From Candidatus Aenigmatarchaeota archaeon (GTDB lineage Archaea; Aenigmatarchaeota; Aenigmatarchaeia; CG10238-14; SCSR01): a stretch of DNA of 45,612 nt. Positions 1 to 45,612 of the stretch are shown here, piece after piece. Below the pieces are notes generated by a model that had not been told where the DNA came from, did no database searches, and worked only from the letters and a program-made list of their open reading frames with translations. Position numbers and translations under genes: made by a program. Every line of letters begins with the position of its first letter. Within the stretch, counting starts at the first letter, position 1. The stretch spans positions 1-45,612 of the forward strand of contig JAWADS010000003.1 in NCBI GenBank assembly GCA_038998625.1, written 5' to 3'.

Positions 1-2
1 AA

Positions 3-602
3 GACAGAAATCTTTCTTTTGCTTTGTCTGAATTGCAAAGAATTGTATCATTTTTGAATTTATCTAGGCCTATTCATGAAAGAATAGCTAGGTATTATGA
101 AGAAGTTGTAAACAAGGGATTAGTGAGGGGAAGAAGTATAGAATCTGTAATCGCAGCTTTAACTTATACTGTGAGTAGAGAATTTGGATCACCAAGAACC
201 TTAGAGGAAATAGCAGAAGCTGCAGGAGTAGATAAAAGAGAAATAGGAAGAACTTATAGATACATAGCAAGAGAATTGAAAGTAAGAATTTTACCTGCCG
301 ACCCCATAACCTTTGTTCCGAGATTTTGTTCTATGCTAAACCTATCAGACAGAGTCCAAGCTAAAGCTATAGAGATTTTGAAGAAAGCAAAGAAGTTTGA
401 TGTCACAAGTGGAAAGGGCCCAACTGGAGTGGCTGCAGCTGCTATATATATTGCCAGTGTATTAACAGGGGAAAAAAGGACTCAAAGGGAAATTGCTGAA
501 CTTACTGGTATAACCGAAGTGACGATCCGAAACAGACAAAAAGAATTAGTTGAAAAATTAGGAATAGAAGAAGAAGTTGAGAAAAAAGCTAGTGAAGATT
601 AA
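3..602 (+). CDS. tfb: Transcription initiation factor IIB (5' truncated by window edge)
   Basis: Frame is open from the window start (DRNLSFALSEL). Cyclin-repeat motifs GLVRGRSIE, PRTLEEIA, SGKGPTGVAAAAIYIA and TEVTIRNR are present. Confidence 0.97.
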   Translation, partial: DRNLSFALSELQRIVSFLNLSRPIHERIARYYEEVVNKGLVRGRSIESVIAALTYTVSREFGSPRTLEEIAEAAGVDKREIGRTYRYIARELKVRILPADPITFVPRFCSMLNLSDRVQAKAIEILKKAKKFDVTSGKGPTGVAAAAIYIASVLTGEKRTQREIAELTGITEVTIRNRQKELVEKLGIEEEVEKKASED

Positions 603-619
603 GAGTAGAATTTCTATTT

Positions 620-940
620 CTATGTACCTTTTTTGAAGTTGAAGTTATTTTTGTCAATTTCTGAGAGCCAGTGAGACGCTCGCCAAGCAATTTCTTTTAA
701 GACTGATTTTGAAAGATGAAAAGTTTCTGTAGTGTGCCAACGTCCATCTTCTTGCTTTTCCCTCCTTTCTAAAGAAACATTGTTTTTCCATAAGGTCCAG
801 TTTACATTTTTACCTTCTCCTATAGGAATTTTTCCTTTAAGTAATGGTTTTTGTTTTTCTTTTTCTAACCTAAAAATTTCTTTAACTTTTTGTAAATCTT
901 GGGATTTATTTTCACTCATTGAATTTGCTAAACCTTCCAT
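620..940 (-). CDS. Hypothetical protein, possibly PC4/Whirly-like nucleic-acid-binding fold
   Basis: ATG at 940 follows a GGTGGTG SD-like motif. The pattern WTLWKNNVSLERREKQEDGRWHTTETF plus a C-terminal helix resembles PC4-like beta-sheet proteins (inference). Confidence 0.6.
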   Translation of the reverse strand: MEGLANSMSENKSQDLQKVKEIFRLEKEKQKPLLKGKIPIGEGKNVNWTLWKNNVSLERREKQEDGRWHTTETFHLSKSVLKEIAWRASHWLSEIDKNNFNFKKGT

Positions 941-1117
941 TTTCACCACCCTTTTTTGTTTTGTGAGAAGTGTTTTTATTCAGAATAAATAAGATTTTCT
1001 GAAGCTCATTTCCCACCTTTCATAGTTCTAATTATGTTTGAAGGCGATTTTTTAAAAAAGAAGACTTAAATTTTCTTTATTCTTAGAAAAAAATTCATTT
1101 CGTTTATTTTCTTCACA

Positions 1118-1164
1118 TTTATATAGATTACGGACCACCAATGGTGGTTCTAAATCTATATAAA
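1118..1164. promoter_or_regulatory. 47-bp palindrome copy A (divergent TATA boxes around ACCAC-N5-GTGGT)
   Basis: TTTATATAGATTACGGACCAC CAATG GTGGTTCTAAATCTATATAAA lies between divergent genes. The right TATATAAA ends 22 nt before ATG 1187. Confidence 0.8.
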
Positions 1165-1186
1165 CCCCCTTTTTCAAAACTTTTTT

Positions 1187-1606
1187 ATGTTAAATTTAGT
1201 TCCAACCCTTTATGATACGAAGATTTTTCCTGATCCTCGAGTTTCTGAAATTATTGAAGAATCAAAGAAAAAAGTTGCAGAATATTTCAAAATACCAAAG
1301 TATTTGCTTGATGGTGTTAAATTTAAGATATCCAAATTACCAGAATTTTATCAAATCGGAATGAAATTTGTTGATGGTTATTTGGTAAAATATATAAAGA
1401 AGGTGGGGAAAGTTCTAGGTTTATTTTTTCCTTATAAAAATGAAATCTACTTAGATTATGAAAATTTATACGATGAAAAACTTTTGAAAAGAACTATAAT
1501 TCATGAACTTGTTCACAAGGCGCAAGAAGTTTTTGGAAGGATTTATAGCTTGCCAAGATATTTAATTGAAAAAGAAGCATATGAAGTTACAAATAAATTG
1601 GCTTAA
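1187..1606 (+). CDS. Small HEXXH zinc-metallopeptidase-like protein
   Basis: TIIHELVHKAQ motif with a downstream EKEA helix (gluzincin-like third ligand) and upstream GLF...EIYLD strands. Confidence 0.7.
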   Translation: MLNLVPTLYDTKIFPDPRVSEIIEESKKKVAEYFKIPKYLLDGVKFKISKLPEFYQIGMKFVDGYLVKYIKKVGKVLGLFFPYKNEIYLDYENLYDEKLLKRTIIHELVHKAQEVFGRIYSLPRYLIEKEAYEVTNKLA

Positions 1607-2073
1607 TGTTTTATTTTATCACAAAAAATTTTGACTTGCATTTCAGGCATTTTCAACTTATGTTCTTGAACTTTATTTTCATCGTAAATATGAATAACTT
1701 TATAACCAAGCGCAGTTAATGCTTCTGCAATATATCTGCGATGGCAACGAAAGAACAAAAGCTCTGCACAAGTAATTACAACATTTTTATAATCAATTAT
1801 TTCCATCAATTTTTTTATAGCATCTGCAAACTCAGAAGTTTTTGTAAATGCTTCATATCCTTCTTTTCTAAATCCTCCAAGTTCTGGATAATGTAAATAA
1901 TCAATCTTATTTCTCCTTAATTCTATTTCTAAATTCTCCTTGTTAAACCACGGAAATTTTTTACTAGAAGGAAATTTTCTTACATCAATCAATAAATCTA
2001 TTTTGAAATGTTTCAAAATTTTAAGGAATTCTCCAAAGCTTCTAGTGGAGTGACCAATCGTAAAAATTTTCAT
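1603..2073 (-). CDS. DUF488 family protein
   Basis: MKIFTIGHSTR, LIDVRKFPSS, ELGGFR and CAE...RCHRR motifs. Start moved to the ATG at 2073. Confidence 0.9.
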   Translation of the reverse strand: MKIFTIGHSTRSFGEFLKILKHFKIDLLIDVRKFPSSKKFPWFNKENLEIELRRNKIDYLHYPELGGFRKEGYEAFTKTSEFADAIKKLMEIIDYKNVVITCAELLFFRCHRRYIAEALTALGYKVIHIYDENKVQEHKLKMPEMQVKIFCDKIKH

Positions 2074-2077
2074 AAAT

Positions 2078-3235
2078 TTATTTCTTTCCTTCCTCACTAA
2101 TTTCTTTATCTTTCAAAACTTTAGCTAAGTCATGAATCAATTTTCTTACATATTCTCTCATTTCATAAACTTCCTTATCAGAAATCTCATGGATTTTTTT
2201 CTCATCTGACTTTTTCTTTAATTCTTCTACCCTCTTCCATACATCCCAATAATAAGGTTCAATTATCTTTTTATCAATAAATTCTTGTTTAAAGGTTACT
2301 GGAATTTCTTCTTGCTTAGGATTTTTATTTAAACTCTTCAAAGCTGTTAATGCTGCTTTATACATAACTTCATGCGTCCTCTCCAAAATTTTCTCCCTTT
2401 TTCTTATTTCTAAAGCATTTAGCAGGGCGAACATTTTATCCACAAATTTTTCAGCCCTATCTAACCATTCATCCACAAATTGTCCTGATGCATCCATCAA
2501 TTCTTTATGTTCAATTTTTTTCCTAATTTCAATTATTTCCCTTAGCCATTCAGCATATTGTGGTTCCAAAATTCCTGGTTCCACTAAAAATTTTTTCACT
2601 TCTTCATAAGCTTTACTTGGAACTGGTGGTGATAAACCCATGAACATTAAAACAGCTTGGGCAGAATTCAGAATAGCATAATAAACATCTTCTGCTAACA
2701 TTAACAATTTTACAGTTTTTGCCCTCATAATTTTCTTTGGTGCCCCTTCCATGTAATTTTCTATAGCTTCCCTTGTGGTTGGAATTCTACCCATTTCTAA
2801 AAGTTTTTTAATTGGAGCAAAGAATCCAGTATCATAAAGGGGCAAACCTTCTTTAATGAAATTGTATATTATAGGATGAGCTACTCTTGCGTAATCCCAA
2901 AATTCAGTTAGAGTATAGCTAGGCTGTACAGAAATTTTTTCAGAAATCTCCTTTGCTATCTTTTCCATTTCTTCATCTAGTTTGTCCAAAAATTCTGGTG
3001 TGACTTCGTTAAACTGAGTGTCATCAACAATAACAAAAATATCTATGTCACTAGTTGGTTTAAATTCTTCTCTTACTACAGAGCCCATCATTACTATGGC
3101 TTTTATATATTTTCCATATTTTTCTAAAATTTTCTTGGAGAATTCTTCAGCTTTTTTTAAAATTTCTTCTTTTGTTTCTTGCCTCTTCTCATTTTTTGTT
3201 TTTTCAGTCTTTTCTTCTTTGTTCATATAAACCAA
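2078..3235 (-). CDS. Nucleotidyltransferase-HEPN fusion protein (385 aa)
   Basis: Pol-beta type GS...DIDIFVIVDD motif, followed by a helical HEPN-like domain with an intact Rx4H (RKKIEH) and an extra C-terminal helical domain. Confidence 0.85.
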   Translation of the reverse strand: MVYMNKEEKTEKTKNEKRQETKEEILKKAEEFSKKILEKYGKYIKAIVMMGSVVREEFKPTSDIDIFVIVDDTQFNEVTPEFLDKLDEEMEKIAKEISEKISVQPSYTLTEFWDYARVAHPIIYNFIKEGLPLYDTGFFAPIKKLLEMGRIPTTREAIENYMEGAPKKIMRAKTVKLLMLAEDVYYAILNSAQAVLMFMGLSPPVPSKAYEEVKKFLVEPGILEPQYAEWLREIIEIRKKIEHKELMDASGQFVDEWLDRAEKFVDKMFALLNALEIRKREKILERTHEVMYKAALTALKSLNKNPKQEEIPVTFKQEFIDKKIIEPYYWDVWKRVEELKKKSDEKKIHEISDKEVYEMREYVRKLIHDLAKVLKDKEISEEGKK

Positions 3236-3279
3236 TAATAACTTTGCCTATTTAAACATAAGCATATCAACACAAATTA

Positions 3280-4134
3280 TTACTCCTCTATTTCACTCAG
3301 TTCTTCTCCCAAAACTTCTTTAGGAATTAATTTTTTAAACCTCTCTACAATTTTTTCTGTTAGTTGAAGGGTTTTCTCTAAATACTCCCCTCTAACATCT
3401 TTTACTATTTTATGATCAATATCTTTCCATAGCTTATCCAACTCTTTAAATTTCTCTATATATTCCTCTTCCAGCTTATTTTCTTTCACTAATCTTTCCA
3501 AAAATTTGGGTATATCTTTTGGATCAGGTTGAGCTTTGTAGTGAAACATAACGGCAGATTGAATCATATCTATCGCAGTATAGCGCAAATCAAAAACAAT
3601 TGCTTTTAAATCTAACTTTATTTTTTTGAGTCGGGCTTCACTAGCCTTTGCTTTTAAAGAAATGGTTTCTTCGCTGGGCGGAATTAAACCCATTTGAAGC
3701 ATTCTTTGAATAGGCTTAATGAAACCTGTATCGTAAATTGCTAAACCATATCTCAAAAAGTTAACTAATTCAGGCGAACCATGCCTTATCCATTCCCAGA
3801 ATTTTGTGAGGGCATGAACTTGGATATGTAAATCTTTTAGTTCATGGGCCATTAAATAAAGATGGGAAATAATTTTTTCAAAATCCTCTGTTGATTTAGT
3901 AGCAGTATCATCAAGGATAACAAAAGCATCCACATCACTCCCCTTTGTCATAGTTCCTTTAACAGCAGAGCCAAAAATCACAACCGATTTTACAATATCT
4001 CCATATTGTTTTCTAGCATCATTGGTAAACTTTACTACTTTGGCTATAACATCACTAGGCACTTTTATTTCTTCTTTTTCTTTTTTAGCTAATTTCACAT
4101 CCTCCAACTCTTTTTCTAAATTCTCAATATCCAT
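3280..4134 (-). CDS. Nucleotidyltransferase-HEPN-like protein, paralogue of neighbour
   Basis: FGSAVKG...SDVDAFVILDD motif. Shares LTxFW and YDTGFxxPI with the upstream-coordinate paralogue. WKDIDH stands in place of Rx4H. Confidence 0.85.
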   Translation of the reverse strand: MDIENLEKELEDVKLAKKEKEEIKVPSDVIAKVVKFTNDARKQYGDIVKSVVIFGSAVKGTMTKGSDVDAFVILDDTATKSTEDFEKIISHLYLMAHELKDLHIQVHALTKFWEWIRHGSPELVNFLRYGLAIYDTGFIKPIQRMLQMGLIPPSEETISLKAKASEARLKKIKLDLKAIVFDLRYTAIDMIQSAVMFHYKAQPDPKDIPKFLERLVKENKLEEEYIEKFKELDKLWKDIDHKIVKDVRGEYLEKTLQLTEKIVERFKKLIPKEVLGEELSEIEE

Positions 4135-4179
4135 ATTACACCTTTACACAATAAACCGATTTAAATTTAAAGTCTGTTG

Positions 4180-6198
4180 TTATCTAAATCTTTCCTTTCT
4201 CCATTCTTCAACTTTTCCTTTTTCTACAACAGCCCTACCCAAAAATCCATGTTCTTCTTCGGGCACTATAATTAAACCTTTTAACGGATCTAAGGCATGC
4301 TCTCTAATAACAACAATCTGCCTTTCCATGGATGCCACCTGACCAATATCTATACCAAAAAACTTTTTAAATTCTTCTGGTTTGTTTAGAATATCTTCAG
4401 GTTTTATATTTTTTTCCAAGAATTCAACGATTATTTTCAAGGCTGTTATACTTTGTCTTACTTCTTGAGGTGACCCCCTTTCGAAAATTATGTAGACTTC
4501 TTTTCCTTTACCCATACCTTTTTGTTGTAATTTAAAGTAAATTTTATATAAATACCACATTGCTTCAGTTCCTAAAGGAATATGAATGTGGGCAGGCATG
4601 AGAACAGAAGGATAACCGGAATGAATTATCCTTACAAATTTACCAGCATCTTCTGGCATTAAATCTACAACTATATCAGGATCTATATTGGAAGAAAGCA
4701 AATGCTCAAGATCAATAGCGATACCCATGATTTTTCCTTCAGGATCAATTTCCTTTATCAAATAGTACATTTGTAAAGGATTAGGCAGCCTTGACCATTC
4801 TGCTATTAAAGGTGAGCTCATGGGCGTCTCCAAAGCGAAAAATATTTTCCCTTTTGCATCTTCCAAAACTTTTTTTAAATCATATCTTTTATGAATAGTG
4901 TCATCAGGACACTTAGACTGCATAAAGTGCCCCCAAATATATTTTGCTGAAACAGCGGGGACCCAAAGCCTAAAATCTAGTTGGAACTGTTCATCATCTA
5001 TGGAAAATCTTTCTATTCTATGTTCTTTTTTCCAATCTTCAACAGTATAATCTTTTTTATTCTTTCTTTTTTTCTCGAACTCAACAAGATATTTTACATT
5101 AATATCAACAATATTTTTCCAAAGGGGGTCATTTGTTAATTCCATATATTTAGCGATTATGTAGTAAGCTATTCTTTCGGAGCCATAGGCTAAGTTTACA
5201 CTTTCAATTGCTTCTTTAAATCTAGTTATCCATCTTTCTTCCACAATCTGCTTTAAAGTTAGATATTCTTTCTTTTCTTTTTCATCTAATTCTGCTGGAT
5301 TCAATTCTTTTCTTTTAACAGCCTCAGCTTTTTCTAACTTTTCTTTTAATCTCTTATAAATTTCCCTTCTTTCCCTTCTTTCCTTTAAAGATATTTCTGT
5401 TGTTAATATACTTTGTTGAAAATATCCCATTTCCCTTTCTAATTTAAGTTTTTCTTCTTCAGGTAATTGTATTTTTTTTTCAATTATTTGCATTAATTTT
5501 TCTTTTCTTTCTTCCAACTCTATTTTCAATCTATTTAATTCATCTTCCATATGGGGAATTTCTATTTCAAGGGACCTAATAGTTTCATTAACATTATCCT
5601 TTATCGCTTCGAATAAAGAAGGTAGATGTAAGATTTCCATTATATTTTTTTGTCTAACGGCCCATTGGAGTAAAGGGATATCATTTCCTAATTCATCCTT
5701 TGCAAAAATTTTTTTGATTTTTGTTTCTTCCAAAAAATAAGTTAAAGGTCTACCCCAAAAATCCACAAGCTGCAAAGGCTCCAATTGTCTCGAGGCTAAG
5801 AGGAAAGAATAAGATTCTGAAGAATGAACGAGCATGTATTTAGCCCCCAATTTTATACAGTTTTCCAAAATGTAATAATGTCTTTCATGGGAAAACCTAT
5901 ACTTATCAGCAATGCTTTCATCTAAATATGGCAGTTCAATTTCCCCAAAAGCTTTGGCTTCACTATGTATACCAAAATTTATTCCAAGCTTTTCTATAGC
6001 TTCCTTTACTTTTTTTTCTAAATGTGGTTCGTTGAATTCAGCTATTGATTCTAAATCTACCTGTGCAAACCTTACACCTTGCATCAAAGGAAAGCCAGAA
6101 ATTTTTCTAGCAATTCCAATATATTGTAGTCCGCCTTCTCCTTCTTGTCCTCTAGCTATGCCCCAAAGACCTGAAGAAATGCCTACAATATAGGGCAT
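4180..6198 (-). CDS. Endonuclease IV / xylose-isomerase-like TIM-barrel metalloprotein with large coiled-coil insertion
   Basis: Ordered metal-ligand motifs GIHSE, LVHSS, ALETP, IDLEH, IIHSG, AHIHIPLG and IFERG, with a long E/K/R-rich helical insert between LVHSS and ALETP. Confidence 0.7.
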   Translation of the reverse strand: MPYIVGISSGLWGIARGQEGEGGLQYIGIARKISGFPLMQGVRFAQVDLESIAEFNEPHLEKKVKEAIEKLGINFGIHSEAKAFGEIELPYLDESIADKYRFSHERHYYILENCIKLGAKYMLVHSSESYSFLLASRQLEPLQLVDFWGRPLTYFLEETKIKKIFAKDELGNDIPLLQWAVRQKNIMEILHLPSLFEAIKDNVNETIRSLEIEIPHMEDELNRLKIELEERKEKLMQIIEKKIQLPEEEKLKLEREMGYFQQSILTTEISLKERRERREIYKRLKEKLEKAEAVKRKELNPAELDEKEKKEYLTLKQIVEERWITRFKEAIESVNLAYGSERIAYYIIAKYMELTNDPLWKNIVDINVKYLVEFEKKRKNKKDYTVEDWKKEHRIERFSIDDEQFQLDFRLWVPAVSAKYIWGHFMQSKCPDDTIHKRYDLKKVLEDAKGKIFFALETPMSSPLIAEWSRLPNPLQMYYLIKEIDPEGKIMGIAIDLEHLLSSNIDPDIVVDLMPEDAGKFVRIIHSGYPSVLMPAHIHIPLGTEAMWYLYKIYFKLQQKGMGKGKEVYIIFERGSPQEVRQSITALKIIVEFLEKNIKPEDILNKPEEFKKFFGIDIGQVASMERQIVVIREHALDPLKGLIIVPEEEHGFLGRAVVEKGKVEEWRKERFR

Positions 6199-7928
6199 TA
6201 GGCTCTAACCCCCGGAACATTGAAAGCAGATTTAAAGTAATCTACTATTGTTGCAAACATTCTACCTGAAGGTATCTGATAATATTTAGCTAGCCTATGA
6301 TGCATAGCAAACTCATAAGGCCCCCATGCTCTGAAGAATGAAATTTCCAACCCAAGGGAAGAGAAAAACTTTCCAATTTTTTCTCTCAACTTTCTAAACG
6401 TTTCGCTAGGTGGTGCTACTTCTCTTATCTTTTCAGGCTCTCCATAAATTTCTGGATATTCCTCTTTAAAAATTTCTTCTATATCGCGCGGAATTTTTAT
6501 TCCGAACTCACCCATCAATTGTTTTATATAAATTTCCATTTCTTTTTCTCTTGCTTTTAATTCCAAAATCCTTCCAATTATTATATTTTGGGAGTTTGTT
6601 GCTGTCTTTAATGAGGGTGCTAACATTAAATCTTCTATTTCAGAGCCATCTGGTAGTCGAATTACCGCTCGCATTATAGGAAGATCAACAAAAATGAAAT
6701 AGGGACTAAAAACCCATGCTTCCCCTCCAGTACTTTGCAGTCCCCTCAAACCTTTTTCAAATTCATCCACTAACTCTTCCCTTGCTTTTAGCATGTCATA
6801 AGCAGTAAGTCGAACATTATACTTTTTTTCAATTTTTTCTTTTATTTTTCTTACAATATAATCAATGGAAGGTTCAATGGGTAAAGCCTTTACCGTTCCT
6901 TTCCACCTTTCCCCCTTTTCTTCACGATACTTTTTCCTTATTTCCTCTATCTCACTTTGGGTAAAACCAGCTTTGGTCGCAGGTATTTCATCTAGTGGCA
7001 CTTCTCTTGTGATTTTATATTTTTCTGATGGTGCAAATGGTTTCCATGCCCAAACATGCATGAAATCAACGGATAATGCTTGAGTATCAGGCCTCAAAAT
7101 ACTTCTCAAAAAATCACTTCTTGCTGCCGGTGAACTTAATGCGTCGGTTATCATTTTATATCTCGCTATTGTTGGCTTTAGCATTTCTTTATATTCTTCC
7201 ACAGATTTTCTTCTTGCCTCTAAAAGCCTCCTCAAATTCTCATATCTTTCCTTTACTGTAGGAAGAAACAAATTATCCCTCCATTCTAAAAAAAGCTTAT
7301 TTTTCATTGCTAGAATGACGCCCTCTGCTTCTGAAACATTTAAACGAGAAGCAATTTTTTTAGGATCTAAATCATCATCCTTTAATTGCATAAAATCTAC
7401 TATTATTGTGGGCCACCTCACCACTATGCTACGTAAAGCGATAGGAGTATTGGGTAAGTCAGTATACGCATCAACTTGATCAATAAAAATAGAGCGTAGA
7501 GTTTGATTGGCCTGCAATATCAATTTTTCATCTTTAAGCCTCTTTCCTTTTTCCAATAATTGATAATAATCCATGAATTCTTTATATTTTCTTAAATCAT
7601 GCTGCAAAAGTTCGAGATCAGATATTGCTGTAGCTATGCTGGCTAATCCTGCTTTAATTTGAGCTTGCAATTGTTCACGTTGAGATATGGTTAAGTCATA
7701 ATAAGCTTTGAAGACAGGTGAAACAAATACCCATTCATCAACTTTGAATCTAACAAACCCCCATTTAGGTAGCTGAAAAACTATGCCATAATAAACGCCT
7801 GTTGCTTTCCCGGGCGGAGCAGTAAAGTCTAGATACTCCTCTGCATTTAGCGGCACAGCATTTACTCCTTCACCAGGTTTCAAATCTTTTCCAGCCGGCT
7901 CAGGACCTAAAGGATATTCAATCGGCAT
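6198..7928 (-). CDS. Hypothetical protein with coiled-coil segments (576 aa)
   Basis: Long ORF whose stop overlaps the next start by 1 nt (TAATG). Heptad-like stretches such as QREQLQAQIKAGLASIATAISDLELLQHDL. Confidence 0.85.
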   Translation of the reverse strand: MPIEYPLGPEPAGKDLKPGEGVNAVPLNAEEYLDFTAPPGKATGVYYGIVFQLPKWGFVRFKVDEWVFVSPVFKAYYDLTISQREQLQAQIKAGLASIATAISDLELLQHDLRKYKEFMDYYQLLEKGKRLKDEKLILQANQTLRSIFIDQVDAYTDLPNTPIALRSIVVRWPTIIVDFMQLKDDDLDPKKIASRLNVSEAEGVILAMKNKLFLEWRDNLFLPTVKERYENLRRLLEARRKSVEEYKEMLKPTIARYKMITDALSSPAARSDFLRSILRPDTQALSVDFMHVWAWKPFAPSEKYKITREVPLDEIPATKAGFTQSEIEEIRKKYREEKGERWKGTVKALPIEPSIDYIVRKIKEKIEKKYNVRLTAYDMLKAREELVDEFEKGLRGLQSTGGEAWVFSPYFIFVDLPIMRAVIRLPDGSEIEDLMLAPSLKTATNSQNIIIGRILELKAREKEMEIYIKQLMGEFGIKIPRDIEEIFKEEYPEIYGEPEKIREVAPPSETFRKLREKIGKFFSSLGLEISFFRAWGPYEFAMHHRLAKYYQIPSGRMFATIVDYFKSAFNVPGVRA

Positions 7929-7967
7929 ATAAAATAAATTTTTGTTTTTTTGGTATTAAGTTTAGTT

Positions 7968-8129
7968 TTATGTTAGAAATAGATAAACCCCAATACCCAT
8001 CAAAATTAGGCCTACAAAAACTCCAGCATTGCCCATGCTTTCCGATTGATAACCTAAAATCCACGGTAGTTTTGTAAATATTAAAAATCCTAATAAGAAA
8101 ATTCCCAAACCTAAAAGTTTTGTTGCCAT
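7968..8129 (-). CDS. Small two-TM membrane protein (53 aa), absent from ORF track
   Basis: Manual translation: MATKLLGLGIFLLGFLIFTKLPWILGYQSESMGNAGVFVGLILMGIGVYLFLT. Starts 3 nt after the stop of its neighbour. Confidence 0.75.
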   Translation of the reverse strand: MATKLLGLGIFLLGFLIFTKLPWILGYQSESMGNAGVFVGLILMGIGVYLFLT

Positions 8130-8132
8130 AAT

Positions 8133-8279
8133 TTATTTTAGAAACTGAAGGCCTATATACATTAACAAAGGGCCAAAAATTATTTCTATCAAAAAATTTT
8201 GATAATTTTTTTGATAAAATGCAAAAAATGAAAGCATTAAACCTAGTACAAATAAGAAGCCTCCTAAAATTTTTATCAT
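8133..8279 (-). CDS. Small two-TM membrane protein (48 aa), absent from ORF track
   Basis: Manual translation: MIKILGGFLFVLGLMLSFFAFYQKNYQNFLIEIIFGPLLMYIGLQFLK. Similar pattern to 7968-8129. Confidence 0.7.
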   Translation of the reverse strand: MIKILGGFLFVLGLMLSFFAFYQKNYQNFLIEIIFGPLLMYIGLQFLK

Positions 8280-8349
8280 AAAATTTAATTCAAAACCAAA
8301 AATTTAATATCTTTTTAGCTTATTGAAACAAATAATTTTTAAGAGGAAC

Positions 8350-8904
8350 ATGCCAGTCTTTGCTAGAACTAAATTAGTCATACATGATGATTGTTTATCC
8401 CCAGCACCAGGTTCGCCCCTACCAGGAGCAGCCACCATATCACTGAAATATACTGGCCCGAATCCTCAAAATCTTTATGAGCAAATAAAAAAGTTTATTG
8501 TTGCAGTTTTCGCCATTCCAGAGAAAGATATTTTAGAGAGAGAATTCTTCTGGGACAGAAGTAAGCCAGACGAAGTCTTTAGAGTAACTTTTGAATTTGT
8601 TAAGGATTTAGATGCCTTTTCCTTCATGGAAATTATTATTAGCTTAAGCGGCGTGGCAAAGCCAAGCAGACATTTTGGAAAAGAAGGTAGTGCAGAAATA
8701 AGGATTGAAGGTAGGCTTAGAACAGAATATCCTCAAGATACATTGTGGCAAAGAAGTTTATTATATGAAATGTTTAGAGTATTTTATCATAAAATTATTT
8801 ACGAAGAAAAGAGAAAGAAGTATAAAGAGGAGTGTTGGAATTTGATAAATAAATTACAAAATGAAATAAAATCTTTTCTTAATATTTTACCAAAAACAAG
8901 TTGA
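8350..8904 (+). CDS. Hypothetical protein, paralogue 1 (DDCLxP...GPNP family)
   Basis: ATG 8350 follows a GAGGA SD-like motif. Clear similarity to the next ORF. Confidence 0.85.
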   Translation: MPVFARTKLVIHDDCLSPAPGSPLPGAATISLKYTGPNPQNLYEQIKKFIVAVFAIPEKDILEREFFWDRSKPDEVFRVTFEFVKDLDAFSFMEIIISLSGVAKPSRHFGKEGSAEIRIEGRLRTEYPQDTLWQRSLLYEMFRVFYHKIIYEEKRKKYKEECWNLINKLQNEIKSFLNILPKTS

Positions 8905-9419
8905 GTGAACTTATGCCAGTATGGAGATTGGAAGATGATTGCCTAGCGCCTACTGCTACATTGAGAATAGATTTTGAAGGACCAAATCCTTTTTTAATTT
9001 ATCAGAGGGCAGGAGAAATATTGAGAAGAATTTTTCAAGTAGAAACTGCAGATTATTGGGAAAGGGATTTTCGTTGGGACATTTCTTCAGATCCAAGAGA
9101 TTTTTTTGTTAGAATTTTTATTAACAAAGGAGTTGATGTGAGAACAAAAATACTTGCTGAAGTGGTTATGCAAGGAAAACAGCCCAGTGATCCTAGCAAG
9201 AATGGTAAGGTTACAATATTTATAAGTGCAAGATTAATCACAGAATATAGAATGGATACAATTTTTCAAAAATCCCCTATTTACAAATTTTTCCTTTGGT
9301 TATACCATAAAACCCTTTACAATGAAGTAAGGAGAGGTTATTTAAGTTTTTGTCAAAATCTTTTAACTAAAGTATATAATGAATTCAGATCTGTTTTGGA
9401 AATGTCAGTAAAAGTTTAA
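8901..9419 (+). CDS. Hypothetical protein, paralogue 2 (DDCLxP...GPNP family)
   Basis: 4-nt overlap with the previous gene. Shared DDCL, GPNP, ERxFxWD, RLxTEY and YHKxxY motifs. Confidence 0.8.
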   Translation: MSELMPVWRLEDDCLAPTATLRIDFEGPNPFLIYQRAGEILRRIFQVETADYWERDFRWDISSDPRDFFVRIFINKGVDVRTKILAEVVMQGKQPSDPSKNGKVTIFISARLITEYRMDTIFQKSPIYKFFLWLYHKTLYNEVRRGYLSFCQNLLTKVYNEFRSVLEMSVKV

Positions 9420-9443
9420 TATTAAACAAACTAAATTGTGTTT

Positions 9444-9764
9444 ATGGCCTTCAAAGATTTTCTAAAAAAATTTTTTGGAATAAAGTCAAAAAAATCAGAA
9501 AGCTTGTCATCTTTAGAAATTCCAACAAAAACACCTTCACCATTACCTTCCCCCATCTTAACACCTTCATCTCCTCCTTCACCATTACCTTCCCCCACTC
9601 CTTTGGCAATTAAAGAAAGTACAGGAATAGAAGGATTAAACGCTAAAATGGATTTAGTTTCAACACAATTAGATAATTTAAAAATTCAATACGATACTTT
9701 AAATCAAAAAATTGATTCCATAGAAAAAATGGTATCAGAGCTTTATAAAATGGCTAAGGGTTAA
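9444..9764 (+). CDS. Small protein: amphipathic N-helix, Pro/Ser linker, C-terminal coiled coil
   Basis: MAFKDFLKKFFG, then PSPLPSP repeats, then LNAKMDLVSTQLDNLKIQYDTLNQKIDSIEKMV heptads. Confidence 0.8.
   Translation: MAFKDFLKKFFGIKSKKSESLSSLEIPTKTPSPLPSPILTPSSPPSPLPSPTPLAIKESTGIEGLNAKMDLVSTQLDNLKIQYDTLNQKIDSIEKMVSELYKMAKG
9534..9597 (+). repeat. 22-bp intragenic direct repeat (2 copies)
   Basis: CCTTCACCATTACCTTCCCCCA at 9534-9555 and 9576-9597, encoding PSPLPSP. Confidence 0.9.
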
Positions 9765-10267
9765 GACTCCTCTTCTCTACAACGCTCGCAAATCCATTGC
9801 CCATTAACAAGCTTTATATGAGTTGACTCTTGCTCACATGCTTCACATATGTTTATATCTACCTTTTCCCTTTCCGAAACAATTTCTATCATTTCATGAT
9901 TTCTTGGTTTATTAAAAGGGAAATACCCTAAATTTAAAAAATCCAAGTTTAACATTCTACTAAACATTTTGGCTAATCTAAAATCTTTTTCAAATAGCCA
10001 CCAGAAAACTTCCTTTGCGTAACAATAAACACATAAAACAGTTGGATTTGATTGTTTGCATTTAACACAAAATGTATTGCCTTCTTCTGTTGTAAACATC
10101 TTCACCAATTTTTGATGGAGTTCATTAAATTCTGGAATTAAATCAGGCTCTGCTGAAAGAAGCCAAGCTGTAACACTTTCCTTAAGGCAATTTACACATA
10201 AAAAATTAGAAATTCTTTCTAAACACATTTTACAAATTATCAATTCTTGTTTCAACTTCTTCCCCAA
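9761..10267 (-). CDS. Cys-rich putative zinc-finger protein
   Basis: Six CxxC pairs (CKMC, CVNC, CVKC, CVYC, CEAC, CERC). Start is TTG and uncertain. Confidence 0.75.
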   Translation of the reverse strand: MGKKLKQELIICKMCLERISNFLCVNCLKESVTAWLLSAEPDLIPEFNELHQKLVKMFTTEEGNTFCVKCKQSNPTVLCVYCYAKEVFWWLFEKDFRLAKMFSRMLNLDFLNLGYFPFNKPRNHEMIEIVSEREKVDINICEACEQESTHIKLVNGQWICERCREEES

Positions 10268-10403
10268 TTCAATGTTTTTTTCAATTTATTGTTATATGGT
10301 AAAATAAAAAACTTCAAGGTAATTTAATAATTTTAACATATATATTATTTTCCCCTAAAAAGAAAAGTTTAAATATAAAAAAAACATCTTTTTTTTAGAT
10401 AAA

Positions 10404-10979
10404 ATGCCAAAAAGTTTAAAAATTTTCGACGATTCAAGCGAAATTTTAATTCATGAGCTCATAAAAGATGGGAGAATAAAATATACAACCTTAGCAAAAA
10501 AACTCAATGTAACTCCTGCGGCTGTAAAAGAGCGGGTTGAAAGGCTAATAGAGAAAAAGATTATTAAGATAAGCGCCTTATTGAATCCTCAAAAAATTTA
10601 TTCCCTTATTGCTTCTATTGGTATAGAAGCCGATGCTGAAGCTGTTTCAATTATAATAAGAAAAATAAGAAATTGCCCACTAGTTTATAATGTGATAAAA
10701 ACTTCTGGAAGTCATAATTTAATCATTGATATGGTGGCGCCAGATTTGAGCGTTATTGATCATTTTATTAATCAACAAATAAGGAGTGAGCCAGGAATAA
10801 AACACGTAGAAGTTAATATTGGCAACTCATTAGTAATTCCTGAATTTCTTCAATTGAGGTTATTCCATTCCAACGATCCGGATTATGCCCCGTGCGGATT
10901 AAGAAAAAATGATGAAACGTGTTGTCAATCATGCCCATTTTTTTCTAGAAAAGTTTCTAAAAAAGAAATAAGGTTATAA
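10404..10979 (+). CDS. Lrp/AsnC family transcriptional regulator with Cys-rich tail
   Basis: DGRIKYTTLAKKLNVTPAAVKERVERL HTH and a RAM-like domain (TSGSHNL). Tail CGLRKNDETCCQSCPF. Upstream AAAAGTTTAAATA BRE/TATA. Confidence 0.9.
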   Translation: MPKSLKIFDDSSEILIHELIKDGRIKYTTLAKKLNVTPAAVKERVERLIEKKIIKISALLNPQKIYSLIASIGIEADAEAVSIIIRKIRNCPLVYNVIKTSGSHNLIIDMVAPDLSVIDHFINQQIRSEPGIKHVEVNIGNSLVIPEFLQLRLFHSNDPDYAPCGLRKNDETCCQSCPFFSRKVSKKEIRL

Positions 10980-10981
10980 AA

Positions 10982-11485
10982 ATGGATAAGTTAGAACTAT
11001 TAAGACAATTACAACAAGAAATTAAGAAATTGCCCGAGAAGGATAGAAATAGATTTTTTGGTAAATTTTTTGTGAGCATAATTTCTGCTCTTACAAAAAG
11101 GCTAATTAAATATGAAGGTTATTCAGCTACTCATACAATACTTCAGAGAGAAATAAATGCCATTGGAAGAAGAGATGCAAAAGAAATTGTGAAGGTATTT
11201 GGGATAAATGATAAAACCCCAGAAAGTGTTTCAAAGGTTTTGAAGATAGCAGCATTACTTCTAGGATATGAGCTGGATGTTGAGAACGGGGAAACAATAG
11301 TAAAGGAGTGCCCTTTCGCAGTTATGGCTAGGGAAACGAAGGAGCCACGTATTGCTGAGATATGCTCTTGGTATTGTAATGGAATTGCAGAAGAAATTTT
11401 AGGCCCAAGTTACCTTTGGAAAGGGTATCATGACTATCAAAAAGACATTCCAAAATGTTATTTTAAGGCTGTTAAAAGAAAGTAA
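10982..11485 (+). CDS. V4R-like / methanogen-output-type small-ligand-binding protein
   Basis: IGRRDA helix, VKECPFA, ICSWYCNGIAE and a terminal KCYF pattern. Confidence 0.65.
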   Translation: MDKLELLRQLQQEIKKLPEKDRNRFFGKFFVSIISALTKRLIKYEGYSATHTILQREINAIGRRDAKEIVKVFGINDKTPESVSKVLKIAALLLGYELDVENGETIVKECPFAVMARETKEPRIAEICSWYCNGIAEEILGPSYLWKGYHDYQKDIPKCYFKAVKRK

Positions 11486-11535
11486 AAAGGAGGAAAGATT
11501 TAAATTGTTTAAATTTATACTTAATAAGGATTTAA

Positions 11536-12636
11536 ATGGTATTTGAATTATTAGATGCAGGACAACTAGAAGATTTTCTTAAAATTACTGATGAAAAGGT
11601 AATTGAATTTGCCGAGCGGCACAATCTTTATGAAAAAGAGGAAGCTTTAACATCAAAACTATATACATCAAATTTATATAAATATGCTAAAGAAAGATTT
11701 TTTAAAAGGGGGAAAAGATTCAGGCCCGCCGTTACATACGCTTCTTGTAAGGCAATCAGCGGTGAAATGGAAAAAGCAACACCTTTTGCTGTTTCAATAG
11801 AACTAATACATAACGGCTACCTTGATATTGACGATGTTTTTGACAAATCACCACAAAGAAGAGGTTCACCAGCAACTTGGACCATAGTAGGTCCTGAAAG
11901 AGCAATTTTATGTGGATTAATTAACTGTGATGTATTACCTCATATAATCTTAAATATAGGTGTAGAAGAGTATGGTTGGGACAGCGAACTTCTCCTTTAT
12001 TCGAATAAATTAATCGGCATCACTAAAAAACATACTGTAGCTGGTGAATACATGGATATAGAATTAAGAAGATCACCAGAACTGAATACTGATATCCAAC
12101 TTCAAATATATGCATTGAAGACAGGTTATTATACTGTTGGATGCCCTATGGCCGGAGGGGCTAGAATTGGCGGTGCTTCTAATGAAACTGCGGATAAACT
12201 ATTTGAAATAGGAAAGGATATTGGATGCGCTTTTCAGATTCGCGACGATTTATTGAATTTGGCAACATTAGATAGGGTAAAGGAAAAGGGTTTGGATTTG
12301 AAAACTGCTAAAACTAAATATGGTAAAGAACCGGGAGATGATCTAAATGAAGGTAAACCTACTTTACCTGTAGCAATATTTAATGAAAGAGCCACTGAGG
12401 AGGATAAGAAAGAATTTTATTCAAAATTTGGAAGAATGGATCCCAGGCTAACCTTTAATGAGTGCTATCGCTTAAAAAGGCTATTAGATAAATATGATGC
12501 ATTAAACGAATCTGAAAAAATAGCAGAAAACCTTCTAAATAATGGTATGAGGTCTGTTAGATCGATAATTCCACAAACAGATCTTAGTCGAGAACTTTAT
12601 AGTTTACTCTTATTTGCTTCGAAAAGAGAGTGGTAA
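11536..12636 (+). CDS. Polyprenyl diphosphate synthase (GGPP synthase-like)
   Basis: GKRFRP, DDVFDKSPQRRG, GEYMDI, LKTG, AFQIRDDLLN and GKEPGDDLNEGKPT motifs. Confidence 0.92.
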   Translation: MVFELLDAGQLEDFLKITDEKVIEFAERHNLYEKEEALTSKLYTSNLYKYAKERFFKRGKRFRPAVTYASCKAISGEMEKATPFAVSIELIHNGYLDIDDVFDKSPQRRGSPATWTIVGPERAILCGLINCDVLPHIILNIGVEEYGWDSELLLYSNKLIGITKKHTVAGEYMDIELRRSPELNTDIQLQIYALKTGYYTVGCPMAGGARIGGASNETADKLFEIGKDIGCAFQIRDDLLNLATLDRVKEKGLDLKTAKTKYGKEPGDDLNEGKPTLPVAIFNERATEEDKKEFYSKFGRMDPRLTFNECYRLKRLLDKYDALNESEKIAENLLNNGMRSVRSIIPQTDLSRELYSLLLFASKREW

Positions 12637-12667
12637 TCTTTTTATTATAGTAAAACAATTTTTTAAT

Positions 12668-13267
12668 ATGGTTTATTTCCAAACTCTAAAAGAAATTTTG
12701 ATTAATCCTGTTTCTGCATTAGCAAAAGCTAAAAGGGAAAGAAATCTTAATAAAACATTAATTGTCTTATTAGTCGATTGGGTTATTTTTGCTTTAGCAG
12801 CTTTAGTAGTCTCAAGACTTTTGTCCACTTTAGCTACAAGAGGCGCATCTTTTCTACTTGCTCCTATAGTTTTCTTTTTAGGCTTCTTAGGATCTTTATT
12901 TTTTGCTCTTCTCACACAAATCTTGTTTGATATCCTAGGTGGAAAAGGAAAATATTTTGAAGCTCTAACTCCTTTAGCTTATTCAAAATTTGCTTTATCT
13001 TTAGGCGTTTTTCTCGCAAGTTTATTTTCTATGTTGCCTTTCATAGGTTTGCTTTTATCACTCGTTGTCTTATCTCTTTTTGGAGCAATGGGAATTTCCA
13101 TCTTTTACAGAGGAATAAAAGAGATGTTTGGGATTGACATGATAACCACATGGGTTGGTATAGGTTTGCTGGTGTTAGTTCTTGTCTTTTCCTTTTATGC
13201 TAGTGTTATGCTCTTTGGTATTTCATCCGGATTTTTATCACAAAGACTAATGGGACTTCTTTATTAA
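12668..13267 (+). CDS. Yip1 family membrane protein
   Basis: ILINPVSAL N-terminus, about five TM segments, LGGKGKYFEAL motif. ATG 12668 preferred as start. Confidence 0.8.
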   Translation: MVYFQTLKEILINPVSALAKAKRERNLNKTLIVLLVDWVIFALAALVVSRLLSTLATRGASFLLAPIVFFLGFLGSLFFALLTQILFDILGGKGKYFEALTPLAYSKFALSLGVFLASLFSMLPFIGLLLSLVVLSLFGAMGISIFYRGIKEMFGIDMITTWVGIGLLVLVLVFSFYASVMLFGISSGFLSQRLMGLLY

Positions 13268-13314
13268 ATGTAGTTAAAATTAAGTCTATTCATGTAAATT
13301 CTAAATAGGTAAAA

Positions 13315-14469
13315 ATGATTATTGGTTTGGTTGGAAAGCCTGCATCTGGAAAATCTAGCTTTTTTAAAGCTGCAACAATGATTGATGTAAAAATTACTGG
13401 AATACCTTTTTGTACAATAGAGCCTAATATGGGAATTGGTTATGTGATAATTGATTGTGTGGAAAAAAAGTTAAATACAAAGTGCAATCCTAGGCGTGGG
13501 TTATGCAAAGATGGGAAAAGATTCGTTCCAATAAAACTTATTGATGTTGCTGGTTTAGTGCCTGGAGCTCATCAAGGAAGAGGTTTAGGAAATAAATTCT
13601 TAGATGATTTAAGACAAGCTTCTGTTTTGATTCATGTTGTTGATGCTTCCGGCCTAACAGATGAAGAAGGTAAGCCTACTGAAAATCATGATCCAAATGT
13701 TGATATAGAATTTTTAGAAAAGGAAATTGATTTGTGGTTCGCTGGTGTTATAAAAAAAGCATTATCTAAGTTCGAAAGGCTTCTAACTAAATCTACAAAA
13801 GCAGACTTAATAAAAATTTTATCTCAACAATTGAGCGGATTAGAAATAACAAAAGCTCATATAGAGAAAGCATTGGAAAAATCTTCCATATCGGACATAG
13901 AAAAATTTGCAAAAACAGTGAGAGAAATTTCTAAACCAATTGTTATCGCAGCAAATAAAATTGATATTAAAGTTGCGCAAGAAAATTTTGAAAAATTAAA
14001 GTCAAAATATAAAAACATCGTTCCAACAAGTGCTGAAGCTGAAATAACATTAAAAAAAGCAGCTGAAAAAAATTATATAAACTATTTACCAGGAAATGGA
14101 TTTGAAATTATAAGAGAGTTAGATGAGAAACAAAGGGCTGCCCTGGAATTTATAAAAAAATCTGTAGTAGATAAATACGGCTCTACTGGTGTGCAAAATT
14201 GTTTGAATAAAGCGGTTTTTGAAGTGTTAAATTACATAGCAGTATATCCTGTAGCTGATTCCAATAAATTAACTGATAGTGATGGAAATGTTTTGCCTGA
14301 TGTCTTCCTTGTTCCTAAAGGCACGACTTGTAGAGAGTTGGCATTCAAAATCCATACTACTATAGGAGAAAAATTTATTGCTGGTATAGATGCTAAAAGT
14401 AAAAAAAAGCTTTCTGCTGACTATGTGCTAAAGAATAATGATGTTATAGAAATTGTTTTTAGCAAATGA
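13315..14469 (+). CDS. ychF: YchF/Obg-like GTPase with TGS domain
   Basis: GLVGKPASGKSS, PFCTIEPN, DVAGLVPGAHQGRGLGNKFLDDLRQA, ANKID and a C-terminal TGS domain. Confidence 0.93.
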   Translation: MIIGLVGKPASGKSSFFKAATMIDVKITGIPFCTIEPNMGIGYVIIDCVEKKLNTKCNPRRGLCKDGKRFVPIKLIDVAGLVPGAHQGRGLGNKFLDDLRQASVLIHVVDASGLTDEEGKPTENHDPNVDIEFLEKEIDLWFAGVIKKALSKFERLLTKSTKADLIKILSQQLSGLEITKAHIEKALEKSSISDIEKFAKTVREISKPIVIAANKIDIKVAQENFEKLKSKYKNIVPTSAEAEITLKKAAEKNYINYLPGNGFEIIRELDEKQRAALEFIKKSVVDKYGSTGVQNCLNKAVFEVLNYIAVYPVADSNKLTDSDGNVLPDVFLVPKGTTCRELAFKIHTTIGEKFIAGIDAKSKKKLSADYVLKNNDVIEIVFSK

Positions 14470-14484
14470 GAACAAAATTTTTTT

Positions 14485-15141
14485 ATGCAAATCAAAGCAG
14501 TTATTTTTGATTTCGATCAAGTTTTAATTGACTCTTATAAAGATCATCTCGATGCTTTTCTCTTAGCTGCCAAAAAATTTAGAATAAAATTGAATAAAGA
14601 AGAAATTTACAAAGGTTTTGGAAAGTCTGCTAAAGAACTGGTAAAAAGTCAGCACCCTGAACTTCCAGAAAAATTTTTAGAAAAGTTTGTGATGGAGAAA
14701 GAAAAGATATATCGTGAAATTCTAAAGAAGAGGGGAGCTAAGTTAATGAAGGGAGCTAGGGAAATTTTAAAATTTTTGAAAAAAAGAAAAATAAAAATTG
14801 CTTTGTCCTCTTCTGCTTCCAGGAAAAATATAAATCTTAGTTTTAAAGTTTTAAAAATAAGAAAATATTTTGATGTGGTTGTTGCTTCTGAGGATGTAAA
14901 AAAGCATAAACCGAATCCAGAGCCTTTGTTGAAGGCTGCAAAAAGGCTCAGAGTAAATCCAAAAAATTGCATTTACTTAGGTGATTCGATTTATGAGATG
15001 ATGGCTGCAAAAAGAGCTAAGATGGCAGCTATAGGAATTTTATCCGGGATTTATACAATAAAAGATTTGCAAAAATATAAACCTTTAAAAATTGTAAAAA
15101 ATCTTTTAGAGGCAAAAAACTTTCTTGAAAAAATTCTTTGA
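14485..15141 (+). CDS. HAD superfamily phosphatase
   Basis: IFDFDQVLIDS, KPNPEP and YLGDSIYE motifs. Confidence 0.92.
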   Translation: MQIKAVIFDFDQVLIDSYKDHLDAFLLAAKKFRIKLNKEEIYKGFGKSAKELVKSQHPELPEKFLEKFVMEKEKIYREILKKRGAKLMKGAREILKFLKKRKIKIALSSSASRKNINLSFKVLKIRKYFDVVVASEDVKKHKPNPEPLLKAAKRLRVNPKNCIYLGDSIYEMMAAKRAKMAAIGILSGIYTIKDLQKYKPLKIVKNLLEAKNFLEKIL

Positions 15142-15225
15142 TATTAATTATATTTTCAAAAATATATGTTAAAAAATATAACAGAAAAAGCAATTAAATA
15201 TTCAATTTTATAAAAAATAACAAGT

Positions 15226-16563
15226 ATGTATTCAGTTGAAATCTTATCACTACTTGAAAGTAAGGGTATATCCATAGGTAATAGGGTTAGGATTATCAAA
15301 AAAAGAGCTGTATATGAAGGAATTCTAATGCCGAAAACTGAGGCGGGGGATCCTAATACTTTTGTTCTAAAATTGGATAATGGTTACAACATTGGTATAA
15401 GATATGAAAGAGGCATACAGATAAAAAAGCTGCCAGAAAAAAGGGAGTTAGAAAAGTTTCCAATAAGAGTCTTTAAGTTAAGGCCAGAGCTGCCAAGGGT
15501 TAGCTTGTTAGCAACAGGCGGGACCATAGCTTCTCGGCTAGATTATGTAACAGGTGGGGTAAAAATGGCTTTTACACCTCAAGAAATTCTTTTTTCTGTA
15601 CCTGAGCTGGCGGACATAATTAACTTAGAAGATGTAAAGCTTCTCTCGGCCTTAGCTTCTGAAGACCTTTGGTATAAGAATTGGCAAAATATGGCAGAAG
15701 AAGCAGCAAAAGCCATAAACAAAGGGGCTAGGGGGGTAATTATAACCCATGGCACAGATACTATGCATTTTTCGTCAGCTGCATTGAGTTTTATGTTAAA
15801 AAATCTTACTAAGCCCGTAGTTTTTACTGGTGCACAAAGAAGTAGCGATAGAGGCAGTTCAGATGCAGCTATGAATTTGATTTGCTCTGCATATGTTGCA
15901 GGCCATACTGATATAGCTGAAGTAGGAATTTGCATGCATGCAGAAACTAGTGACACCTTCAATTTTTTCCTTCGTGGCACAAAGGCCAGAAAAATGCATT
16001 CAACAAGAAGAGATGCTTTTAGGCCGATAAATGATTTACCCATAGCAAAAGTTTGGCCTAATGGAAAGATAGAGATTGTGAATGAAAATTATAAAAAAAT
16101 ATCTCAAGGAAAAGTAGAGGCAGATACAAAATTCGAACCAAAAATAACTTTGATAAAAGCATATCCCGGCTCTATGCCAGAGATAATAGATTTTTATGTA
16201 GACAAAGGATTTAAGGGTATAGTTATTGAAGGCACAGGCATGGGTCATGTTCCCACTAGCACAGAAGAAAAGGAAAGGAGTTGGATACCCCATATAAAAT
16301 CAGCAATAGAAAAAGGTGTAGCTGTTGTTATTACTACACAAACAATTTATGGTAGAGTGCATCCCTATGTTTATCGCAACTTGAGAATTCTAAACGAAAC
16401 TGGAGTTATATGGGGAGAAGACATGCTACCTGAAGTTGCTTATGTTAAGCTAGGCTGGGTTTTGGGCCATGAAAAAAATATGGAGAAAATTAGAGAGGTT
16501 ATGAAGAAAAATTTAGCTGGCGAAATCACCGAACAAACCCATCCTTTAGCTTTCTTATTGTGA
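15226..16563 (+). CDS. gatD: Glu-tRNA(Gln) amidotransferase subunit D
   Basis: KLDNGYNIG N-domain and asparaginase motifs TGGTIASRLDY, HGTDTM and GAQRSSDRGSSD. Confidence 0.98.
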   Translation: MYSVEILSLLESKGISIGNRVRIIKKRAVYEGILMPKTEAGDPNTFVLKLDNGYNIGIRYERGIQIKKLPEKRELEKFPIRVFKLRPELPRVSLLATGGTIASRLDYVTGGVKMAFTPQEILFSVPELADIINLEDVKLLSALASEDLWYKNWQNMAEEAAKAINKGARGVIITHGTDTMHFSSAALSFMLKNLTKPVVFTGAQRSSDRGSSDAAMNLICSAYVAGHTDIAEVGICMHAETSDTFNFFLRGTKARKMHSTRRDAFRPINDLPIAKVWPNGKIEIVNENYKKISQGKVEADTKFEPKITLIKAYPGSMPEIIDFYVDKGFKGIVIEGTGMGHVPTSTEEKERSWIPHIKSAIEKGVAVVITTQTIYGRVHPYVYRNLRILNETGVIWGEDMLPEVAYVKLGWVLGHEKNMEKIREVMKKNLAGEITEQTHPLAFLL

Positions 16564-16567
16564 TAAT

Positions 16568-18433
16568 ATGGAAAAAAAGTTAAATTATAAAAAACTTGGA
16601 TTGAAAGTTGGTTTAGAAATTCATCAACAGCTGGATACAAAACATAAACTATTTTGTTTTTCCCATTCAACATTACAAGAAAAAAATTTAATAGATAAAA
16701 TCATAAGAAAGCAACATCCTGTAGCTAGTGAGTTGGGAGAAATCGATATAGCTGCGCAATACGAATATCTAAGAAACAGAACCTTCTTTTATCAAATAGT
16801 TCCTAATGAAGTTTGTTTGATAGAAACAGATGAAGAACCACCAAGGGAAATGAATCCCGAAGCTTTGAGAATTGCTTTAGAAATAGCTTTACTTTTAAAC
16901 TGTGATATACCTGATGAAATCCATGTAATGAGAAAAACTGTGATTGATGGTAGTAACACAACATCTTTTCAAAGAACAGCAATTGTTGGGATGAATGGTT
17001 TTATTAAATACAAAGGTAAAAAAATTGGGATAAAAAATGTTGTCTTGGAAGAAGATGCAGCAGCGATAGTTGTTGAAGAAGATGGTAATGTTACCTATAG
17101 GTTGAATAGATTAGGAGTTCCTTTGGTAGAAGTGGCAACAGAAATTTTAGAAGGGTTTTCTCCTAATGAAATAGAAGAGATTGCTCTTCAAATAGGAATG
17201 ATTTTTAGATCTACTGGAAAAGTAAAAAGAGGCTTGGGAACAATAAGGCAAGATGTAAATATTTCTATAAAAGGCGGCGCAAGGGCAGAAATCAAAGGAG
17301 TACAAGAATTGGATTTATTGTCAAAAATTATAGAGAATGAAGTCTTGAGGCAATTTAACTTAATGGAAATACAAAAAGAATTAAGGAAAAGAAAAGTTAC
17401 AAAAATTCCTGGCAGTGGAATAGATGTCACTCATATCCTCAAAGGTACAAAGAATTCTACGCTTCGAAACATTATAGAAAACAACGGAACCATTTACGCT
17501 TTACTATTGCCAAAATCCGCTGGACTATTGAAAAGAGAAATAATGCCAGGAAAAACTTTAGGAAGGGAATTAGCAGAAATAGCCCAAGCCTATGGAGTTA
17601 AAGGAATATTTCATTCTGATGAAGATTTAGTTAAAAATCTTTTATTTGAAGATTTCAAAAAAGTTAGAGAATTTTTAAACGCCAGCTTGCAAGATGCTAT
17701 TATTCTTATAGGAGAGATTAAAGAAAAAGGAAAGGTCTCCCAAAAGATTTTGGAAAGATATAGTCAATTATTAAAAGGAATACAAACAGAAGTTAGGGCA
17801 GCATTGGAAGATGGCACAACAAAATATACACGTCCATTGCCCGGAGCAGCAAGAATGTATCCCGAGACAGATGTCGTGCCCATAGTAGTTACAAGGGAAT
17901 ATCTAAATTCCATAAGAAATCAATTACCTGAGCCATGGTCTGAAAAAATTAAAAAATTTAAGAAGTATAAACTTGCAGAACAGTTAGCAAGACAAGTTTT
18001 AGAATCAGAATATTTTGATTTATTTGAAAAAATAATGGCAAAAACAAGGGTAGAGGCAAGTATAGTAGCTAATACTTTAACCTCCACAATAAAAGATTTG
18101 CAAAGGAGAGAAGGGGTAAAAATAGAAAATCTAACTGAAAAACATTATTTAGAAATTTTTGAGTTTTTAGCTAAAAAGAGGATTATTAAGGAAGCTATAC
18201 CAGAAATTATAAAATACTTATCTCAAAACCCCAATGCCAATGTAAATATTGCTATAAAAGAATTAAATCTTAAGCCGATATCAAAAAAAGATTTGATAAA
18301 AATAATTAAAGAAATAACCTCCATACCAAAAATAAACTTTGATAAAGCTGTAGGCTTAGTTATGAGTAAAGTTAGGGGCAGGGCTGATGCTCAAGATGTC
18401 ATGAAACTTGTAAAGAGATTTTTAAGAAAATAA
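16568..18433 (+). CDS. gatE: Glu-tRNA(Gln) amidotransferase subunit E
   Basis: GLEIHQQLDT, MRKTVIDGSNT, GTIRQDVNISI and RPLPGAARMYPETD motifs; adjacent to gatD. Confidence 0.98.
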   Translation: MEKKLNYKKLGLKVGLEIHQQLDTKHKLFCFSHSTLQEKNLIDKIIRKQHPVASELGEIDIAAQYEYLRNRTFFYQIVPNEVCLIETDEEPPREMNPEALRIALEIALLLNCDIPDEIHVMRKTVIDGSNTTSFQRTAIVGMNGFIKYKGKKIGIKNVVLEEDAAAIVVEEDGNVTYRLNRLGVPLVEVATEILEGFSPNEIEEIALQIGMIFRSTGKVKRGLGTIRQDVNISIKGGARAEIKGVQELDLLSKIIENEVLRQFNLMEIQKELRKRKVTKIPGSGIDVTHILKGTKNSTLRNIIENNGTIYALLLPKSAGLLKREIMPGKTLGRELAEIAQAYGVKGIFHSDEDLVKNLLFEDFKKVREFLNASLQDAIILIGEIKEKGKVSQKILERYSQLLKGIQTEVRAALEDGTTKYTRPLPGAARMYPETDVVPIVVTREYLNSIRNQLPEPWSEKIKKFKKYKLAEQLARQVLESEYFDLFEKIMAKTRVEASIVANTLTSTIKDLQRREGVKIENLTEKHYLEIFEFLAKKRIIKEAIPEIIKYLSQNPNANVNIAIKELNLKPISKKDLIKIIKEITSIPKINFDKAVGLVMSKVRGRADAQDVMKLVKRFLRK

Positions 18434-18450
18434 TTTTTTTAGATTAATTG

Positions 18451-18876
18451 CTATACCTTTAACTTTCTCCTTTCCTTTATAATTATGCCTTTAGCCTTTT
18501 CCACATCTTTTGGAAATTCTCTTCCGCGCATAATGAAGTTTTTCTCAATTTTTTTTGCTTCGAATTCTTTAACTAAATATTTCTCTGCAGCTTCTATGGA
18601 AAATTCTTTGCATGAAAAAATATCAATCGATGCAAATCTTTGTTCAATAAAAGTATGAATGCTTATGTGGCTTTCTGCTATGATGACAAAAGCAGATATA
18701 CCACCTTTATCAAAAGAATTTTCTTTACCTGGATAAACCAAAATTTGAGGTTTAGAAATTTTATGCATCCCAATTAATTCTGGTAGTTCGTCTAGAATTT
18801 TAAATATAAAATTCTTATTCGAAAGTTTCTCTTTGTTGCATTGATATAAGTCAAGGGTGAGATGAGGTCCGAACAT
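18451..18876 (-). CDS. speD: Pyruvoyl-dependent S-adenosylmethionine decarboxylase proenzyme
   Basis: GPHLTLDL, IAESHISIHTF self-cleavage motif and IDIFSC. An arginine decarboxylase paralogue cannot be excluded. Confidence 0.88.
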   Translation of the reverse strand: MFGPHLTLDLYQCNKEKLSNKNFIFKILDELPELIGMHKISKPQILVYPGKENSFDKGGISAFVIIAESHISIHTFIEQRFASIDIFSCKEFSIEAAEKYLVKEFEAKKIEKNFIMRGREFPKDVEKAKGIIIKERRKLKV

Positions 18877-18970
18877 TGGTCTGGTCAGGCTGCCTCCATT
18901 CCAGTTATAATTTTAAATATTCGAAATAAATTTATAAAATTTTCTATTTTTTGGCACATGCTTTTTAAAT

Positions 18971-19501
18971 TTACAATTTTTCCTCCTCTTCAACCTTCTC
19001 CCTTTTCTTAATCCGTGGTATTATCCTCTGTCTTATTCTGTAATTAATAATCCTATAAACTTCATCAGGATTTCTTATCCCTTTCATGACAATTTCGGTT
19101 TTAAAACCCGATACTATAACATTGCCAAAATTAAAAATTCTTCCTAGAATTCCCTTATCCAATCTAACATCTGAAATGTTATTGTACGGAATAGCGATTC
19201 TTTTCTTCCTAAATATTCCTTCAATTTTCACCACCTCATTTTTCGTCAGCAAATATTGCCTTATCCATTGCTCTATTACCGGCTCCTCTAAGAAAAAAGT
19301 TATGATGGGAATTATTGAAAGGGTTAAAAACAAAGGCAGAAGATCTGCTGGATTTTTGGAATAGAAGGCCCTAAGAAAATCTATGTTAAGATAAGGCCAA
19401 AGCAAGTAGAAAAAAACAAGTAATAAAATTATTATAACATAATTTTCTATGTAAGAAACCCTAGAAGTTTTGTAAACTAATCCTCTTTCTTTAAACTTCA
19501 T
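18971..19501 (-). CDS. Membrane protein with bacterial PH (bPH_2) domain
   Basis: Two TM segments followed by IPYNNISDVRLDKGILGRIFNFGNVIV. Confidence 0.85.
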   Translation of the reverse strand: MKFKERGLVYKTSRVSYIENYVIIILLLVFFYLLWPYLNIDFLRAFYSKNPADLLPLFLTLSIIPIITFFLEEPVIEQWIRQYLLTKNEVVKIEGIFRKKRIAIPYNNISDVRLDKGILGRIFNFGNVIVSGFKTEIVMKGIRNPDEVYRIINYRIRQRIIPRIKKREKVEEEEKL

Positions 19502-19540
19502 AATTTATTTTTAATCAAAGGAATTTATTTTTGTGTCGCT

Positions 19541-20107
19541 ATGGGAAAGGTAAACAAAGATTTAGAACTACAAAAAATTGCAAATGAGATAATAAAATGT
19601 GAAGAATGCAAAAAAGATAAGTTTGGCCTTCCTGTGCCAGGGGAGGGAAATCCTAATGCAAAGGTCATATTTATTGGCGAGGCGCCAGGAAGGGAAGAAT
19701 CAAAAAAAGGTAAGCCCTTTGTGGGAAGAGCCGGAAAACTATTAACTCAATTACTGACTTCCATTGGCATTAATAGAGAAGATGTTTACATCACTTCGCC
19801 TGTTAAATATTATCCAGGAAAAAGGATTTTAAAAGAAGAGGAGATCCTCCATGGCAGGAAACATCTTCTAAAACAAATAGAAGTTATTAAACCTAAGCTC
19901 TTCGTTCTCTTAGGAAATGTGGCATTAAAAGCTTTGTTTCCCGATGAAAATTTAAAAATTTCAAAAATTCATGGTAAGGTACTTTCTAAAAATAATTCTT
20001 TATTTTTTCTCACCTTTCATCCAGCCGCAGCATTAAGATTTCCTAAAATAAGAAAACTTATAGAAAAAGATTTTAAAAAGCTAAAGAAAATAATAGCGAG
20101 ATTATGA
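19541..20107 (+). CDS. udg: Uracil-DNA glycosylase, family 4-like
   Basis: IGEAPG, GKPFVGRAGKLL and TFHPAA motifs. Confidence 0.92.
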   Translation: MGKVNKDLELQKIANEIIKCEECKKDKFGLPVPGEGNPNAKVIFIGEAPGREESKKGKPFVGRAGKLLTQLLTSIGINREDVYITSPVKYYPGKRILKEEEILHGRKHLLKQIEVIKPKLFVLLGNVALKALFPDENLKISKIHGKVLSKNNSLFFLTFHPAAALRFPKIRKLIEKDFKKLKKIIARL

Positions 20108-20832
20108 TAAAAGTTGGTACTTGCGGATGGGCTTTTTTCAGGCCCGAAAACTTTATTGATGAAAAAAAGAAATTTAAATCAATTTTACAGGCCTATGCTT
20201 ATGTTTATCCAGCAGTAGAGGTCAATTCAACCTTTTACAGAATTCCTAAAGTTTCTACAGCTGAGAAGTGGAGAGAAGAAGTTAATGAAGTAAACAAGAA
20301 TTTTGAATTTACTGTAAAGGCAACAAGATTTATTACTCACATATTGCACTTCACAAAAGCTTCTGTAAAATTTTTTGATGTGATGAAAGATATTTGCAAA
20401 GCCTTAGGAGCAAAAATTTTGCTTTTACAATCACCTAATAGCTTCAAGGCAACAGAAGAAAACATCAAAAGAATGAAAAATTTTTTCGATAACATTAACA
20501 GAGAAGATTTGATAATTGCATGGGAACCTAGAGGGGATTGGCACAAAAAGCCAGAAATTTTAAAGGAAGTTTGCAAAGATTTTGAAGTAGTAGAATGTGT
20601 TGATCCTTTTAGGAATAATTCACTATATTTCGGAAAAAAGAAAATTGGATACTTTAGAATGCATGGTTTTGGAGTTATTAGCATGTATAGCTACAATTTT
20701 AGTAAATCGGAATTGGGAGAACTAAAAAATAAAATGAAAGTGTTGTTAAAAAAATTAAAATTGCAATATTATTTCTTCAACAATTCGGCCATGTATCAAA
20801 ATGCTTTAGAATTTATGAAAATGATTTCTTGA
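20104..20832 (+). CDS. DUF72 family protein
   Basis: VGTCGW, VEVNSTFY, FTVKA, WEPRG and YFRMHG motifs. Confidence 0.92.
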   Translation: MIKVGTCGWAFFRPENFIDEKKKFKSILQAYAYVYPAVEVNSTFYRIPKVSTAEKWREEVNEVNKNFEFTVKATRFITHILHFTKASVKFFDVMKDICKALGAKILLLQSPNSFKATEENIKRMKNFFDNINREDLIIAWEPRGDWHKKPEILKEVCKDFEVVECVDPFRNNSLYFGKKKIGYFRMHGFGVISMYSYNFSKSELGELKNKMKVLLKKLKLQYYFFNNSAMYQNALEFMKMIS

Positions 20833-20834
20833 TT

Positions 20835-21863
20835 TTACATAACAACATTAATTTTTGTATTACAATTGGGACGTTCTGGAGTTTTCAAATAATTTTCAAC
20901 TCTATACCCAAACCTTCTGATTAAAATTCTTTTACAATTAGGGCAATAAGTATTTTCTGCTTCGTGGCCAGGAACATTGCCAATATAAACATATTTTAAT
21001 CCCAAGGCTTTCGCTTCCTTCCACATTTTTTCTAATGTTTCAATGGGTGTGGGAGGGAAATCCAACATTTTGTAATGCGGGAAAAATCTCAAAATATGAA
21101 AAGGAACTTCTTCTCCTAATTCATCTAAAATCCATTTAACCAACTTTCTAAAAGTCTCTAGATTGTCCCCCATCTTTGGAACTATTAAATCGGATATTTC
21201 AATATGAATTCCAAATTTTTTCATTAACTTTAAGTTTTCAAATATAGGTTCCACATCGGGTACTAAGGAAATTTTTTTGTGAAATTCTAAATCCCCAGAA
21301 GCTTTAAAATCCACAACAGCAGCATCTAAATATTTTCTTATAAGACGCAAAGCTTCTTCACTCATGTATCCATTTGTTACAAAAGTGTTTTTTAAATGGA
21401 ATTGGCTAGCGTATTTCATAATATCCAAGGCGAATTCTAAAAAAATTGTGGGCTCGGTATAAGTATGGGTGATGATTTTTAAGTTATTTTTTAATGCTGT
21501 CTCAACAATTTCCTCAGGTTTATAATCATTGCCAGAAATTTTATTTTCCAACCCCATTTTACTAATTTCCCAATTTTGACAAAATAGGCATCGCCAATTG
21601 CAGCCACCACAAGCATAGGAAAGGGAAAAAGAACCTGGATAAAAATGATAATGGGGTTTCTTCTCGATGGGATCTATATTTAGGGCAACAACTTTTCCAT
21701 AGTTCAGAGTGTAAAGCTTATTGTTAATATTTTCTCTAACCAAACAAACTCCTCTTTTTCCCTTTAAGATGAAGCAACGTCTCGCACACAAATTGCATCT
21801 TACACCTTCCAAATTTTTTATTTTTTCTTTTTTCCATAGAATGGCTAGCTTCCCTTCTTCCAT
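20835..21863 (-). CDS. AmmeMemoRadiSam-type radical SAM enzyme
   Basis: CNLCARRC N-terminus, IDPIEKKPxYHFYPG, CNWRCLFCQNW and TYTEPT motifs. Confidence 0.92.
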   Translation of the reverse strand: MEEGKLAILWKKEKIKNLEGVRCNLCARRCFILKGKRGVCLVRENINNKLYTLNYGKVVALNIDPIEKKPHYHFYPGSFSLSYACGGCNWRCLFCQNWEISKMGLENKISGNDYKPEEIVETALKNNLKIITHTYTEPTIFLEFALDIMKYASQFHLKNTFVTNGYMSEEALRLIRKYLDAAVVDFKASGDLEFHKKISLVPDVEPIFENLKLMKKFGIHIEISDLIVPKMGDNLETFRKLVKWILDELGEEVPFHILRFFPHYKMLDFPPTPIETLEKMWKEAKALGLKYVYIGNVPGHEAENTYCPNCKRILIRRFGYRVENYLKTPERPNCNTKINVVM

Positions 21864-21910
21864 AATTAGAGATAATAAGAACGATATTTAAAATTTGAAA
21901 CAAAATATAC

Positions 21911-22441
21911 ATGTTAAATATGGAGTTTGATGAAGTTTTAAAAAAAAGGAGAATGGTGAGGAGGTTTGTAGATAAGCCTGTAAGTGAAGAAATTCTTCAA
22001 AAAATTCTTAAAAATGCACAAAGGGCCCCTTCTGCAGGCTTCACGCAAATGCAAGAATTCATAGTTGTAAAAGATAAAAAGCAAAAAGAAAGATTAGCAA
22101 AGGCAGCTCTAAATCAAAAATTTATAGCAGAGGCACCTGTGGTTATAGTAGTTGTTTCAAATATAGAAAGGGCTTATTGGAGATATGGTGAAAGGGCAGT
22201 AAATTTTTATTCTATAACAGATGGTGCATTTTCCACTATGCTTATTTTACTTTCTTGTGTAAATTACGGCTTGGGGGCCTGTTCAGTAGGGGCTTTTGAT
22301 GAAGAAGAAGTTTCCAGAGTTTTGAATTTACCGAAAAATGTTAGACCCATTTTCATAATACCAATAGGATATCCGGCTGAAAGACCAGAAAGATTAGAAA
22401 GAATTCAGTTAGAAAAATTAATCCACAGAGAAAAATGGTAG
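21911..22441 (+). CDS. Nitroreductase family protein
   Basis: RRMVRRF, APSAGFTQ, GLGACSVGAF and IPIGYP motifs. Confidence 0.93.
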   Translation: MLNMEFDEVLKKRRMVRRFVDKPVSEEILQKILKNAQRAPSAGFTQMQEFIVVKDKKQKERLAKAALNQKFIAEAPVVIVVVSNIERAYWRYGERAVNFYSITDGAFSTMLILLSCVNYGLGACSVGAFDEEEVSRVLNLPKNVRPIFIIPIGYPAERPERLERIQLEKLIHREKW

Positions 22442-22522
22442 TTTTTTGTTCTAAAAATTAAAAAAGAAAAAATTAGCAAAGCTAGTTAAGATTTTTTAAA
22501 TTGCAAGATTTTTATTTTATAT

Positions 22523-22864
22523 TTATTCCTCTTCTTCAGCTTCTTTTACAACTTCTTCGGTAACTTCTTCAGCCTCTTCAACCTCAATAGGCGTCTCCAG
22601 ATCTTCGGTCTTAGATTCAACTTTTTGGCCTATAGCAAATCTCCTTCTTACATCAGTAATTTTTATGTGAACCTTTTCCCCCCTTTTCGTTCCATTTACG
22701 AATACTACAAAATTCTTTATTCTTGCTATACCATCTCCTCTAGAACCTGTCTCAGTAATTTCCACATCATACTCTTCACCAACTTTAACTGGCCGAGGAG
22801 CTCCAGAGACTTCTCTTCTATGGCCGAATTTACCTCCAAAATTTTTTCTTTCAAACCTCACCAT
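22523..22864 (-). CDS. Stand-alone TRAM domain RNA-binding protein
   Basis: PVKVGEEYDVEI...GSRGDGIARIKNFVVFV, acidic tail and a GGAGG SD upstream. Confidence 0.93.
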   Translation of the reverse strand: MVRFERKNFGGKFGHRREVSGAPRPVKVGEEYDVEITETGSRGDGIARIKNFVVFVNGTKRGEKVHIKITDVRRRFAIGQKVESKTEDLETPIEVEEAEEVTEEVVKEAEEEE

Positions 22865-22898
22865 TTAACTAACCTCCCTTCAGTAATTAATTCAAAAG

Positions 22899-22948
22899 AA
22901 CTACACGAGGCTCTAAATGTTATGCTACATTTAGAAGCTCGAGTAGTT
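22899..22948 (-). promoter_or_regulatory. Long hairpin upstream of TRAM gene (probable 5' leader)
   Basis: AACTAC-x-CGAG-xx-TCTAAATGT / 6-nt loop / ACATTTAGA-xx-CTCG-x-GTAGTT. Confidence 0.65.
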
Positions 22949-23044
22949 TTAAATTTTAAAACGAATCTTCTTTATTCAACCTCCCTATCCTCTTATTTAT
23001 TTCTTTGTTGAATAAGTATTTAAAGGAATTTAAGGCAAGTTAAA

Positions 23045-24031
23045 CTATAATAAAATGAAAATTTTTTCATCTCTTATTCTAACCTTTGTTTCCAAATCTT
23101 CACACAATTTCTTCATATTCTCCAAAATAATCTTTTTTTCTATATTTTCGGCAAGATTTACCTGCATTTTGTAAGAATCTATTTTTACTGGAACAAGCTC
23201 TAAACTAATTATTTTCTTTCTTTCCAAATTCAACAAAAAAATAAAAGATTGGTCGTTACTAAAAAACTCAAATTTATCAACTGCATAATCATCAACAAAG
23301 TCTCCAGAATCATATATAATGACTTTATTGTTCAAGACCTCTATTCCTTGAGGAATATGATTACTATGACCCCAGTAAATGTCTACTCCCAACTCTAACA
23401 AAGTATGGGCAAAGTTTACAAACTCTTTAGAAGGTTTGCTCCTATAGTGAGGCCCAACATGACAAGACGCAATAATAAAATCAACCTTTTCCCTAATATT
23501 TTTAATGATTTTTTTAATTCTTTCTAGATATTTTTCTTCTAAGTTTAAAGGAATGAAATTAATTCCTGGCCTATTTTCTAAAGCTTCCCACCAAGGAGGA
23601 TGATCTGATAAAGCAAATATTGCAATTTTTACATCATTTTTTTCTAAAATAGCTGGCTCACAAGCTTTATCAATGTTTTCTCCTGCTCCAGAAAAAGCAA
23701 TTTTATTTTTTCTTAACAATTCCAACATTTCAAGCAAAGCTTCTTCTCCAAAATCTAAAACATGATTGTTGGCAATAGATGCGAAGTCAATTTTTGCTTT
23801 CTTTAGAACCTCTATGGCGACAGGATTAGAGCGAAAGTGAAAATAGCTTCTAGGATCAGGGGTTCCTTTAGAAGAGATAACACATTCCAAATTAATTAAT
23901 CTCAAATCTGCTTCATGAAAAATTTTTATTGTATTGCCCCAGACCCAGGAAAAATTATCCAATTTTAAAACCCTATTTACAGTTCTCCCTAACATTACGT
24001 CGCCAGTAAGTAAAATTTTTAGTCGCGCCAT
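23045..24031 (-). CDS. CapA (PgsA) family metallophosphatase-fold protein
   Basis: TGDVMLGR, INLEC, IANNHVLDFG, GHSNH and YDSGDF motifs. Confidence 0.92.
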   Translation of the reverse strand: MARLKILLTGDVMLGRTVNRVLKLDNFSWVWGNTIKIFHEADLRLINLECVISSKGTPDPRSYFHFRSNPVAIEVLKKAKIDFASIANNHVLDFGEEALLEMLELLRKNKIAFSGAGENIDKACEPAILEKNDVKIAIFALSDHPPWWEALENRPGINFIPLNLEEKYLERIKKIIKNIREKVDFIIASCHVGPHYRSKPSKEFVNFAHTLLELGVDIYWGHSNHIPQGIEVLNNKVIIYDSGDFVDDYAVDKFEFFSNDQSFIFLLNLERKKIISLELVPVKIDSYKMQVNLAENIEKKIILENMKKLCEDLETKVRIRDEKIFILL

Positions 24032-24062
24032 GATAATTTACTGAATTTAATTAAAGAAAAAA

Positions 24063-24815
24063 TTAAGCTAAACTAATTTCTTGTTTTAAGAACTTTAGCT
24101 TGGGAAATTTAAGGGCCCCAGTTTCTTTATCTAAAGCTATTGGTATTAACTCATCTAAATCAATTTCTTTTAATATTGGTGAAAGCAATTCCTCCCTTGA
24201 AGCAACATTTATTGCGACTCCAGATGCCAAAGGAGAAAATGCAGGCAGGCAAATTATTTTCTTACCATTTTCTAATTTTCCATAAAGTAAGCAGGGCACT
24301 TTAATTCTATCATAACCTTCTATTAAAAGGATTGCTGGTTGTTCATGCCCTATAACAACAATTTCTACTTTTTTTGGAAAATTTATTTTTTTATGACCAT
24401 GGGTAAACAAAATTTTATTGACTTGATAAAAGGGATCAAAAACTTTTAGTCCTAGCTTACTTGCAATGTTAAGCAAATAATTATCATGGTTTCCTCTCAC
24501 TATAATTATTTCTTTAACTTTTTTTCTGAGATAATTAACTAACTCTATAACTTCCCGCCATTCTTGAGAAGAAGCTTCTCCAAACTCATGCTTTACATCA
24601 CCATTTATTAAAAAAGTTTTCGGCCTTACAATCCTGAAAATTTCTTTCAATTCTTTTAAAATTTCTTTTAACTGAGTTTGTGGCACAAAGATTCCTTGCT
24701 CTGCAAGATAAAGCTCTTCTCCCAGCTGCAGGTCAGATATAGCTAGCAAATCAATATTTTCAAAATAAACTGCAGGATAACCATTAAATATTTTTATACC
24801 AGGGAAAATTTCCAT
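24063..24815 (-). CDS. Metallophosphoesterase (Lhr-associated MPE type)
   Basis: SDLQLG, NGDVKH, RGNHD, THGH, GHEQPA and LPAFSPL motifs. Start moved to ATG 24815. Confidence 0.9.
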   Translation of the reverse strand: MEIFPGIKIFNGYPAVYFENIDLLAISDLQLGEELYLAEQGIFVPQTQLKEILKELKEIFRIVRPKTFLINGDVKHEFGEASSQEWREVIELVNYLRKKVKEIIIVRGNHDNYLLNIASKLGLKVFDPFYQVNKILFTHGHKKINFPKKVEIVVIGHEQPAILLIEGYDRIKVPCLLYGKLENGKKIICLPAFSPLASGVAINVASREELLSPILKEIDLDELIPIALDKETGALKFPKLKFLKQEISLA

Positions 24816-24816
24816 T

Positions 24817-24984
24817 TCATTTTTCTTCTGCATAGACAATAGCATCTCTATTAATTATTCTTTTCTTCCCTCTACTTTCTAAAACAATCCATTGGTTGGC
24901 ATCTTTTAAAGTTCCTTCTAAAGAAATAGAAGTATCACCAAGCATTACAATTAGCTTTACTTTTTTTCCAATTAACTCCTTCAT
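24817..24984 (-). CDS. 55-aa Sm/LSm-like microprotein, absent from ORF track
   Basis: Manual translation: MKELIGKKVKLIVMLGDTSISLEGTLKDANQWIVLESRGKKRIINRDAIVYAEEK. ATGA overlap with the lhr stop; ends 1 nt before the MPE ATG. Confidence 0.75.
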   Translation of the reverse strand: MKELIGKKVKLIVMLGDTSISLEGTLKDANQWIVLESRGKKRIINRDAIVYAEEK

Positions 24985-27900
24985 TCTCCTACCCTTTCCA
25001 AAACTTTTTTATGCAACTCTAATAATATTTTTTTCCTATCTTCCATTAAAACTACATCAGATTCCCCTAAAGCTATTAAAGAATGGGAAAAAGGACTAGG
25101 CAAATCACACTCTTCCAAAAATTCAAGTTTAATTTTTCCTTCTTCAATTTCTTTCAAAATTTCTTTAGCATGCTCTATATCCATATAATCTTGTAAGATT
25201 TCACGATATGTTTCTTTTAATACAGGAAAACCTTCAATTTTTTCACAAACTTTTATTAGTCTATCAGCATTCATTTGTTGTTTGGTAACTCTTATTTCAT
25301 ATCCTTTATAATTCCTTAAAACCATTAAAGCTCTTGTTGCGGAGTGCCTAAATTTTCTTCTTAAAAGCTCTGTTTGCCTCAAGGCTTTTTTCAAAATTTC
25401 TTCTAAATTTTCTGAATTAACTAGCTTAACAACTTCCTTTGGATCAATTCTTTTTGGCTTCAATTCCTTTATCTTTTTAATAAAAAGCCATTTGTTTTCT
25501 AAGGCTTCATTGGGTAAAGAAAGCATAAAGCCATTATCGCTAATAGTTACAGCTATAGACTTTCCAATTTTTTTAATTAAAGCATAAGCAAAGGCCCTAG
25601 ATAGAGCATCATTTACACGCCTTCCATATAAAGTGTGGAAAATTAAGTTTTGATTTCCTCTTTCATCAATATAATTTTCCACTAAAATTCTCTCATGGGA
25701 AGGAAAGCCTTTTGCCCCCATTTCTTCTAAAAATCTTTTCTGATAGTAGAAATAATCCACTATAGCTTTAGCAGCCCATTCAGTAACAGGATACTCCTTT
25801 AACAACCAATTCACAATTTCTTTTTTAGATTTTTTGTTTATCAATTCAAACATTTTTTCTCTAAATTTCCCAATTTCTATGGCCAATTCAAAACTTAATG
25901 GTAATTGTTCCGAAAACCAGCTGGGCACCGTAGGTCTTTTTTCTTTTACTGGTAAAACAAATGCTTGGGCTTGCTTAGCTTTAACAAATTGATAGGTTTT
26001 TCCTGCTAAAACAAAAATATCTCCCGGCACAAGCCTCTGTAGAAATTCTTCCTCTATACTTCCAATATATTTTCCATCCAAACTTTTTACTTTAATTTTT
26101 ACTTCGTCAGGAATTGTGCCAATGTTTAATGAATAAATAACCCTAGCATATTTTCCTCTCCTTCCAAAAACCATATCATTAAAGTCCACCCAAATTTTCC
26201 CGTAAACTTTTTTATCTTCTAAAGTGTGATAAGCTCCAGAAAGATATTCAAGAACAGAAACAAAATCCTTCCACTCTAAATTGCGATAACAATAAGATCT
26301 TCTAATTAAATTAAAAGCTTCTTTTATGTTCCACTTCTTTTCCAAACTCATTCCCATTATATGTTGAGCTAAAACATCTAAGCAATTTTGAGGAATTTGT
26401 ATTTTATCTAAAAAATATTCATAAGCCTTCTTAGCCATAACTGTTGTTTCTACAAGATCATCATGGTCTAGACATATTACCCTGCCTATAGAGGTTTCAT
26501 GTAACTTATGCCCAGCCCTGCCAATCCTTTGCATTAGACGCGAAATACTTTTTGGGCTCCCTAGTTGCACTACTAAATCAATATAACCAATGTCTATGCC
26601 AAGTTCAAGACTTGTGCTGGAGTTTTGAGTTATAATTCCGTTGACAATATAATTATGAAATTTATAAACATCGACAAGATCATAAATTTCGTGCAATTTT
26701 ATTTTTTCAATTTTCTTTATCTTTTCCCAAAAAACATGCCCTTTTATTAATTTTTTTAAATATTCCGTTTCTTCAGTTTTTCCAAATTTTTCAAAAAAAT
26801 TCAAAACCCTAAATAAAGTTTTTCTGTTGAAATAGTGCTGATCCTTTTCATAGCTCTCTAAATCAATTCCAACTTCTTTCTTAAAATTCCAGCTTTTTAT
26901 TTTTAATTTTTTTCTTATATTCAATAAAATTTTACCTATTTGAGGAATTCTATCTATTGATATACTTTTAGTTTTAATTATTCCTTTCAACTCCTGACAA
27001 TTATCTCTAAAAAATCTTATTTCCTTAACAAATTTAGTGATATATTCTCCACTAATAATAGAAACTTTTCCTCTTCGAATGGAAGACACGATACCAATTT
27101 TTAGAAGAAGTCTATTCAAGCCATATGCTAATGATTTGCTGGTAGCATTAAAGTCTATTGACGATAAATTCCCATTTTTTATTACTAAATTGCCATTACC
27201 ATCAAAATAACCAGCTAAAAATTCAACTATGTAATTTTTAGGTAGGGAGAAAATAAATTTAGGTATAAAAGTTTTTCTTGTTTCTTCACCTTCTGGGGTG
27301 CAAAGATTTTTTATTAAAGATGCAAAAAGGGATGAATACCGAAATCCTATAATTTCCCCAGATTTTTTCATAAACTCTTTATCTATCCCAAATTCTTTTT
27401 TAATTATTGAACTATATTTTTTTATCAAATACAGATTTTTATTTAAAACGATCACTTTACTATGGTATATATTGCCTCTAGCAAGAAAGAAGCCTAAAAA
27501 TCGTAAAAATGATGGACTCAATATAGGAGACGATAATTTTAATTTTTTCTTATTTGTACCTATATTACTCAATTTTAACAAATAATTTTCATTTCCTAAA
27601 TCTCTACAAATTTTTTTGAAAACAAAAATCTTCAACCAACAGCGATTATTAAAAAAATTATATAGCAAATTCCTATTAAGATTTAAACACCTTGCAGCAT
27701 TAGTTATGGTGCCATATTTTTTTAATAATTTTTTCTTTAAATCTGTTAAAATTTCTCTAGTTGGCTTGACAAAACAATTTTCATTCGTCAAGTATTCTAT
27801 ATAATAAGGAATTTTAAAATTATGGTTATTTGGTATACATCGTATGGTTGCTATAAACTCGCCCTTTTTGAGATCTTGGGCCTTTTTCCATTTTAATATT

Positions 27901-29174
27901 CCATCACTAATTGTCAAAAGTTTATGTTCTTCGCTACACTTTATTTCCTTTCCGAGATCAGTTTTAATATATAACCCATTTAGAATTGAATTCCTTTTAT
28001 TTATTGAACTAAAATAAGTCTTCTGTAAATTCAGGTGTTGAGGGTTCAAAGAAAAAATTTCTGCATCATTATTTAATTTTGATATTTTTTCCCATTTGCC
28101 ATCACTAAGTAAAATTTCTGAATCTTTATCCACACACACTATTGTTTTTAATAGTCCTTTCTTCAGTCTCTCTTCCAAATCTAGTCTTATTTCCCTCGCA
28201 ACACTGCTGTGATGCGCTCCTATTTGATCTTCAGTATAGGTTTCAGGAAAAGTTTGTTTTAAATGATGCACAACCCTCTCAGTTCCACTTCTTGTATTAG
28301 TGAAGACTAAAGTTGTTCTGTGTTGGTTTATTAATTTGTGCAAAAGATTATACATTTCACTTGTAATTTTTTCTGCCGGTGTGTAAACAATATCTTTTAC
28401 CGGAGATAAAACTTTTATATCCATATGTTTCACAAATCTTGCGTCAACTATAGTGCAATCTCTTTCTTTTCCATTCTCATAACCAACCAAGAATTTTGCA
28501 ACAGCCTCAAGAGGTGAGAGTGTAGCTCCTAGTCCTATTCTTACTAAGCTCTTGCCAACAAAATCTTGCAACCTTTCTAGGCTTAAGCTTAAATGTGCAC
28601 CACGCTTAGAATTTGCAAGCTCATGAATTTCATCGACAACAACCCATTTAACATTCTTAAATTTTTCCCTAAATTTTCTTGTACTCAAAACTACAGCAAT
28701 AGTTTCGGGTGTAGTTACTAAAATGTGTGGAGGTTTTTTCAATTGCTTTTGTTTTTCGTTTGGTGGCGTATCTCCAGTTCTAACAGCAATTCTAACTTCT
28801 GGTAGCACAATTTTCATTTCTTTCGCGATTTCCCTTATTTCCTTAAGCGGGACTAATAAGTTTCTGTAGATGTCATTATCTAATGCTTTAAGTGGAGAAA
28901 TGTAAACACAATAAACCATATCTTCAAGCTTTCCTTTTTCTGCTAAGGTAAACAAATAATCAAGGATAGATAGAAAAGAGGCCAAAGTCTTTCCAGAACC
29001 AGTGGGAGCAGTTATCAAAGTATTTTTTCCTTTGTGAATTAATTCTACAGCAAATTTTTGATGTAAAAGTAATTCTTTAAAATTTCTTTTAAACCATTCC
29101 CTAACATAAGGCCTAAGTAAAGCTAAAACTTTTTCATCTTTTTTTGGTTTTTTTATGTTAACATAGCGAATCAT
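24981..29174 (-). CDS. lhr: Lhr-type SF2 ATP-dependent helicase containing an intein
   Basis: APTGSGKT, ISPLKAL, TTPE, VDEIHE, HHSS, STSLELGIDIG and QRIGRAGH motifs. Confidence 0.96.
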   Translation of the reverse strand: MIRYVNIKKPKKDEKVLALLRPYVREWFKRNFKELLLHQKFAVELIHKGKNTLITAPTGSGKTLASFLSILDYLFTLAEKGKLEDMVYCVYISPLKALDNDIYRNLLVPLKEIREIAKEMKIVLPEVRIAVRTGDTPPNEKQKQLKKPPHILVTTPETIAVVLSTRKFREKFKNVKWVVVDEIHELANSKRGAHLSLSLERLQDFVGKSLVRIGLGATLSPLEAVAKFLVGYENGKERDCTIVDARFVKHMDIKVLSPVKDIVYTPAEKITSEMYNLLHKLINQHRTTLVFTNTRSGTERVVHHLKQTFPETYTEDQIGAHHSSVAREIRLDLEERLKKGLLKTIVCVDKDSEILLSDGKWEKISKLNNDAEIFSLNPQHLNLQKTYFSSINKRNSILNGLYIKTDLGKEIKCSEEHKLLTISDGILKWKKAQDLKKGEFIATIRCIPNNHNFKIPYYIEYLTNENCFVKPTREILTDLKKKLLKKYGTITNAARCLNLNRNLLYNFFNNRCWLKIFVFKKICRDLGNENYLLKLSNIGTNKKKLKLSSPILSPSFLRFLGFFLARGNIYHSKVIVLNKNLYLIKKYSSIIKKEFGIDKEFMKKSGEIIGFRYSSLFASLIKNLCTPEGEETRKTFIPKFIFSLPKNYIVEFLAGYFDGNGNLVIKNGNLSSIDFNATSKSLAYGLNRLLLKIGIVSSIRRGKVSIISGEYITKFVKEIRFFRDNCQELKGIIKTKSISIDRIPQIGKILLNIRKKLKIKSWNFKKEVGIDLESYEKDQHYFNRKTLFRVLNFFEKFGKTEETEYLKKLIKGHVFWEKIKKIEKIKLHEIYDLVDVYKFHNYIVNGIITQNSSTSLELGIDIGYIDLVVQLGSPKSISRLMQRIGRAGHKLHETSIGRVICLDHDDLVETTVMAKKAYEYFLDKIQIPQNCLDVLAQHIMGMSLEKKWNIKEAFNLIRRSYCYRNLEWKDFVSVLEYLSGAYHTLEDKKVYGKIWVDFNDMVFGRRGKYARVIYSLNIGTIPDEVKIKVKSLDGKYIGSIEEEFLQRLVPGDIFVLAGKTYQFVKAKQAQAFVLPVKEKRPTVPSWFSEQLPLSFELAIEIGKFREKMFELINKKSKKEIVNWLLKEYPVTEWAAKAIVDYFYYQKRFLEEMGAKGFPSHERILVENYIDERGNQNLIFHTLYGRRVNDALSRAFAYALIKKIGKSIAVTISDNGFMLSLPNEALENKWLFIKKIKELKPKRIDPKEVVKLVNSENLEEILKKALRQTELLRRKFRHSATRALMVLRNYKGYEIRVTKQQMNADRLIKVCEKIEGFPVLKETYREILQDYMDIEHAKEILKEIEEGKIKLEFLEECDLPSPFSHSLIALGESDVVLMEDRKKILLELHKKVLERVGE
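26622..28136 (-). mobile_element. Intein (505 aa) with LAGLIDADG-type endonuclease domain
   Basis: KTIV|CVDKDSEILL...SEEHKL...IYDL...HNYIVNGIITQN|SSTSLELG. Removal restores helicase motif V. Confidence 0.93.
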
Positions 29175-29376
29175 GAAAACCGGCTAATATATAGGATTTT
29201 TAAAGCATAAACTTTTCGATTTTACTTATAGTAAATTAGCTTAGAAGAAATTGTAAGCGGGGGATCAAGAAAAAACTAAGCTTGTAGTTCTAAGCTGTAG
29301 TTATAGAGCTATAAATTCTTCTGCCAATGAATTAAAAAAGATAACATTTAAATACCAAATTATCTAAAAATAATTC

Positions 29377-29757
29377 GTGAATTTAAGTTTTAGAAGTGAA
29401 AAATTAGAGGAAAGGAAAGTATACGCTGACTTAGATTTTATTTGCTCAAATTTAACAAGGATGGCAATCTTGCATTTACTAATGAAGTCTAAGATGACTG
29501 ATTATTCTTTAAATGTGGAAAAAATTTCTTATTGCTTGGGAAAACATCCAAGAGTAGTTCTCCACCATTTAGATAAACTAAAGGAATATGGAATTGTTCA
29601 AGTCATCACAATTTCAAAAAATGGGAGGAGAAAAATATGGGGAATAGTTAAAGAAAAAGCTGATTTAATCAAGGAAATTTACACATATACAATAACAAAC
29701 TTCTTCACTCAAGCTCAGTTGGAAAGAGCTTGTAATGTAAATAGAAAAATAAGATAG
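29377..29757 (+). CDS. ArsR-like winged-helix regulator
   Basis: SNLTRMAILHLL and KHPRVVLHHLDKLKEYGIV motifs. Confidence 0.82.
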   Translation: MNLSFRSEKLEERKVYADLDFICSNLTRMAILHLLMKSKMTDYSLNVEKISYCLGKHPRVVLHHLDKLKEYGIVQVITISKNGRRKIWGIVKEKADLIKEIYTYTITNFFTQAQLERACNVNRKIR

Positions 29758-29758
29758 T

Positions 29759-29813
29759 TAGTTACAATGTTGTTACAATTTTGTTACAAATTTGACACAA
29801 TCTTGTTACAATA
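29759..29813 (+). repeat. Five tandem 11-bp repeats with GTTACAA core
   Basis: Cores start at 29761, 29772, 29783, 29794 (GACACAA variant) and 29805, immediately upstream of an AAAGTTAAATA BRE/TATA-like motif. Confidence 0.88.
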
Positions 29814-29855
29814 AAGTTGGTTAAAGTTAAATACTTTTTTTGTTTTTTTATTAAT

Positions 29856-29987
29856 ATGAATTTTGATTTTCAAAGCAGAGGAGAGTTTGATTTCTTTGAA
29901 CCAATGATGCTTTCAAAAGATGGGAACTGGACGACATTCCAAAGGTTTCCTGTTAACACCTTTAAAACAGGCTTTGGTATAGAGTGA
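29856..29987 (+). CDS. Putative 43-aa Phe-rich leader ORF
   Basis: MNFDFQSRGEFDFFEPMMLSKDGNWTTFQRFPVNTFKTGFGIE. ATG sits about 23 nt after the TATA-like box and the stop is 4 nt before the next ATG. Confidence 0.45.
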   Translation: MNFDFQSRGEFDFFEPMMLSKDGNWTTFQRFPVNTFKTGFGIE

Positions 29988-29991
29988 GAAA

Positions 29992-30573
29992 ATGAAGAAT
30001 AAAAAAATAAAAATTTTTGGAAAGCAAATATCAGCAGTTCTTTTAGGCTTGTTGGCATTAGCAGGAGTAGCAAGTGCAGGATTGCTAAGCTATTATGGAA
30101 AAGTAGTTGGAACAGCAACAGTAAGTCAGTCAGTAAAACTTTCTGATTACGATGCTAATGGCCAAATTATTCAAGAAATTGACTATACAGGAACTATAAC
30201 TTATTCTGGTTCTGTAGTTGCAGGAGACACGCTGGTTAATGGAAATGACGCATCAACATCAATAGAATATTTTAAAGTTAAGAACTATGCGACAGAATCA
30301 GGTGCAAATGTTAAAGTAGGTATAGATAACGACGGGGATGACCAAATAGATGATACTTCATTATTAGATTCAGCAATTGATTCAGTTGAGTTTGTAGAAT
30401 ATTCAAGTGGAACCTGCACAAACACAGAGATAGGTTCGGAGATAACAGGTAAGGTGGGGCGCGAATTAACTCTAAATGCAGGTGGGGAACAAGACTTTTG
30501 CATTCAAATAAAATTCAAGATTAACGCCGAACCAGGCAGCTATGTAAATAATGTAAAAGTCTTACCAGGGTAG
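29992..30573 (+). CDS. Secreted acidic beta-rich protein, possible TasA-like fibre subunit
   Basis: Signal peptide ending ASA, followed by GLLSYYGKVVGTATV. One Cys pair and no C-terminal anchor. Confidence 0.75.
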   Translation: MKNKKIKIFGKQISAVLLGLLALAGVASAGLLSYYGKVVGTATVSQSVKLSDYDANGQIIQEIDYTGTITYSGSVVAGDTLVNGNDASTSIEYFKVKNYATESGANVKVGIDNDGDDQIDDTSLLDSAIDSVEFVEYSSGTCTNTEIGSEITGKVGRELTLNAGGEQDFCIQIKFKINAEPGSYVNNVKVLPG

Positions 30574-30632
30574 AAGTAAAACAGTTTAATCAGTAAATAT
30601 AAGACATATTTTCCTTTCTTTTTTATTTTTAT

Positions 30633-30663
30633 GGCTTCTTAGCAGGTCAAACTGCTCGAAGCC
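30633..30663 (+). other. Intergenic stem-loop after T-rich tract
   Basis: GGCTTC-TT-AGCAG-GTCAAA-CTGCT-C-GAAGCC. Confidence 0.6.
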
Positions 30664-30680
30664 TTGAAAAAGGAAGGAAA

Positions 30681-31247
30681 ATGAAAATAGGAATTCAAAT
30701 AATGATTACAATAATGTTTGGAATAGGATTTTTATTATTCGTTAGTTTAGCCTTTGCTGGAGTTTTAAGTTATTATGGCAAAATTATAGGAAGTGCTAAT
30801 GTTTTGCCTCCTACATTTTATGCCGATAGTACTGTTATAACATCGCCAGTTTACTATAAAATGAAAATAAATGAAGTAGGAGGGGGTAGCGTTACTTTTA
30901 CTGATGGGGAGCGAAGATTGTTTGTAACAGATTCGTTAGGAATTACTTCTTGGTATTCGGCAACTTGGACTGTTTATGTTAAAGTTCAGGCTAGTGCTGC
31001 AGGAGCTTTATCCGCATTAAGAATAAAGAAAGTTAGTGGAGATTTAACCTCAGAAGTAACTCTAACAGGTTGTGAATGGACAGGAATTTCATTGGATGCA
31101 GGTACAAACTCGATTCAAAGGTCCTGTACTCCAGGCGTGCTAACTTTTGATTCTACTGATAGATTAGGTCTTGAGGTGGCAGGTGCAGGAACTGTGACTT
31201 ATACAATTATTACTGATGGCAGCACAAGAATTGAGGTGTCACCATGA
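30681..31247 (+). CDS. Secreted beta-rich protein, paralogous N-terminus to upstream gene
   Basis: Signal peptide ending AFA, followed by GVLSYYGKIIGSANV. Confidence 0.75.
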   Translation: MKIGIQIMITIMFGIGFLLFVSLAFAGVLSYYGKIIGSANVLPPTFYADSTVITSPVYYKMKINEVGGGSVTFTDGERRLFVTDSLGITSWYSATWTVYVKVQASAAGALSALRIKKVSGDLTSEVTLTGCEWTGISLDAGTNSIQRSCTPGVLTFDSTDRLGLEVAGAGTVTYTIITDGSTRIEVSP

Positions 31248-32578
31248 AAAAGTTAATTTTATTTGCATTGGTTAGCTTATTAATAATTCCTTTAGCTGAA
31301 GCTCAGCTCCTTTGTGATGAAGCTACATATCCTTTCAGAGCGTGCCAAGTTATTCAAAACTTTACAAGCGTAGCTGCTGGTTCTCCAAATATAGCTAATG
31401 TGAGTTTTAAGTACATAGGCAATGAATGGGCTCCTTTGGTTGTAAGGGTAAACATTTCTTCAGAAGGTTATGTTTTCAGTGGGAATGATTTTTCTGGTAC
31501 AGGAAGATTATTAACAAAAGCTTTGATTGGCCCCGTGCAGCACGAAATTCCTCTTACTTGTGAATTGCCGCCAATTACTTTTACTCAAACTGGCGAAACT
31601 TTTGTATCTCCCCTTCCAAACAATTTTACTCTTTATTGTTATAATTCAAGCTTCTATGTTGTAATGCCTGAGAGCTTAAACAATGTTACAATAACTTTAA
31701 TACCAAACATTGCTCTCATTCCAGCAATTTTCAATTTTACCATCGAGCTAATGACTGACATAGGAGTTCCTATATTAGAGCCGACAATTAACATAACAAA
31801 TGGCTTTGGAAATTTGTCTATTAATCCGCCTTTTGAAAAAATTGAATTCATTTCATATCCAGAGCAAAATATAACTATTAGAGTTTTAATTTATGACTCA
31901 ATATTCTTTAGAGGTGTTCCGACAAATCACCCATTCCCGATAATTTATTTTGACTTCATAAATCAGACCCCCTTTAACGGTAGCGTAGGAATAAGATATT
32001 ATTTTGATCGAGATGCCTTGGTAGCTAGAGGTTGGGATCCAAGCAAGTTATCCTTTTATAGATTAAATGTAGTAAATGGAACTGCAAGCTGGATACAAAT
32101 GCTTTCCACAGTGACTGATAATTATGTGTTCATGAATATAACAAGCTTCAGTGTTTATGGTGTATTCACTTCTTTCTACTATCCTCCAGCCCCTGCAGTT
32201 ACTTATGTTTCATATCCTAGCTATCCAACTTATGTGACAAATGTTACTAATGTTTCGCAATTAATTGAAAAACCAGTTGAAAGAATTATAGAGAGGCCTG
32301 CTGCTGCAGTTTGTGGTAATGGATACTGTGAATCTGGAGAAACTTGCTCTAATTGTCCAGAGGATTGTGGTTGTCCAGCTGGAACAAAATGTGAAGCAAA
32401 TGTATGCGTGGCTATTCCTCCAGCCCCTGCTCCTTCGCCTTTAGAAACTTTGACAGGAGCTTTTATATCAGCAGTATCAAACCCAGTTTTTGCTGGATTG
32501 TTAAGTTTGGTAATAGTGGCAATAATTTTAACTATTTTAAGGATTAGGCTTTTTTCAAAAATTAGAACAAAAAAATAA
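31244..32578 (+). CDS. Membrane-anchored surface glycoprotein with Cys-rich module
   Basis: Signal peptide, many NxS/T sequons, PGF-pre-PGF-like segment ending TSFSVYGV, CGNGYCESGETCSNCPEDCGC, and a C-terminal TM with basic tail. Confidence 0.85.
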   Translation: MKKLILFALVSLLIIPLAEAQLLCDEATYPFRACQVIQNFTSVAAGSPNIANVSFKYIGNEWAPLVVRVNISSEGYVFSGNDFSGTGRLLTKALIGPVQHEIPLTCELPPITFTQTGETFVSPLPNNFTLYCYNSSFYVVMPESLNNVTITLIPNIALIPAIFNFTIELMTDIGVPILEPTINITNGFGNLSINPPFEKIEFISYPEQNITIRVLIYDSIFFRGVPTNHPFPIIYFDFINQTPFNGSVGIRYYFDRDALVARGWDPSKLSFYRLNVVNGTASWIQMLSTVTDNYVFMNITSFSVYGVFTSFYYPPAPAVTYVSYPSYPTYVTNVTNVSQLIEKPVERIIERPAAAVCGNGYCESGETCSNCPEDCGCPAGTKCEANVCVAIPPAPAPSPLETLTGAFISAVSNPVFAGLLSLVIVAIILTILRIRLFSKIRTKK

Positions 32579-32738
32579 GAGTTAAGATTTGATTCCAAGG
32601 TTAAAGTTAACATTAACTACTTATACCTTCTTCTAACTCTTAAACAAATCTAACATCCCCTTACACCTAGCAACTTCAATCAACCATTGCTTACTAATAC
32701 TTAAACAGTAGGTATGAGAGCTAGAAGTATTTAAACTG

Positions 32739-32843
32739 CGCCAGGGCTGGGATTTGAACCCAGACGTGCTCGAAAGCACACCAGCTTGCCATCTTATATT
32801 AAGACTCAAGGCTGGCCCGATTACCTGATTCCGGCACCCTGGC
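32739..32843 (-). tRNA. tRNA-Ser(TGA) with 18-nt intron (about 32787-32804)
   Basis: GCCAGGG/CCCTGGC acceptor stem, G73, CCAGC-CTTGAG[intron]A-GCTGG anticodon arm, long variable arm and GGTTCAAATCC T-loop. Confidence 0.92.
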
Positions 32844-32929
32844 TTATCTTCATCATCTTAAAAAATCAGACCTTGAGTCTTCTTATTAAAATTTATTTAT
32901 TACTTAACTTTAACTCTTTTTCAGTTTAA

Positions 32930-33229
32930 TTATTCTTCTGGCTCATGCAAAACTTGAATTTTCCCTGTTCTTGGTACATTGAGCTGTAACTTATCTTTAA
33001 AACTTGTGGCAAAGGCCCCAGAAATTTTTACTGTATCTCCTATATCTACTTTATCTATATCTTTTTCCCATAAAGAAAGAGAAATTTGCCCTGTCGCATC
33101 TTCTAATAAAACATCCACAACACTTCTTCTTCCATATTTTGTGTTAACTTCTCTCACTTCAGACTTATCAATAACTTTAGCTTTTATTGTTATGTTACTC
33201 ATTCCAATTTTTATTTCTGATATGTTCAT
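32930..33229 (-). CDS. ssb: Single OB-fold ssDNA-binding protein (SSB/RPA-like)
   Basis: ISEIKIGM...KVIDKSEVREV...LEDATGQISLSLW...GDTVKI...LQLNVPRTGKI. Confidence 0.88.
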   Translation of the reverse strand: MNISEIKIGMSNITIKAKVIDKSEVREVNTKYGRRSVVDVLLEDATGQISLSLWEKDIDKVDIGDTVKISGAFATSFKDKLQLNVPRTGKIQVLHEPEE

Positions 33230-33271
33230 TTTAACTTACTTAATGCTTTTTGGATTTTATTTATTTAAATT

Positions 33272-33356
33272 TTTTTATTGGCTCGCTCCACTGAGCGGTC
33301 CACCTCGCGCAAGATATTAAACAAAGAATATAGGCGCGAGGTCCTTCTTTGTAAAA
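33272..33356 (-). ncRNA. 85-bp GC-rich structured element, copy 1 (candidate ncRNA/cis element)
   Basis: 82/85 identical to the reverse complement of 39713-39797. Interleaved 8-bp and 9-bp stems plus a small hairpin. Strand is inferred. Confidence 0.55.
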
Positions 33357-33393
33357 AATTGTAAAGCAAAAAAAATCAGCAAAAATTTCCCCC

Positions 33394-33440
33394 TTTATAT
33401 AGATTTAGAACCACCACGAGTGGTTCTAAATCTTTAAATA
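33394..33440. promoter_or_regulatory. 47-bp palindrome copy B
   Basis: TTTATATAGATTTAGAACCAC CACGA GTGGTTCTAAATCTTTAAATA. Confidence 0.8.
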
Positions 33441-33502
33441 TTAGTTCAAAAAAGTTTTAAATTTAAAATTTAACTTAATTCCCTCTACAATATATGAAAA
33501 AT

Positions 33503-33985
33503 TTATCTTATTACATCTGAAGTGGCTGCTCCGATAGAAGCAAAAAGAGAAACCAAAACAACTAGCTTAACTGCCCATATAACATCAGTTATTATATTGC
33601 CAATTATTCCTACTGTAAAAAGAACAGAAAAGCTGCAAACATAAGAAACTAAAATTACGGAAAAGACTCTTCTTTTAATTTGAAAGTTGAAGTATTTTTG
33701 ACGATAAATCAGGTAGCTCACTAAAAATGTCAGAAAGAACAATGCAAATGATCTGAAAATATCTAAAAGCTTAGCAATCTCCCAGACTTCCTGGGTAACT
33801 ATAAAGGGGGCTGACAAAATTAGGGCGCCAACAATTTGCTCCCCAATGTCGGAACGAGTAAAAGTTTTTGTAACAATCTTTTCTTTCAGCCTGTTGAAAT
33901 ATTCTTTTTCCCGTGATGTTAACTTTTTCAAATAGCTAATCCTACTTTCAGAAGGAATTTTCCACAGGCGTTTTTTCTTAAACAT
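33503..33985 (-). CDS. DUF2391-like integral membrane protein
   Basis: DIGEQIVGALILSAPFIVTQEVWEIA motif, four TM segments and an ASIGAATSD C-terminus. Confidence 0.78.
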   Translation of the reverse strand: MFKKKRLWKIPSESRISYLKKLTSREKEYFNRLKEKIVTKTFTRSDIGEQIVGALILSAPFIVTQEVWEIAKLLDIFRSFALFFLTFLVSYLIYRQKYFNFQIKRRVFSVILVSYVCSFSVLFTVGIIGNIITDVIWAVKLVVLVSLFASIGAATSDVIR

Positions 33986-34012
33986 TATAATAAAATTCTG
34001 TTTTTGCTTGTA

Positions 34013-34966
34013 TTATTTTTTTACAGAAGGATAAGTTCCTTTTTTCATGAAAACTCTATCAGTTCTTACGGCCAACCCCACTTTCTTTTCATACATCTCT
34101 TCACTCTTCATCTTTGCAATTCCTAAAGCAATCAATTCATTTTTCAAGCTCATTATTGCTATGGTTTCGCCTGCTAAAATATTCTTTTGAATCCTTGTGA
34201 TGCCATTAACATATACTGGGGCTCCGTTACAAATAGAATCTACAGCAGAATCTTTTACAAAAACTTTTTTCACATGATCTATAGCAAATTCTATAGGAAT
34301 TAAAATTTTTCTTAGTTCTTTTTCTTCTTTATTTTCCCTCCAAAATTCATAGGCATCTTTTATTTCGACCAGCGAATGAGCTTGATCTTCATGAAAATTC
34401 CCAACTATTATCCTTCTCAATTCAGTCATATGGGCGCCAACATTTAAAGATAGACCAAAATCGTGAACAAGCTTTCTTATGTAAGTTCCAGCCTCAGTGC
34501 CAACACGAAACAAAACATCTCTTCCGTTAACTTCTAAAATATCAAAAAATCTTACTTCCCTTTCTCTAATCTTTCTGGCCACAGCAGATTTTTTTGGGGG
34601 AATTTGCTTTATTCTTCCAATAAAATTTTTTATATTTTCTTTCAACAAATCTTCTGAAACATCTTTATGTAAATGCATTACTCCAACATATTCCTTATCC
34701 AAACCCATTAAAACAGGCATGGCTTTTACAGCTTCTCCTAAAGCCACAATCAAAACTCCGGTAACTTTTGGATCTAGAGTTCCAGCATGACCAACTTTTT
34801 TAACATTAAAAATTTCTTTTATCCATTGCGAGATTTGGTGCGAAGTTGGCCCAGAATGCTTATCCACAACTATAACAGAAGAATTAATTAATTCCTCTAT
34901 ATTTCTTTTTTCTGGTTCTTTTCCGTAGTCAGGATTTGTTTCCTCTTCTTCTCTAATTAGCCACAT
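34013..34966 (-). CDS. cbf5: H/ACA pseudouridine synthase Cbf5 (TruB family)
   Basis: DKHSGPTSHQ, GHAGTLDPKVTGVL, EAGTYIRKL and a PUA domain. Confidence 0.97.
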   Translation of the reverse strand: MWLIREEEETNPDYGKEPEKRNIEELINSSVIVVDKHSGPTSHQISQWIKEIFNVKKVGHAGTLDPKVTGVLIVALGEAVKAMPVLMGLDKEYVGVMHLHKDVSEDLLKENIKNFIGRIKQIPPKKSAVARKIREREVRFFDILEVNGRDVLFRVGTEAGTYIRKLVHDFGLSLNVGAHMTELRRIIVGNFHEDQAHSLVEIKDAYEFWRENKEEKELRKILIPIEFAIDHVKKVFVKDSAVDSICNGAPVYVNGITRIQKNILAGETIAIMSLKNELIALGIAKMKSEEMYEKKVGLAVRTDRVFMKKGTYPSVKK

Positions 34967-35142
34967 ATAATTAGATTTAAAAATAATCTTTAGTAAAGTT
35001 TACTTTTGCTATGGCAATATTTTTTAATTTTTAACCAAAAAATAATTAACTTTAAATCTTTTTTCTTAAAATTGTGCTCTAATTTAAAAACTTTTCTGCG
35101 ATTAAAATAAAAAGTTTTCTATCAAATAAAAAATAGAGAAGA

Positions 35143-36117
35143 ATGAATAGGGCTTTAATTGGCTTGCTTTTGAGTTTAGTTGGATTAGCCTCTGCTTTGA
35201 TTATTGCTAATACAACAATTTCTCAGCAACAAATATACAAAGCCATGAACATGAGCTTTGATATGGATACAAAAATTGAAGTTTATCCTGGAGAAACAAA
35301 AACTATAGAGGGAAGATTATTAAACACAGGATGGTTATGGCTTTATAATGTCACGATAAAAGCAGAGAATCTTACTTATGAGCATACAATAACTCCAAAT
35401 AATATTCCAGTCTTGCCGATAAAATATTATTGGGTTGATGGAAGAGCCTTTAGAACTCCTCAAAACTTTAGCATAACCATAAAAATCCCTGAAAATCTAA
35501 CAGCAGGAGAGAAGGAATTCTTTTTAACAGCTAACGGAAGTTTTAGAATTTACTTACCTATGGATATGAAGTATTTACATTATCCTATGCAAATAAAGCA
35601 AAGAGTTGTGCTTAAAGTAGTTCCAACACCTTCAATAGAGATAAAAGATATAACTTTTCCCGAAGTTGTTATAGCAAATAAAACTTTTGAGATTTCAATG
35701 CTTGTTATAAACAATGGAGATATAGGCACTACTGCTAACATTTCCATAGATTTACCAAAAGATTGGCAAGTTGATTCAAAAACAAAAAGTATAAGAATTG
35801 AGGCTAGAGAAAATAAAACCCTTAATTTTAGCGTGACGCCTAGCAATAGTAGTGGGCAAGTTTCCCTCTATCTTTTATATCCAGTAAGGCAAAAGATAAT
35901 TAATATCACTAAAACTGGACCTTTCTTGGTGCCTCAATTAGAAGAAGTTGTAGAAAAGCCAGTGCCAGGATTAATAGAAAGAATTGTATCGTTTATAAAA
36001 TCTCTCCCACCCATCTTACTTTTGATAATAGTTATTTTATCAGCTGTAATAATTTGGAATTTGGCTGGTGTCATAAGATTTTATAGAAGAAGAAAGAAAC
36101 CTGAAAAACCTGGATAA
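35143..36117 (+). CDS. Membrane-anchored surface protein with Ig-like (CARDB/NEW3-like) domains
   Basis: Signal peptide, LLNTG and INNGD strands, DLPKDWQV, many sequons, and a C-terminal TM followed by RRRKK. Confidence 0.82.
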   Translation: MNRALIGLLLSLVGLASALIIANTTISQQQIYKAMNMSFDMDTKIEVYPGETKTIEGRLLNTGWLWLYNVTIKAENLTYEHTITPNNIPVLPIKYYWVDGRAFRTPQNFSITIKIPENLTAGEKEFFLTANGSFRIYLPMDMKYLHYPMQIKQRVVLKVVPTPSIEIKDITFPEVVIANKTFEISMLVINNGDIGTTANISIDLPKDWQVDSKTKSIRIEARENKTLNFSVTPSNSSGQVSLYLLYPVRQKIINITKTGPFLVPQLEEVVEKPVPGLIERIVSFIKSLPPILLLIIVILSAVIIWNLAGVIRFYRRRKKPEKPG

Positions 36118-36134
36118 ATTTTATTAATTTTTTA

Positions 36135-36536
36135 TTATTTTTTATTTCTCTTTTGAGTTTTCTTCTCATCCTTTTTAGATTTTTCTTCTTCAATTTTCTT
36201 CTCTTCCTTTTTTACCAAAAATTCTTTAAGTTGAGCTGCAGAGGGTTTCTTCAAACCAAATTTTTTAATTAAGTTTGCCTTTTCATAAGCAGAAATTACT
36301 TCCTCATCACTAGCATCTTCTTTTATATCTAAAACATATTCTAAAGGCTCCAAGTGCATTATGTTACATCTTTTCCTTCTAACTCCTGTCAAAATTTTTG
36401 GGCCTGTTATTAAAACAAAGCTTCCTGATTTCCCTTTTTCTTTAGGAAAATTCTTTATTACTACACAAAGCTTACCTGCCTCACTACCGGCAATTTTCCT
36501 GCAAACTCTTCCTATTTCAAGGGTCAAGGTCATCAC
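36135..36536 (-). CDS. rpl14e: 50S ribosomal protein L14e
   Basis: EIGRVCRKIAGSEAGKLCVV and TGVRRKRCNIMHLEP motifs. Confidence 0.95.
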   Translation of the reverse strand: MMTLTLEIGRVCRKIAGSEAGKLCVVIKNFPKEKGKSGSFVLITGPKILTGVRRKRCNIMHLEPLEYVLDIKEDASDEEVISAYEKANLIKKFGLKKPSAAQLKEFLVKKEEKKIEEEKSKKDEKKTQKRNKK

Positions 36537-36606
36537 TTTACAATTTTGTAATAAATTATAAATTAATTTTAATTATTTATTTTAAACTTTTTTGCCAAGA
36601 AAAAAT

Positions 36607-37083
36607 TTAACTTAATAACTTATTTAGGACCCATCCTATGGCCAGAGAAATAAAAACATACCAATAAACCCAATTTAAGGAAGAACCTATATAAGGCAAA
36701 TTAAAGGGCAGAGCTACAACATAACCAATTTTTTCATATTTAAAATGAAGCCATGGAAAGATTAGAGAAATAACTATAAGAGAAACAAACAATGTTTTAA
36801 TACTGTGTTTCATGAATTGGGTATTTATTTTCATCATCTCATTCAAAAATTTTTCCACTTCACCTTTATTTCCTGCTTGCTGAGCCTTTGTTAAGTTTTC
36901 CCTAATTTCTTCCATCTTATACTTTAGCTCTTTTAGAATATTTTTTCTAAAAATTATTTTATTTAAAGTCAGAATGAGGGAAGTAAGAATTATTGATACT
37001 AAAGTTATGGCTAAATAAGGGGGCAAAGTAGTTATAGGCCCAAGGATTATATCTACAGCAGCTATGATTTGCTGGAAAACCAT
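36607..37083 (-). CDS. EMC3/TMCO1 (DUF106) Oxa1-superfamily membrane insertase
   Basis: TM-coiled coil-TM-TM layout, WVYWY motif and position after secY. Confidence 0.88.
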   Translation of the reverse strand: MVFQQIIAAVDIILGPITTLPPYLAITLVSIILTSLILTLNKIIFRKNILKELKYKMEEIRENLTKAQQAGNKGEVEKFLNEMMKINTQFMKHSIKTLFVSLIVISLIFPWLHFKYEKIGYVVALPFNLPYIGSSLNWVYWYVFISLAIGWVLNKLLS

Positions 37084-37084
37084 T

Positions 37085-38548
37085 TTATCCTCCTAAAATT
37101 TTCCTGATGATTGGATGAGCCTCTTCCAATTTTTGATTTGAAAGTTCTTCATAATAATTATAAATAATCATAACAGTTAAAAGAATTCCTGTGCCTGTGC
37201 CTATGACATCTAAAATATCGGCTGAAGCAGCCAAAAGGCCAACAAGCAAACCGCCTAAAACTGCCAATGGCGGAATATACCTGTTTAAAACAGATTCTAT
37301 AATTCTTGGATCTCTTCTATAACCAGGAATTTGCATTCCTACACTAGATAATTGCTCTGCCACGCTTTTTGCATCCATACCAGCAGTATTAACCCAAAAA
37401 ACAGAAAACATAGTTGCTAAGGCTGTAAGTATGATTAAATAGATTATAGCACGAAGAATTTCAGTTGGCACTAAATTTTGATTTATTATATTGATCAAAA
37501 GGGTTCTTGGGGCAGAAAGATAATAAGCCATACCACTTGTAGGATTTCCTTGCTGATCATAACATCCTAAAGGCCCACATAAAAGGCCAAATTCATTAGG
37601 CTGCAATCCAAACCTTCCCATTAGTTGAATATTAGCAATCATGGCAGCAGCGAGAATAACAGGAATGTTGCTAGTATATAATAATTTCAAGGACCATGTC
37701 CTTCCAAAACCTTTTAGAGCTGCAAAGGCCAAAGGTATATTTATTTTTATGTGCTGGGCGTAAATAACGATGATGAAAATAATTGCTGTGGTAACGATGG
37801 GAAGAAAACTAACTGAAAAGGATGGAAGATCTCCAGCAAAAAGGCTAATAAGGCTAACCCATAAACGACCTGCAGGCGGATTCGTTGTAGAAGGAATGCA
37901 AGATGCTAAATCTAAAGGCTGACAGGTAGTAGCAAATGGAGAAAATATTCCTATAAAAATTTGTGTTGCTACTCCTGCTGCTATAAATAAACTAATTCCG
38001 GAGCCAAATCCCCATTTTGTTACCAAATCATCTAAAAAAATTACAATTATTCCACCTAAAGCTAATTGAAATATTACAAATGCTAAAATTCCTGGTCCTC
38101 CTGTAACTTGTATGGCCCCGGCTAAAACAAAAGCTATGGCTTCTAGGAAAGCAAAAATTATGGCTAATCCTTTATTCCAGCTCTGAAATTTTTTTCTATA
38201 TTCTGGCTTAGTAGTGTCCCATTTTAGGATTTTAGAACCTACAAGCAATTGTAATATAATACCAGCAGTAACTATAGGACCTATTCCTAAAGTCATTAAA
38301 CTACCAAATTTAGATCCCAATACAATTTCAAAAAATCTAAATTGTTGATAGGTCGCAGGAGCTACGCCATAAACAGTTATGTACGATAAAACTATGTAGA
38401 TGATTAAAGCTATACCAGTCCATTTCATCCTAGTGTTAAAACTTTGTCTGTAAGTAGGTTTTTCTACTGAAGGAAACCATCGAGAAATAGAGGAAATTAT
38501 ATCAAATTTTTTCTTTTGAGCTTCTTCCAAATTTTCTTCGCTATTCAA
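37085..38548 (-). CDS. secY: Preprotein translocase subunit SecY
   Basis: SLMTLGIGPIVTAG, GSGISLFIA, YTSNIPVIL, QIPGYRRD and GTGILLTV motifs. Confidence 0.98.
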   Translation of the reverse strand: MNSEENLEEAQKKKFDIISSISRWFPSVEKPTYRQSFNTRMKWTGIALIIYIVLSYITVYGVAPATYQQFRFFEIVLGSKFGSLMTLGIGPIVTAGIILQLLVGSKILKWDTTKPEYRKKFQSWNKGLAIIFAFLEAIAFVLAGAIQVTGGPGILAFVIFQLALGGIIVIFLDDLVTKWGFGSGISLFIAAGVATQIFIGIFSPFATTCQPLDLASCIPSTTNPPAGRLWVSLISLFAGDLPSFSVSFLPIVTTAIIFIIVIYAQHIKINIPLAFAALKGFGRTWSLKLLYTSNIPVILAAAMIANIQLMGRFGLQPNEFGLLCGPLGCYDQQGNPTSGMAYYLSAPRTLLINIINQNLVPTEILRAIIYLIILTALATMFSVFWVNTAGMDAKSVAEQLSSVGMQIPGYRRDPRIIESVLNRYIPPLAVLGGLLVGLLAASADILDVIGTGTGILLTVMIIYNYYEELSNQKLEEAHPIIRKILGG

Positions 38549-38952
38549 ACTTTCACCGCCCTACCACCAGCTTGCTCTATTTTCTTTATGGCAGATTTAG
38601 AAAAATACTTTGCCTTAATTGTCAAAGCTTGAGTTAGCTTGCCTTTGCCTAAAACTTTTTCATATCCCAATTGAGATAAATCAATTTCTTTTAATTTTTC
38701 TTTTTCAGCCAACTTATCAATTTCCTCTAGATTTATTATAGCTGCTTTCTTAGAAACTTCTTTAGGCTTCTTAAAACCTTCTTTACCAAAATGTTCCGGC
38801 TCATATTTTACTGTATAGCTCCATTTATGTTTGTGCATTCCAGCCTTGCCCCTACCTCCTCTACTCCCACCACCACGCCATTTTTTGTGAGAACCATGGT
38901 AAGTTCTATGACCCCTTCTCCACTTTCTTTTACTATGTCTCTTAACCACCAT
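38545..38952 (-). CDS. rpl15: 50S ribosomal protein L15
   Basis: RGGGSRGGRGKAG, KVLGKG and AIKKIEQAGG motifs. Confidence 0.97.
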   Translation of the reverse strand: MVVKRHSKRKWRRGHRTYHGSHKKWRGGGSRGGRGKAGMHKHKWSYTVKYEPEHFGKEGFKKPKEVSKKAAIINLEEIDKLAEKEKLKEIDLSQLGYEKVLGKGKLTQALTIKAKYFSKSAIKKIEQAGGRAVKV

Positions 38953-38957
38953 TTAAA

Positions 38958-39425
38958 TCACATCATCCTCTCTATCAACTCATTTATTTCTTTCCCCCTA
39001 TAACCCAAATCTCCTTTCGGATAATATTCTTTTATTGATTTAAATCCTTTTGAAGGTGGAGTTAACCTAAAAAAAGGTTGTAATTCTTCAAAATCTTTTA
39101 ACTTTATTCTGCCTGCAAGAATTTCTTCAGCAAAATTTTCAAATTTGTCAAAATCTGTAACTTCTTTTAAAATTTTTTCATCTACTCTACTTCCATTTTT
39201 TAATCTTAATCTTTTTTTCAATAATTTCACTAAAGTTTCTTTATCAATTTCCCCCCATGTAACATAATCTTTTACTTTTTCTATCATGCCTTTTATACTA
39301 GGAGAATTTTCCCATAAAGAGCAATGGTTAGCAGAGTTCAACCTAAGCATTTTCAATGTATCATTAACTTCTTTTTTTATCCCCACGCCACCTCTAATCC
39401 TAATCACAGCTAGCATAAATATCAT
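38958..39425 (-). CDS. rpl30: 50S ribosomal protein L30
   Basis: AVIRIRG, KDYVTWGEI, FRLTPP and GDLGYRG motifs. The real start may be ATG 39416. Confidence 0.96.
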   Translation of the reverse strand: MIFMLAVIRIRGGVGIKKEVNDTLKMLRLNSANHCSLWENSPSIKGMIEKVKDYVTWGEIDKETLVKLLKKRLRLKNGSRVDEKILKEVTDFDKFENFAEEILAGRIKLKDFEELQPFFRLTPPSKGFKSIKEYYPKGDLGYRGKEINELIERMM

Positions 39426-39479
39426 TATTATTCATAAAAATTATAAAAAAATTTGATTTTTGATGTTAATTTTTCCTGT

Positions 39480-39526
39480 CTTTTCAAAATTTACTACCAC
39501 TTTTAGGAGTTCTAAATCTATATAAA
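39480..39526. promoter_or_regulatory. 47-bp palindrome copy C (degenerate left arm)
   Basis: ...ACTACCAC TTTTA GGAGTTCTAAATCTATATAAA. Confidence 0.7.
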
Positions 39527-39550
39527 TTTTTCTATTTTTTCCTAGTTTTA

Positions 39551-39597
39551 TTTATAAAGATTTTGTACCACTTTTAGGAGTTCCAACTCCTAAGAGT
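39551..39597. promoter_or_regulatory. 47-bp palindrome copy D (degenerate right arm)
   Basis: TTTATAAAGATTTTGTACCAC TTTTA GGAGTTC... Shares the 18-mer TACCACTTTTAGGAGTTC with copy C. Confidence 0.65.
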
Positions 39598-39622
39598 TGT
39601 ATTTCCAATGCTTTTTAAAGCC

Positions 39623-39669
39623 TTTATATAGATTGCGAACCACTAATGGTGGTTCTAAATCTATATAAA
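39623..39669. promoter_or_regulatory. 47-bp palindrome copy E
   Basis: TTTATATAGATTGCGAACCAC TAATG GTGGTTCTAAATCTATATAAA. Confidence 0.8.
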
Positions 39670-39712
39670 GGAGTAATTTTCCGATTTTTTTCAATTTTTA
39701 AAATCTTTTAGC

Positions 39713-39797
39713 TTTTACAAAGAAGGACCTCGCGCCTATATTCTTTGTTTAATATCTCGCGCGAGGTGGACCGCCCAGTGGAGCGAACCAATAAAAA
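39713..39797 (+). ncRNA. 85-bp GC-rich structured element, copy 2
   Basis: Inverted near-identical copy of 33272-33356, in the same position relative to a palindrome. Strand is inferred. Confidence 0.55.
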
Positions 39798-39817
39798 TCT
39801 CTTAAACTTCTCCCTTT

Positions 39818-40603
39818 TTAACTTGCCATTTTGTCATAAATATTTAACTTCTTAAAAGCATCATAAATAGCAGTAATTAAATTGATTCTCATGCTAGTAT
39901 TACCAAAAGTTTTAACCCAGACATCTTTTATTCCAGCCAATCTAAGAATTTTTTTGCTTTCATCATCTGCCACTATGCCCAAACCTTTTGGGGCTGGGTA
40001 AAGCTCAACTCTAACAGAGCCAGACTTTCCCTTAACTTTATAAGGAATAGAATGGGGCTCATCACATGAGCATTCCCAACTTCCACACCCACGCTTAACT
40101 CTAATTATGTTAAGCTTAGCCTTTTGTATGGCTTTGTTTATTGCATCCCTTGGTTCTGGCGCGACTCCTTTACCTATTCCCACTAAACCATCTTCATTTC
40201 CCACAACGACAAAGGAAGAATAATTAAATCTTCGCCCAGATTTAGTCATTTTTGTAGTTATACGAATAGGAATCCTCTGGACTCCTCCACCCTTTCCAGT
40301 TCTACCACCAATGGTTATTAATTCATTTTTTAAGTTTGGGACAAGCTTATCCACAATTTCAAATTCTTTTATTATTCTTCCAGATTGCAAAATTTCATCT
40401 ATATCAGTAATTTTTCCTTCAAAAACTTCTCTGCCTAATTGGGTCTTGGGCTGCCATTTTTCTAAAGCTTCTTCCTTAACTACATGAATCTCTTCAGGTA
40501 TTTCTTCTATGGGAACTTTTTCTATTTCTTTCACTTCTTCAGCTTCTAAAATTTTTGCTTCATTGCTTTTTTCCTCTCTTGTTTCTTTTTCTATTTCAGC
40601 CAT
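39818..40603 (-). CDS. rps5: 30S ribosomal protein S5
   Basis: WQPKTQLGR, RGCGSWEC and PAPKGLG motifs. Confidence 0.97.
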   Translation of the reverse strand: MAEIEKETREEKSNEAKILEAEEVKEIEKVPIEEIPEEIHVVKEEALEKWQPKTQLGREVFEGKITDIDEILQSGRIIKEFEIVDKLVPNLKNELITIGGRTGKGGGVQRIPIRITTKMTKSGRRFNYSSFVVVGNEDGLVGIGKGVAPEPRDAINKAIQKAKLNIIRVKRGCGSWECSCDEPHSIPYKVKGKSGSVRVELYPAPKGLGIVADDESKKILRLAGIKDVWVKTFGNTSMRINLITAIYDAFKKLNIYDKMAS

Positions 40604-40604
40604 A

Positions 40605-41123
40605 CTACTTACCCATTAAAATTTCTTTTACTCTTTCAAATTCTTTTGGTAAATCTGAGAATTTTTTTAAATAATTTGCTATATGTTTGCCAGAAATCCT
40701 ATCTTCACTGGGAAGCATAGATTCGTCCACAGAAATTTTCAACCCAGCATCTATAGCGCCCTTAACTACAGCATAAATCCTTGACCCTTTTGTAGAAGTA
40801 TATAAGCCCGCATCTAAAACAGCTTCATCAATTCCCTTTTCCTTCGCTTTTTTCCCCATCATTAAGCCAGTTAAATATGCAGAAGGCAAGTTGTCTGTGG
40901 CAAAATTCCAGTTAAATTTTTTGAGCCCATAACTTGAAGCAGAGGCAATGGTTCTATCTCCTTTTTTATCAAATATTACAATTTGGGCCTTTATGTATTT
41001 TAGACTTCTTCTCACCACGAGCCTTGGTTTTTTAGATTTTAATAATTCCAGTCTTTGTTTATAATCGGTTTTACCTTCCCTTCTTCTCCTAAAAGGCATT
41101 TTTGTTGTTGGCAATAATTTCAT
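40605..41123 (-). CDS. rpl18: 50S ribosomal protein L18
   Basis: FRRRREGKTDY, RLVVR and SAYLTG motifs. Confidence 0.97.
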   Translation of the reverse strand: MKLLPTTKMPFRRRREGKTDYKQRLELLKSKKPRLVVRRSLKYIKAQIVIFDKKGDRTIASASSYGLKKFNWNFATDNLPSAYLTGLMMGKKAKEKGIDEAVLDAGLYTSTKGSRIYAVVKGAIDAGLKISVDESMLPSEDRISGKHIANYLKKFSDLPKEFERVKEILMGK

Positions 41124-41127
41124 AACA

Positions 41128-41559
41128 TCACTCTTTCTTTAACAATCCATGTTGCTCCATATAAATCTTTAAATGGGATTTACTTCTAAAGGCTCCTCCC
41201 TTCACCAAGCGATATAACCTTTTAAAAGTAGTATTATCAATTTGTTTAGTTGCCTTTAATTTTTTCAAATATTCTCTTAAGGCCCGTACAGTTTGAATCC
41301 ATTTCCTTTTGGCTGGAATTATTGAATGCTTTTTGCCTTTTCTACTTCCTTCCCCCCTTTTACTTTTTTTACTAGTTTTAACTTTAATTTTTTCTGGTAA
41401 TTTCTTTATCCAACCCTTCAAAATGGCTCTTCTCACATCTGCATAAGTTATGGCTTTTTCTATTTCTTTTATTTTGCTTGGATCTAACCAAACTCTGCTT
41501 TGCCCAACTTTTAGAATTCTTGCAGCCAATCTTTTCTGTAGGCTTGTCATAATTACCAT
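41128..41559 (-). CDS. rpl19e: 50S ribosomal protein L19e
   Basis: QKRLAARILKVGQSRVWLDP and GEGSRKG motifs. Confidence 0.97.
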   Translation of the reverse strand: MVIMTSLQKRLAARILKVGQSRVWLDPSKIKEIEKAITYADVRRAILKGWIKKLPEKIKVKTSKKSKRGEGSRKGKKHSIIPAKRKWIQTVRALREYLKKLKATKQIDNTTFKRLYRLVKGGAFRSKSHLKIYMEQHGLLKKE

Positions 41560-41570
41560 TATTTAGAAGA

Positions 41571-42212
41571 TTGAATTTAAAAGATTTGTCTTCCAACATT
41601 AAAATTAGAAAAAAATACGAATTTAATCTTTTAGATGAGGCTATGACACTTCGGTATTTAACAGTAGATGAAGCAAGAAATGAGGAACAATTTAAAGATG
41701 CGCCTTTGTTAGATACAATGATATTATTACCTTCGCTTGAAGGAAAAACTAACTTAAGAGAAGAAATACCAAATCTTCGAATAGGAATTTCCTTGCAAAA
41801 AGGATGGATTAGAAGTGTAGCGATAACTTCTAAAATTTATAATGAACTTTGCTCTGTCACTTGCCGAAATATGGAAAAGTTTCGAATGTTGGAAAAATTC
41901 GATAAATGGGTAAATGCAATCGAAGAATCGAGATGTGATTTTTATGTAATAGAGATGAATAATTTAAAGTATTATATTAAAGATTTTCCATTTCTAAATA
42001 GCTATAAATTTCATAAGGGCGAATTATCTTTGCTTATTTTATCCTTTCTTACAGGTGCACATACTATAGTTTCAGATGATAAAATGCTTCATTACTGCCA
42101 TAACAGTCTTTCATCAGAATTCAGAAATATTTGGGGCAACGAGTTAAAAATAATGCATGGTAGAACATTTTATAAGAGAAAAGGATTAGAAAAAAATTTT
42201 TTATACATTTAA
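41571..42212 (+). CDS. PIN-domain-like putative ribonuclease, antisense in ribosomal cluster
   Basis: LLDTMIL, HKGELSLL and IVSDDK acidic motifs in PIN order. Start is TTG and uncertain. Confidence 0.6.
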   Translation: MNLKDLSSNIKIRKKYEFNLLDEAMTLRYLTVDEARNEEQFKDAPLLDTMILLPSLEGKTNLREEIPNLRIGISLQKGWIRSVAITSKIYNELCSVTCRNMEKFRMLEKFDKWVNAIEESRCDFYVIEMNNLKYYIKDFPFLNSYKFHKGELSLLILSFLTGAHTIVSDDKMLHYCHNSLSSEFRNIWGNELKIMHGRTFYKRKGLEKNFLYI

Positions 42213-42542
42213 AACTTTTATTTTCAATTCTTCTGCTTTTTTTAAAATCTCAGCCCTTTTTTTCTTTCCAACAGTATGGGCAATCTTTATCGCTTCTTTT
42301 TCAGGATTAATTTTTTCCAAATCCTTTAAGTTTCTGACTAAAACTTCTCTAAAACCAGAAGGATGCAAATATCTCAAATTTTTTGGTGCCCTATAACCAA
42401 TGGAAGGCATTTTAATTTTCGATTTTTCTTTAATTCTAATTTTAGAATGAATGCCCCTAGGCCTACGCCAAGAAGATTTTAACCTTTTATAAGTCTGGCT
42501 CAACCATCTTTTAAACTCAGGTTTTTTTCTTGGGTTAACCAT
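42201..42542 (-). CDS. rpl32e: 50S ribosomal protein L32e
   Basis: WRRPRGIHSK and LHPSGFREVLV motifs. Confidence 0.97.
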   Translation of the reverse strand: MVNPRKKPEFKRWLSQTYKRLKSSWRRPRGIHSKIRIKEKSKIKMPSIGYRAPKNLRYLHPSGFREVLVRNLKDLEKINPEKEAIKIAHTVGKKKRAEILKKAEELKIKVLNV

Positions 42543-42870
42543 GGTCTATACCTTTGAATAACTCCTCTAGTCTATTAGATATTTCATTTGTCTCAATCCT
42601 ATTTATATAACGCGAAACAGCAACATCACATTGTTCATGAAAAAGACTAATCCAACAATACACTCGAACGAAAATGTAATTATTTTCATAAGGAAAAGAA
42701 AACCGAATAAATTCAGATTTTTTATTATATAGTGCTCTTATTCTATGCCTCTTCAAATGGGCAATAATATCTTCAGCTAGCATACCATATAGCCCATGAA
42801 ATTCTGCTATTTCTTCTAATTTTTCTTTCAAAGCATTGTTGTACAATAAATTTTTCGGCACCTCAATCAC
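42535..42870 (-). CDS. Hypothetical protein inserted in ribosomal cluster
   Basis: Overlaps both neighbours by 8 nt. No recognised motif. Confidence 0.65.
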   Translation of the reverse strand: MIEVPKNLLYNNALKEKLEEIAEFHGLYGMLAEDIIAHLKRHRIRALYNKKSEFIRFSFPYENNYIFVRVYCWISLFHEQCDVAVSRYINRIETNEISNRLEELFKGIDHG

Positions 42871-43282
42871 TTTTTTTCAATAAATCCTTAATCATTTTCT
42901 TATGGTCTGATTTACTCCCAAAATATTTAAATATTTCCTTATTTATTTCATACCAATTAACTTCACCTTCTTTTGAACTTTTTAATTTTCCTTTTATAGG
43001 CTCTGCAACGAATGCAATGCTAACTACATGCCCCCTCGGATCCCTTTTTGGATTGGAATATACTCCTAAAAGCTTTTTTATTTTAACATTCAATCCTGTT
43101 TCTTCTTTAGCTTCTCTTATTGCAGCTTGTTCCACAGTTTCGCCCCATTCAACAAAGCCACCAGGTAAAGATAATTTTCCTTTCCAAGGATTTTTATTCC
43201 TTCTTATCAGAACAATTTTTTTATTTTTTACAATCAGAACATCTACAGCAAGATAAGGGTTTCTTTGCTTAGGTAATTTCAC
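42863..43282 (-). CDS. NUDIX hydrolase (ADP-ribose pyrophosphatase-like)
   Basis: Nudix box LPGGFVEWGETVEQAAIREAKEETGL and RDPRGH. Confidence 0.95.
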   Translation of the reverse strand: MKLPKQRNPYLAVDVLIVKNKKIVLIRRNKNPWKGKLSLPGGFVEWGETVEQAAIREAKEETGLNVKIKKLLGVYSNPKRDPRGHVVSIAFVAEPIKGKLKSSKEGEVNWYEINKEIFKYFGSKSDHKKMIKDLLKKSD

Positions 43283-43810
43283 TCATTCACCTTTGCTGAC
43301 TATAAATATTCCATCAGGAAATCTTCTTCTATCATATCCAACAATTCTCGTAGCTTGTTCTATGTTTGCAGCTGTTTGACTAACCTTTTCTAAATCGATT
43401 CCGCTAACAGTTATTTCTTGTCCAGAAACTTTTACTTCAGTATTGCCAACAATTTTAGCAATCCTAGCTGTCCTCTCACCAAGAAAATTTTGAATCAATA
43501 CTTTATCCCCTTCAACTTTAACAGTGATAGGAAAATGAGAAAAAACAACTTTTAGTCTATACGTAAAACCTTTTGTTACTCCTTCAAAAAGATTCTTTAT
43601 GTGGGCTGCTATAGTTCCAATTAATGCTTTTACATCACGTCTTTCGCTTTCAGAAAAAACCTTTATTTTATTATCAACTTTTTCCATTTTCACTTCCTTA
43701 GTTAATTGAAAGCTTTTTTCTAAAGTTCCTTTAGGGCCAGAAACTTTAATTTTATTTTCCAATAATTCTGCGCCAACTCCTTCAGGAATTTCAATTTCTT
43801 TAGAATACAT
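43283..43810 (-). CDS. rpl6: 50S ribosomal protein L6
   Basis: VSGPKG, SHFPI, NFLGE, QTAANIEQ and DRRRFPDGIF motifs. Confidence 0.97.
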   Translation of the reverse strand: MYSKEIEIPEGVGAELLENKIKVSGPKGTLEKSFQLTKEVKMEKVDNKIKVFSESERRDVKALIGTIAAHIKNLFEGVTKGFTYRLKVVFSHFPITVKVEGDKVLIQNFLGERTARIAKIVGNTEVKVSGQEITVSGIDLEKVSQTAANIEQATRIVGYDRRRFPDGIFIVSKGE

Positions 43811-43820
43811 AGTCCAGCCC

Positions 43821-44210
43821 CTAATAACAATATGCCAGCAATTTTCCTCCTAAATGTTTTCCTTGAGCCTTTCTGTGGTCCATTACCCCTTTGCTAGTAG
43901 AAACAATTAATATTCCGATTTTTCTTGCAGGAAGAAAACGTTTTTCAAATTTTTCGTATTCATCCAGCTTAACTGAAAATCTTGGTTTGATCACATTGCA
44001 ATCAATAATTTTTCCCTTTAATTCAATTTTAAACAAACCTCCCCTACCATCTTCAATATACTCATAAGGTCCTATATAATCATGGCTCTGCAAAACCTTC
44101 AAAACATTTTTCACTAGTTTAGAAGCTTTAGTAAAACATTCTTTTTTTCCATCTCTTTCTGCATTTTTTATGCTACTTAAGGCATCTGCAAGAAGATCAT
44201 GCCTTACCAT
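43821..44210 (-). CDS. rps8: 30S ribosomal protein S8
   Basis: [25 protein letters not shown] and STSKGVM motifs. Confidence 0.97.
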
Positions 44211-44259
44211 AATAATCTATACAATAGTAAAGGGAAATTATAATTTAAAAGGTTTAAGA

Positions 44260-44332
44260 TGCGCCGAGCGGGATTTGAACCCGCGCTCCAAGCTTGGAAG
44301 GCTTGTGTCCTACCAGGCTAGACGATCGGCGC
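44260..44332 (-). tRNA. tRNA-Gly(TCC)
   Basis: GCGCCGA/TCGGCGC acceptor stem, CAAGC-CTTCCAA-GCTTG anticodon arm and GGTTCAAATCC. CCA is not encoded. Confidence 0.97.
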
Positions 44333-44373
44333 TTTCTTTTTAAACATATATATTGCTACACTTACTTTAAAAT

Positions 44374-44529
44374 ATGGCTGAAGAATTAATTAAAAGGTTT
44401 TTGAAAAGGCTGAAGAAAAGAATGCCATGGATTAATACAGAAAGAATTGAAAAAGATCTAATACCTTTAAGGCCCGAAGAGCATTTGCAGCCGAAGTTAG
44501 CTAAAAAGAAAAAATTTAAAATTAAGTAA
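44374..44529 (+). CDS. Putative 51-aa basic microprotein
   Basis: Manual translation: MAEELIKRFLKRLKKRMPWINTERIEKDLIPLRPEEHLQPKLAKKKKFKIK. ATATATA box about 20 nt upstream; purine-rich, coding-like composition. Confidence 0.5.
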   Translation: MAEELIKRFLKRLKKRMPWINTERIEKDLIPLRPEEHLQPKLAKKKKFKIK

Positions 44530-44600
44530 TAACACTTTAGAATTCAATAGCCCTTAAGCATATAGAAGAGATTTAAAATTTTTTATCCAATTGTTATAGT

Positions 44601-45131
44601 ATGATATCACTGAAAGAAAGAAATTTTAACATAAGGAATTTAAACTATATAGAAAATTTTGATGAAGATGATGAGCTTATCCTTTATATTTCTCCAGAAG
44701 TACTTCCAGCTTCTCAGGTTTTAAAAAGATCAGAAATAGTTTTAAAAGATAGTAAAATTGAAGACAACATATATGTTTATGATCATTTCTATTTTTTTGA
44801 AATTGTTTCGAAAATTTTTGAGTCAGAGTTTCCAGACAAAAAACTTAATTTAATTATAAAGTTTGAGTTTCCATTTAGTTTTGTTTATTCTTTTGGAAAC
44901 AATGATTTAGAAAAAATTATGATCAAACTTTCAAAGATACATAGAAATTTTTATGTTAAATATGATGACGATAAAAAAGAATTTGACTTAAAAAAATTAA
45001 TTGATTCGTATTTCAAGAAATTAACTGTAAAAAAATTCGTCTATAGAGTTCTGTCGAGAATAAATTATACAACTTCTATAATCGATGCTTATAATTTGTA
45101 TAGGAAAGATAAGATTTTATATATACTTTAA
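44601..45131 (+). CDS. Hypothetical protein (very AT-rich)
   Basis: 176-aa ORF with a TTTAAA box about 25 nt upstream. No recognised motif. Confidence 0.65.
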   Translation: MISLKERNFNIRNLNYIENFDEDDELILYISPEVLPASQVLKRSEIVLKDSKIEDNIYVYDHFYFFEIVSKIFESEFPDKKLNLIIKFEFPFSFVYSFGNNDLEKIMIKLSKIHRNFYVKYDDDKKEFDLKKLIDSYFKKLTVKKFVYRVLSRINYTTSIIDAYNLYRKDKILYIL

Positions 45132-45151
45132 TTAAAATCAAAAAAATTTAA

Positions 45152-45612
45152 TTAAACTTTTTCTATCTCTCTTCTTATCCATTCAGCCTCTTCTTCTGTC
45201 AACTCTCTCTCAATATCCTTTTGAACTTCTTCCTCAATTTTTGTTTCACTTCCTTCTTTTTTCAAATGATTTTTAATTTTTTCTGCGATTTCCTGCATTT
45301 CTTCCTTTTTTAATTCTTTTACTTTTTCAAAACTTGGTAGTTCAGCATGACCATCATTTTCAAATCTTGGAATCACATGAATATGGGCATGAAGCACGCC
45401 TAAACCAGCAGTAATGAAATGTACCATTTTTGAATTAAGGGATTTCATGATAGCTAAAGCAACTTTTCTTGCAACTTCAAAATATTCACCAAAATTTGGA
45501 ACTTCCCATGTCCATTGAAAATGTTTTTTAGGAATTATTAATGTATGCCCTGGATTCATTGGTCTGATATCAAGAAAGGCCATAAAATTATCATCTTCAT
45601 AAACAATGTAAG
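45152..45612 (-). CDS. HIT family hydrolase (5' truncated by window edge)
   Basis: VYEDDNFMAFLDIRPMNPGHTLIIPKKH and the histidine triad HAHIHVIPR. Confidence 0.95.
   Translation of the reverse strand, partial: YIVYEDDNFMAFLDIRPMNPGHTLIIPKKHFQWTWEVPNFGEYFEVARKVALAIMKSLNSKMVHFITAGLGVLHAHIHVIPRFENDGHAELPSFEKVKELKKEEMQEIAEKIKNHLKKEGSETKIEEEVQKDIERELTEEEAEWIRREIEKV

Follow-up and report, generated by a model that had tools for sequence, protein, structure and literature searches.

A palindromic ACCAC-N5-GTGGT site, probably a TrmB-type operator-promoter cassette, multiplied by dispersed repeats in a small DPANN genome

A 47-bp palindrome with a TATA-like box at each outer end recurs in non-coding DNA of a Candidatus Aenigmatarchaeota genome, and we asked whether it is a regulatory site, a dispersed repeat, or both. 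The window is the whole stretch of 45,612 nucleotides that was analysed; G000 denotes the genome to which it belongs, and C1, C4, C5, C6, and C9 denote other contigs of that genome. In this study, we found that the element is probably a TrmB-type operator-promoter cassette with the core ACCAC-N5-GTGGT, multiplied by repeats. Transcription control is almost entirely uncharted in DPANN archaea, which cannot yet be cultured on their own.

Three full palindromes, each with a 5-nt centre, were found in the window:
1118-1164, no strand: copy A, a 47-bp palindrome standing alone; its core ACCAC-N5-GTGGT spans 1134-1148, and TATA-like octamers point outward at 1118-1125 and 1157-1164
33394-33440, no strand: copy B palindrome; core at 33410-33424, right arm ending in TTTAAATA
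39623-39669, no strand: copy C, a full palindrome that is also unit 3 of a larger repeat; core at 39639-39653
Read by eye, the two arms can pair at 18/21, 18/21, and 19/21 positions, respectively. A repeat search placed 1118, 33394, 39480, and 39623 in one 47-nt family (identity 100, 81, 68, and 94%) and paired 39552 with 39481. The degenerate copies at 39480 and 39551 keep one good arm apiece (ACCAC-N5-GGAGT). The preliminary description had counted five copies, all intergenic; they were recovered as three full (1118, 33394, 39623) and two half-decayed (39480, 39551) copies, and the ORF map puts every one in non-coding DNA. With up to two mismatches, GAACCAC-N5-GTGGTTC matched three times in the window compared to 0.01 expected, and none of 100 shuffles reached three.

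Elsewhere in the assembly, full palindromes were located at C1:67852 and C5:19491 and core-only sites at C4:8088 and C6:2763. All seven exact ACCAC-N5-GTGGT cores in G000 are non-coding, a class of DNA that makes up only 9.8% of the assembly, and the reversed control of the core gave no match there. Replication-origin ORB repeats were considered and dropped, because the dispersed copies are too numerous and none lies beside orc1/cdc6. A collection scan with the long arm-plus-core pattern returned no metagenome contig (own genome's records possibly excluded) and one genome contig, from an Anaerolineales MAG, which is about the chance level for 21 fixed bases. All eight sequencing runs tied to positions 32800-40800 are DNA runs labelled hot springs metagenome, and a search for RNA runs over these positions found none.

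A dimeric regulator had been postulated behind the site, and a candidate gene was found on another contig:
G000:C4:8141-8941: TrmB-family gene, 266 aa; Pfam TrmB 7.4e-23 and Regulator_TrmB 7.9e-05
The product also matches NCBIfam TrmB (2e-19) and TrmBL1 (5.9e-19), at scores below the NCBIfam cut-offs (69.9 bits vs 600 and 68.2 bits vs 650, respectively), and TrmB of PDB 3qph (1e-12). It has a TrmBL2-like length and aligns over its full length. The site was compared across 40 relatives, 24 genomes of the family and 16 of other families (41 genomes including G000); these share kinship, and counts across them are not independent. At 17 orthologue loci (38-100% identity), a site with at most one mismatch and a spacer of 4-8 starts at -53 to -63 before trmB in six: G000, G001, G004, G019, G022, and G024. 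About 0.01 would be expected by chance, given that such sites occur 24 times in 469 kb. G008, G010, G012, and G015 each carry an exact site farther away, 1.5-1.7 kb before trmB, and there it precedes a conserved small membrane-protein gene heading a same-strand gene run, an apparent operon with trmB. Exact sites number 31, spread over 13 of the 41 genomes, and the reversed control gives 7; exact sites occur in 12/24 family genomes and 0/16 other-family genomes. All nine relatives with intergenic sites have a trmB orthologue. The site-bearing genomes without an orthologue are G005 and G016, where the site lies within a long ORF, and G013, where the one of two sites that was looked at abuts and overlaps ORFs. 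At 10 of the 23 exact sites examined in relatives a gene start lies 32-49 nt from the site edge, on both sides at one of these. Only the 5+5 core is kept in relatives, in either orientation to neighbouring genes. The presence of the site in the trmB promoter and with trmB orthologues across genera suggests that this TrmB-family protein is the regulator in question.

The operator could instead be owned by a second TrmB paralogue (G000:C9:12881-13672) or a neighbouring wHTH protein. Two further wHTH genes adjoin sites in G000 and G001, and autoregulation of trmB is something that we infer, which leaves room for another owner. However, the second paralogue type (~25-30% identity) occurs in most of the 40 relatives, including other families without the exact site. 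wHTH-301 is present in 36/40 relatives, including all 16 other-family genomes, where there are no exact sites, and wHTH-170 was not found in the site-bearing G004, G012, G015, G019, and G022. Neither wHTH-301 nor wHTH-170 tracks the motif. Before the group-1 trmB gene, the position of the site is constant from genus to genus. We therefore consider a different owner very improbable.

The trmB promoter and copy A were compared with the gene starts near the palindromes. Two genes of the window concern us here:
1187-1606, plus strand: 139-aa ORF with a HELVH (HExxH) motif, faced by the right arm of copy A
32930-33229, minus strand: OB-fold single-stranded-DNA-binding-like (SSB-like) gene, 99 aa; Pfam Ssb-like_OB 4.2e-08, NCBIfam SSB 2.2e-23, below cut-off
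In front of both trmB and ORF 1187 the core begins at -53, and the octamers at -30 are TAAATAAA and TATATAAA (1157-1164), respectively, with 8 nt between core and octamer in both. The box at copy A had been described as correctly spaced for ATG 1187, and the trmB promoter has the identical geometry. An archaeal TATA octamer would be centred about 26-27 nt ahead of the transcription start. In 242 upstream regions, TTTAAA peaks at -35 to -26 (50/173 occurrences). The octamers are also compatible with inward-facing boxes, as TATA orientation cannot be read from sequence. An EM motif search for a promoter consensus returned only an unspecific A/T-rich motif without a well-defined position, and the upstream regions of 13 tRNAs (aragorn) gave no clear consensus. 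ORF 1187 matches no Pfam or NCBIfam family above cut-off, was not found in any of the 24 same-family genomes, and is present in 4 genomes of other families. It is an accessory gene, and the right arm of copy A is its putative promoter. Its reading as a winged-helix regulator through an RTP match (E 0.008, below cut-off) was dropped in favour of the HExxH motif, and small ORFs 3' of the outward TATA boxes were dropped because their frames have only 8-10 codons.

Only two of the seven exact sites in G000 are spaced from a gene start as a promoter would be, namely copy A and the trmB site. The remaining five look toward the 3' ends of genes or are 150-230 nt away from a start. C5:19507 and C6:2763 are between convergent gene ends, and copy C is flanked by the 3' end of S5 and, 214 nt away in the other direction, by the L30 ATG. 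At copy B and C1:67868 the next ATG is 150-180 nt off (that of the SSB-like gene is 165 nt past the left edge of copy B), and the genes' own A/T-rich stretch lies past a 79-nt repeat. A regulon of bidirectional promoters had been proposed, and this assembly-wide scan with flanking genes does not bear it out. The exact longer core AACCAC-N5-GTGGTT is absent from all 40 relatives, and 10/10 wHTH-301 orthologues outside the genus lack a site, with one 2-mismatch match of chance grade; most of the G000 'regulon' is therefore unconserved. Most copies were dispersed within a larger repeat and are not positioned in front of genes.

This larger repeat is best seen between two ribosomal-protein genes:
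38958-39425, minus strand: ribosomal protein L30 gene; Pfam Ribosomal_L30 2.6e-16
39468-39797, plus strand: complete composite repeat, an insertion separating the S5 and L30 genes
39480-39550, plus strand: unit 1, decayed; ACCAC-N5-GGAGT at 39496-39510, right arm intact with TATATAAA, 24-nt spacer
39551-39622, plus strand: unit 2; left arm intact, ACCAC at 39567-39571; a 12-bp hairpin at 39565-39602 replaces the right arm, followed by a T5 run
39716-39794, plus strand: 79-nt structured dispersed repeat at the composite end; its CCAATAA end is 23 nt from the S5 stop codon
39818-40603, minus strand: ribosomal protein S5 gene; Pfam Ribosomal_S5 N- and C-terminal domains
33275-33353, minus strand: another 79-nt structured dispersed repeat, between copy B and the SSB-like gene
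Four of the five full palindromes lie inside such a composite of 175-330 nt, which consists of three 71-nt units, two of them decayed, and the unrelated 79-nt structured repeat. The register of the three units was seen by alignment only; Tandem Repeats Finder called no 71-nt period. The composite at 39468-39797 is 90-91% identical to C1:67697-68003 and C5:19371-19694 and 97% identical to C6:25224-25378, and copy B belongs to a half composite (33272-33440, minus strand). The 79-nt repeat has 20 copies, and a collection scan with its core stretch returned no metagenome contig (own genome's records possibly excluded). The S5-L30 gap is 392 nt in G000, and the two genes abut in all three relatives that retain the pair (G004, G017, G010). 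Relative to these genomes, the composite is an insertion. The module had been called portable, and in this sense it is: its copies ride in a dispersed composite repeat.

Could the palindromes be an inert MITE- or REP-like non-autonomous element, captured or derived from the trmB promoter, in which only trmB's own site works and perhaps even copy A is silent? The composite copies are 90-97% alike with their spacers included, so that their likeness reflects recent copying and not selection on the site. The S5/L30 insertion points the same way, as do the C5 copy between convergent genes, the tie to a 20-copy repeat, and the copy that runs off the end of contig C6, because an unresolved repeat is expected to end contigs. 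However, copy A stands before an ORF start with exactly the -53/-30 geometry found at trmB, and the flank GTGGT-(T/G)-CTAAA is repeated at independent promoter-placed sites in G019, a member of another genus. The sister genome G001 retains a unit-2-like sequence 43 nt before the same wHTH-301 gene, and the C6:2763 site has a syntenic counterpart there. In a genome of 0.47 Mb, seven high-affinity-looking sites would titrate the regulator anyway. As for the MITE label, near-identical copies are dispersed and missing from the same site in relatives, but terminal inverted repeats and target-site duplications were not seen by eye at the ends of the four aligned composite copies, and no cognate transposase (DDE, IS200/IS605 Y1 or OrfB, RAYT) was found. 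Searches for PF01609, PF01797, PF01385, and PF00589 (DDE, Y1, OrfB, and tyrosine recombinase) gave no match each in the 92%-complete assembly, and a reading of the palindromes as IS ends was dropped for this reason. A wholly inert repeat is thus unlikely. The REP-like alternative raised earlier stands in part: the dispersed repeat is real, and it coexists with the operator reading.

An element acting as RNA was weighed as well, with the palindrome and its neighbours transcribed as hairpins (small RNA genes, processing sites, or terminators) and no protein-binding DNA. The calculated folding energy of the 47-mer is -28.8 kcal/mol (z -8.8). The unit-2 hairpin (-19.7 kcal/mol), followed by its T5 run, is better on the composite plus strand (z -5.0 vs -3.1 on the minus strand), and its C-to-T differences in the C5 copy and G001, read by eye, pair only as G.U on that strand. 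Compensatory changes are present in the adjoining 79-nt repeat. The palindrome arm mismatches (TAGA vs GCGA or ACGG), however, are uncompensated, and the 5+5 core of relatives is shorter than a stable RNA stem requires and occurs in either orientation. Rfam found nothing in 39430-39830 at the gathering threshold and only chance-grade matches far below the cut-offs at E up to 10; over the window, tRNA-Gly was the only match at the gathering threshold. We regard this explanation as highly unlikely.

The TrmB-type operator-promoter cassette remains the preferred reading. We infer that the 15-bp core ACCAC-N5-GTGGT is bound by the lineage-specific winged-helix regulator at C4:8141-8941 as its operator. 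A dimer at the core would sit against BRE/TATA, where it would most likely mark an upstream site aiding TBP/TFB recruitment, with blocking of TFB as second choice. The 47-bp palindrome would then be the operator plus its promoter-side flank (TCTAAATC and the TATA octamer) mirrored on both sides. A 71-nt unit was probably triplicated in tandem, two units decayed, and the array was joined to the unrelated 79-nt repeat and then copied to at least four places, including S5/L30. It is possible, although rather doubtful, that a resident operator-plus-promoter cassette became symmetrical and was carried through this 0.5-Mb DPANN genome by a non-autonomous repeat. In that case new divergent transcription units would be under the control of the TrmB-type factor or would titrate it, one splitting the S5-L30 operon and others ahead of another regulator gene and the SSB-like gene, a natural prokaryotic regulon rewiring through repeat-borne transcription-factor sites. 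These results provide a concrete candidate regulator-operator pair for DPANN, backed by conservation across genera, and an example of a very small genome in which repeats have multiplied that site. If the copies without a facing gene start are active, a reduced genome is gaining new promoters and rewiring even a ribosomal-protein operon; if silent, they are a clean case of repeat-borne binding-site 'fossils'. A surface-level literature search found no publication on DPANN TrmB binding motifs or archaeal MITEs with transcription-factor sites.

The closest known system is the Thermococcales glycolytic motif (TGM), TATCAC-N5-GTGATA. According to two papers (PMC4706686, PMC4158304), it is bound by TrmBL1 in Pyrococcus furiosus and Tgr in Thermococcus kodakarensis, and it gives activation upstream of BRE/TATA and repression downstream. 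The CAC-N5-GTG geometry and upstream activation cited in the preliminary description agree with these papers, which also propose autoregulation for Tgr, list it for the TrmB family, and name archaeal Ptr2 and TFB-RF1 as models of TrmBL1 activation. The G000 site shares with TGM the inverted repeat, the inner CAC-N5-GTG, and a regulator of the same Pfam family. However, the outer half-site bases are TAT in TGM and AAC or TAC here, so that only CAC-N5-GTG is common, and the G000 TrmB is not an orthologue of TrmBL1 or Tgr. The neighbouring genes here are not sugar-metabolism genes, and the sites are copied within a dispersed repeat, with the promoter-placed ones all upstream of the TATA box. Like the sites of Ptr2 and TFB-RF1, which recruit TBP or TFB, the putative dimer site stands immediately upstream of BRE/TATA, although those proteins belong to other families, and for the G000 regulator repression is conceivable as well as activation.

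Prokaryotic non-autonomous repeats that carry regulatory signals include the Neisseria Correia elements, enterobacterial REP/BIME, and archaeal MITEs. The G000 elements resemble these as short, non-coding, palindromic, multi-copy intergenic insertions able to move promoter or protein-binding sequences. Unlike them, the composite showed no terminal inverted repeats or target duplications at its ends, and no Y1, DDE, OrfB, or tyrosine-recombinase gene was found. It also differs in its small number of copies, only 5-7, and in a core that matches the putative operator of a resident regulator.

The three 47-bp palindromes reported in the preliminary description were found at 1118 (copy A), 33394 (copy B) and 39623 (copy C) of the window, each with a 5-nt centre. 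The degenerate copies reported at 39480 and 39551 were also present, and each retained one good arm. When GAACCAC-N5-GTGGTTC was searched with up to two mismatches, three matches were obtained in the window versus 0.01 expected by chance. The window genes were archaeal and included TFB, GatE, ribosomal proteins L30 and S5, and an Lhr-type helicase (1397 aa, 24981-29174, minus strand) split by an intein that contains a LAGLIDADG domain. The search was extended to the whole assembly (469 kb, 19 contigs, 31-32% G+C, 92% complete), where further full palindromes lay at C1:67852 and C5:19491 (C numbers are contigs; C3, 45.6 kb in full, is the window). The exact core, ACCAC-N5-GTGGT, occurred seven times in the assembly and its reversed control did not occur. 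The intergenic placement proposed for the palindromes was borne out, as all seven exact sites were non-coding on the ORF map, while the non-coding share of the assembly was 9.8%.

Four of the five full palindromes were located within a composite repeat, and copy A was the only one standing alone. Alignment showed that the composite consists of three 71-72 nt units in register, with ACCAC words beginning at 39496, 39567 and 39639. The units are followed by a T-rich spacer of variable length and then by an unrelated G+C-rich repeat of 79-118 nt. The repeats and their parts were as follows.

C3:39468-39797, composite, 90-91% alike with the C1 and C5 composites over about 330 nt
C1:67697-68003, composite, 90-91% alike with the C3 and C5 composites over about 330 nt
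C5:19371-19694, composite, 90-91% alike with the C3 and C1 composites over about 330 nt
C6:25224-25378, composite, 97% alike, cut by the contig end
C3:33272-33440, half composite
Unit 1, left arm lost
Unit 2, 12-bp hairpin in place of the right arm, then a T5 run
Unit 3, full palindrome
33275-33353, minus strand, 79-nt repeat in the window
39716-39794, plus strand, 79-nt repeat in the window
Loci L081-L098, 18 further copies of the 79-118 nt repeat on other contigs

Contig C6 ends within composite unit 2, and C17:1-128 begins just ahead of a 79-nt-type repeat; an unassembled sixth palindrome may link these contigs. A decayed and internally deleted fragment, C5:24695-24728, lies between two same-strand genes, so the composite family also has old remnants. 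In the window, the half composite (33272-33462) and the full composite (39601-39797) form an inverted pair, complementary over 85 nt (96%) and 91 nt (73%), flanking about 6.2 kb that carries L30, L15, SecY and other genes. This pair is a substrate for inversion, and the present gene order looks uninverted. The unit-2 hairpin (39565-39602) carries C-to-T differences in the sister genome G001 and in the C5 copy. The affected positions can still pair only on the plus strand of the composite, as G.U, which hints at transcription in that direction.

The 79-118 nt repeat was present in 20 copies in the assembly, seven of which carry a GCGAA/GCGAG-rich insert of variable length. In its predicted fold two helices interleave to give a pseudoknot topology, with 99.2% of cells paired and compensatory changes at three pairs in the C6 subfamily; the observed score was reached by none of 500 shuffles. 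Eleven copies lay next to a convergent gene, at 0-23 nt from its stop codon. No Rfam match was obtained for the repeat, and it was not found in the 40 relatives searched.

We then compared the positions of the copies with those in related genomes. The S5 and L30 genes are separated by 392 nt here; in G004, G017 and G010 the two directly adjoin or overlap. A different gene precedes L30 in G001. Outside the genus, no site was found upstream of the orthologues of wHTH-301, a winged-helix gene adjoining a site (10 of 10), except for one match with two mismatches and a 4-nt spacer. There is evidence in these sequences that the copies were spread, by insertion at S5/L30 among other places, and not selected in place. 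In G001, a unit-2-like sequence, with neither unit 3 nor the 79-nt repeat beside it, lies 43 nt before the wHTH-301 gene, and the other exact site of this genome is in synteny with C6:2763; the composite is thus in part as old as the genus. The longer core AACCAC-N5-GTGGTT occurred in none of the 40 relatives. The preliminary description had considered a REP-like dispersed element as an alternative, and the palindrome-bearing sequence does behave as a small dispersed repeat. It nevertheless differs from a MITE, as alignment of the copies revealed no terminal repeats or target duplications at the composite ends and a cognate transposase was not found. Since no DDE, Y1, OrfB or tyrosine-recombinase gene was detected in the 92%-complete assembly, a transposase link marking the copies as IS ends was not found either.

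One exact core lay outside all repeats, at C4:8088, flanked by the EF-2 gene and a TrmB-family gene (trmB, C4:8141-8941). The trmB product (266 aa) matched Pfam TrmB (7.4e-23) with a C-terminal Regulator_TrmB domain (7.9e-05) and PDB 3qph (1e-12). It also matched the NCBIfam models TrmB (2e-19) and TrmBL1 (5.9e-19), with scores far short of the equivalog cut-off in each case, and relatives carry the JGI name 'sugar-specific transcriptional regulator TrmB'. In the trmB promoter, the core starts at -53 from the ATG and is followed, after an 8-nt gap, by TAAATAAA at -30. Copy A shares this geometry: its box, described earlier as correctly spaced for ATG 1187, is TATATAAA at -30, with the core at -53. 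Across 242 upstream regions of the assembly, the word TTTAAA peaked at -35 to -26 (50 of 173 occurrences). An octamer at -30 would therefore occupy the usual TATA place, if mRNAs are leaderless or nearly so. The protein encoded by ORF 1187 has an HExxH motif and was not found in any of the 24 genomes of the family. Promoter placement is demonstrable only for copy A and the trmB site. Outward promoters of copies B and C, like those of the C1, C5 and C6 copies, would enter the 79-nt repeat, decayed units or gene 3' ends.

Orthologues of trmB were collected from 41 related genomes (17 loci, 38-100% identity to the product), and sites with at most one mismatch and a spacer of 4-8 nt were recorded. 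A site started at -53 to -63 of trmB at six of the 17 loci (the studied genome G000, G001, G004, G019, G022 with spacer 8, and G024 with spacer 4). About 0.01 sites were expected in these windows, from a background of 24 per 469 kb that includes the true sites. In G008, G010, G012 and G015, trmB is downstream of other same-strand genes and 1.5-1.7 kb downstream of an exact site. This site is 71-129 nt ahead of a gene for a small glycine-rich membrane protein; the genes of the four genomes are homologous and head the gene run ending in trmB. Glycine-rich membrane proteins of 96-136 aa follow the operator at L048 (G007), L051 (G008), L058 (G012), L061 (G010) and L074 (G015); blastp at 1e-5 gave no homologue in G000. 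A one-mismatch site was found at -1289 in G029, and related but different palindromes were seen by eye at the G011, G018 and G020 loci.

The following counts were taken across kin and are not independent. Of the 41 genomes, 13 carried exact sites, 31 in total; the reversed control gave 7. Within the family 12 of 24 genomes had such a site, none of 16 from other families did, and all nine relatives with intergenic sites possessed a trmB orthologue. Three site-bearing genomes had no orthologue: a long ORF contains the site in G005 and G016, and in G013 the single site examined (of two) abuts and overlaps ORFs. Among 23 exact sites examined in relatives, three were within long ORFs, and in ten the distance from the site edge to a gene start was 32-49 nt. 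One of these ten, in G019 (L053), has gene starts on both sides, so one site serving divergent genes occurs naturally in the family. The flank GTGGT-(T/G)-CTAAA recurred at independent promoter-placed sites of G019, which suggests that the arm holds real promoter sequence. In the promoter of a 132-aa gene (G000:C2:35830-35890), a unit-1-like decayed site is followed by TCTAAATC, with TATATAC at -31. This gene may be a conserved target whose site was lost in G000, since a perfect site precedes the start of the G019 orthologue by 39 nt. Neither of the two other winged-helix genes adjoining sites in G000 tracks the motif: wHTH-301 occurred in 36 of 40 relatives, among them all 16 genomes of families without an exact site, and wHTH-170 was not found in five site-bearing genomes.

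The element is predicted to work like a TrmB-family operator. Most likely, the core would be the operator of a TrmB-type dimer, abutting BRE/TATA from upstream. We lean towards activation, in which the dimer would act by recruitment. Occlusion of TFB is nearly as likely, since the gap between core and TATA box is only 8 bp; PMC4706686 and PMC4158304 describe such occlusion at the TM promoter for TrmB. Among known systems, the core is closest to the Thermococcales motif TGM. It is not TGM itself because the outer bases differ, and the regulator here and TrmBL1/Tgr are not orthologues. According to the same two papers, the TGM sites of TrmBL1/Tgr, when activating, and the sites of Ptr2 and TFB-RF1 adjoin BRE/TATA from upstream, as is proposed for the core here.

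Follow-up and report, generated by a model that had tools for sequence, protein, structure and literature searches.

Regulators of the archaeal TrmB family are described as binding inverted repeats that stand before the BRE/TATA elements or at +1 (PMC4158304). For TrmBL1/Tgr of the Thermococcales, an upstream site is reported to lead to activation and a downstream site to repression, and a table in the same source lists autoregulation as reported or proposed for some family members (PMC4158304). Reused or 'mobile' promoters of prokaryotes are described as near-identical promoter-bearing sequences found before unrelated genes of one genome (PMC3575422).

The window analysed here, 45,612 nucleotides of contig JAWADS010000003.1 from a Candidatus Aenigmatarchaeota archaeon (assembly GCA_038998625.1, here G000; genome size 0.47 Mb, completeness 92%), carries copies of a 47-bp palindrome centred on ACCAC-N5-GTGGT. 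As a sequence-only reading had pointed out, its geometry is that given for the TrmBL1/Tgr site TGM, the Thermococcales glycolytic motif: two inverted half-sites, 5 nt apart, around a CAC-N5-GTG centre (PMC4158304). Furthermore, G000 encodes a TrmB-family wHTH regulator, and the site lies next to a predicted BRE/TATA. The likeness does not extend to identity with TGM or to a sugar regulon. The half-sites are ACCAC/GTGGT here and TATCAC-N5-GTGATA in TGM, with only CAC-N5-GTG in common; a full-length alignment of the candidate regulator is obtained only with TrmBL2-type chains (4e-9), and the match to TrmB is confined to the N-terminal part (1e-12); the neighbours are nucleic-acid enzymes, OB-fold proteins and orphans rather than genes of sugar metabolism, glycolysis or gluconeogenesis; and part of the G000 sites is carried on a dispersed repeat. 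The present case shares with the reused promoters described in PMC3575422 that one genome has near-identical promoter-bearing sequence before unrelated genes. It differs in its defined putative operator, its two-armed, bidirectional form, its coupling to a GC-rich hairpin repeat and its occurrence in an archaeal genome of 0.47 Mb.

Palindromic sites in the window and the genome

Three strong palindromes begin at 1118, 33394 and 39623, and two weaker copies at 39480 and 39551. The raw sequence and the ORF list of the window confirm that all five are intergenic and that the 5-nt spacer is kept in every one. Allowing at most one mismatch, ACCAC-N5-GTGGT matches five times in the window against 0.20 expected by chance, and none of 100 shuffles reached five. 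Three of these matches are perfect cores (1134, 33410 and 39639); the one-mismatch cores at 13145 and 41014 both lie within ORFs and look like chance. With 1118-1164 as reference, identity within the 47-nt family is 94% for 39623-39669, 81% for 33394-33440 and 68% for 39480-39526; a related 38-nt family takes in 39552-39589.

The genome-wide scan with flanking genes that the sequence-only reading had proposed found seven perfect cores in the 469 kb of G000, all seven intergenic; those beyond the window are at C1:67868, C4:8088, C5:19507 and C6:2763. All six one-mismatch cores lie within ORFs. At up to one mismatch the N5 spacing gives 13 matches, N6 three and N4 one, and the reversed control pattern gives five. 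The core is thus a fixed-spacer inverted repeat, as are TrmB-family operators. The half-sites are invariant across copies, and the spacer and inner-arm bases vary between copies without compensation, a pattern that fits protein-DNA contacts better than a hairpin.

Promoter geometry and the candidate regulator

Copy A has the following surroundings.

620..949, minus strand: 109-aa ORF on the far side of copy A, 168 nt from its left arm
1118..1164, no strand: palindrome copy A, with left arm, core ACCAC-N5-GTGGT at 1134-1148, and right arm ending in TATATAAA at 1157-1164
1187..1606, plus strand: orphan 139-aa ORF with an HELVH motif, its ATG 38 nt past the copy A core; predicted target of the right arm

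The TATATAAA of the right arm occupies positions -30 to -23 relative to ATG 1187. The same 38-nt core-to-ATG spacing, together with an alignable arm, is found on contig C4, where the perfect core C4:8088 precedes the ATG (C4:8141) of a TrmB-family wHTH gene (C4:8141-8941; PF01978 at 7.4e-23, PF11495 at its cut-off). Both sites lie outside any composite repeat (see below) and in canonical promoter position, and they are the only two of the seven perfect cores of G000 at this canonical distance from a start codon. The 139-aa ORF found only two proteins in a search of 5.8 billion, and no Pfam family at <=0.001. Orthologues of the 109-aa ORF in G010 and G012 (52% and 48% identical) are each the second gene of a core-headed operon that ends with the TrmB orthologue. 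Copy A would be a true divergent control region, with ORF 1187 on one side and the 109-aa gene (620-949) on the other.

The first 40 relatives contain 24 cores, of which 17 clearly fall between genes, four are within ORFs and three are borderline. Start codons in the relatives cluster 38-49 nt from the core, behind nnTAAAnn and a TATA-like 8-mer. In the sister-genus genome G053, which has 23 cores, an open ATG lies 37-40 nt from the core in nine of the 12 inspected, with a CTAAA-type stretch and a TATA-like 8-mer in between. Given this spacing and these stretches, the core is most plausibly an operator directly adjoining the BRE/TATA of outward leaderless promoters, a position seen for two of seven cores here, those nine in G053 and many in relatives, though not for the composite copies. 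The TATA boxes are nearly symmetric and position-specific composition is weak in G000, so the direction of each arm is read from start-codon spacing alone. On these grounds the earlier view of the arms as outward BRE/TATA elements spaced for leaderless starts appears correct at copy A, at the site before the regulator gene itself and at many sites of the relatives.

Conservation in sister genomes was another proposed check. The 70 family genomes contain 85 perfect cores, compared with 15 matches to the reversed control pattern, and the 16 genomes from other families of the order contain none. An orthologue of the C4 protein (E<=1e-35) is present in 38 of the 70. A perfect core occurs in 24 of these 38, leaving 14 without one, versus seven of the 32 that lack the orthologue; related genomes in these counts are not independent samples. 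Sixteen of the 38 genomes, from many genera, have a perfect core no more than 2 kb upstream of the orthologue and on the same contig: four at 38-48 nt, five at 76-79 nt, where they stand between divergent paralogues, and seven at 0.95-1.7 kb, of which the four inspected head an operon ending in the orthologue. The recognition helix (V/I)PQSKIY is nearly invariant among orthologues and has no match in paralogues. Core, promoter geometry and regulator gene are thus linked family-wide, and a TrmB-family regulator is encoded in G000 beside a site. On this comparative evidence the centre behaves like a TrmB-family wHTH operator, in agreement with the earlier proposal of a dimeric regulator.

Genes beside cores encode LAGLIDADG (in three genomes), OB-fold, NUDIX, SNase, metallophosphatase, RNase H, HhH-GPD and PolB-exonuclease-like proteins, aspartyl proteases and orphans; OB-fold genes adjoin cores in both G000 and G019. 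Three wHTH genes stand beside cores (the C4 TrmB gene, a 301-aa gene on C1 and a 170-aa gene on C6), so the regulator assignment is not unique. In G053, whose genome is 70% complete, the sole candidate orthologue is a short form with 38% identity over the DNA-binding domain.

The composite repeat at copies B and C

The remaining features of the window lie in two regions, and the last line gives the composite copies beyond it.

32930..33229, minus strand: SSB-like OB-fold gene, downstream of the copy B left arm and the 85-nt element
33272..33356, plus strand: 85-nt GC-rich hairpin repeat (type I), 37 nt from copy B; 96% complementary
33394..33440, no strand: palindrome copy B, core 33410-33424; left arm intact, right-arm TATA weakened (TCTTTAAATA)
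38958..39425, minus strand: ribosomal protein L30 gene, divided from S5 by a 392-nt gap with the composite
39471..39797, plus strand: composite repeat of about 327 nt filling the gap between S5 and L30, with blocks A (39471-39527), B (spacer), C (39551-39612), D (palindrome, 39623-39669), a spacer, and E (39713-39797, reverse orientation)
39480..39526, plus strand: block A site, variant core ACCAC-TTTTA-GGAGT at 39496-39510, then intact arm TCTAAATC-TATATAAA
39551..39612, plus strand: block C, with TATA-type left arm, variant core ACCAC-TTTTA-GGAGT at 39567-39581 and an 18-nt imperfect hairpin
39623..39669, no strand: palindrome copy C, core 39639-39653; both arms intact
39713..39797, minus strand: 85-nt GC-rich hairpin repeat, beginning 20 nt past the S5 stop codon
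39818..40603, minus strand: ribosomal protein S5 gene
C1:67697-68004, C5:19369-19694 (reversed) and C6:25224 to contig end: further composite copies, 90-97% identity

The palindrome had been called a portable module. It is portable within G000, but 33394 and 39623 do not stand by themselves: each is one block of a composite repeat, 170-327 nt long, that occurs at five loci (four with blocks A-C), with 90-97% identity between copies. The 170-nt unit, copy B plus the 85-nt element 37 nt away, repeats 39623-39797 in inverted orientation. The ends of the composite are sharp, its loci are irrespective of gene orientation, and a contig break falls at the C6 copy. Nor is a bidirectional promoter supported for copies 33394 and 39623: composite arms either lie 115-215 nt from the nearest co-directional start (the SSB-like gene, the 301-aa wHTH gene, L30) or point into 3' ends. 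The latter is true of the entire C5 copy, which sits between convergent genes, of the copy C arm that faces S5, and of the C1 and C6 copies on their A side. The SSB-like gene has a TATA-like stretch of its own at about -39 to -28, and its G019 orthologue also adjoins a core.

S5 abuts L30 in seven of the eight relatives with both genes at the locus. Judged by this gene order, the composite is an insertion that splits a normally tight junction, and it may supply a promoter for L30-L15-SecY. The copies at 39480 and 39551 had been taken as degenerate; by comparison with relatives, ACCAC-N5-GGAGT is a conserved second site class and not a product of decay. The class is present in G048 and G053. 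In the same-genus genome G001, the block A homologue at C22 carries a perfect core, block C is about 80% conserved at two loci, and blocks A-C are conserved upstream of genes.

REP/REPIN and MITE-type repeats are intergenic repeats. The 85-nt element resembles them in being short, GC-rich, hairpin-forming and intergenic, with 20 near-identical copies in the AT-rich G000 (18 at 93-100% identity, two C6 variants at 84-86%). Its fold has z = -4.6, and an imperfect hairpin with a 9-bp helix is paired in all 20 copies; two pairs of the helix are compensatory, with both sides changed in two copies. Contig C17 is flanked by 85-nt elements at both ends. The element is absent from all 40 relatives searched, and exact-pattern scans of species-genome and viral collections found no record of its core; in such scans the palindrome-plus-arm pattern had no viral match and only one, unrelated, metagenome match. 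Unlike REP/REPIN, the 85-nt element is orientation-biased relative to genes (a same-strand stop precedes within 42 nt in 11 of 20 copies), and the palindrome itself has seven cores only and behaves as a promoter element. Profile searches of the 92%-complete genome found no match to Y1 (PF01797, the RAYT type), PF01609, PF00665 or PF00589; PF07282 gave one broken TnpB zinc-ribbon scrap at C2:15114, far from every repeat copy. The cognate transposase that would have marked the palindromes, or a MITE/IS-derived repeat, as IS ends was thus not found there. By eye, no clear terminal inverted repeats or target duplications are evident in the aligned flanks, where short duplications are unreadable because the flanks are AT-rich.

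Competing readings and their meaning

We consider it probable, from these comparisons, that the core is a dimeric winged-helix operator with the C4 TrmB-type protein as candidate regulator, that the arms are promoter halves, and that copies B and C were captured in the composite; the sequence-only interpretation is thereby partly supported. The 15-bp centre ACCAC-N5-GTGGT would be the predicted operator, and the best candidate to bind it, the protein of G000:C4:8141-8941, would also control its own gene. Each 16-bp arm would comprise about 8 nt of CTAAA type (BRE-like) and then an 8-bp outward TATA box, so that the operator would adjoin BRE/TATA with its centre about 46 nt before the leaderless ATG. 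We infer binding by the C4 protein, the direction and activity of the promoters, activation or repression through the site, and the way in which the composite spreads. Copies B and C would be an operator/promoter unit of the copy A type, captured with variant sites and the 85-nt element, and copying would have brought the composite to five or more intergenic places, whatever the orientation of the genes there.

The core might instead be the operator of another wHTH protein, C6:2221-2733 (170 aa) or C1:68036-68941 (301 aa, C-terminal wHTH). Both have PF01978-type HTH matches; the core lies about 30 nt past the stop codon of the C6 gene and of its 87%-identical G001 orthologue, the C1 gene begins 31 nt beyond a composite copy, and G053 has its 23 cores without a full-length C4-type orthologue. 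We think this unlikely. Adjacency of these genes to a core is confined to the genus or to G000 itself, the C6 gene does not have its core in promoter position, and a tblastn search with both proteins across the 24 core-bearing loci of relatives recovered a single match, the G001 orthologue of the C6 protein. The C4-type orthologue has an upstream core in 16 of 38 genomes from many genera, and its recognition helix is near-invariant.

We similarly doubt that copies 33394 and 39623, and perhaps 1118, are pieces of a selfish or structural MITE- or REP-like repeat without regulatory role, whose likeness to an operator reflects origin and not present function. The sharp ends, 90-97% identity and orientation-blind loci of the composite, its insertion in the tight S5/L30 junction, the breaks at C6 and C17, and the 20 copies of an element without counterpart in 40 relatives or the scanned collections, with a single unrelated metagenome match for the palindrome-plus-arm pattern, all speak for such a repeat. 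Yet the family searches found no Y1, DDE, rve or tyrosine-recombinase gene in the genome, neither composite nor element has clear terminal repeats or target duplications, the half-sites are invariant in all copies, blocks A-C are conserved upstream of genes in G001, and copy A and the C4 site are promoter-positioned outside the composites. It is highly improbable, in our view, that the palindrome works as a hairpin of nucleic acid, be it to terminate or stabilise a transcript or as the stem of a small RNA, in place of protein-bound duplex DNA. Folded as RNA, 57-nt stretches reach -28.8 and -22.9 kcal/mol (z = -8.8 and -6.7), and some copies lie between convergent genes (C5) or just past genes, but good folding is expected of any palindrome, the mismatched inner arm bases differ between copies without compensating change, and the stem has no following T-run. 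Rfam gave no family at gathering score in the window and only chance-level matches (E >= 1.5) around 33200-33520, and a hairpin reading leaves no room for the constant 37-40 nt between core and start codon seen in many genomes.

Turning back to the operator/promoter reading, to our knowledge gene regulation in uncultivated archaea with very small genomes is almost unexplored, and a search of titles and abstracts returned no paper that describes a regulon or an operator from lineages of this kind. The present case offers a candidate pair of regulator and operator whose promoter grammar is clear (core, 8 nt, TATA, about 22 nt, ATG), a putative regulon leaning toward nucleic-acid enzymes, and a visible case in which repeats would have spread regulatory sites, including into a ribosomal-protein operon. 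The core is a ready motif for annotating promoters and leaderless starts across the whole family. More tentatively, and at rather low probability, the operator and two-way promoter could be a passenger of the hairpin repeat that spreads and rewires genes, cutting S5 from L30 and perhaps placing L30-L15-SecY, the SSB-like gene and the second wHTH gene under a TrmB-type factor. Since the operator has expanded on its own in the sister genus (23 cores in G053), regulon growth by copying of promoter cassettes would, if this is true, be a recurrent route by which regulation evolves in reduced genomes.

A palindrome repeated across the genome

The palindrome is real. It measures 47 bp and consists of a core, ACCAC-N5-GTGGT, between two 16-bp outward arms (BRE-like plus TATA-like). 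In the window we found five core matches with at most one mismatch where 0.20 were expected, and none of 100 shuffles reached five; three are perfect (1134, 33410 and 39639), and the two with one mismatch lie within ORFs. A repeat finder recovered the 47-nt family at 1118, 33394 (81%), 39623 (94%) and 39480 (68%), with 39552 assigned to a related family, so that the five-copy palindrome of the sequence-only reading holds up. The genome-wide scan that it proposed gave seven perfect cores, every one intergenic; all six cores with one mismatch are coding, as are five matches to a reversed control. A five-nucleotide spacer is preferred throughout the genome (13 matches, vs 1 for N4 and 3 for N6). 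Rfam searches around 33200-33520 gave chance-level matches only, the exact palindrome-plus-arm pattern had no match in the viral collection, and its lone metagenome match was an unrelated GC-richer repeat, judged to be chance. A replication origin (ORB-like dyads) or dif site was dropped because copies occur on at least five contigs and beside promoters.

The window is one whole contig (C3) of an assembly of 469 kb in 19 contigs, with 31-32% G+C and 92% completeness by marker genes. Its genes for TFB, L19e, Cbf5, archaeal-type SecY and an intein-bearing Lhr helicase indicate archaeal affiliation, the eight public runs matching 33000-41000 are all DNA from hot-spring metagenomes, and we judge the organism from its genome size to be a DPANN-like symbiont. 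At gathering score, Rfam found a tRNA and nothing else in the window. ARAGORN called only 13 tRNA genes in the genome, one of them (C18:1038-1128) with an odd four-letter anticodon, which together suggest intron-bearing or otherwise unusual tRNA genes. Two further loci of the window are:

24981-29174, minus strand: Lhr-type helicase gene, 1397 aa, with a LAGLIDADG domain inside its intein
2078-4134, minus strand: two neighbouring nucleotidyltransferase-domain genes (385 and 284 aa) beside a DUF488 gene

Probable promoter layout and the TrmB-family gene

One perfect core, at C4:8088, lies 38 nt upstream of the ATG of a 266-aa protein that has a TrmB wHTH at its N-terminus (PF01978, 7.4e-23) and matches the TrmB C-terminal domain weakly. 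Among proteins of solved structure it comes closest to TrmB (1e-12, over the N-terminal part alone) and TrmBL2 (4e-9, over the full length). Copy A of the window stands at the same 38 nt from ATG 1187, and the arms of the two sites can be aligned, in agreement with the earlier proposal of a TATA box spaced for a leaderless start there.

This association recurs across the family. The core lies 40 nt upstream of the TrmB orthologue in the same-genus relative G001 and 42 nt upstream in G019, the motif is present there with one mismatch in G004, and in G008, G010, G012 and G015 it heads a tight operon whose last gene is the orthologue. Conservation in sister genomes, which the sequence-only reading had suggested checking, is evident from 85 perfect cores over 70 family genomes vs 15 for the reversed control; 16 genomes from other families of the order had no perfect core. 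The orthologue (E<=1e-35) occurs in 38 of the 70 genomes, and its recognition helix, (V/I)PQSKIY, is almost invariant. At least one core was found in 24 of the 38 genomes with the orthologue vs 7 of the 32 without, counts whose statistical weight is overstated because related genomes are not independent. A core lies less than 2 kb upstream of the orthologue on the same contig in at least 16 of the 38 (coordinates compared by hand), a lower bound in that 20 core matches fell outside the matches listed. Another regulator-like gene also has a nearby core:

C6:2221-2777, and G001:C22 (L087): 170-aa wHTH gene, 87% identical between the two genomes, with a core about 30 nt past the stop in both

The promoter arm at this core is on opposite sides in the two genomes.

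Among the first 40 relatives there were 24 cores, 17 clearly intergenic, 4 inside ORFs and 3 borderline. Read in the direction of the nearest start, the sites consist of the core, about 8 nt of the form nnTAAAnn, a TATA-like 8-mer, about 22 nt and ATG, with 38-49 nt from core to ATG. The sister-genus genome G053 (e.g. L110-L121, L129-L138) contains 23 perfect cores, which take the form ACCACC-NNN-GGTGGT; 9 of the 12 inspected have a frame-opening ATG at 37-40 nt on one side, with an AT-rich 8-mer at +9 to +16. A full-length orthologue was not found in this 70% complete genome; a shorter one that shares the helix is present. We regard the G053 cores as the same operator-promoter unit, expanded separately. 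In G048 the same ATG arrangement is seen at two of seven cores, one of them at the TrmB orthologue.

The layout fits leaderless promoters, and it follows from the order core, TATA, ATG that the operator abuts BRE/TATA on the upstream side. For the Thermococcales regulators TrmBL1/Tgr, PMC4158304 associates an operator upstream of BRE/TATA with activation; here the operator could also repress, by occluding TFB. Across the genome the words TTTAAA and ATATAA are commonest 26-35 nt ahead of starts, a weak general signal, too weak for our attempt to orient the TATA boxes from upstream composition. The left arm read inward resembles the proximal promoter of a G001 metallophosphatase gene.

Copies carried by a composite repeat

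Palindromes occur both in native promoter positions (1118 and C4:8088) and as cargo of a lineage-specific composite repeat (33394, and 39623 with 39480 and 39551). Each of those at 33394 and 39623 has a GC-rich 85-nt element about 40 nt away, and the two resulting 170-nt units are inverted copies of one another. The second belongs to a composite of about 327 nt: block A is a variant core, ACCAC-TTTTA-GGAGT, with an intact arm, followed by a spacer; block C is an arm, the same variant core and a short hairpin; D is the palindrome and E the 85-nt element.

Gene contexts of the near-identical composites and of the shorter unit
C3:39471-39797 (39623 palindrome as block D): A side, L30 start; E side, S5 stop
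C1:67697-68004: A side, 3' end; E side, start of a 301-aa wHTH gene, 31 nt away
C5:19369-19694 (reversed): A side, 3' end; E side, 3' end
C6:25224 to contig end: A side, 3' end; E side, past the contig end
C3:33272 unit: D side, 3' end; E side, SSB-like gene start

The C3 composite fills a 392-nt gap between S5 and L30 (39426-39817). Around L30 in 11 relatives, both genes were present in eight, abutting within about 20 nt in seven and separated by about 950 nt in one; in the other three, including G001, S5 was not found within 1.5 kb upstream of L30. The gene next upstream of L30 is a different one in G001.

The sequence-only reading had called the copies at 39480 and 39551 degenerate, a label we would withdraw. 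The variant ACCAC-N5-GGAGT followed by a CTAAATC-TATA arm is present in all four composites. Block C with its variant core is conserved at two G001 loci, and a G001:C22 block homologous to block A has a perfect core instead. At L114 of G053 the variant is the promoter-proximal member of a two-site promoter, and related second half-sites hold that place at three G048 loci. A weaker variant with the same arm lies 23 nt before the ATG of the OB-fold gene at C2:35892, whose G019 orthologue has a perfect core at 39 nt. Because the variant is conserved beyond its own genome, we read these copies, by sequence comparison, as a second site class rather than decay.

The 85-nt element, a two-hairpin repeat, is found in 20 copies in 469 kb:

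C3:33272-33356 and 39713-39797: the window copies
C1, C2, C5-C8, C12, C13, C16 and C17: 18 more

Compared with the window copy, eighteen copies are 93-100% identical and two variants on C6 84-86%; 13 are plain and 7 have a 5' expansion of GCTCGYTTC-like units. The fold has z = -4.6, with a 9-bp helix paired in 20 of 20 copies; in the two C6 copies both partners of two of its pairs are altered, perhaps in a single event, as these copies are kin. Read in one orientation, the element lies at most 42 nt past a same-strand stop codon in 11 of the 20, it is often 30-90 nt ahead of the next start and tends to stand before promoters, and contig C17 starts and finishes in it. It was not found in any of the 40 relatives searched, and its exact core pattern had no match in the species-genome and viral collections. 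A split-tRNA or tRNA-linked origin was rejected, with 2 copies beside tRNA 3' ends and 18 not, as was a K-turn or H/ACA reading, the internal loop having by eye no GA/AG arrangement.

A portable bidirectional promoter module, as first proposed, agrees with the copying of the palindrome within the composite, but the copies at 33394 and 39623 are not free-standing and, given the gene contexts, many arms have no gene start at the canonical distance; composite arms could act from afar, yield antisense or long-leader transcripts, or be inert. The alternative of a REP-like dispersed repeat would suit 33394 and 39623, which ride the composite, better than 1118 and C4:8088 in their native promoter positions. 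The composite has no evident terminal repeats or target duplications, and family searches of the genome found no transposase or integrase gene except one fragment, its sole transposon-related trace:

C2:15114-15239: broken remnant of a TnpB-type zinc ribbon, with a stop in its 63-aa frame

Genes beside the cores

Copy A lies between a 109-aa gene (620-949), whose orthologues in G010 and G012 come second in the TrmB operon headed by a core, and the following ORF:

1187-1606, plus strand: orphan ORF, 139 aa, with a HELVH (HExxH-type) motif

A search of 5.8 billion proteins returned two homologues including itself, the other 65% identical; the product could be a small metalloprotease. On the far side of copy B and the 85-nt element is an SSB-like OB-fold gene (32930-33229), preceded by a TATA-like stretch of its own at about -39 to -28. 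In G019 the orthologue of this gene has a core immediately after its stop, then a LAGLIDADG gene. The operon proteins of G008 and G015 had no homologues in our genome by tblastn.

The flanking-gene listing that the sequence-only reading had recommended shows, for cores elsewhere, that they precede LAGLIDADG (three genomes), OB-fold, NUDIX, SNase-like nuclease and metallophosphatase genes, and further RNase H, HhH-GPD glycosylase, a PolB-exonuclease-like protein, two aspartyl proteases and orphans. Most of the G053 cores inspected lie 37-40 nt ahead of leaderless starts, and the genes concerned are unrelated (RNase H, HhH-GPD, PolB-exonuclease-like, aspartyl proteases). Of the earlier idea of a regulon under one dimeric regulator, the tie between the core and a TrmB-family gene stands family-wide, and from it we infer which regulator would act. 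The best explanation of the palindrome is a combined operator and promoter belonging to a TrmB-family regulon that this family of archaea has conserved, its regulator and promoter activity being predicted from sequence, and in our reading that regulon leans to nucleic-acid metabolism.

Follow-up and report, generated by a model that had tools for sequence, protein, structure and literature searches.

Archaeal core promoters have a TATA box approximately 25–30 nt upstream of the start and a purine- or A-rich BRE just upstream of that box. Among the closest described relatives of the element reported here is the Thermococcales TGM, TATCAC-N5-GTGATA, which is bound by TrmBL1/Tgr; the published descriptions have it activating transcription when bound upstream of BRE/TATA and repressing when bound downstream (PMC4706686, PMC4158304). 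The TrmBL2 proteins are portrayed in one of these papers as non-specific chromatin proteins that occupy both coding and intergenic DNA, with no defined motif (PMC4158304). Among repeats, the Correia/CREE-type bacterial MITEs are described as short, non-coding and mostly intergenic, equipped with promoters and sites for protein binding, and able to rewire their neighbors (PMC10969869).

The window, a stretch of 45,612 nt from a Candidatus Aenigmatarchaeota archaeon, contains five copies of a 47-bp palindrome. Reading the sequence at all five positions confirmed the copies listed by the first-pass annotation: near-perfect palindromes begin at 1118, 33394 and 39623, and variant copies at 39480 and 39551. 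A search of the window for GAACCAC-N5-GTGGTTC with two or fewer mismatches returned 3 matches against 0.01 expected, and none of 100 shuffles reached 3. The repeat finder grouped 33394-33440 (81%), 39623-39669 (94%) and 39480-39526 (68%) with 1118-1164 as reference, and matched 39552-39589 to 39481-39518 (82% alike). As had also been claimed, all five copies, which have no assigned strand, are intergenic and keep the 5-nt spacer. Copy A (1118..1164, core ACCAC-N5-GTGGT at 1134-1148) has ORF 620-949 and TFB 3-602 on one side and ORF 1187 on the other, while 33394..33440 (core 33410-33424) lies between the SSB gene and ORF 33503-33985. The remaining three, site A (39480..39526), site B (39551..39597) and the full palindrome site C (39623..39669, core 39639-39653), are located between rpL30 and rpS5. 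The three good copies form predicted DNA hairpins of -12.4 to -14.1 kcal/mol (z -8 to -10); there was no significant hairpin at 39480 (z 0.2), and that at 39551 is confined to its own right half.

The copies at 39480 and 39551 had been called degenerate, but they are not decayed. Site A has the variant core ACCAC-TTTTA-GGAGT (39496-39510) with the right arm and its TATA box intact, and site B has its variant core at 39567-39581, the left arm TTTATAAAGATT and the small right-half hairpin. ACCAC-TTTTA-GGAGTT is a fixed variant, with 8 occurrences in the source genome and 2 in G001, a genome of the same genus. The genome-wide scan suggested as a check yielded two additional full copies in the 469-kb genome (C1:67852 and C5:19491; five full copies in total) and 7 exact ACCAC-N5-GTGGT cores, all intergenic, compared to ~0.1 expected from base composition.

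Copy A is positioned as a promoter element would be. Among 244 upstream regions of the source genome, TTTAAA starts at -30 in 16 (next best position, 6), and -35 to -33 is A-rich. In the right arm of copy A, AAA (1152-1154) falls at -35 to -33 and the TATA box TATATAAA (1157-1164) starts 30 nt before ATG 1187. The box is therefore at exactly -30, the TTTAAA peak of the genome, in agreement with the claim that it is correctly spaced for a leaderless ATG. Boxes at C4:8111 (-30) and C2:35860 (-31) also fit this peak. The ATG, 38 nt past the core, opens a lineage-specific ORF of 139 aa (1187..1606, + strand), the sole protein gene in the window positioned as a direct target. This ORF has no Pfam match at E<=0.001 (RTP appears only below threshold, E 0.0082), and it has one homologue, with 65% identity; among 60 relatives there were 2 weak matches.

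The other arms differ. Of the 10 arms that the five full copies have between them, only one has an ATG at the canonical 38–42 nt offset, which argues against a promoter cassette; the remaining nine point to el85 (a separate repeat described below), to the 3' ends of genes or to further portions of repeats. At 33394 the right arm (TTTAAATA) points toward the 3' end of ORF 33503-33985, and the left arm, the good one of the two, faces el85 and then the SSB-like OB-fold gene (32930..33229, - strand). This gene has its own TATA-like box after el85, and the operator was upstream of its orthologues in 0 of 29 relatives, again counting against a cassette. The idea that the copies define a regulon is thus not borne out. 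Scored with a position weight matrix, itself weak, the arms ranged from -2.96 to 2.13 in either orientation (true-promoter mean 1.18, random 95th percentile 2.2), and the scores did not separate outward from inward arms.

The palindrome had been likened to the TGM in geometry. This holds for the CAC-N5-GTG heart and the spacer length, but the full TATCAC-N5-GTGATA consensus (PMC4706686, as given there) is not matched: the core is ACCAC-N5-GTGGT with GA/TT flanks, and the half-site is (G/T)AACCAC or TTACCAC rather than TATCAC. Both systems include a TrmB-family wHTH regulator, and in both the site is directly upstream of BRE/TATA elements, putative ones in the source, the position described for activation by TrmBL1 (PMC4706686, PMC4158304). 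On the other hand, the genes adjoining the source sites are not sugar-metabolism genes, the source site is joined on either side to a putative outward TATA box and has been amplified within repeat units, and the source belongs to a lineage other than the Thermococcales, with a genome of ~0.5 Mb. Identity with the TGM was rejected.

As expected of a TrmB-family operator, the palindrome lies by core promoter elements and the genome encodes a PF01978 regulator. This is a 266-aa TrmBL2-like protein (C4:8141-8941; PF01978 TrmB 7e-23, plus PF11495), and an exact core at C4:8088-8102 ends 38 nt before its ATG and 8 nt before a TATA box. A TrmBL1/Tgr-type regulator with a sugar-binding effector domain was rejected: the protein scores 68 bits against the NCBIfam TrmBL1 cut-off of 650, aligning at the N-terminus only, and it aligns full-length with TrmBL2 structures (5bpd, residues 5-262 to 5-263), which lack that domain. 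It shares with TrmBL2/TK0471 a length of ~264-266 aa and an N-terminal TrmB wHTH followed by a truncated C-terminal part without the sugar-binding subdomain, although the similarity is weak (39 bits versus an NCBIfam TrmBL2 cut-off of 530; E 4e-9). The recognition-helix tyrosine reported for TrmB (Y50; PMC4158304) is kept, with the source IYAT aligned to VYDT. The published picture of TrmBL2 as a non-specific chromatin protein counts against an operator-promoter cassette. Whereas TrmBL2 is reported to bind without a defined motif, a specific palindrome is kept before the source-type gene in 8 genera, which suggests that a TrmBL2-like protein may be capable of sequence specificity. Judged from its sequence and its own upstream site, the C4:8141-8941 protein is the most likely recognizer of the core. 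Other wHTH proteins encoded beside sites (C6:2221 and C1:68309) weigh against this assignment and could be the binder instead. The genome has two TrmB paralogues, each with its own palindrome; the one before the start of the C9 paralogue is different.

Conservation in related genomes, also proposed as a check, was evident. We scanned up to 150 nt upstream of regulator orthologues for ACCAC-N4-8-GTGGT with one mismatch or none. A palindrome was present at 16 of 30 loci, in 8 of 18 genera and mostly at -53 to -63, against a background of 0.05 per 150 nt with these matches counted in; its absence from the other 14 loci counts against an operator-promoter cassette. Exact N5 sites were over-represented in four relatives (G001, 2; G026, 7; G004, 2; G019, 6), where the reversed-pattern control gave 0 in each. 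These exact sites were intergenic (16/16), and 8 had an ATG-started ORF 38–49 nt off in the right orientation. An ATG lay at offset 38–42 for 8 of the 32 arms of the relatives' sites. G019 has single-copy sites with ATGs at a distance of 39–40 nt, and one of these sites has such an ATG to either side.

We hold with moderate confidence that the palindrome is a TrmB-type operator-promoter cassette that has been multiplied as dispersed repeat DNA. The half-site centers of ACCAC-N5-GTGGT lie 10 bp apart on the same helix face, where a TrmB-family dimer, in all likelihood formed by the C4:8141-8941 protein, would recognize them. Each arm appears to run outward through an A-rich BRE-like stretch into a TATA box, so a bound dimer would sit immediately upstream of a pair of divergent core promoters, where TrmBL1/Tgr is described as an activator. 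In the source species the palindrome has been copied within larger repeat units. The copy at 1118 is placed such that it could drive the leaderless gene at ATG 1187, while the others might produce non-coding transcripts into el85, re-start rpL30-L15-secY after an inserted unit, or merely add binding sites. Of the annotated module with one dimeric regulator, what stands is the TrmB-family-like CAC-N5-GTG core, the copy preceding the regulator gene and the TATA position of copy A.

More tentatively, it could be speculated that a specific operator, TTACCAC/GAACCAC-N5-GTGGT, serves a TrmBL2-type protein in a small-genome archaeal family and that, in one species, a ~330-nt cassette has spread that combines operators in phased arrays of three with outward promoters and a structured element resembling a terminator, cutting an otherwise conserved ribosomal-protein operon. 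If true, mobile regulatory DNA would be rewiring transcription units of a 0.47-Mb genome without a recognisable transposase. To our knowledge, next to nothing has been learned about how archaea with genomes of ~0.5 Mb regulate their genes. The present analysis offers a concrete candidate operator, conserved across 8 genera, and because a candidate regulator gene is named (G000:C4:8141-8941, G000 being the source genome), the pair is open to direct testing.

Most copies are carried by a recently multiplied repeat unit, and few are placed in front of genes. In the window this composite unit occupies 39460..39797 (+ strand; left edge approximate, 39448-39465) and consists of sites A, B and C, phased by 71 and 72 bp, a linker and el85. 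There are four copies of the ~330-nt unit in the genome, and the palindrome copies with their flanks are 91–99% identical over 145–330 nt. Functional selection is therefore not needed to account for their sequence. Units occur where contigs terminate (C6:25234-25378) and interrupt the assembly. The window unit lies in the 392-nt spacer between rpL30 (38958..39425, - strand) and rpS5 (39818..40603, - strand), genes with no such gap in three related genera, where they overlap (G004 and G017) or are directly adjacent (G026). Putative regulatory DNA has thus been copied around a reduced genome and has split the S5-L30 junction with no visible transposase.

One possibility for these observations is a selfish or neutral REP/MITE-like repeat, a hairpin derived from one promoter-operator and copied with its flanks, for which the operator match would be historical and there would be no regulatory role. 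The near-identical units at four loci, the contig breaks, the S5-L30 insert, the absence of a coding target at canonical distance for nine arms, the species-specific el85 partner and the strong hairpins (-12 to -14 kcal/mol) are all in keeping with it. MITEs are recognized by terminal inverted repeats, target-site duplications and a related autonomous element or transposase, and REP/RAYT systems combine hundreds of short palindromes with a Y1 (RAYT) transposase. The flanks of 6 repeat junctions and 13 el85 copies showed no target-site duplications, and the composite unit lacks terminal inverted repeats. In the 92%-complete genome, searches for PF01797 (Y1, RAYT/IS200) and PF00589 (tyrosine recombinase) gave 0 matches each, and PF07282 identified one 63-aa TnpB-like remnant (C2:15114), ~20 kb from any site. 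Membership in the MITE class was rejected on these three grounds, and in the REP/RAYT class for the five full copies and the lack of a Y1_Tnp match. With the Correia/CREE elements, as these are described (PMC10969869), the source repeats share short, non-coding, mostly intergenic DNA with putative promoters and protein sites, but these promoters would be of the archaeal BRE/TATA type and there are only ~5 full copies. With REP elements they share dispersed extragenic palindromes capable of forming hairpins, although the arms are core-promoter-like and the center matches a conserved operator. Moreover, mismatches between the arms are non-compensatory; the core, TATA spacing and variant ACCAC-TTTWR-GGAGTT are kept in the sister species G001 outside any repeat context; and the regulator would still bind an operator that had been copied passively. 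We consider a purely selfish repeat unlikely, though if the arms are silent the palindromes are merely a small hairpin-repeat family of one species. The REP-like alternative raised by the first-pass annotation was partly right, since the copies and flanks are repeat units, but no transposase is associated with the copies.

Another possibility is that the triple arrays, phased by 71 and 72 bp (~7 helical turns), load a TrmBL2-type chromatin protein with high affinity and nucleate filaments or serve as boundaries or decoys, and not as promoters. The candidate binder has the architecture for this, TrmBL2/TK0471 is described as both a chromosomal protein and a global repressor (PMC4158304, PMC3031468), and the spacing is the same across all four units. 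This is nevertheless rather improbable: the TrmBL2 identity is low, far under the family cut-off, and the relatives' single sites are at a fixed promoter distance, which indicates ordinary gene regulation.

Replication-origin ORBs are inverted repeats around an AT-rich region next to orc1/cdc6. The palindromes resemble an ORB/iteron array or a dif/att recombination site in being inverted repeats set in arrays, with AT-rich DNA around them and, at some copies, an adjoining run of G or C. Such a role is extremely improbable, as copies occur at at least 5 loci in a ~0.5-Mb genome and the search for a tyrosine recombinase found none. ORB identity was rejected because the genome's single Orc1/Cdc6 gene (C11:1291-2274) maps to contig C11, which has no core or half-site match.

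The partner repeat, el85, is an 85-nt structured dispersed element with 20 copies in the genome, and it was not found in 40 relatives searched. In the window it occurs at 33272..33356 (- strand), 38 nt from the left arm of palindrome 33394, and at 39713..39797 (+ strand), with 96% complementarity between the two. Four of the five full palindromes precede el85 in the same orientation, 22–45 nt away. It could be argued that the el85-proximal arm transcribes el85 and that the palindrome controls a regulated non-coding RNA family: the start expected in C1 falls on the first bases of el85, and three helices are kept with 3 compensatory pairs. We regard this as very improbable. The four associations are not independent, as all trace to one duplicated unit; 16 of the 20 el85 copies have no palindrome; the arm-el85 distance differs by ~20 nt; and T-runs lie between arm and el85. 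Helix 3, moreover, pairs completely only on the opposite strand: 15 of 20 copies have C.A on the forward strand, which reads as G.U on the reverse. For 9 of the 20, that opposite strand has the same direction as a gene whose stop is within 55 nt of the el85 3' end. The distance is 0–20 nt in five of these copies and, taken from the aligned core, 39–54 nt in the four with a 3' expansion; at 39713..39797 the 3' end (reverse strand TTTTTATTGG) is 20 nt from the rpS5 stop.

The first-pass annotation described five 47-bp palindromes (core ACCAC-N5-GTGGT, arms ending in outward TATA-like boxes), and all five exist in the window. Three good copies occupy 1118-1164, 33394-33440 and 39623-39669, and a repeat finder added those at 39480-39526 (68% identity) and 39551-39597. 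The 19-nt core pattern matched 3 times vs 0.01 in shuffled sequence, and the intergenic placement held for 5 of 5 copies. Two further full copies lie elsewhere in the genome under study (G000: 469 kb, 19 contigs, 31.5% G+C, rated 91.8% complete), at C1:67852 and C5:19491. Genome-wide there are seven exact cores compared with 0.1 expected, all seven intergenic; the assembly breaks up at precisely these repeats, so the copy numbers are minimum values. Exact-pattern scans of public viral, metagenome and genome contigs with a palindrome arm returned zero matches, G000's own records possibly being excluded. The window, an entire 45.6-kb contig (C3) of this assembly, carries the archaeal markers TFB, L19e, L32e, GatD/E, Cbf5 and SecY, and the eight runs listed for window positions 1-10000, all DNA and none RNA, come from hot-spring metagenomes; we infer that the source organism is a DPANN-type archaeon. 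The three good copies are predicted to form 21-bp DNA hairpins (z -8 to -10). Since differences between the arms (for example, GCG vs TAG) are uncompensated, selection for a hairpin is disfavored.

An exact core at C4:8088-8102 is separated by 38 nt from the ATG of a downstream gene (C4:8141-8941), whose 266-aa product belongs to the TrmB family (the C4 protein). This protein contains PF01978 (7e-23) and PF11495 domains; its alignment to TrmBL2 structures spans the whole protein, and that to TrmB covers the N-terminus. It falls far under the NCBIfam equivalog cut-offs of TrmB, TrmBL1 and TrmBL2. The gene is present in 59 of the 60 genomes of the family. For the best 30 orthologue loci, we searched the 150 nt upstream of residue 1 for ACCAC-N4-8-GTGGT with at most one mismatch. 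A palindrome was found at 16 loci, in 8 of 18 genera, and the background rate across the orthologue loci was 0.05 per 150 nt with those sites counted in; as the relatives are mutually kin, counts across them overstate independence. Its position was -53 to -57 in five genera and -59, -63 and -84 in one each, and the remaining 14 loci had no ACCAC-N4-8-GTGGT upstream.

The core is also conserved in sister genomes, a check that the first-pass annotation had proposed. Exact N5 sites number two in G001, seven in G026, two in G004 and six in G019, the reversed pattern has no match in any of the four, and 16 of 16 sites were intergenic. An ATG-started ORF in the right orientation lies 38-49 nt off at 8 of the 16, and an offset of 38-42 to an ATG was seen for 8 of 32 arms; these distances depend on the gene calls, which are crude both for G000 and for its relatives (greedily chosen ORFs that begin with ATG and are no shorter than 50-60 aa). 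The neighboring genes encode the regulator itself, RNase H-like, SNase-type nuclease and aspartyl-protease-like proteins and unknowns, with no sugar-metabolism gene among them. Two sites in G019 resemble single-copy versions of the back-to-back design: at C17 each side has an ATG 40 nt away, and at C8 the called ORFs lie at distances of 39 and 49 nt. At four G026 sites (L079, L082, L086 and L088) a second conserved box, GTGC(T/C)AAATC(T/A)A, is located about 30 nt from the core and resembles the half-site-plus-TATA arm of the G000 palindrome. Separately, an exact ACCAC-N5-GTGGT directly follows the gene for a 170-aa coiled-coil and wHTH protein in G000 and in its congener G001 (G000 C6:2747-3100, loci L016/L043; G001 C22, locus L005). 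In G000 that site is followed by an ORF-free stretch of about 370 nt, which might hold an RNA gene.

The genome encodes a second TrmB protein, the C9 paralogue (C9:12881-13672). Only a few bases ahead of its start stands an inverted repeat of another sequence, ATCACTA-N9-TAGTGAT (C9:13673-13720), which is probably a separate autoregulatory operator. Because the paralogue's palindrome differs from that before the C4 gene, we assign ACCAC/GTGGT to the C4 protein as its putative site. The palindrome would work like a TrmB-family operator sited upstream of BRE/TATA, but it is distinct from the Thermococcales TGM (TATCAC-N5-GTGATA), since the hexamer and the type of regulator both differ.

The first-pass annotation had further proposed that the arms are bidirectional promoters defining a regulon, and this was borne out only in part. 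Of 244 regions upstream of the crudely called genes, 16 have a TTTAAA beginning at -30 relative to the ATG (next best position, 6), and such upstream regions are A-rich at -35 to -33. By its position the peak is the signature of putative leaderless transcripts, whose TATA box would lie some 26 nt upstream of the start. In the right arm of the copy at 1118-1164, TATATAAA starts exactly at -30 of ATG 1187, with AAA at -35 to -33, and the C4 regulator gene has the same TATA geometry; the claimed spacing to a leaderless ATG 1187 therefore stands. An OB-fold protein gene (C2:35891) has an arm without the core and the TATA geometry at -31. A weight matrix of 194 upstream regions was too weak to separate outward from inward TATA boxes. 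The wider proposal is not supported: the five full copies have ten arms, and the other nine have no protein gene at the canonical distance. Beyond the left arm at 1118 come a 10-codon ORF, a T-run and, 178 nt off, an SD-led gene. The copy at 33394 lies between an 85-nt structured repeat (el85) and the 3' end of a gene; past el85, the SSB gene retains a TATA-like box of its own. SSB was rejected as the ancestral target, the operator being upstream of 0 of 29 relatives' SSB genes. The copy at 39623 faces el85 on one side and, on the other, two more sites followed by rpL30. The 139-aa ORF that begins at ATG 1187 is poorly conserved, with two weak matches in 60 relatives, one homologue in a large protein search and only weak viral leads in the ESM Atlas.

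The three sites at 39480-39526 (A), 39551-39597 (B) and 39623-39669 (C), a linker and el85 make up a composite unit of about 330 nt. Other copies are found at C1:67697-68003 and C5:19371-19694 (91% identity), and one at C6:25234-25378 (99% identity) is cut by the contig end. The cores are spaced 71 and 72 bp apart in every unit. Sites A and B have a fixed variant, ACCAC-TTTTA-GGAGTT, which occurs eight times in G000 and twice in G001 and was not found in four other genera. The window's own unit occupies the 392 nt that separate rpS5 from rpL30 (39426-39817). In G004 and G017 the two genes overlap, and in G026 they abut (as read from the sequence). In the same-genus G001 a different gene, for an unrelated ATPase, precedes rpL30. 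The spacer is therefore derived, and the two species of the genus have the ribosomal-protein operon interrupted at one position, by the insert in G000 and by the ATPase gene in G001.

One possibility is that the palindrome is a passive hairpin repeat without a role, which would fit with copies that are nearly identical and with an insertion that is derived. We consider it unlikely, however, as it leaves the conserved core, the spacing and the variant in G001 unexplained, and no transposase accompanies it. Association with a transposase, which the first-pass annotation held would mark the copies as IS ends, was looked for: none was found among the genes flanking the copies. G000 (92% complete) has no Y1 transposase, and its one TnpB-like remnant is far from any palindrome copy. 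No target-site duplications or terminal repeats were found. IS ends and a RAYT association were rejected for want of such genes, and neither palindrome nor unit classes as a MITE or a REP. An origin or recombination site is barely credible: the origin was rejected because orc1 is on a contig without a copy, and no tyrosine recombinase (XerA-type, PF00589) was found in G000, rated 92% complete, a control search finding the family in 14 of 14 reference genomes. It could also be speculated that the arrays are loading or titration sites for a chromatin-type TrmBL2. This fits the 71/72-bp phasing and the protein architecture, but its support ends there, and we rate it as quite improbable.

Of the five full palindromes, four have the el85 repeat beside them, always off the same arm, in a constant orientation and after a gap of 22-45 nt. 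This repeat is GC-rich and present in 20 copies in G000 (84-100% identity, 20 of 20 intergenic), at 33272-33356 (-) and 39713-39797 (+) in the window and 18 times on other contigs. It was found in none of 40 relatives' genomes, including that of G001, and exact-pattern scans of public viral, metagenome and genome contigs with two el85 cores gave zero matches, G000's own records possibly being excluded. At the gathering threshold Rfam matched only tRNA-Gly, and a permissive scan of 39400-39850 gave chance-level matches only (best E 0.13). Three helices of the fold are kept, two of which would make a pseudoknot; the three compensatory pairs all come from two C6 copies. In helix 3, 15 of 20 copies have C.A mismatched on the forward strand where the reverse strand has G.U, and one more copy has A.A. 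In nine of 20 copies the stop of a convergent gene is no more than 55 nt from the 3' end of el85; on its reverse strand this end reads TTTTTATTGG. Three copies are preceded by tRNA genes, and six have a GAGCGA-like tandem expansion near the 3' end. el85 may be a terminator or a 3'-UTR-type mobile element. That the palindrome is the promoter of an el85 RNA seems very unlikely, as 16 el85 copies have no palindrome and there are signs that the opposite strand is the functional one. At C6:4885-5960 (L043), the two divergent copies with compensatory changes are direct repeats flanking a nucleotidyltransferase/HepT-like gene pair (PF18765 and PF01934), which looks like a toxin-antitoxin cassette bracketed by el85.

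A TrmB-type operator-promoter cassette, copied with its neighbors, is the reading we favor, at about even chances of being right. A dimer of the TrmBL2-like regulator would occupy two half-sites with centers 10 bp apart. As the BRE/TATA of each arm would lie 8 bp further out, the bound dimer would touch the upstream edge of both pre-initiation complexes. PMC4706686 and PMC4158304 describe activation by TrmBL1 when its site is upstream of BRE/TATA and repression when it is downstream. By analogy, activation would be expected here, or autoregulation at the regulator's own gene. Most copies in this species, where the cassette would have been copied along with its neighbors, might give non-coding transcripts, a new rpL30-L15-secY start behind the insert, or extra binding sites. 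In its behavior as DNA the palindrome is likened to Correia elements, promoter-carrying repeats described in PMC10969869. A literature search at the level of titles, hence weak evidence, found no paper on a TrmB operator or promoter-carrying repeats in DPANN-type archaea. What is new is the motif and its multiplication as part of a repeat that interrupts a ribosomal-protein operon, together with its apparent conservation in a family of 0.4-1.2-Mb genomes and its likely TrmBL2-like binder.

Two other features of the window were observed. An intron-containing tRNA gene at 32738-32843 (-), missed by default ARAGORN and Rfam, was called tRNA-Ile(tat) with a 10-nt intron when introns were allowed in ARAGORN, an identity that is doubtful because of the long extra arm. 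At 24981-29174 (-), a 1397-aa Lhr-type helicase is split by an intein that includes an endonuclease domain of the LAGLIDADG type (PF14890, PF14528).

Follow-up and report, generated by a model that had tools for sequence, protein, structure and literature searches.

A dispersed intergenic repeat, short, GC-rich and foldable, in a very small archaeal genome

A GC-rich block found at two sites in the window analysed here (45,612 nt of contig JAWADS010000003.1 from a Candidatus Aenigmatarchaeota archaeon) is most likely a young selfish repeat rather than a two-copy RNA gene. The preliminary description had presented it as a duplicated cassette of two copies; a genome-wide BLAST copy count instead returned 20 complete copies on 11 of the 19 contigs (E 1e-16 to 1e-50), and a 21st truncated by the end of contig C7. 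This recurrence is far beyond chance. The host, a hot-spring archaeon, has a very small genome (469 kb, 19 contigs, 31.5% GC), and all 20 copies are intergenic, at a density of ~43 copies per Mb. We put at about an even chance the fuller reading of the block as a young, lineage-specific, non-autonomous REP/PATE-like selfish repeat whose fold is recognised single-stranded.

A repeat search recovered the reported 85-nt inverted pair (33272-33356 and 39713-39797; 82/85, 96% complementary), with mismatches between the two copies at alignment columns 11, 23 and 40 only. The perfect interleaved stems and the small hairpin (H0) described earlier were also present, as were the 47-bp palindromes ~40 nt from the blocks, and the spacers between block and palindrome differ between the two copies, as had been stated. 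The features of the two sites are as follows.

32930-33229, - strand: Ssb-like OB-fold gene (PF21473, 4.2e-08), its start facing the 5' end of copy 1
33275-33352, + strand: element copy 1 (short form of 78 nt), TTATTGG...CTTTGT; assigned to the strand that retains the U-A/U-G pairs of H0
33284-33297, + strand: H0 of copy 1, CGCTC-CACT-GRGCG
33302-33310 with 33334-33342, + strand: S1 of copy 1, 9 bp, ACCTCGCGC/GCGCGAGGT
33321-33328 with 33345-33352, + strand: S2 of copy 1, 8 bp, ACAAAGAA/TTCTTTGT
33311-33320, 33329-33333 and 33343-33344, + strand: loops of copy 1
33394-33440, no strand: palindrome 1, 47 bp, two facing TATA modules of TTTATATAGATTTAGAAC type
33503-33985, - strand: DUF2391 membrane protein gene, its 3' end facing palindrome 1
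38958-39425, - strand: ribosomal protein L30 gene
39450-39622, no strand: remainder of a composite repeat (4 genomic copies), with two further TATA modules
39623-39669, no strand: palindrome 2, 47 bp, first part of the ~220-nt composite repeat
39717-39794, - strand: element copy 2, 78 nt, short form, core 32 nt past the rps5 stop on the same strand
39785-39772, - strand: H0 of copy 2
39767-39759 with 39735-39727, - strand: S1 of copy 2
39748-39741 with 39724-39717, - strand: S2 of copy 2
39818-40603, - strand: ribosomal protein S5 gene

Element lengths ranged from 78 to 117 nt (14 copies of 78 nt, three of 103 nt, two of 112 nt and one of 117 nt), the short form (14/20) apparently derived from the long form through a deletion between TCGCT repeats. 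The main subfamily contained 18 copies with 92-100% identity, and two copies were diverged (84-86%). Column 47 is A in all four long copies of the main family, indicating that source-copy lineages exist. No decayed relics were detected in the host genome by nhmmer at E<=1, except for the C7 fragment and one 30-nt match at chance level.

The element was found by BLAST in none of 40 relatives, and a covariance model run against 117 other genomes of the order gave no real matches and two weak ones without the stems. It was also absent from the genome, metagenome, virus, phage and plasmid collections searched, and a scan of Rfam 15 gave no match, in keeping with the earlier statement that no known family was recognised. 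Self-BLAST of one relative, G017 (365 kb), revealed no repeat family with more than 4 matches, and a same-genus genome was too diverged for DNA alignment. The host spacer between the S5 and L30 genes is 392 nt long and holds element copy 2 and the promoter-bearing composite. In two relatives the spacer is missing or almost so: G017 has the genes abutting, and G003 has them abutting or nearly abutting. The G006 spacer (~945 nt) is of unrelated sequence, and L30 is not adjacent to S5 in G001.

The earlier suggestion of a MITE-like element was thus borne out in part, in that the repeat is dispersed, intergenic, present in 20 copies, restricted to this genome among those searched, and located in the S5-L30 spacer, but the defining features of MITEs were not found: analysis of terminal inverted repeats and target duplications showed that the two flanks of one copy are no more alike, whether inverted or direct, than flanks taken from different copies. 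A conserved target tetranucleotide was not distinguishable from the TTTATTGG edge, which belongs to the element itself. The search for transposases and recombinases covered four families in an assembly of 91.8% completeness, which bounds the gene-absence results. The Y1_Tnp, RVT_1 and DDE_Tnp_1 profiles each had no match in the host genome, and an integron-type integrase was not found there (best PF00589 match 11 bits). IS200/IS605 tnpA/tnpB ends had been proposed as a possible source of the sequence; there was no tnpA found, and the single decayed tnpB has its own 13-bp inverted ends, unrelated to the element. The presence of this remnant indicates that the IS200/IS605 family once visited the genome. 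The one tyrosine-recombinase-like ORF (C4:11004-11816, below the Pfam cut-off) does not co-occur with the element, being present also in 5 of 40 relatives in which the element is lacking.

Of the partner cells in the alignment, 99.2% were paired, compared with 39-51% when the partners were slid. Within the 18 main copies, variable columns numbered 0 of 34 in S1/S2 versus 5 of 35 elsewhere in the core (p=0.054), while between subfamilies 9 of 34 stem columns differed versus 1 of 35 others (p=0.006). Ten core positions separate the two diverged copies from the main 18. Nine of these fall within S1/S2, and the pairing looks selected because eight of the nine stem differences make four compensated pairs. 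Loop sequences were kept identical between subfamilies. All of the covariation was traced to one lineage of two copies, and therefore reflects few events; template switching in quasi-palindromes can yield compensated changes without selection.

The position in the small hairpin that varies between G and A (G in 15 copies, A in four, T in one) is relevant to the strand of the element. The preliminary description had noted this substitution and left the strand unsettled; the substitution is real, and it pairs as U-G/U-A when copy 1 is read on its + strand and copy 2 on its - strand. On the opposite strand, 15 of the 20 copies have a mismatched C-A there. This only strand-telling substitution favours the strand opposite to that read away from the palindrome. 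Read on the - strand, where H0 keeps its pairing, copy 2 is sense to both rps5 and rpl30, not antisense to them as previously described.

The block and the palindrome had been considered one cassette, but just 4 of 20 copies adjoin a palindrome, so the two do not form a unit. The 47-bp palindrome consists of two facing TATA modules rather than a maintained hairpin, and no compensating changes were found in its arms between copies. Of the two TATA modules in the stretch 39450-39622, one is located 83 nt before the rpl30 ATG; this stretch also carries, on the + strand, a hairpin with a T-run after it. Across the genome, TATA-like motifs are most frequent at -35 to -26. T-runs enter the element core from both strands: the 5' edge has a T5 run, and in some copies the 3' edge is closely followed by TATA-like boxes or T-runs. 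Several copies have 3' flank types in common, and at C12_2726 such a shared flank gives a TATA ~30 nt before the next ATG.

According to the reading we prefer, GC-rich elements of 78-117 nt would have spread recently through the intergenic spacers of one AT-rich genome. Copying would proceed via a single-stranded intermediate, without terminal inverted repeats or target duplication, and the mobilising enzyme would recognise the fold, composed of H0, the 9-bp S1 and the 8-bp S2, which joins the S1 loop to the 3' tail. This enzyme, presumably not encoded in the assembled 92%, may have been lost, left unassembled or supplied in trans. The AT-rich borders would terminate incoming transcription and then restart it, and copies would for this reason be tolerated close after stops, even inside a ribosomal-protein operon. 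The mixed orientation of the copies, their neighbour genes, which have no common theme, and the T-runs on both strands are consistent with random insertion and a DNA-level role. Against the selfish-repeat reading, no mobilising enzyme was found in the families searched, no empty site was recovered at the DNA level, and the H0 and S1 hairpins are unlike each other, whereas the hairpins at the ends of IS200/IS605 elements resemble one another. The conservation of the loops between subfamilies also suits a protein-binding RNA.

It is possible, though unlikely, that the block is a cis-acting 3'-end RNA element used by the host, forming the tail of the upstream gene, where the fold aids termination, blocks 3'-exonucleases or marks processing, and that its genomic spread is secondary. 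The upstream ORF is on the same strand in 11 of 19 scorable copies, and in nine of these 11 the core is 9-54 nt past the stop; H0 keeps U-G/U-A on that strand, and the stems covary and the loops are conserved between subfamilies. The fold is followed directly by a T-run, like an intrinsic terminator, in four copies (C2_11867, C7_11735, C8_18067 and C13_10067), but the post-fold sequence of the other 16 of 20 is A-rich, not T-rich. Moreover, relative to co-directional neighbour genes, seven of 12 copies are sense and five antisense to both. On the sense strand the core is preceded by the T5 run, the usual archaeal termination signal (PMC8716108), and a large part of transcription may therefore end ahead of the fold. 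With only 2 nt linking S1 to S2 on this strand, an H-type knot stacked over the 9-bp S1 would have too short a loop, and S2 is marginally stable at 60-75 C. The element is absent from the relatives searched, and hence is not a conserved regulatory device.

The preliminary description had offered, beside a MITE-like element, an independently transcribed structured RNA read away from the palindrome, which could be a multi-copy sRNA, ribozyme or ligand- or protein-binding pseudoknot, possibly driven by the TATA palindrome. The interleaved helices with compensated changes and identical loops between subfamilies fit such an RNA, which for want of an Rfam match would be new, and on the palindrome-away strand the loops (2, 5 and 10 nt) are nearer the classic H-type geometry. 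This origin is nevertheless improbable: 16 of 20 copies have no palindrome, T-runs intervene between palindrome and core on that strand, and the small hairpin is mismatched there. There is also no conserved promoter at a fixed distance, as the TTTATTGG edge lies 27-39 nt further from the core in long forms. It would mean twenty near-identical genes in 469 kb and none in 117 relatives, and we know of no precedent for so many genes for one small RNA in such a genome.

A similarly low probability is assigned to an integron attC- or att-like recombination site, at which circular cassettes with one copy would integrate at a resident copy and leave direct flanking copies. On C6, an MNT-HepT toxin-antitoxin pair lies between the two diverged copies, which are in direct orientation:

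C6: element 4883-4994, 20 nt, MNT 5015-5419, HepT 5382-5816, 18 nt, element 5835-5946

Direct copies on C12 (10456 and 11224) likewise bracket a 96-aa ORF of no known family, and same-contig neighbouring pairs are direct in six of nine cases (three inverted). In attC sites the bottom strand folds and the genes are on the opposite strand, and the genes of both bracketed cassettes are indeed opposite the best-folding strand. However, the integrase search described above gave only the 11-bit match, the recombinase-like ORF and the element do not co-occur, and no RYYYAAC/GTTRRRY motifs, which characterise attC core sites, were seen by eye. The 16 remaining copies have housekeeping genes as neighbours (r-proteins, 16S, tRNAs, aaRS) and do not form cassette arrays, and plain homologous recombination also makes direct repeats around a gene.

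It is very improbable that the block is bound as duplex DNA by a dimeric protein (a nucleoid, origin-recognition or transcription factor) for which the inverted repeats would be half-sites. Orientation independent of neighbour genes, flanking T-runs that suggest a little-transcribed core, and a CTCCACTGG string in the hairpin region, which may resemble archaeal origin-recognition boxes, would suit such a site. A single dimer is hard to fit to two inverted repeats that interleave and have spacers of 23 bp and 16 bp, however, and compensated changes in 2 of 20 copies alone would require a second protein. The G/A wobble position is strand-specific, CTCCACNGG-type strings form no cluster beyond the elements or close to an AT-rich unwinding region, and the relatives searched lack the element. 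An assembly or chimera artefact is scarcely credible: contigs C17 (both ends), C7, C19 and C6 end in the repeat or its flanking microsatellite, indicating that the repeat breaks assembly, but 20 copies lie inside contigs between unique flanks, with point changes and differences of form among them, and six sequencing runs from two studies contain 70-97% of sampled words of a 7.8-kb stretch. The independent support from these runs is weak, since the source sample may be among them and some rows may duplicate a single data set.

Among known systems, bacterial REP/REPIN sequences, which are mobilised by RAYT, a Y1 HUH transposase, resemble the element in being short, GC-rich, foldable, intergenic and species-specific, with tens of copies, no terminal inverted repeats or target duplications, frequent positions just past stops, and stems that covary between families. 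The element differs in its archaeal host, in which no RAYT/Y1 gene was found, in having no close inverted doublets (REPINs), and in its fold of two interleaved helices plus a hairpin rather than one imperfect palindrome. A published account of REP sequences is PMC3184786. PATEs, non-autonomous IS200/IS605 derivatives, also have no terminal inverted repeats or target duplications and carry subterminal hairpins near both ends, and their single-stranded type of mechanism would explain selection on folding; the element's two hairpins are dissimilar, however, no tnpA was found, and the tnpB remnant ends are unrelated.

Prokaryotic MITEs are likewise small, non-coding, multi-copy, intergenic and taxon-specific, and are reported to be dense in two DPANN genomes (105-146 per Mb in PMC11602168, versus ~43 here). 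Unlike them, the element showed neither the inverted repeats nor the target duplications, and no parent IS was found. The Correia/NEMIS repeats of Neisseria, similarly small, bring promoter- and terminator-like sequences and are tolerated between genes or co-transcribed with them; Correia elements have 26-bp terminal inverted repeats, a TA duplication and an IHF site, all of which are lacking here. Integron attC sites (e.g. Vibrio VCRs) are structured sites of ~60-130 nt whose folding is conserved and which recombine in folded, single-stranded form, and the likeness extends to the two small accessory cassettes bracketed by direct element copies, but no IntI, core-site motifs or array were found in the genome of the element, and most copies are beside housekeeping genes. 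Finally, although they belong to another domain of life, have no sequence relation and serve as an analogy only, the GC clusters of yeast mitochondrial DNA are mobile-like, GC-rich foldable repeats that pepper the AT-rich spacers of a very small genome, as the element does, and have no dedicated transposase known.

The GC-rich folded repeat is a real and striking feature, and it is a single dispersed-repeat family rather than the two-copy cassette it was first taken for. Twenty complete copies were found on 11 of the 19 contigs (C1 to C19) of this Aenigmatarchaeota genome (469,094 bp, 91.8% complete, 31.5% GC), and the identical set was recovered by BLAST, by a covariance model and by nhmmer. 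A 21st copy was truncated by the end of contig C7. This was by far the largest repeat family detected by self-BLAST of the genome. SSU rRNA and RNase P RNA mark the genome as archaeal, and its size would suggest a DPANN-like lineage. The sequencing runs in which the window's sequence words occur were hot-spring metagenomes, among them DNA runs with 70% and 10% of the words. In the window (contig C3), a repeat search again found the inverted 85-nt pair, with arms 96% complementary, and the palindrome near each arm was confirmed:

33272-33356 and 39713-39797: inverted 85-nt arms
33275-33352, plus strand: element, copy 1
39717-39794, minus strand: element, copy 2
33394-33440: 47-bp palindrome, about 40 nt from the first arm
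39623-39669: 47-bp palindrome, about 40 nt from the second arm

Reading both copies, which differ at three alignment columns (11, 23 and 40), bore out the interleaved 9-bp and 8-bp stems and the small hairpin, and the neighbouring genes agreed with the preliminary description, which named ssb, rps5 and rpl30; they encode an Ssb-like OB protein, DUF2391, S5, L30, L15, SecY and L18. The family also carries a caution for annotation: what looks in one window like a "duplicated ncRNA cassette" can be the visible part of a repeat spread over the whole genome.

Contigs C17 (at both ends), C7, C6 and C19 ended in the element, in a composite repeat that accompanies it or in a (TTTTTTTA)n run, so the true copy number is probably higher than that counted. 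The (TTTTTTTA)n microsatellite, at C19:5767-5857 and C17:7070-7095, ended two contigs and abutted the 5' edge of the element in some copies (the 5' flanks of C12:10441 and C12:11209). With TTATTGG and the 8-bp helix as the outer limits, 14 copies were 78 nt long, three were 103 nt, two were 112 nt and one was 117 nt. The long forms had additional TCGCT-type units, variable in number, between the 5' edge and the small hairpin. Because the long form is common to the diverged subfamily (two copies on C6, as opposed to 18 in the main family), the short form looks like a deletion derivative that multiplied afterwards. At C7:11790-11830 the last 18 nt of one copy (AGGTCCTTCTTTGTTTTT) were tandemly duplicated.

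No copy was found in the 40 relatives searched by BLAST or in the 117 other genomes of the order searched with the covariance model, in which two weak matches (22.8 and 17.7 bits) lacked the helices. No match was found in phage and plasmid collections, and self-BLAST of 365 kb of a relative (G017) revealed no comparable repeat family. Database pattern scans, in which one query fitted only the diverged C6 form, returned three hits among genome contigs, one among metagenome contigs and first 0 and then 12 among viral contigs, all attributable to chance. In the full text covered by a literature search, no such element was reported in DPANN or other archaea; the per-genome MITE tables that accompany PMC11602168 and PMC13343696 might include this family. 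The spacer between the S5 and L30 genes is 392 nt in this genome. In G017 the two genes are directly adjacent, in a second relative (G003) they are adjacent or almost so, and in a third (G006) approximately 945 nt separate them, filled with unrelated opposite-strand sequence; in the same-genus genome G001 a different gene precedes L30. From this comparison of gene order, a copy of the element appears to have split a ribosomal-protein operon. A 3-kb flank of a copy had no DNA match in a same-genus genome, which made alignment of an empty site impossible.

The fold was scored on an alignment of 20 rows, 18 of them distinct. It consists of a 5-bp hairpin (H0, CGCTC-CACT-GRGCG), a 9-bp helix (S1, ACCTCGCGC/GCGCGAGGT) and an 8-bp helix interleaved with it (S2, ACAAAGAA/TTCTTTGT). 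The three helices were paired in 99.2% of alignment cells, compared with 39-51% when the partners were slid by one to three columns. Three pairs changed on both sides and one more was masked by an alignment gap, and all of these changes were confined to the two C6 copies: G-C and C-G to U-A in S1, A-U to C-G in S2, and the gap-hidden replacement of C-G by A-U in S2. None of the 34 columns of S1 and S2 varied among the 18 main copies, compared with 5 of 35 in the rest of the core (p=0.054), while between the subfamilies 9 of 34 stem columns differed versus 1 of 35 elsewhere in the core (p=0.006). Stems that change in pairs and never singly, with loops constant between subfamilies, are what selection on pairing predicts, here in one lineage and with few events. 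A similar pattern could arise from template switching in quasi-palindromes.

The folding strand is not fixed by the sequence, since the pairing of H0 favors one strand and the loop lengths favor the other. The H0 pair at columns 16-23 was U-G in 13 distinct rows, U-A in four and unpaired in one, and the variable base over all copies was G in 15, A in four and T in one, so that H0 holds only on the plus strand of copy 1. On that strand the loops are 10, 5 and 2 nt, and on the opposite strand 2, 5 and 10 nt, which by geometric reasoning would be nearer to a classic H-type knot; on the same reasoning, a 2-nt loop could not cross the 9-bp S1 if the helices stack. Of the pseudoknot first described, the two interleaved helices stood. 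By nearest-neighbor energies S1 is strong, and S2 is marginal at temperatures of 60-75 C. Without the pseudoknot, the fold of the short form had a z-score near -2 whichever strand was used, and that of the long forms was near 0. A folded single-stranded DNA form may be an alternative to a folded RNA, and compensated changes in two interleaved helices provide a compact test case for separating selection at the level of single-stranded DNA from selection at the level of RNA.

The favored explanation, given about even chances, is a REP/PATE-like element that is young and non-autonomous. Recognition would be of the fold as a single strand, and the AT-rich borders would allow the element to lie between transcription units. 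The usual view of ultra-small symbiotic archaeal genomes is that they have been stripped of selfish DNA. In this one, a single young repeat family takes up approximately 0.4% of the 469 kb and breaks the assembly at several contig ends, without a recognizable transposase, terminal repeats or target-site duplication, which raises the question of what copies it. If the copying enzyme is derived from the host or a virus, the repeat would be a marker of that partnership. In the 91.8%-complete genome there were no matches to the Y1 transposase (PF01797, E<=1), to a reverse transcriptase (RVT_1) or to a DDE_Tnp_1 transposase. A decayed tnpB at approximately C2:14713-15313 (locus L030:1100-1700), with the gene for a proteasome subunit on one side and prolyl-tRNA synthetase on the other, contains stops and an internal gap; its zinc ribbon is of the Cas12f1-like_TNB type. 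It was flanked by 13-bp inverted strings, TTCTGTCGCATTA and TAATGCGACAGAA, unrelated to the element. A 270-aa ORF at C4:11004-11816 matched the archaeal phage integrase family below threshold (24.8 bits; cut-off 27). Its homologs were found in 5 of 40 relatives from two families, at 54-78% identity and none with the element, and this patchy presence suggests a candidate accessory or mobile recombinase.

All copies were intergenic, as judged with a custom longest-ORF picker rather than a gene finder. The neighbors had no common theme and included ribosomal-protein genes, the 16S promoter region, three convergent tRNA genes, the neighborhood of RNase P RNA, and genes for an aminoacyl-tRNA synthetase, NYN, radical-SAM and endonuclease IV proteins. 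In either orientation, the element was nearer to the end of the preceding gene than to the next promoter. The upstream ORF was on the strand of the element in 11 of 19 scorable copies, and in nine of those 11 the core began 9-54 nt past the stop codon, which would suit an RNA element of mRNA 3' ends. However, five of the 12 copies in gaps between co-directional genes were antisense (seven were sense), and this reading is considered unlikely. A T-run followed the fold on the sense strand in four of 20 copies and was lacking in 16, in a comparison with intrinsic terminators. The 5' edge was invariably TTTATTGG, mostly with more T upstream, while the 3' flanks were of a few types common to several copies, some with TATA-like boxes and four with T-runs; in copy C12_2726 such a box lay approximately 30 nt upstream of the next ATG. 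Genome-wide, TATA-like strings peaked at -35 to -26 relative to start codons, and a Shine-Dalgarno-like string was present in just 32 of the 183 genes scored, so that a leaderless state is probable for many mRNAs. Local GC/AT skew tracked gene strand and was uninformative on replication-strand bias in element orientation.

It is doubtful that the element is a folded nucleic-acid module of a new class, acting through its knot-like structure. In one possible variant, small cassettes (a toxin-antitoxin pair and an orphan ORF) would ride on a recombination or integration site in a DPANN-type archaeon that has no classical integron integrase. In another, a structured RNA with an activity of its own (cleavage or the capture of a protein, for instance) would have spread as a retro- or ribo-mobile unit. 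Either variant, if true, would be the first of its kind reported among ultra-small archaeal genomes. An autonomous ncRNA or ribozyme was judged improbable. As the preliminary description held, no known RNA family was recognized: at the gathering cut-offs of Rfam 15 only a tRNA-Gly passed in the window, the best match in 33200-33480 at E<=10 had an E-value of 0.7, with everything there far below cut-off, and at 18 loci around copies only nearby tRNAs, 16S rRNA and RNase P RNA were matched, none overlapping the element. An att-like recombination site was given equally little weight. Two diverged direct copies bracketed an MNT-HepT pair at C6:4883-5946, with gaps of 20 nt and 18 nt, and two direct copies on C12 bracketed an orphan 96-aa ORF, but the other 16 copies adjoined housekeeping genes. 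The bracketed pair on C6 is a toxin-antitoxin pair of a Polbeta nucleotidyltransferase (MNT) and a HepT-like partner, and the bracketing is exact. A protein site in duplex DNA is very improbable, and an artefact is extremely improbable.

The palindrome, described as part of the cassette, adjoined only four of the 20 copies (two on C3 and one each on C5 and C1). Its arms are two TTTATATAGATTTAGAAC modules facing each other, and a GC/TA asymmetry between the arms was kept in three copies; judged from this asymmetry, the palindrome has not been maintained as a hairpin. It belongs to a composite of approximately 220 nt with three TTTATATAGATTTAGAAC-type TATA modules, found at three sites and one contig end:

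Window 39450-39674: composite repeat
C1:67686-67900: composite repeat
C5:19489-19703: composite repeat
C6:25224-25378: composite repeat, at a contig end

The last composite module in the window lies 83 nt upstream of rpl30 and now plausibly drives rpl30-rpl15-secY. A 12-bp hairpin and a T5 run come after one of the modules, which is on the opposite strand from the element; this arrangement looks like a putative gene for a 50-nt small RNA. Its sequence is complementary to a 15-nt string that lies within the presumed rpl30 leader, downstream of the third module. A fifth, solitary 47-bp TATA palindrome at 1118-1164 of the window, between divergent genes at 620-940 (minus strand) and 1187-1606 (plus strand), may serve as a promoter in both directions. 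A second, AT-only repeat family, with AAAATATATTTTT-type units in short arrays that may be replication origin or promoter clusters, was found as follows:

C5:2481-2608: AT-only array
C9:5245-5356: AT-only array
C6:16824-16879: AT-only array
C16:1742-1852: AT-only array

String searches for an origin-recognition box found no cluster of strings outside the elements. Motifs of split tRNAs, K-turns, the HUH nonanucleotide nick site and stop-codon read-through were absent or unconserved by eye; column 47, within a TATT-like string, was T in 11 copies and A in nine. ARAGORN placed no tRNA over any copy. It called 13 tRNAs without the intron option and 26, mutually inconsistent, with it. Several tRNA genes, at C13:1200-1300 and other loci, had apparent non-canonical introns, and the tRNA next to C13:1122 had additional bases in the T-loop.

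By the tests run, the element is no member of the MITE, REP-RAYT, attC or Rfam families. It differs from attC sites in that there was no integron integrase (best PF00589 match 11.4 bits) and no cassette array, and the attC core-site motifs were not seen in it by eye. The MITE-like element first proposed was right in that the element is small (78-117 nt), non-coding, present in 20 copies and always intergenic; in contrast to MITEs, it has neither terminal inverted repeats nor target-site duplications, and no autonomous insertion sequence with its ends was found in the DDE_Tnp_1, Y1_Tnp and RVT_1 searches. Its ends, TTTATTGG and CTTTGT, are not inverted repeats of each other. The mean best inverted match was 6.58 between 30-nt flanks of the same copy and 6.89 between those of different copies (18 of 20 copies), and the mean direct match was 6.69 in both cases. 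Elements of the IS200/IS605-derived PATE type have neither kind of repeat and insert next to a fixed short target; here a target of that kind would look the same as the conserved 5' edge of the element. PATEs derived from IS200/IS605 have similar subterminal hairpins at both ends, recognized by one TnpA, whereas H0 (CGCTC/GRGCG) and S1 of this element are dissimilar, with only G(C/A)GGTCC after each in common. No gene for RAYT (Y1) was matched in this genome, and the inverted doublets of REPINs were lacking, the closest inverted element pairs being at least 6.3 kb apart. Like REP sequences, the element is a short, GC-rich, imperfect palindrome that is extragenic and species-specific.
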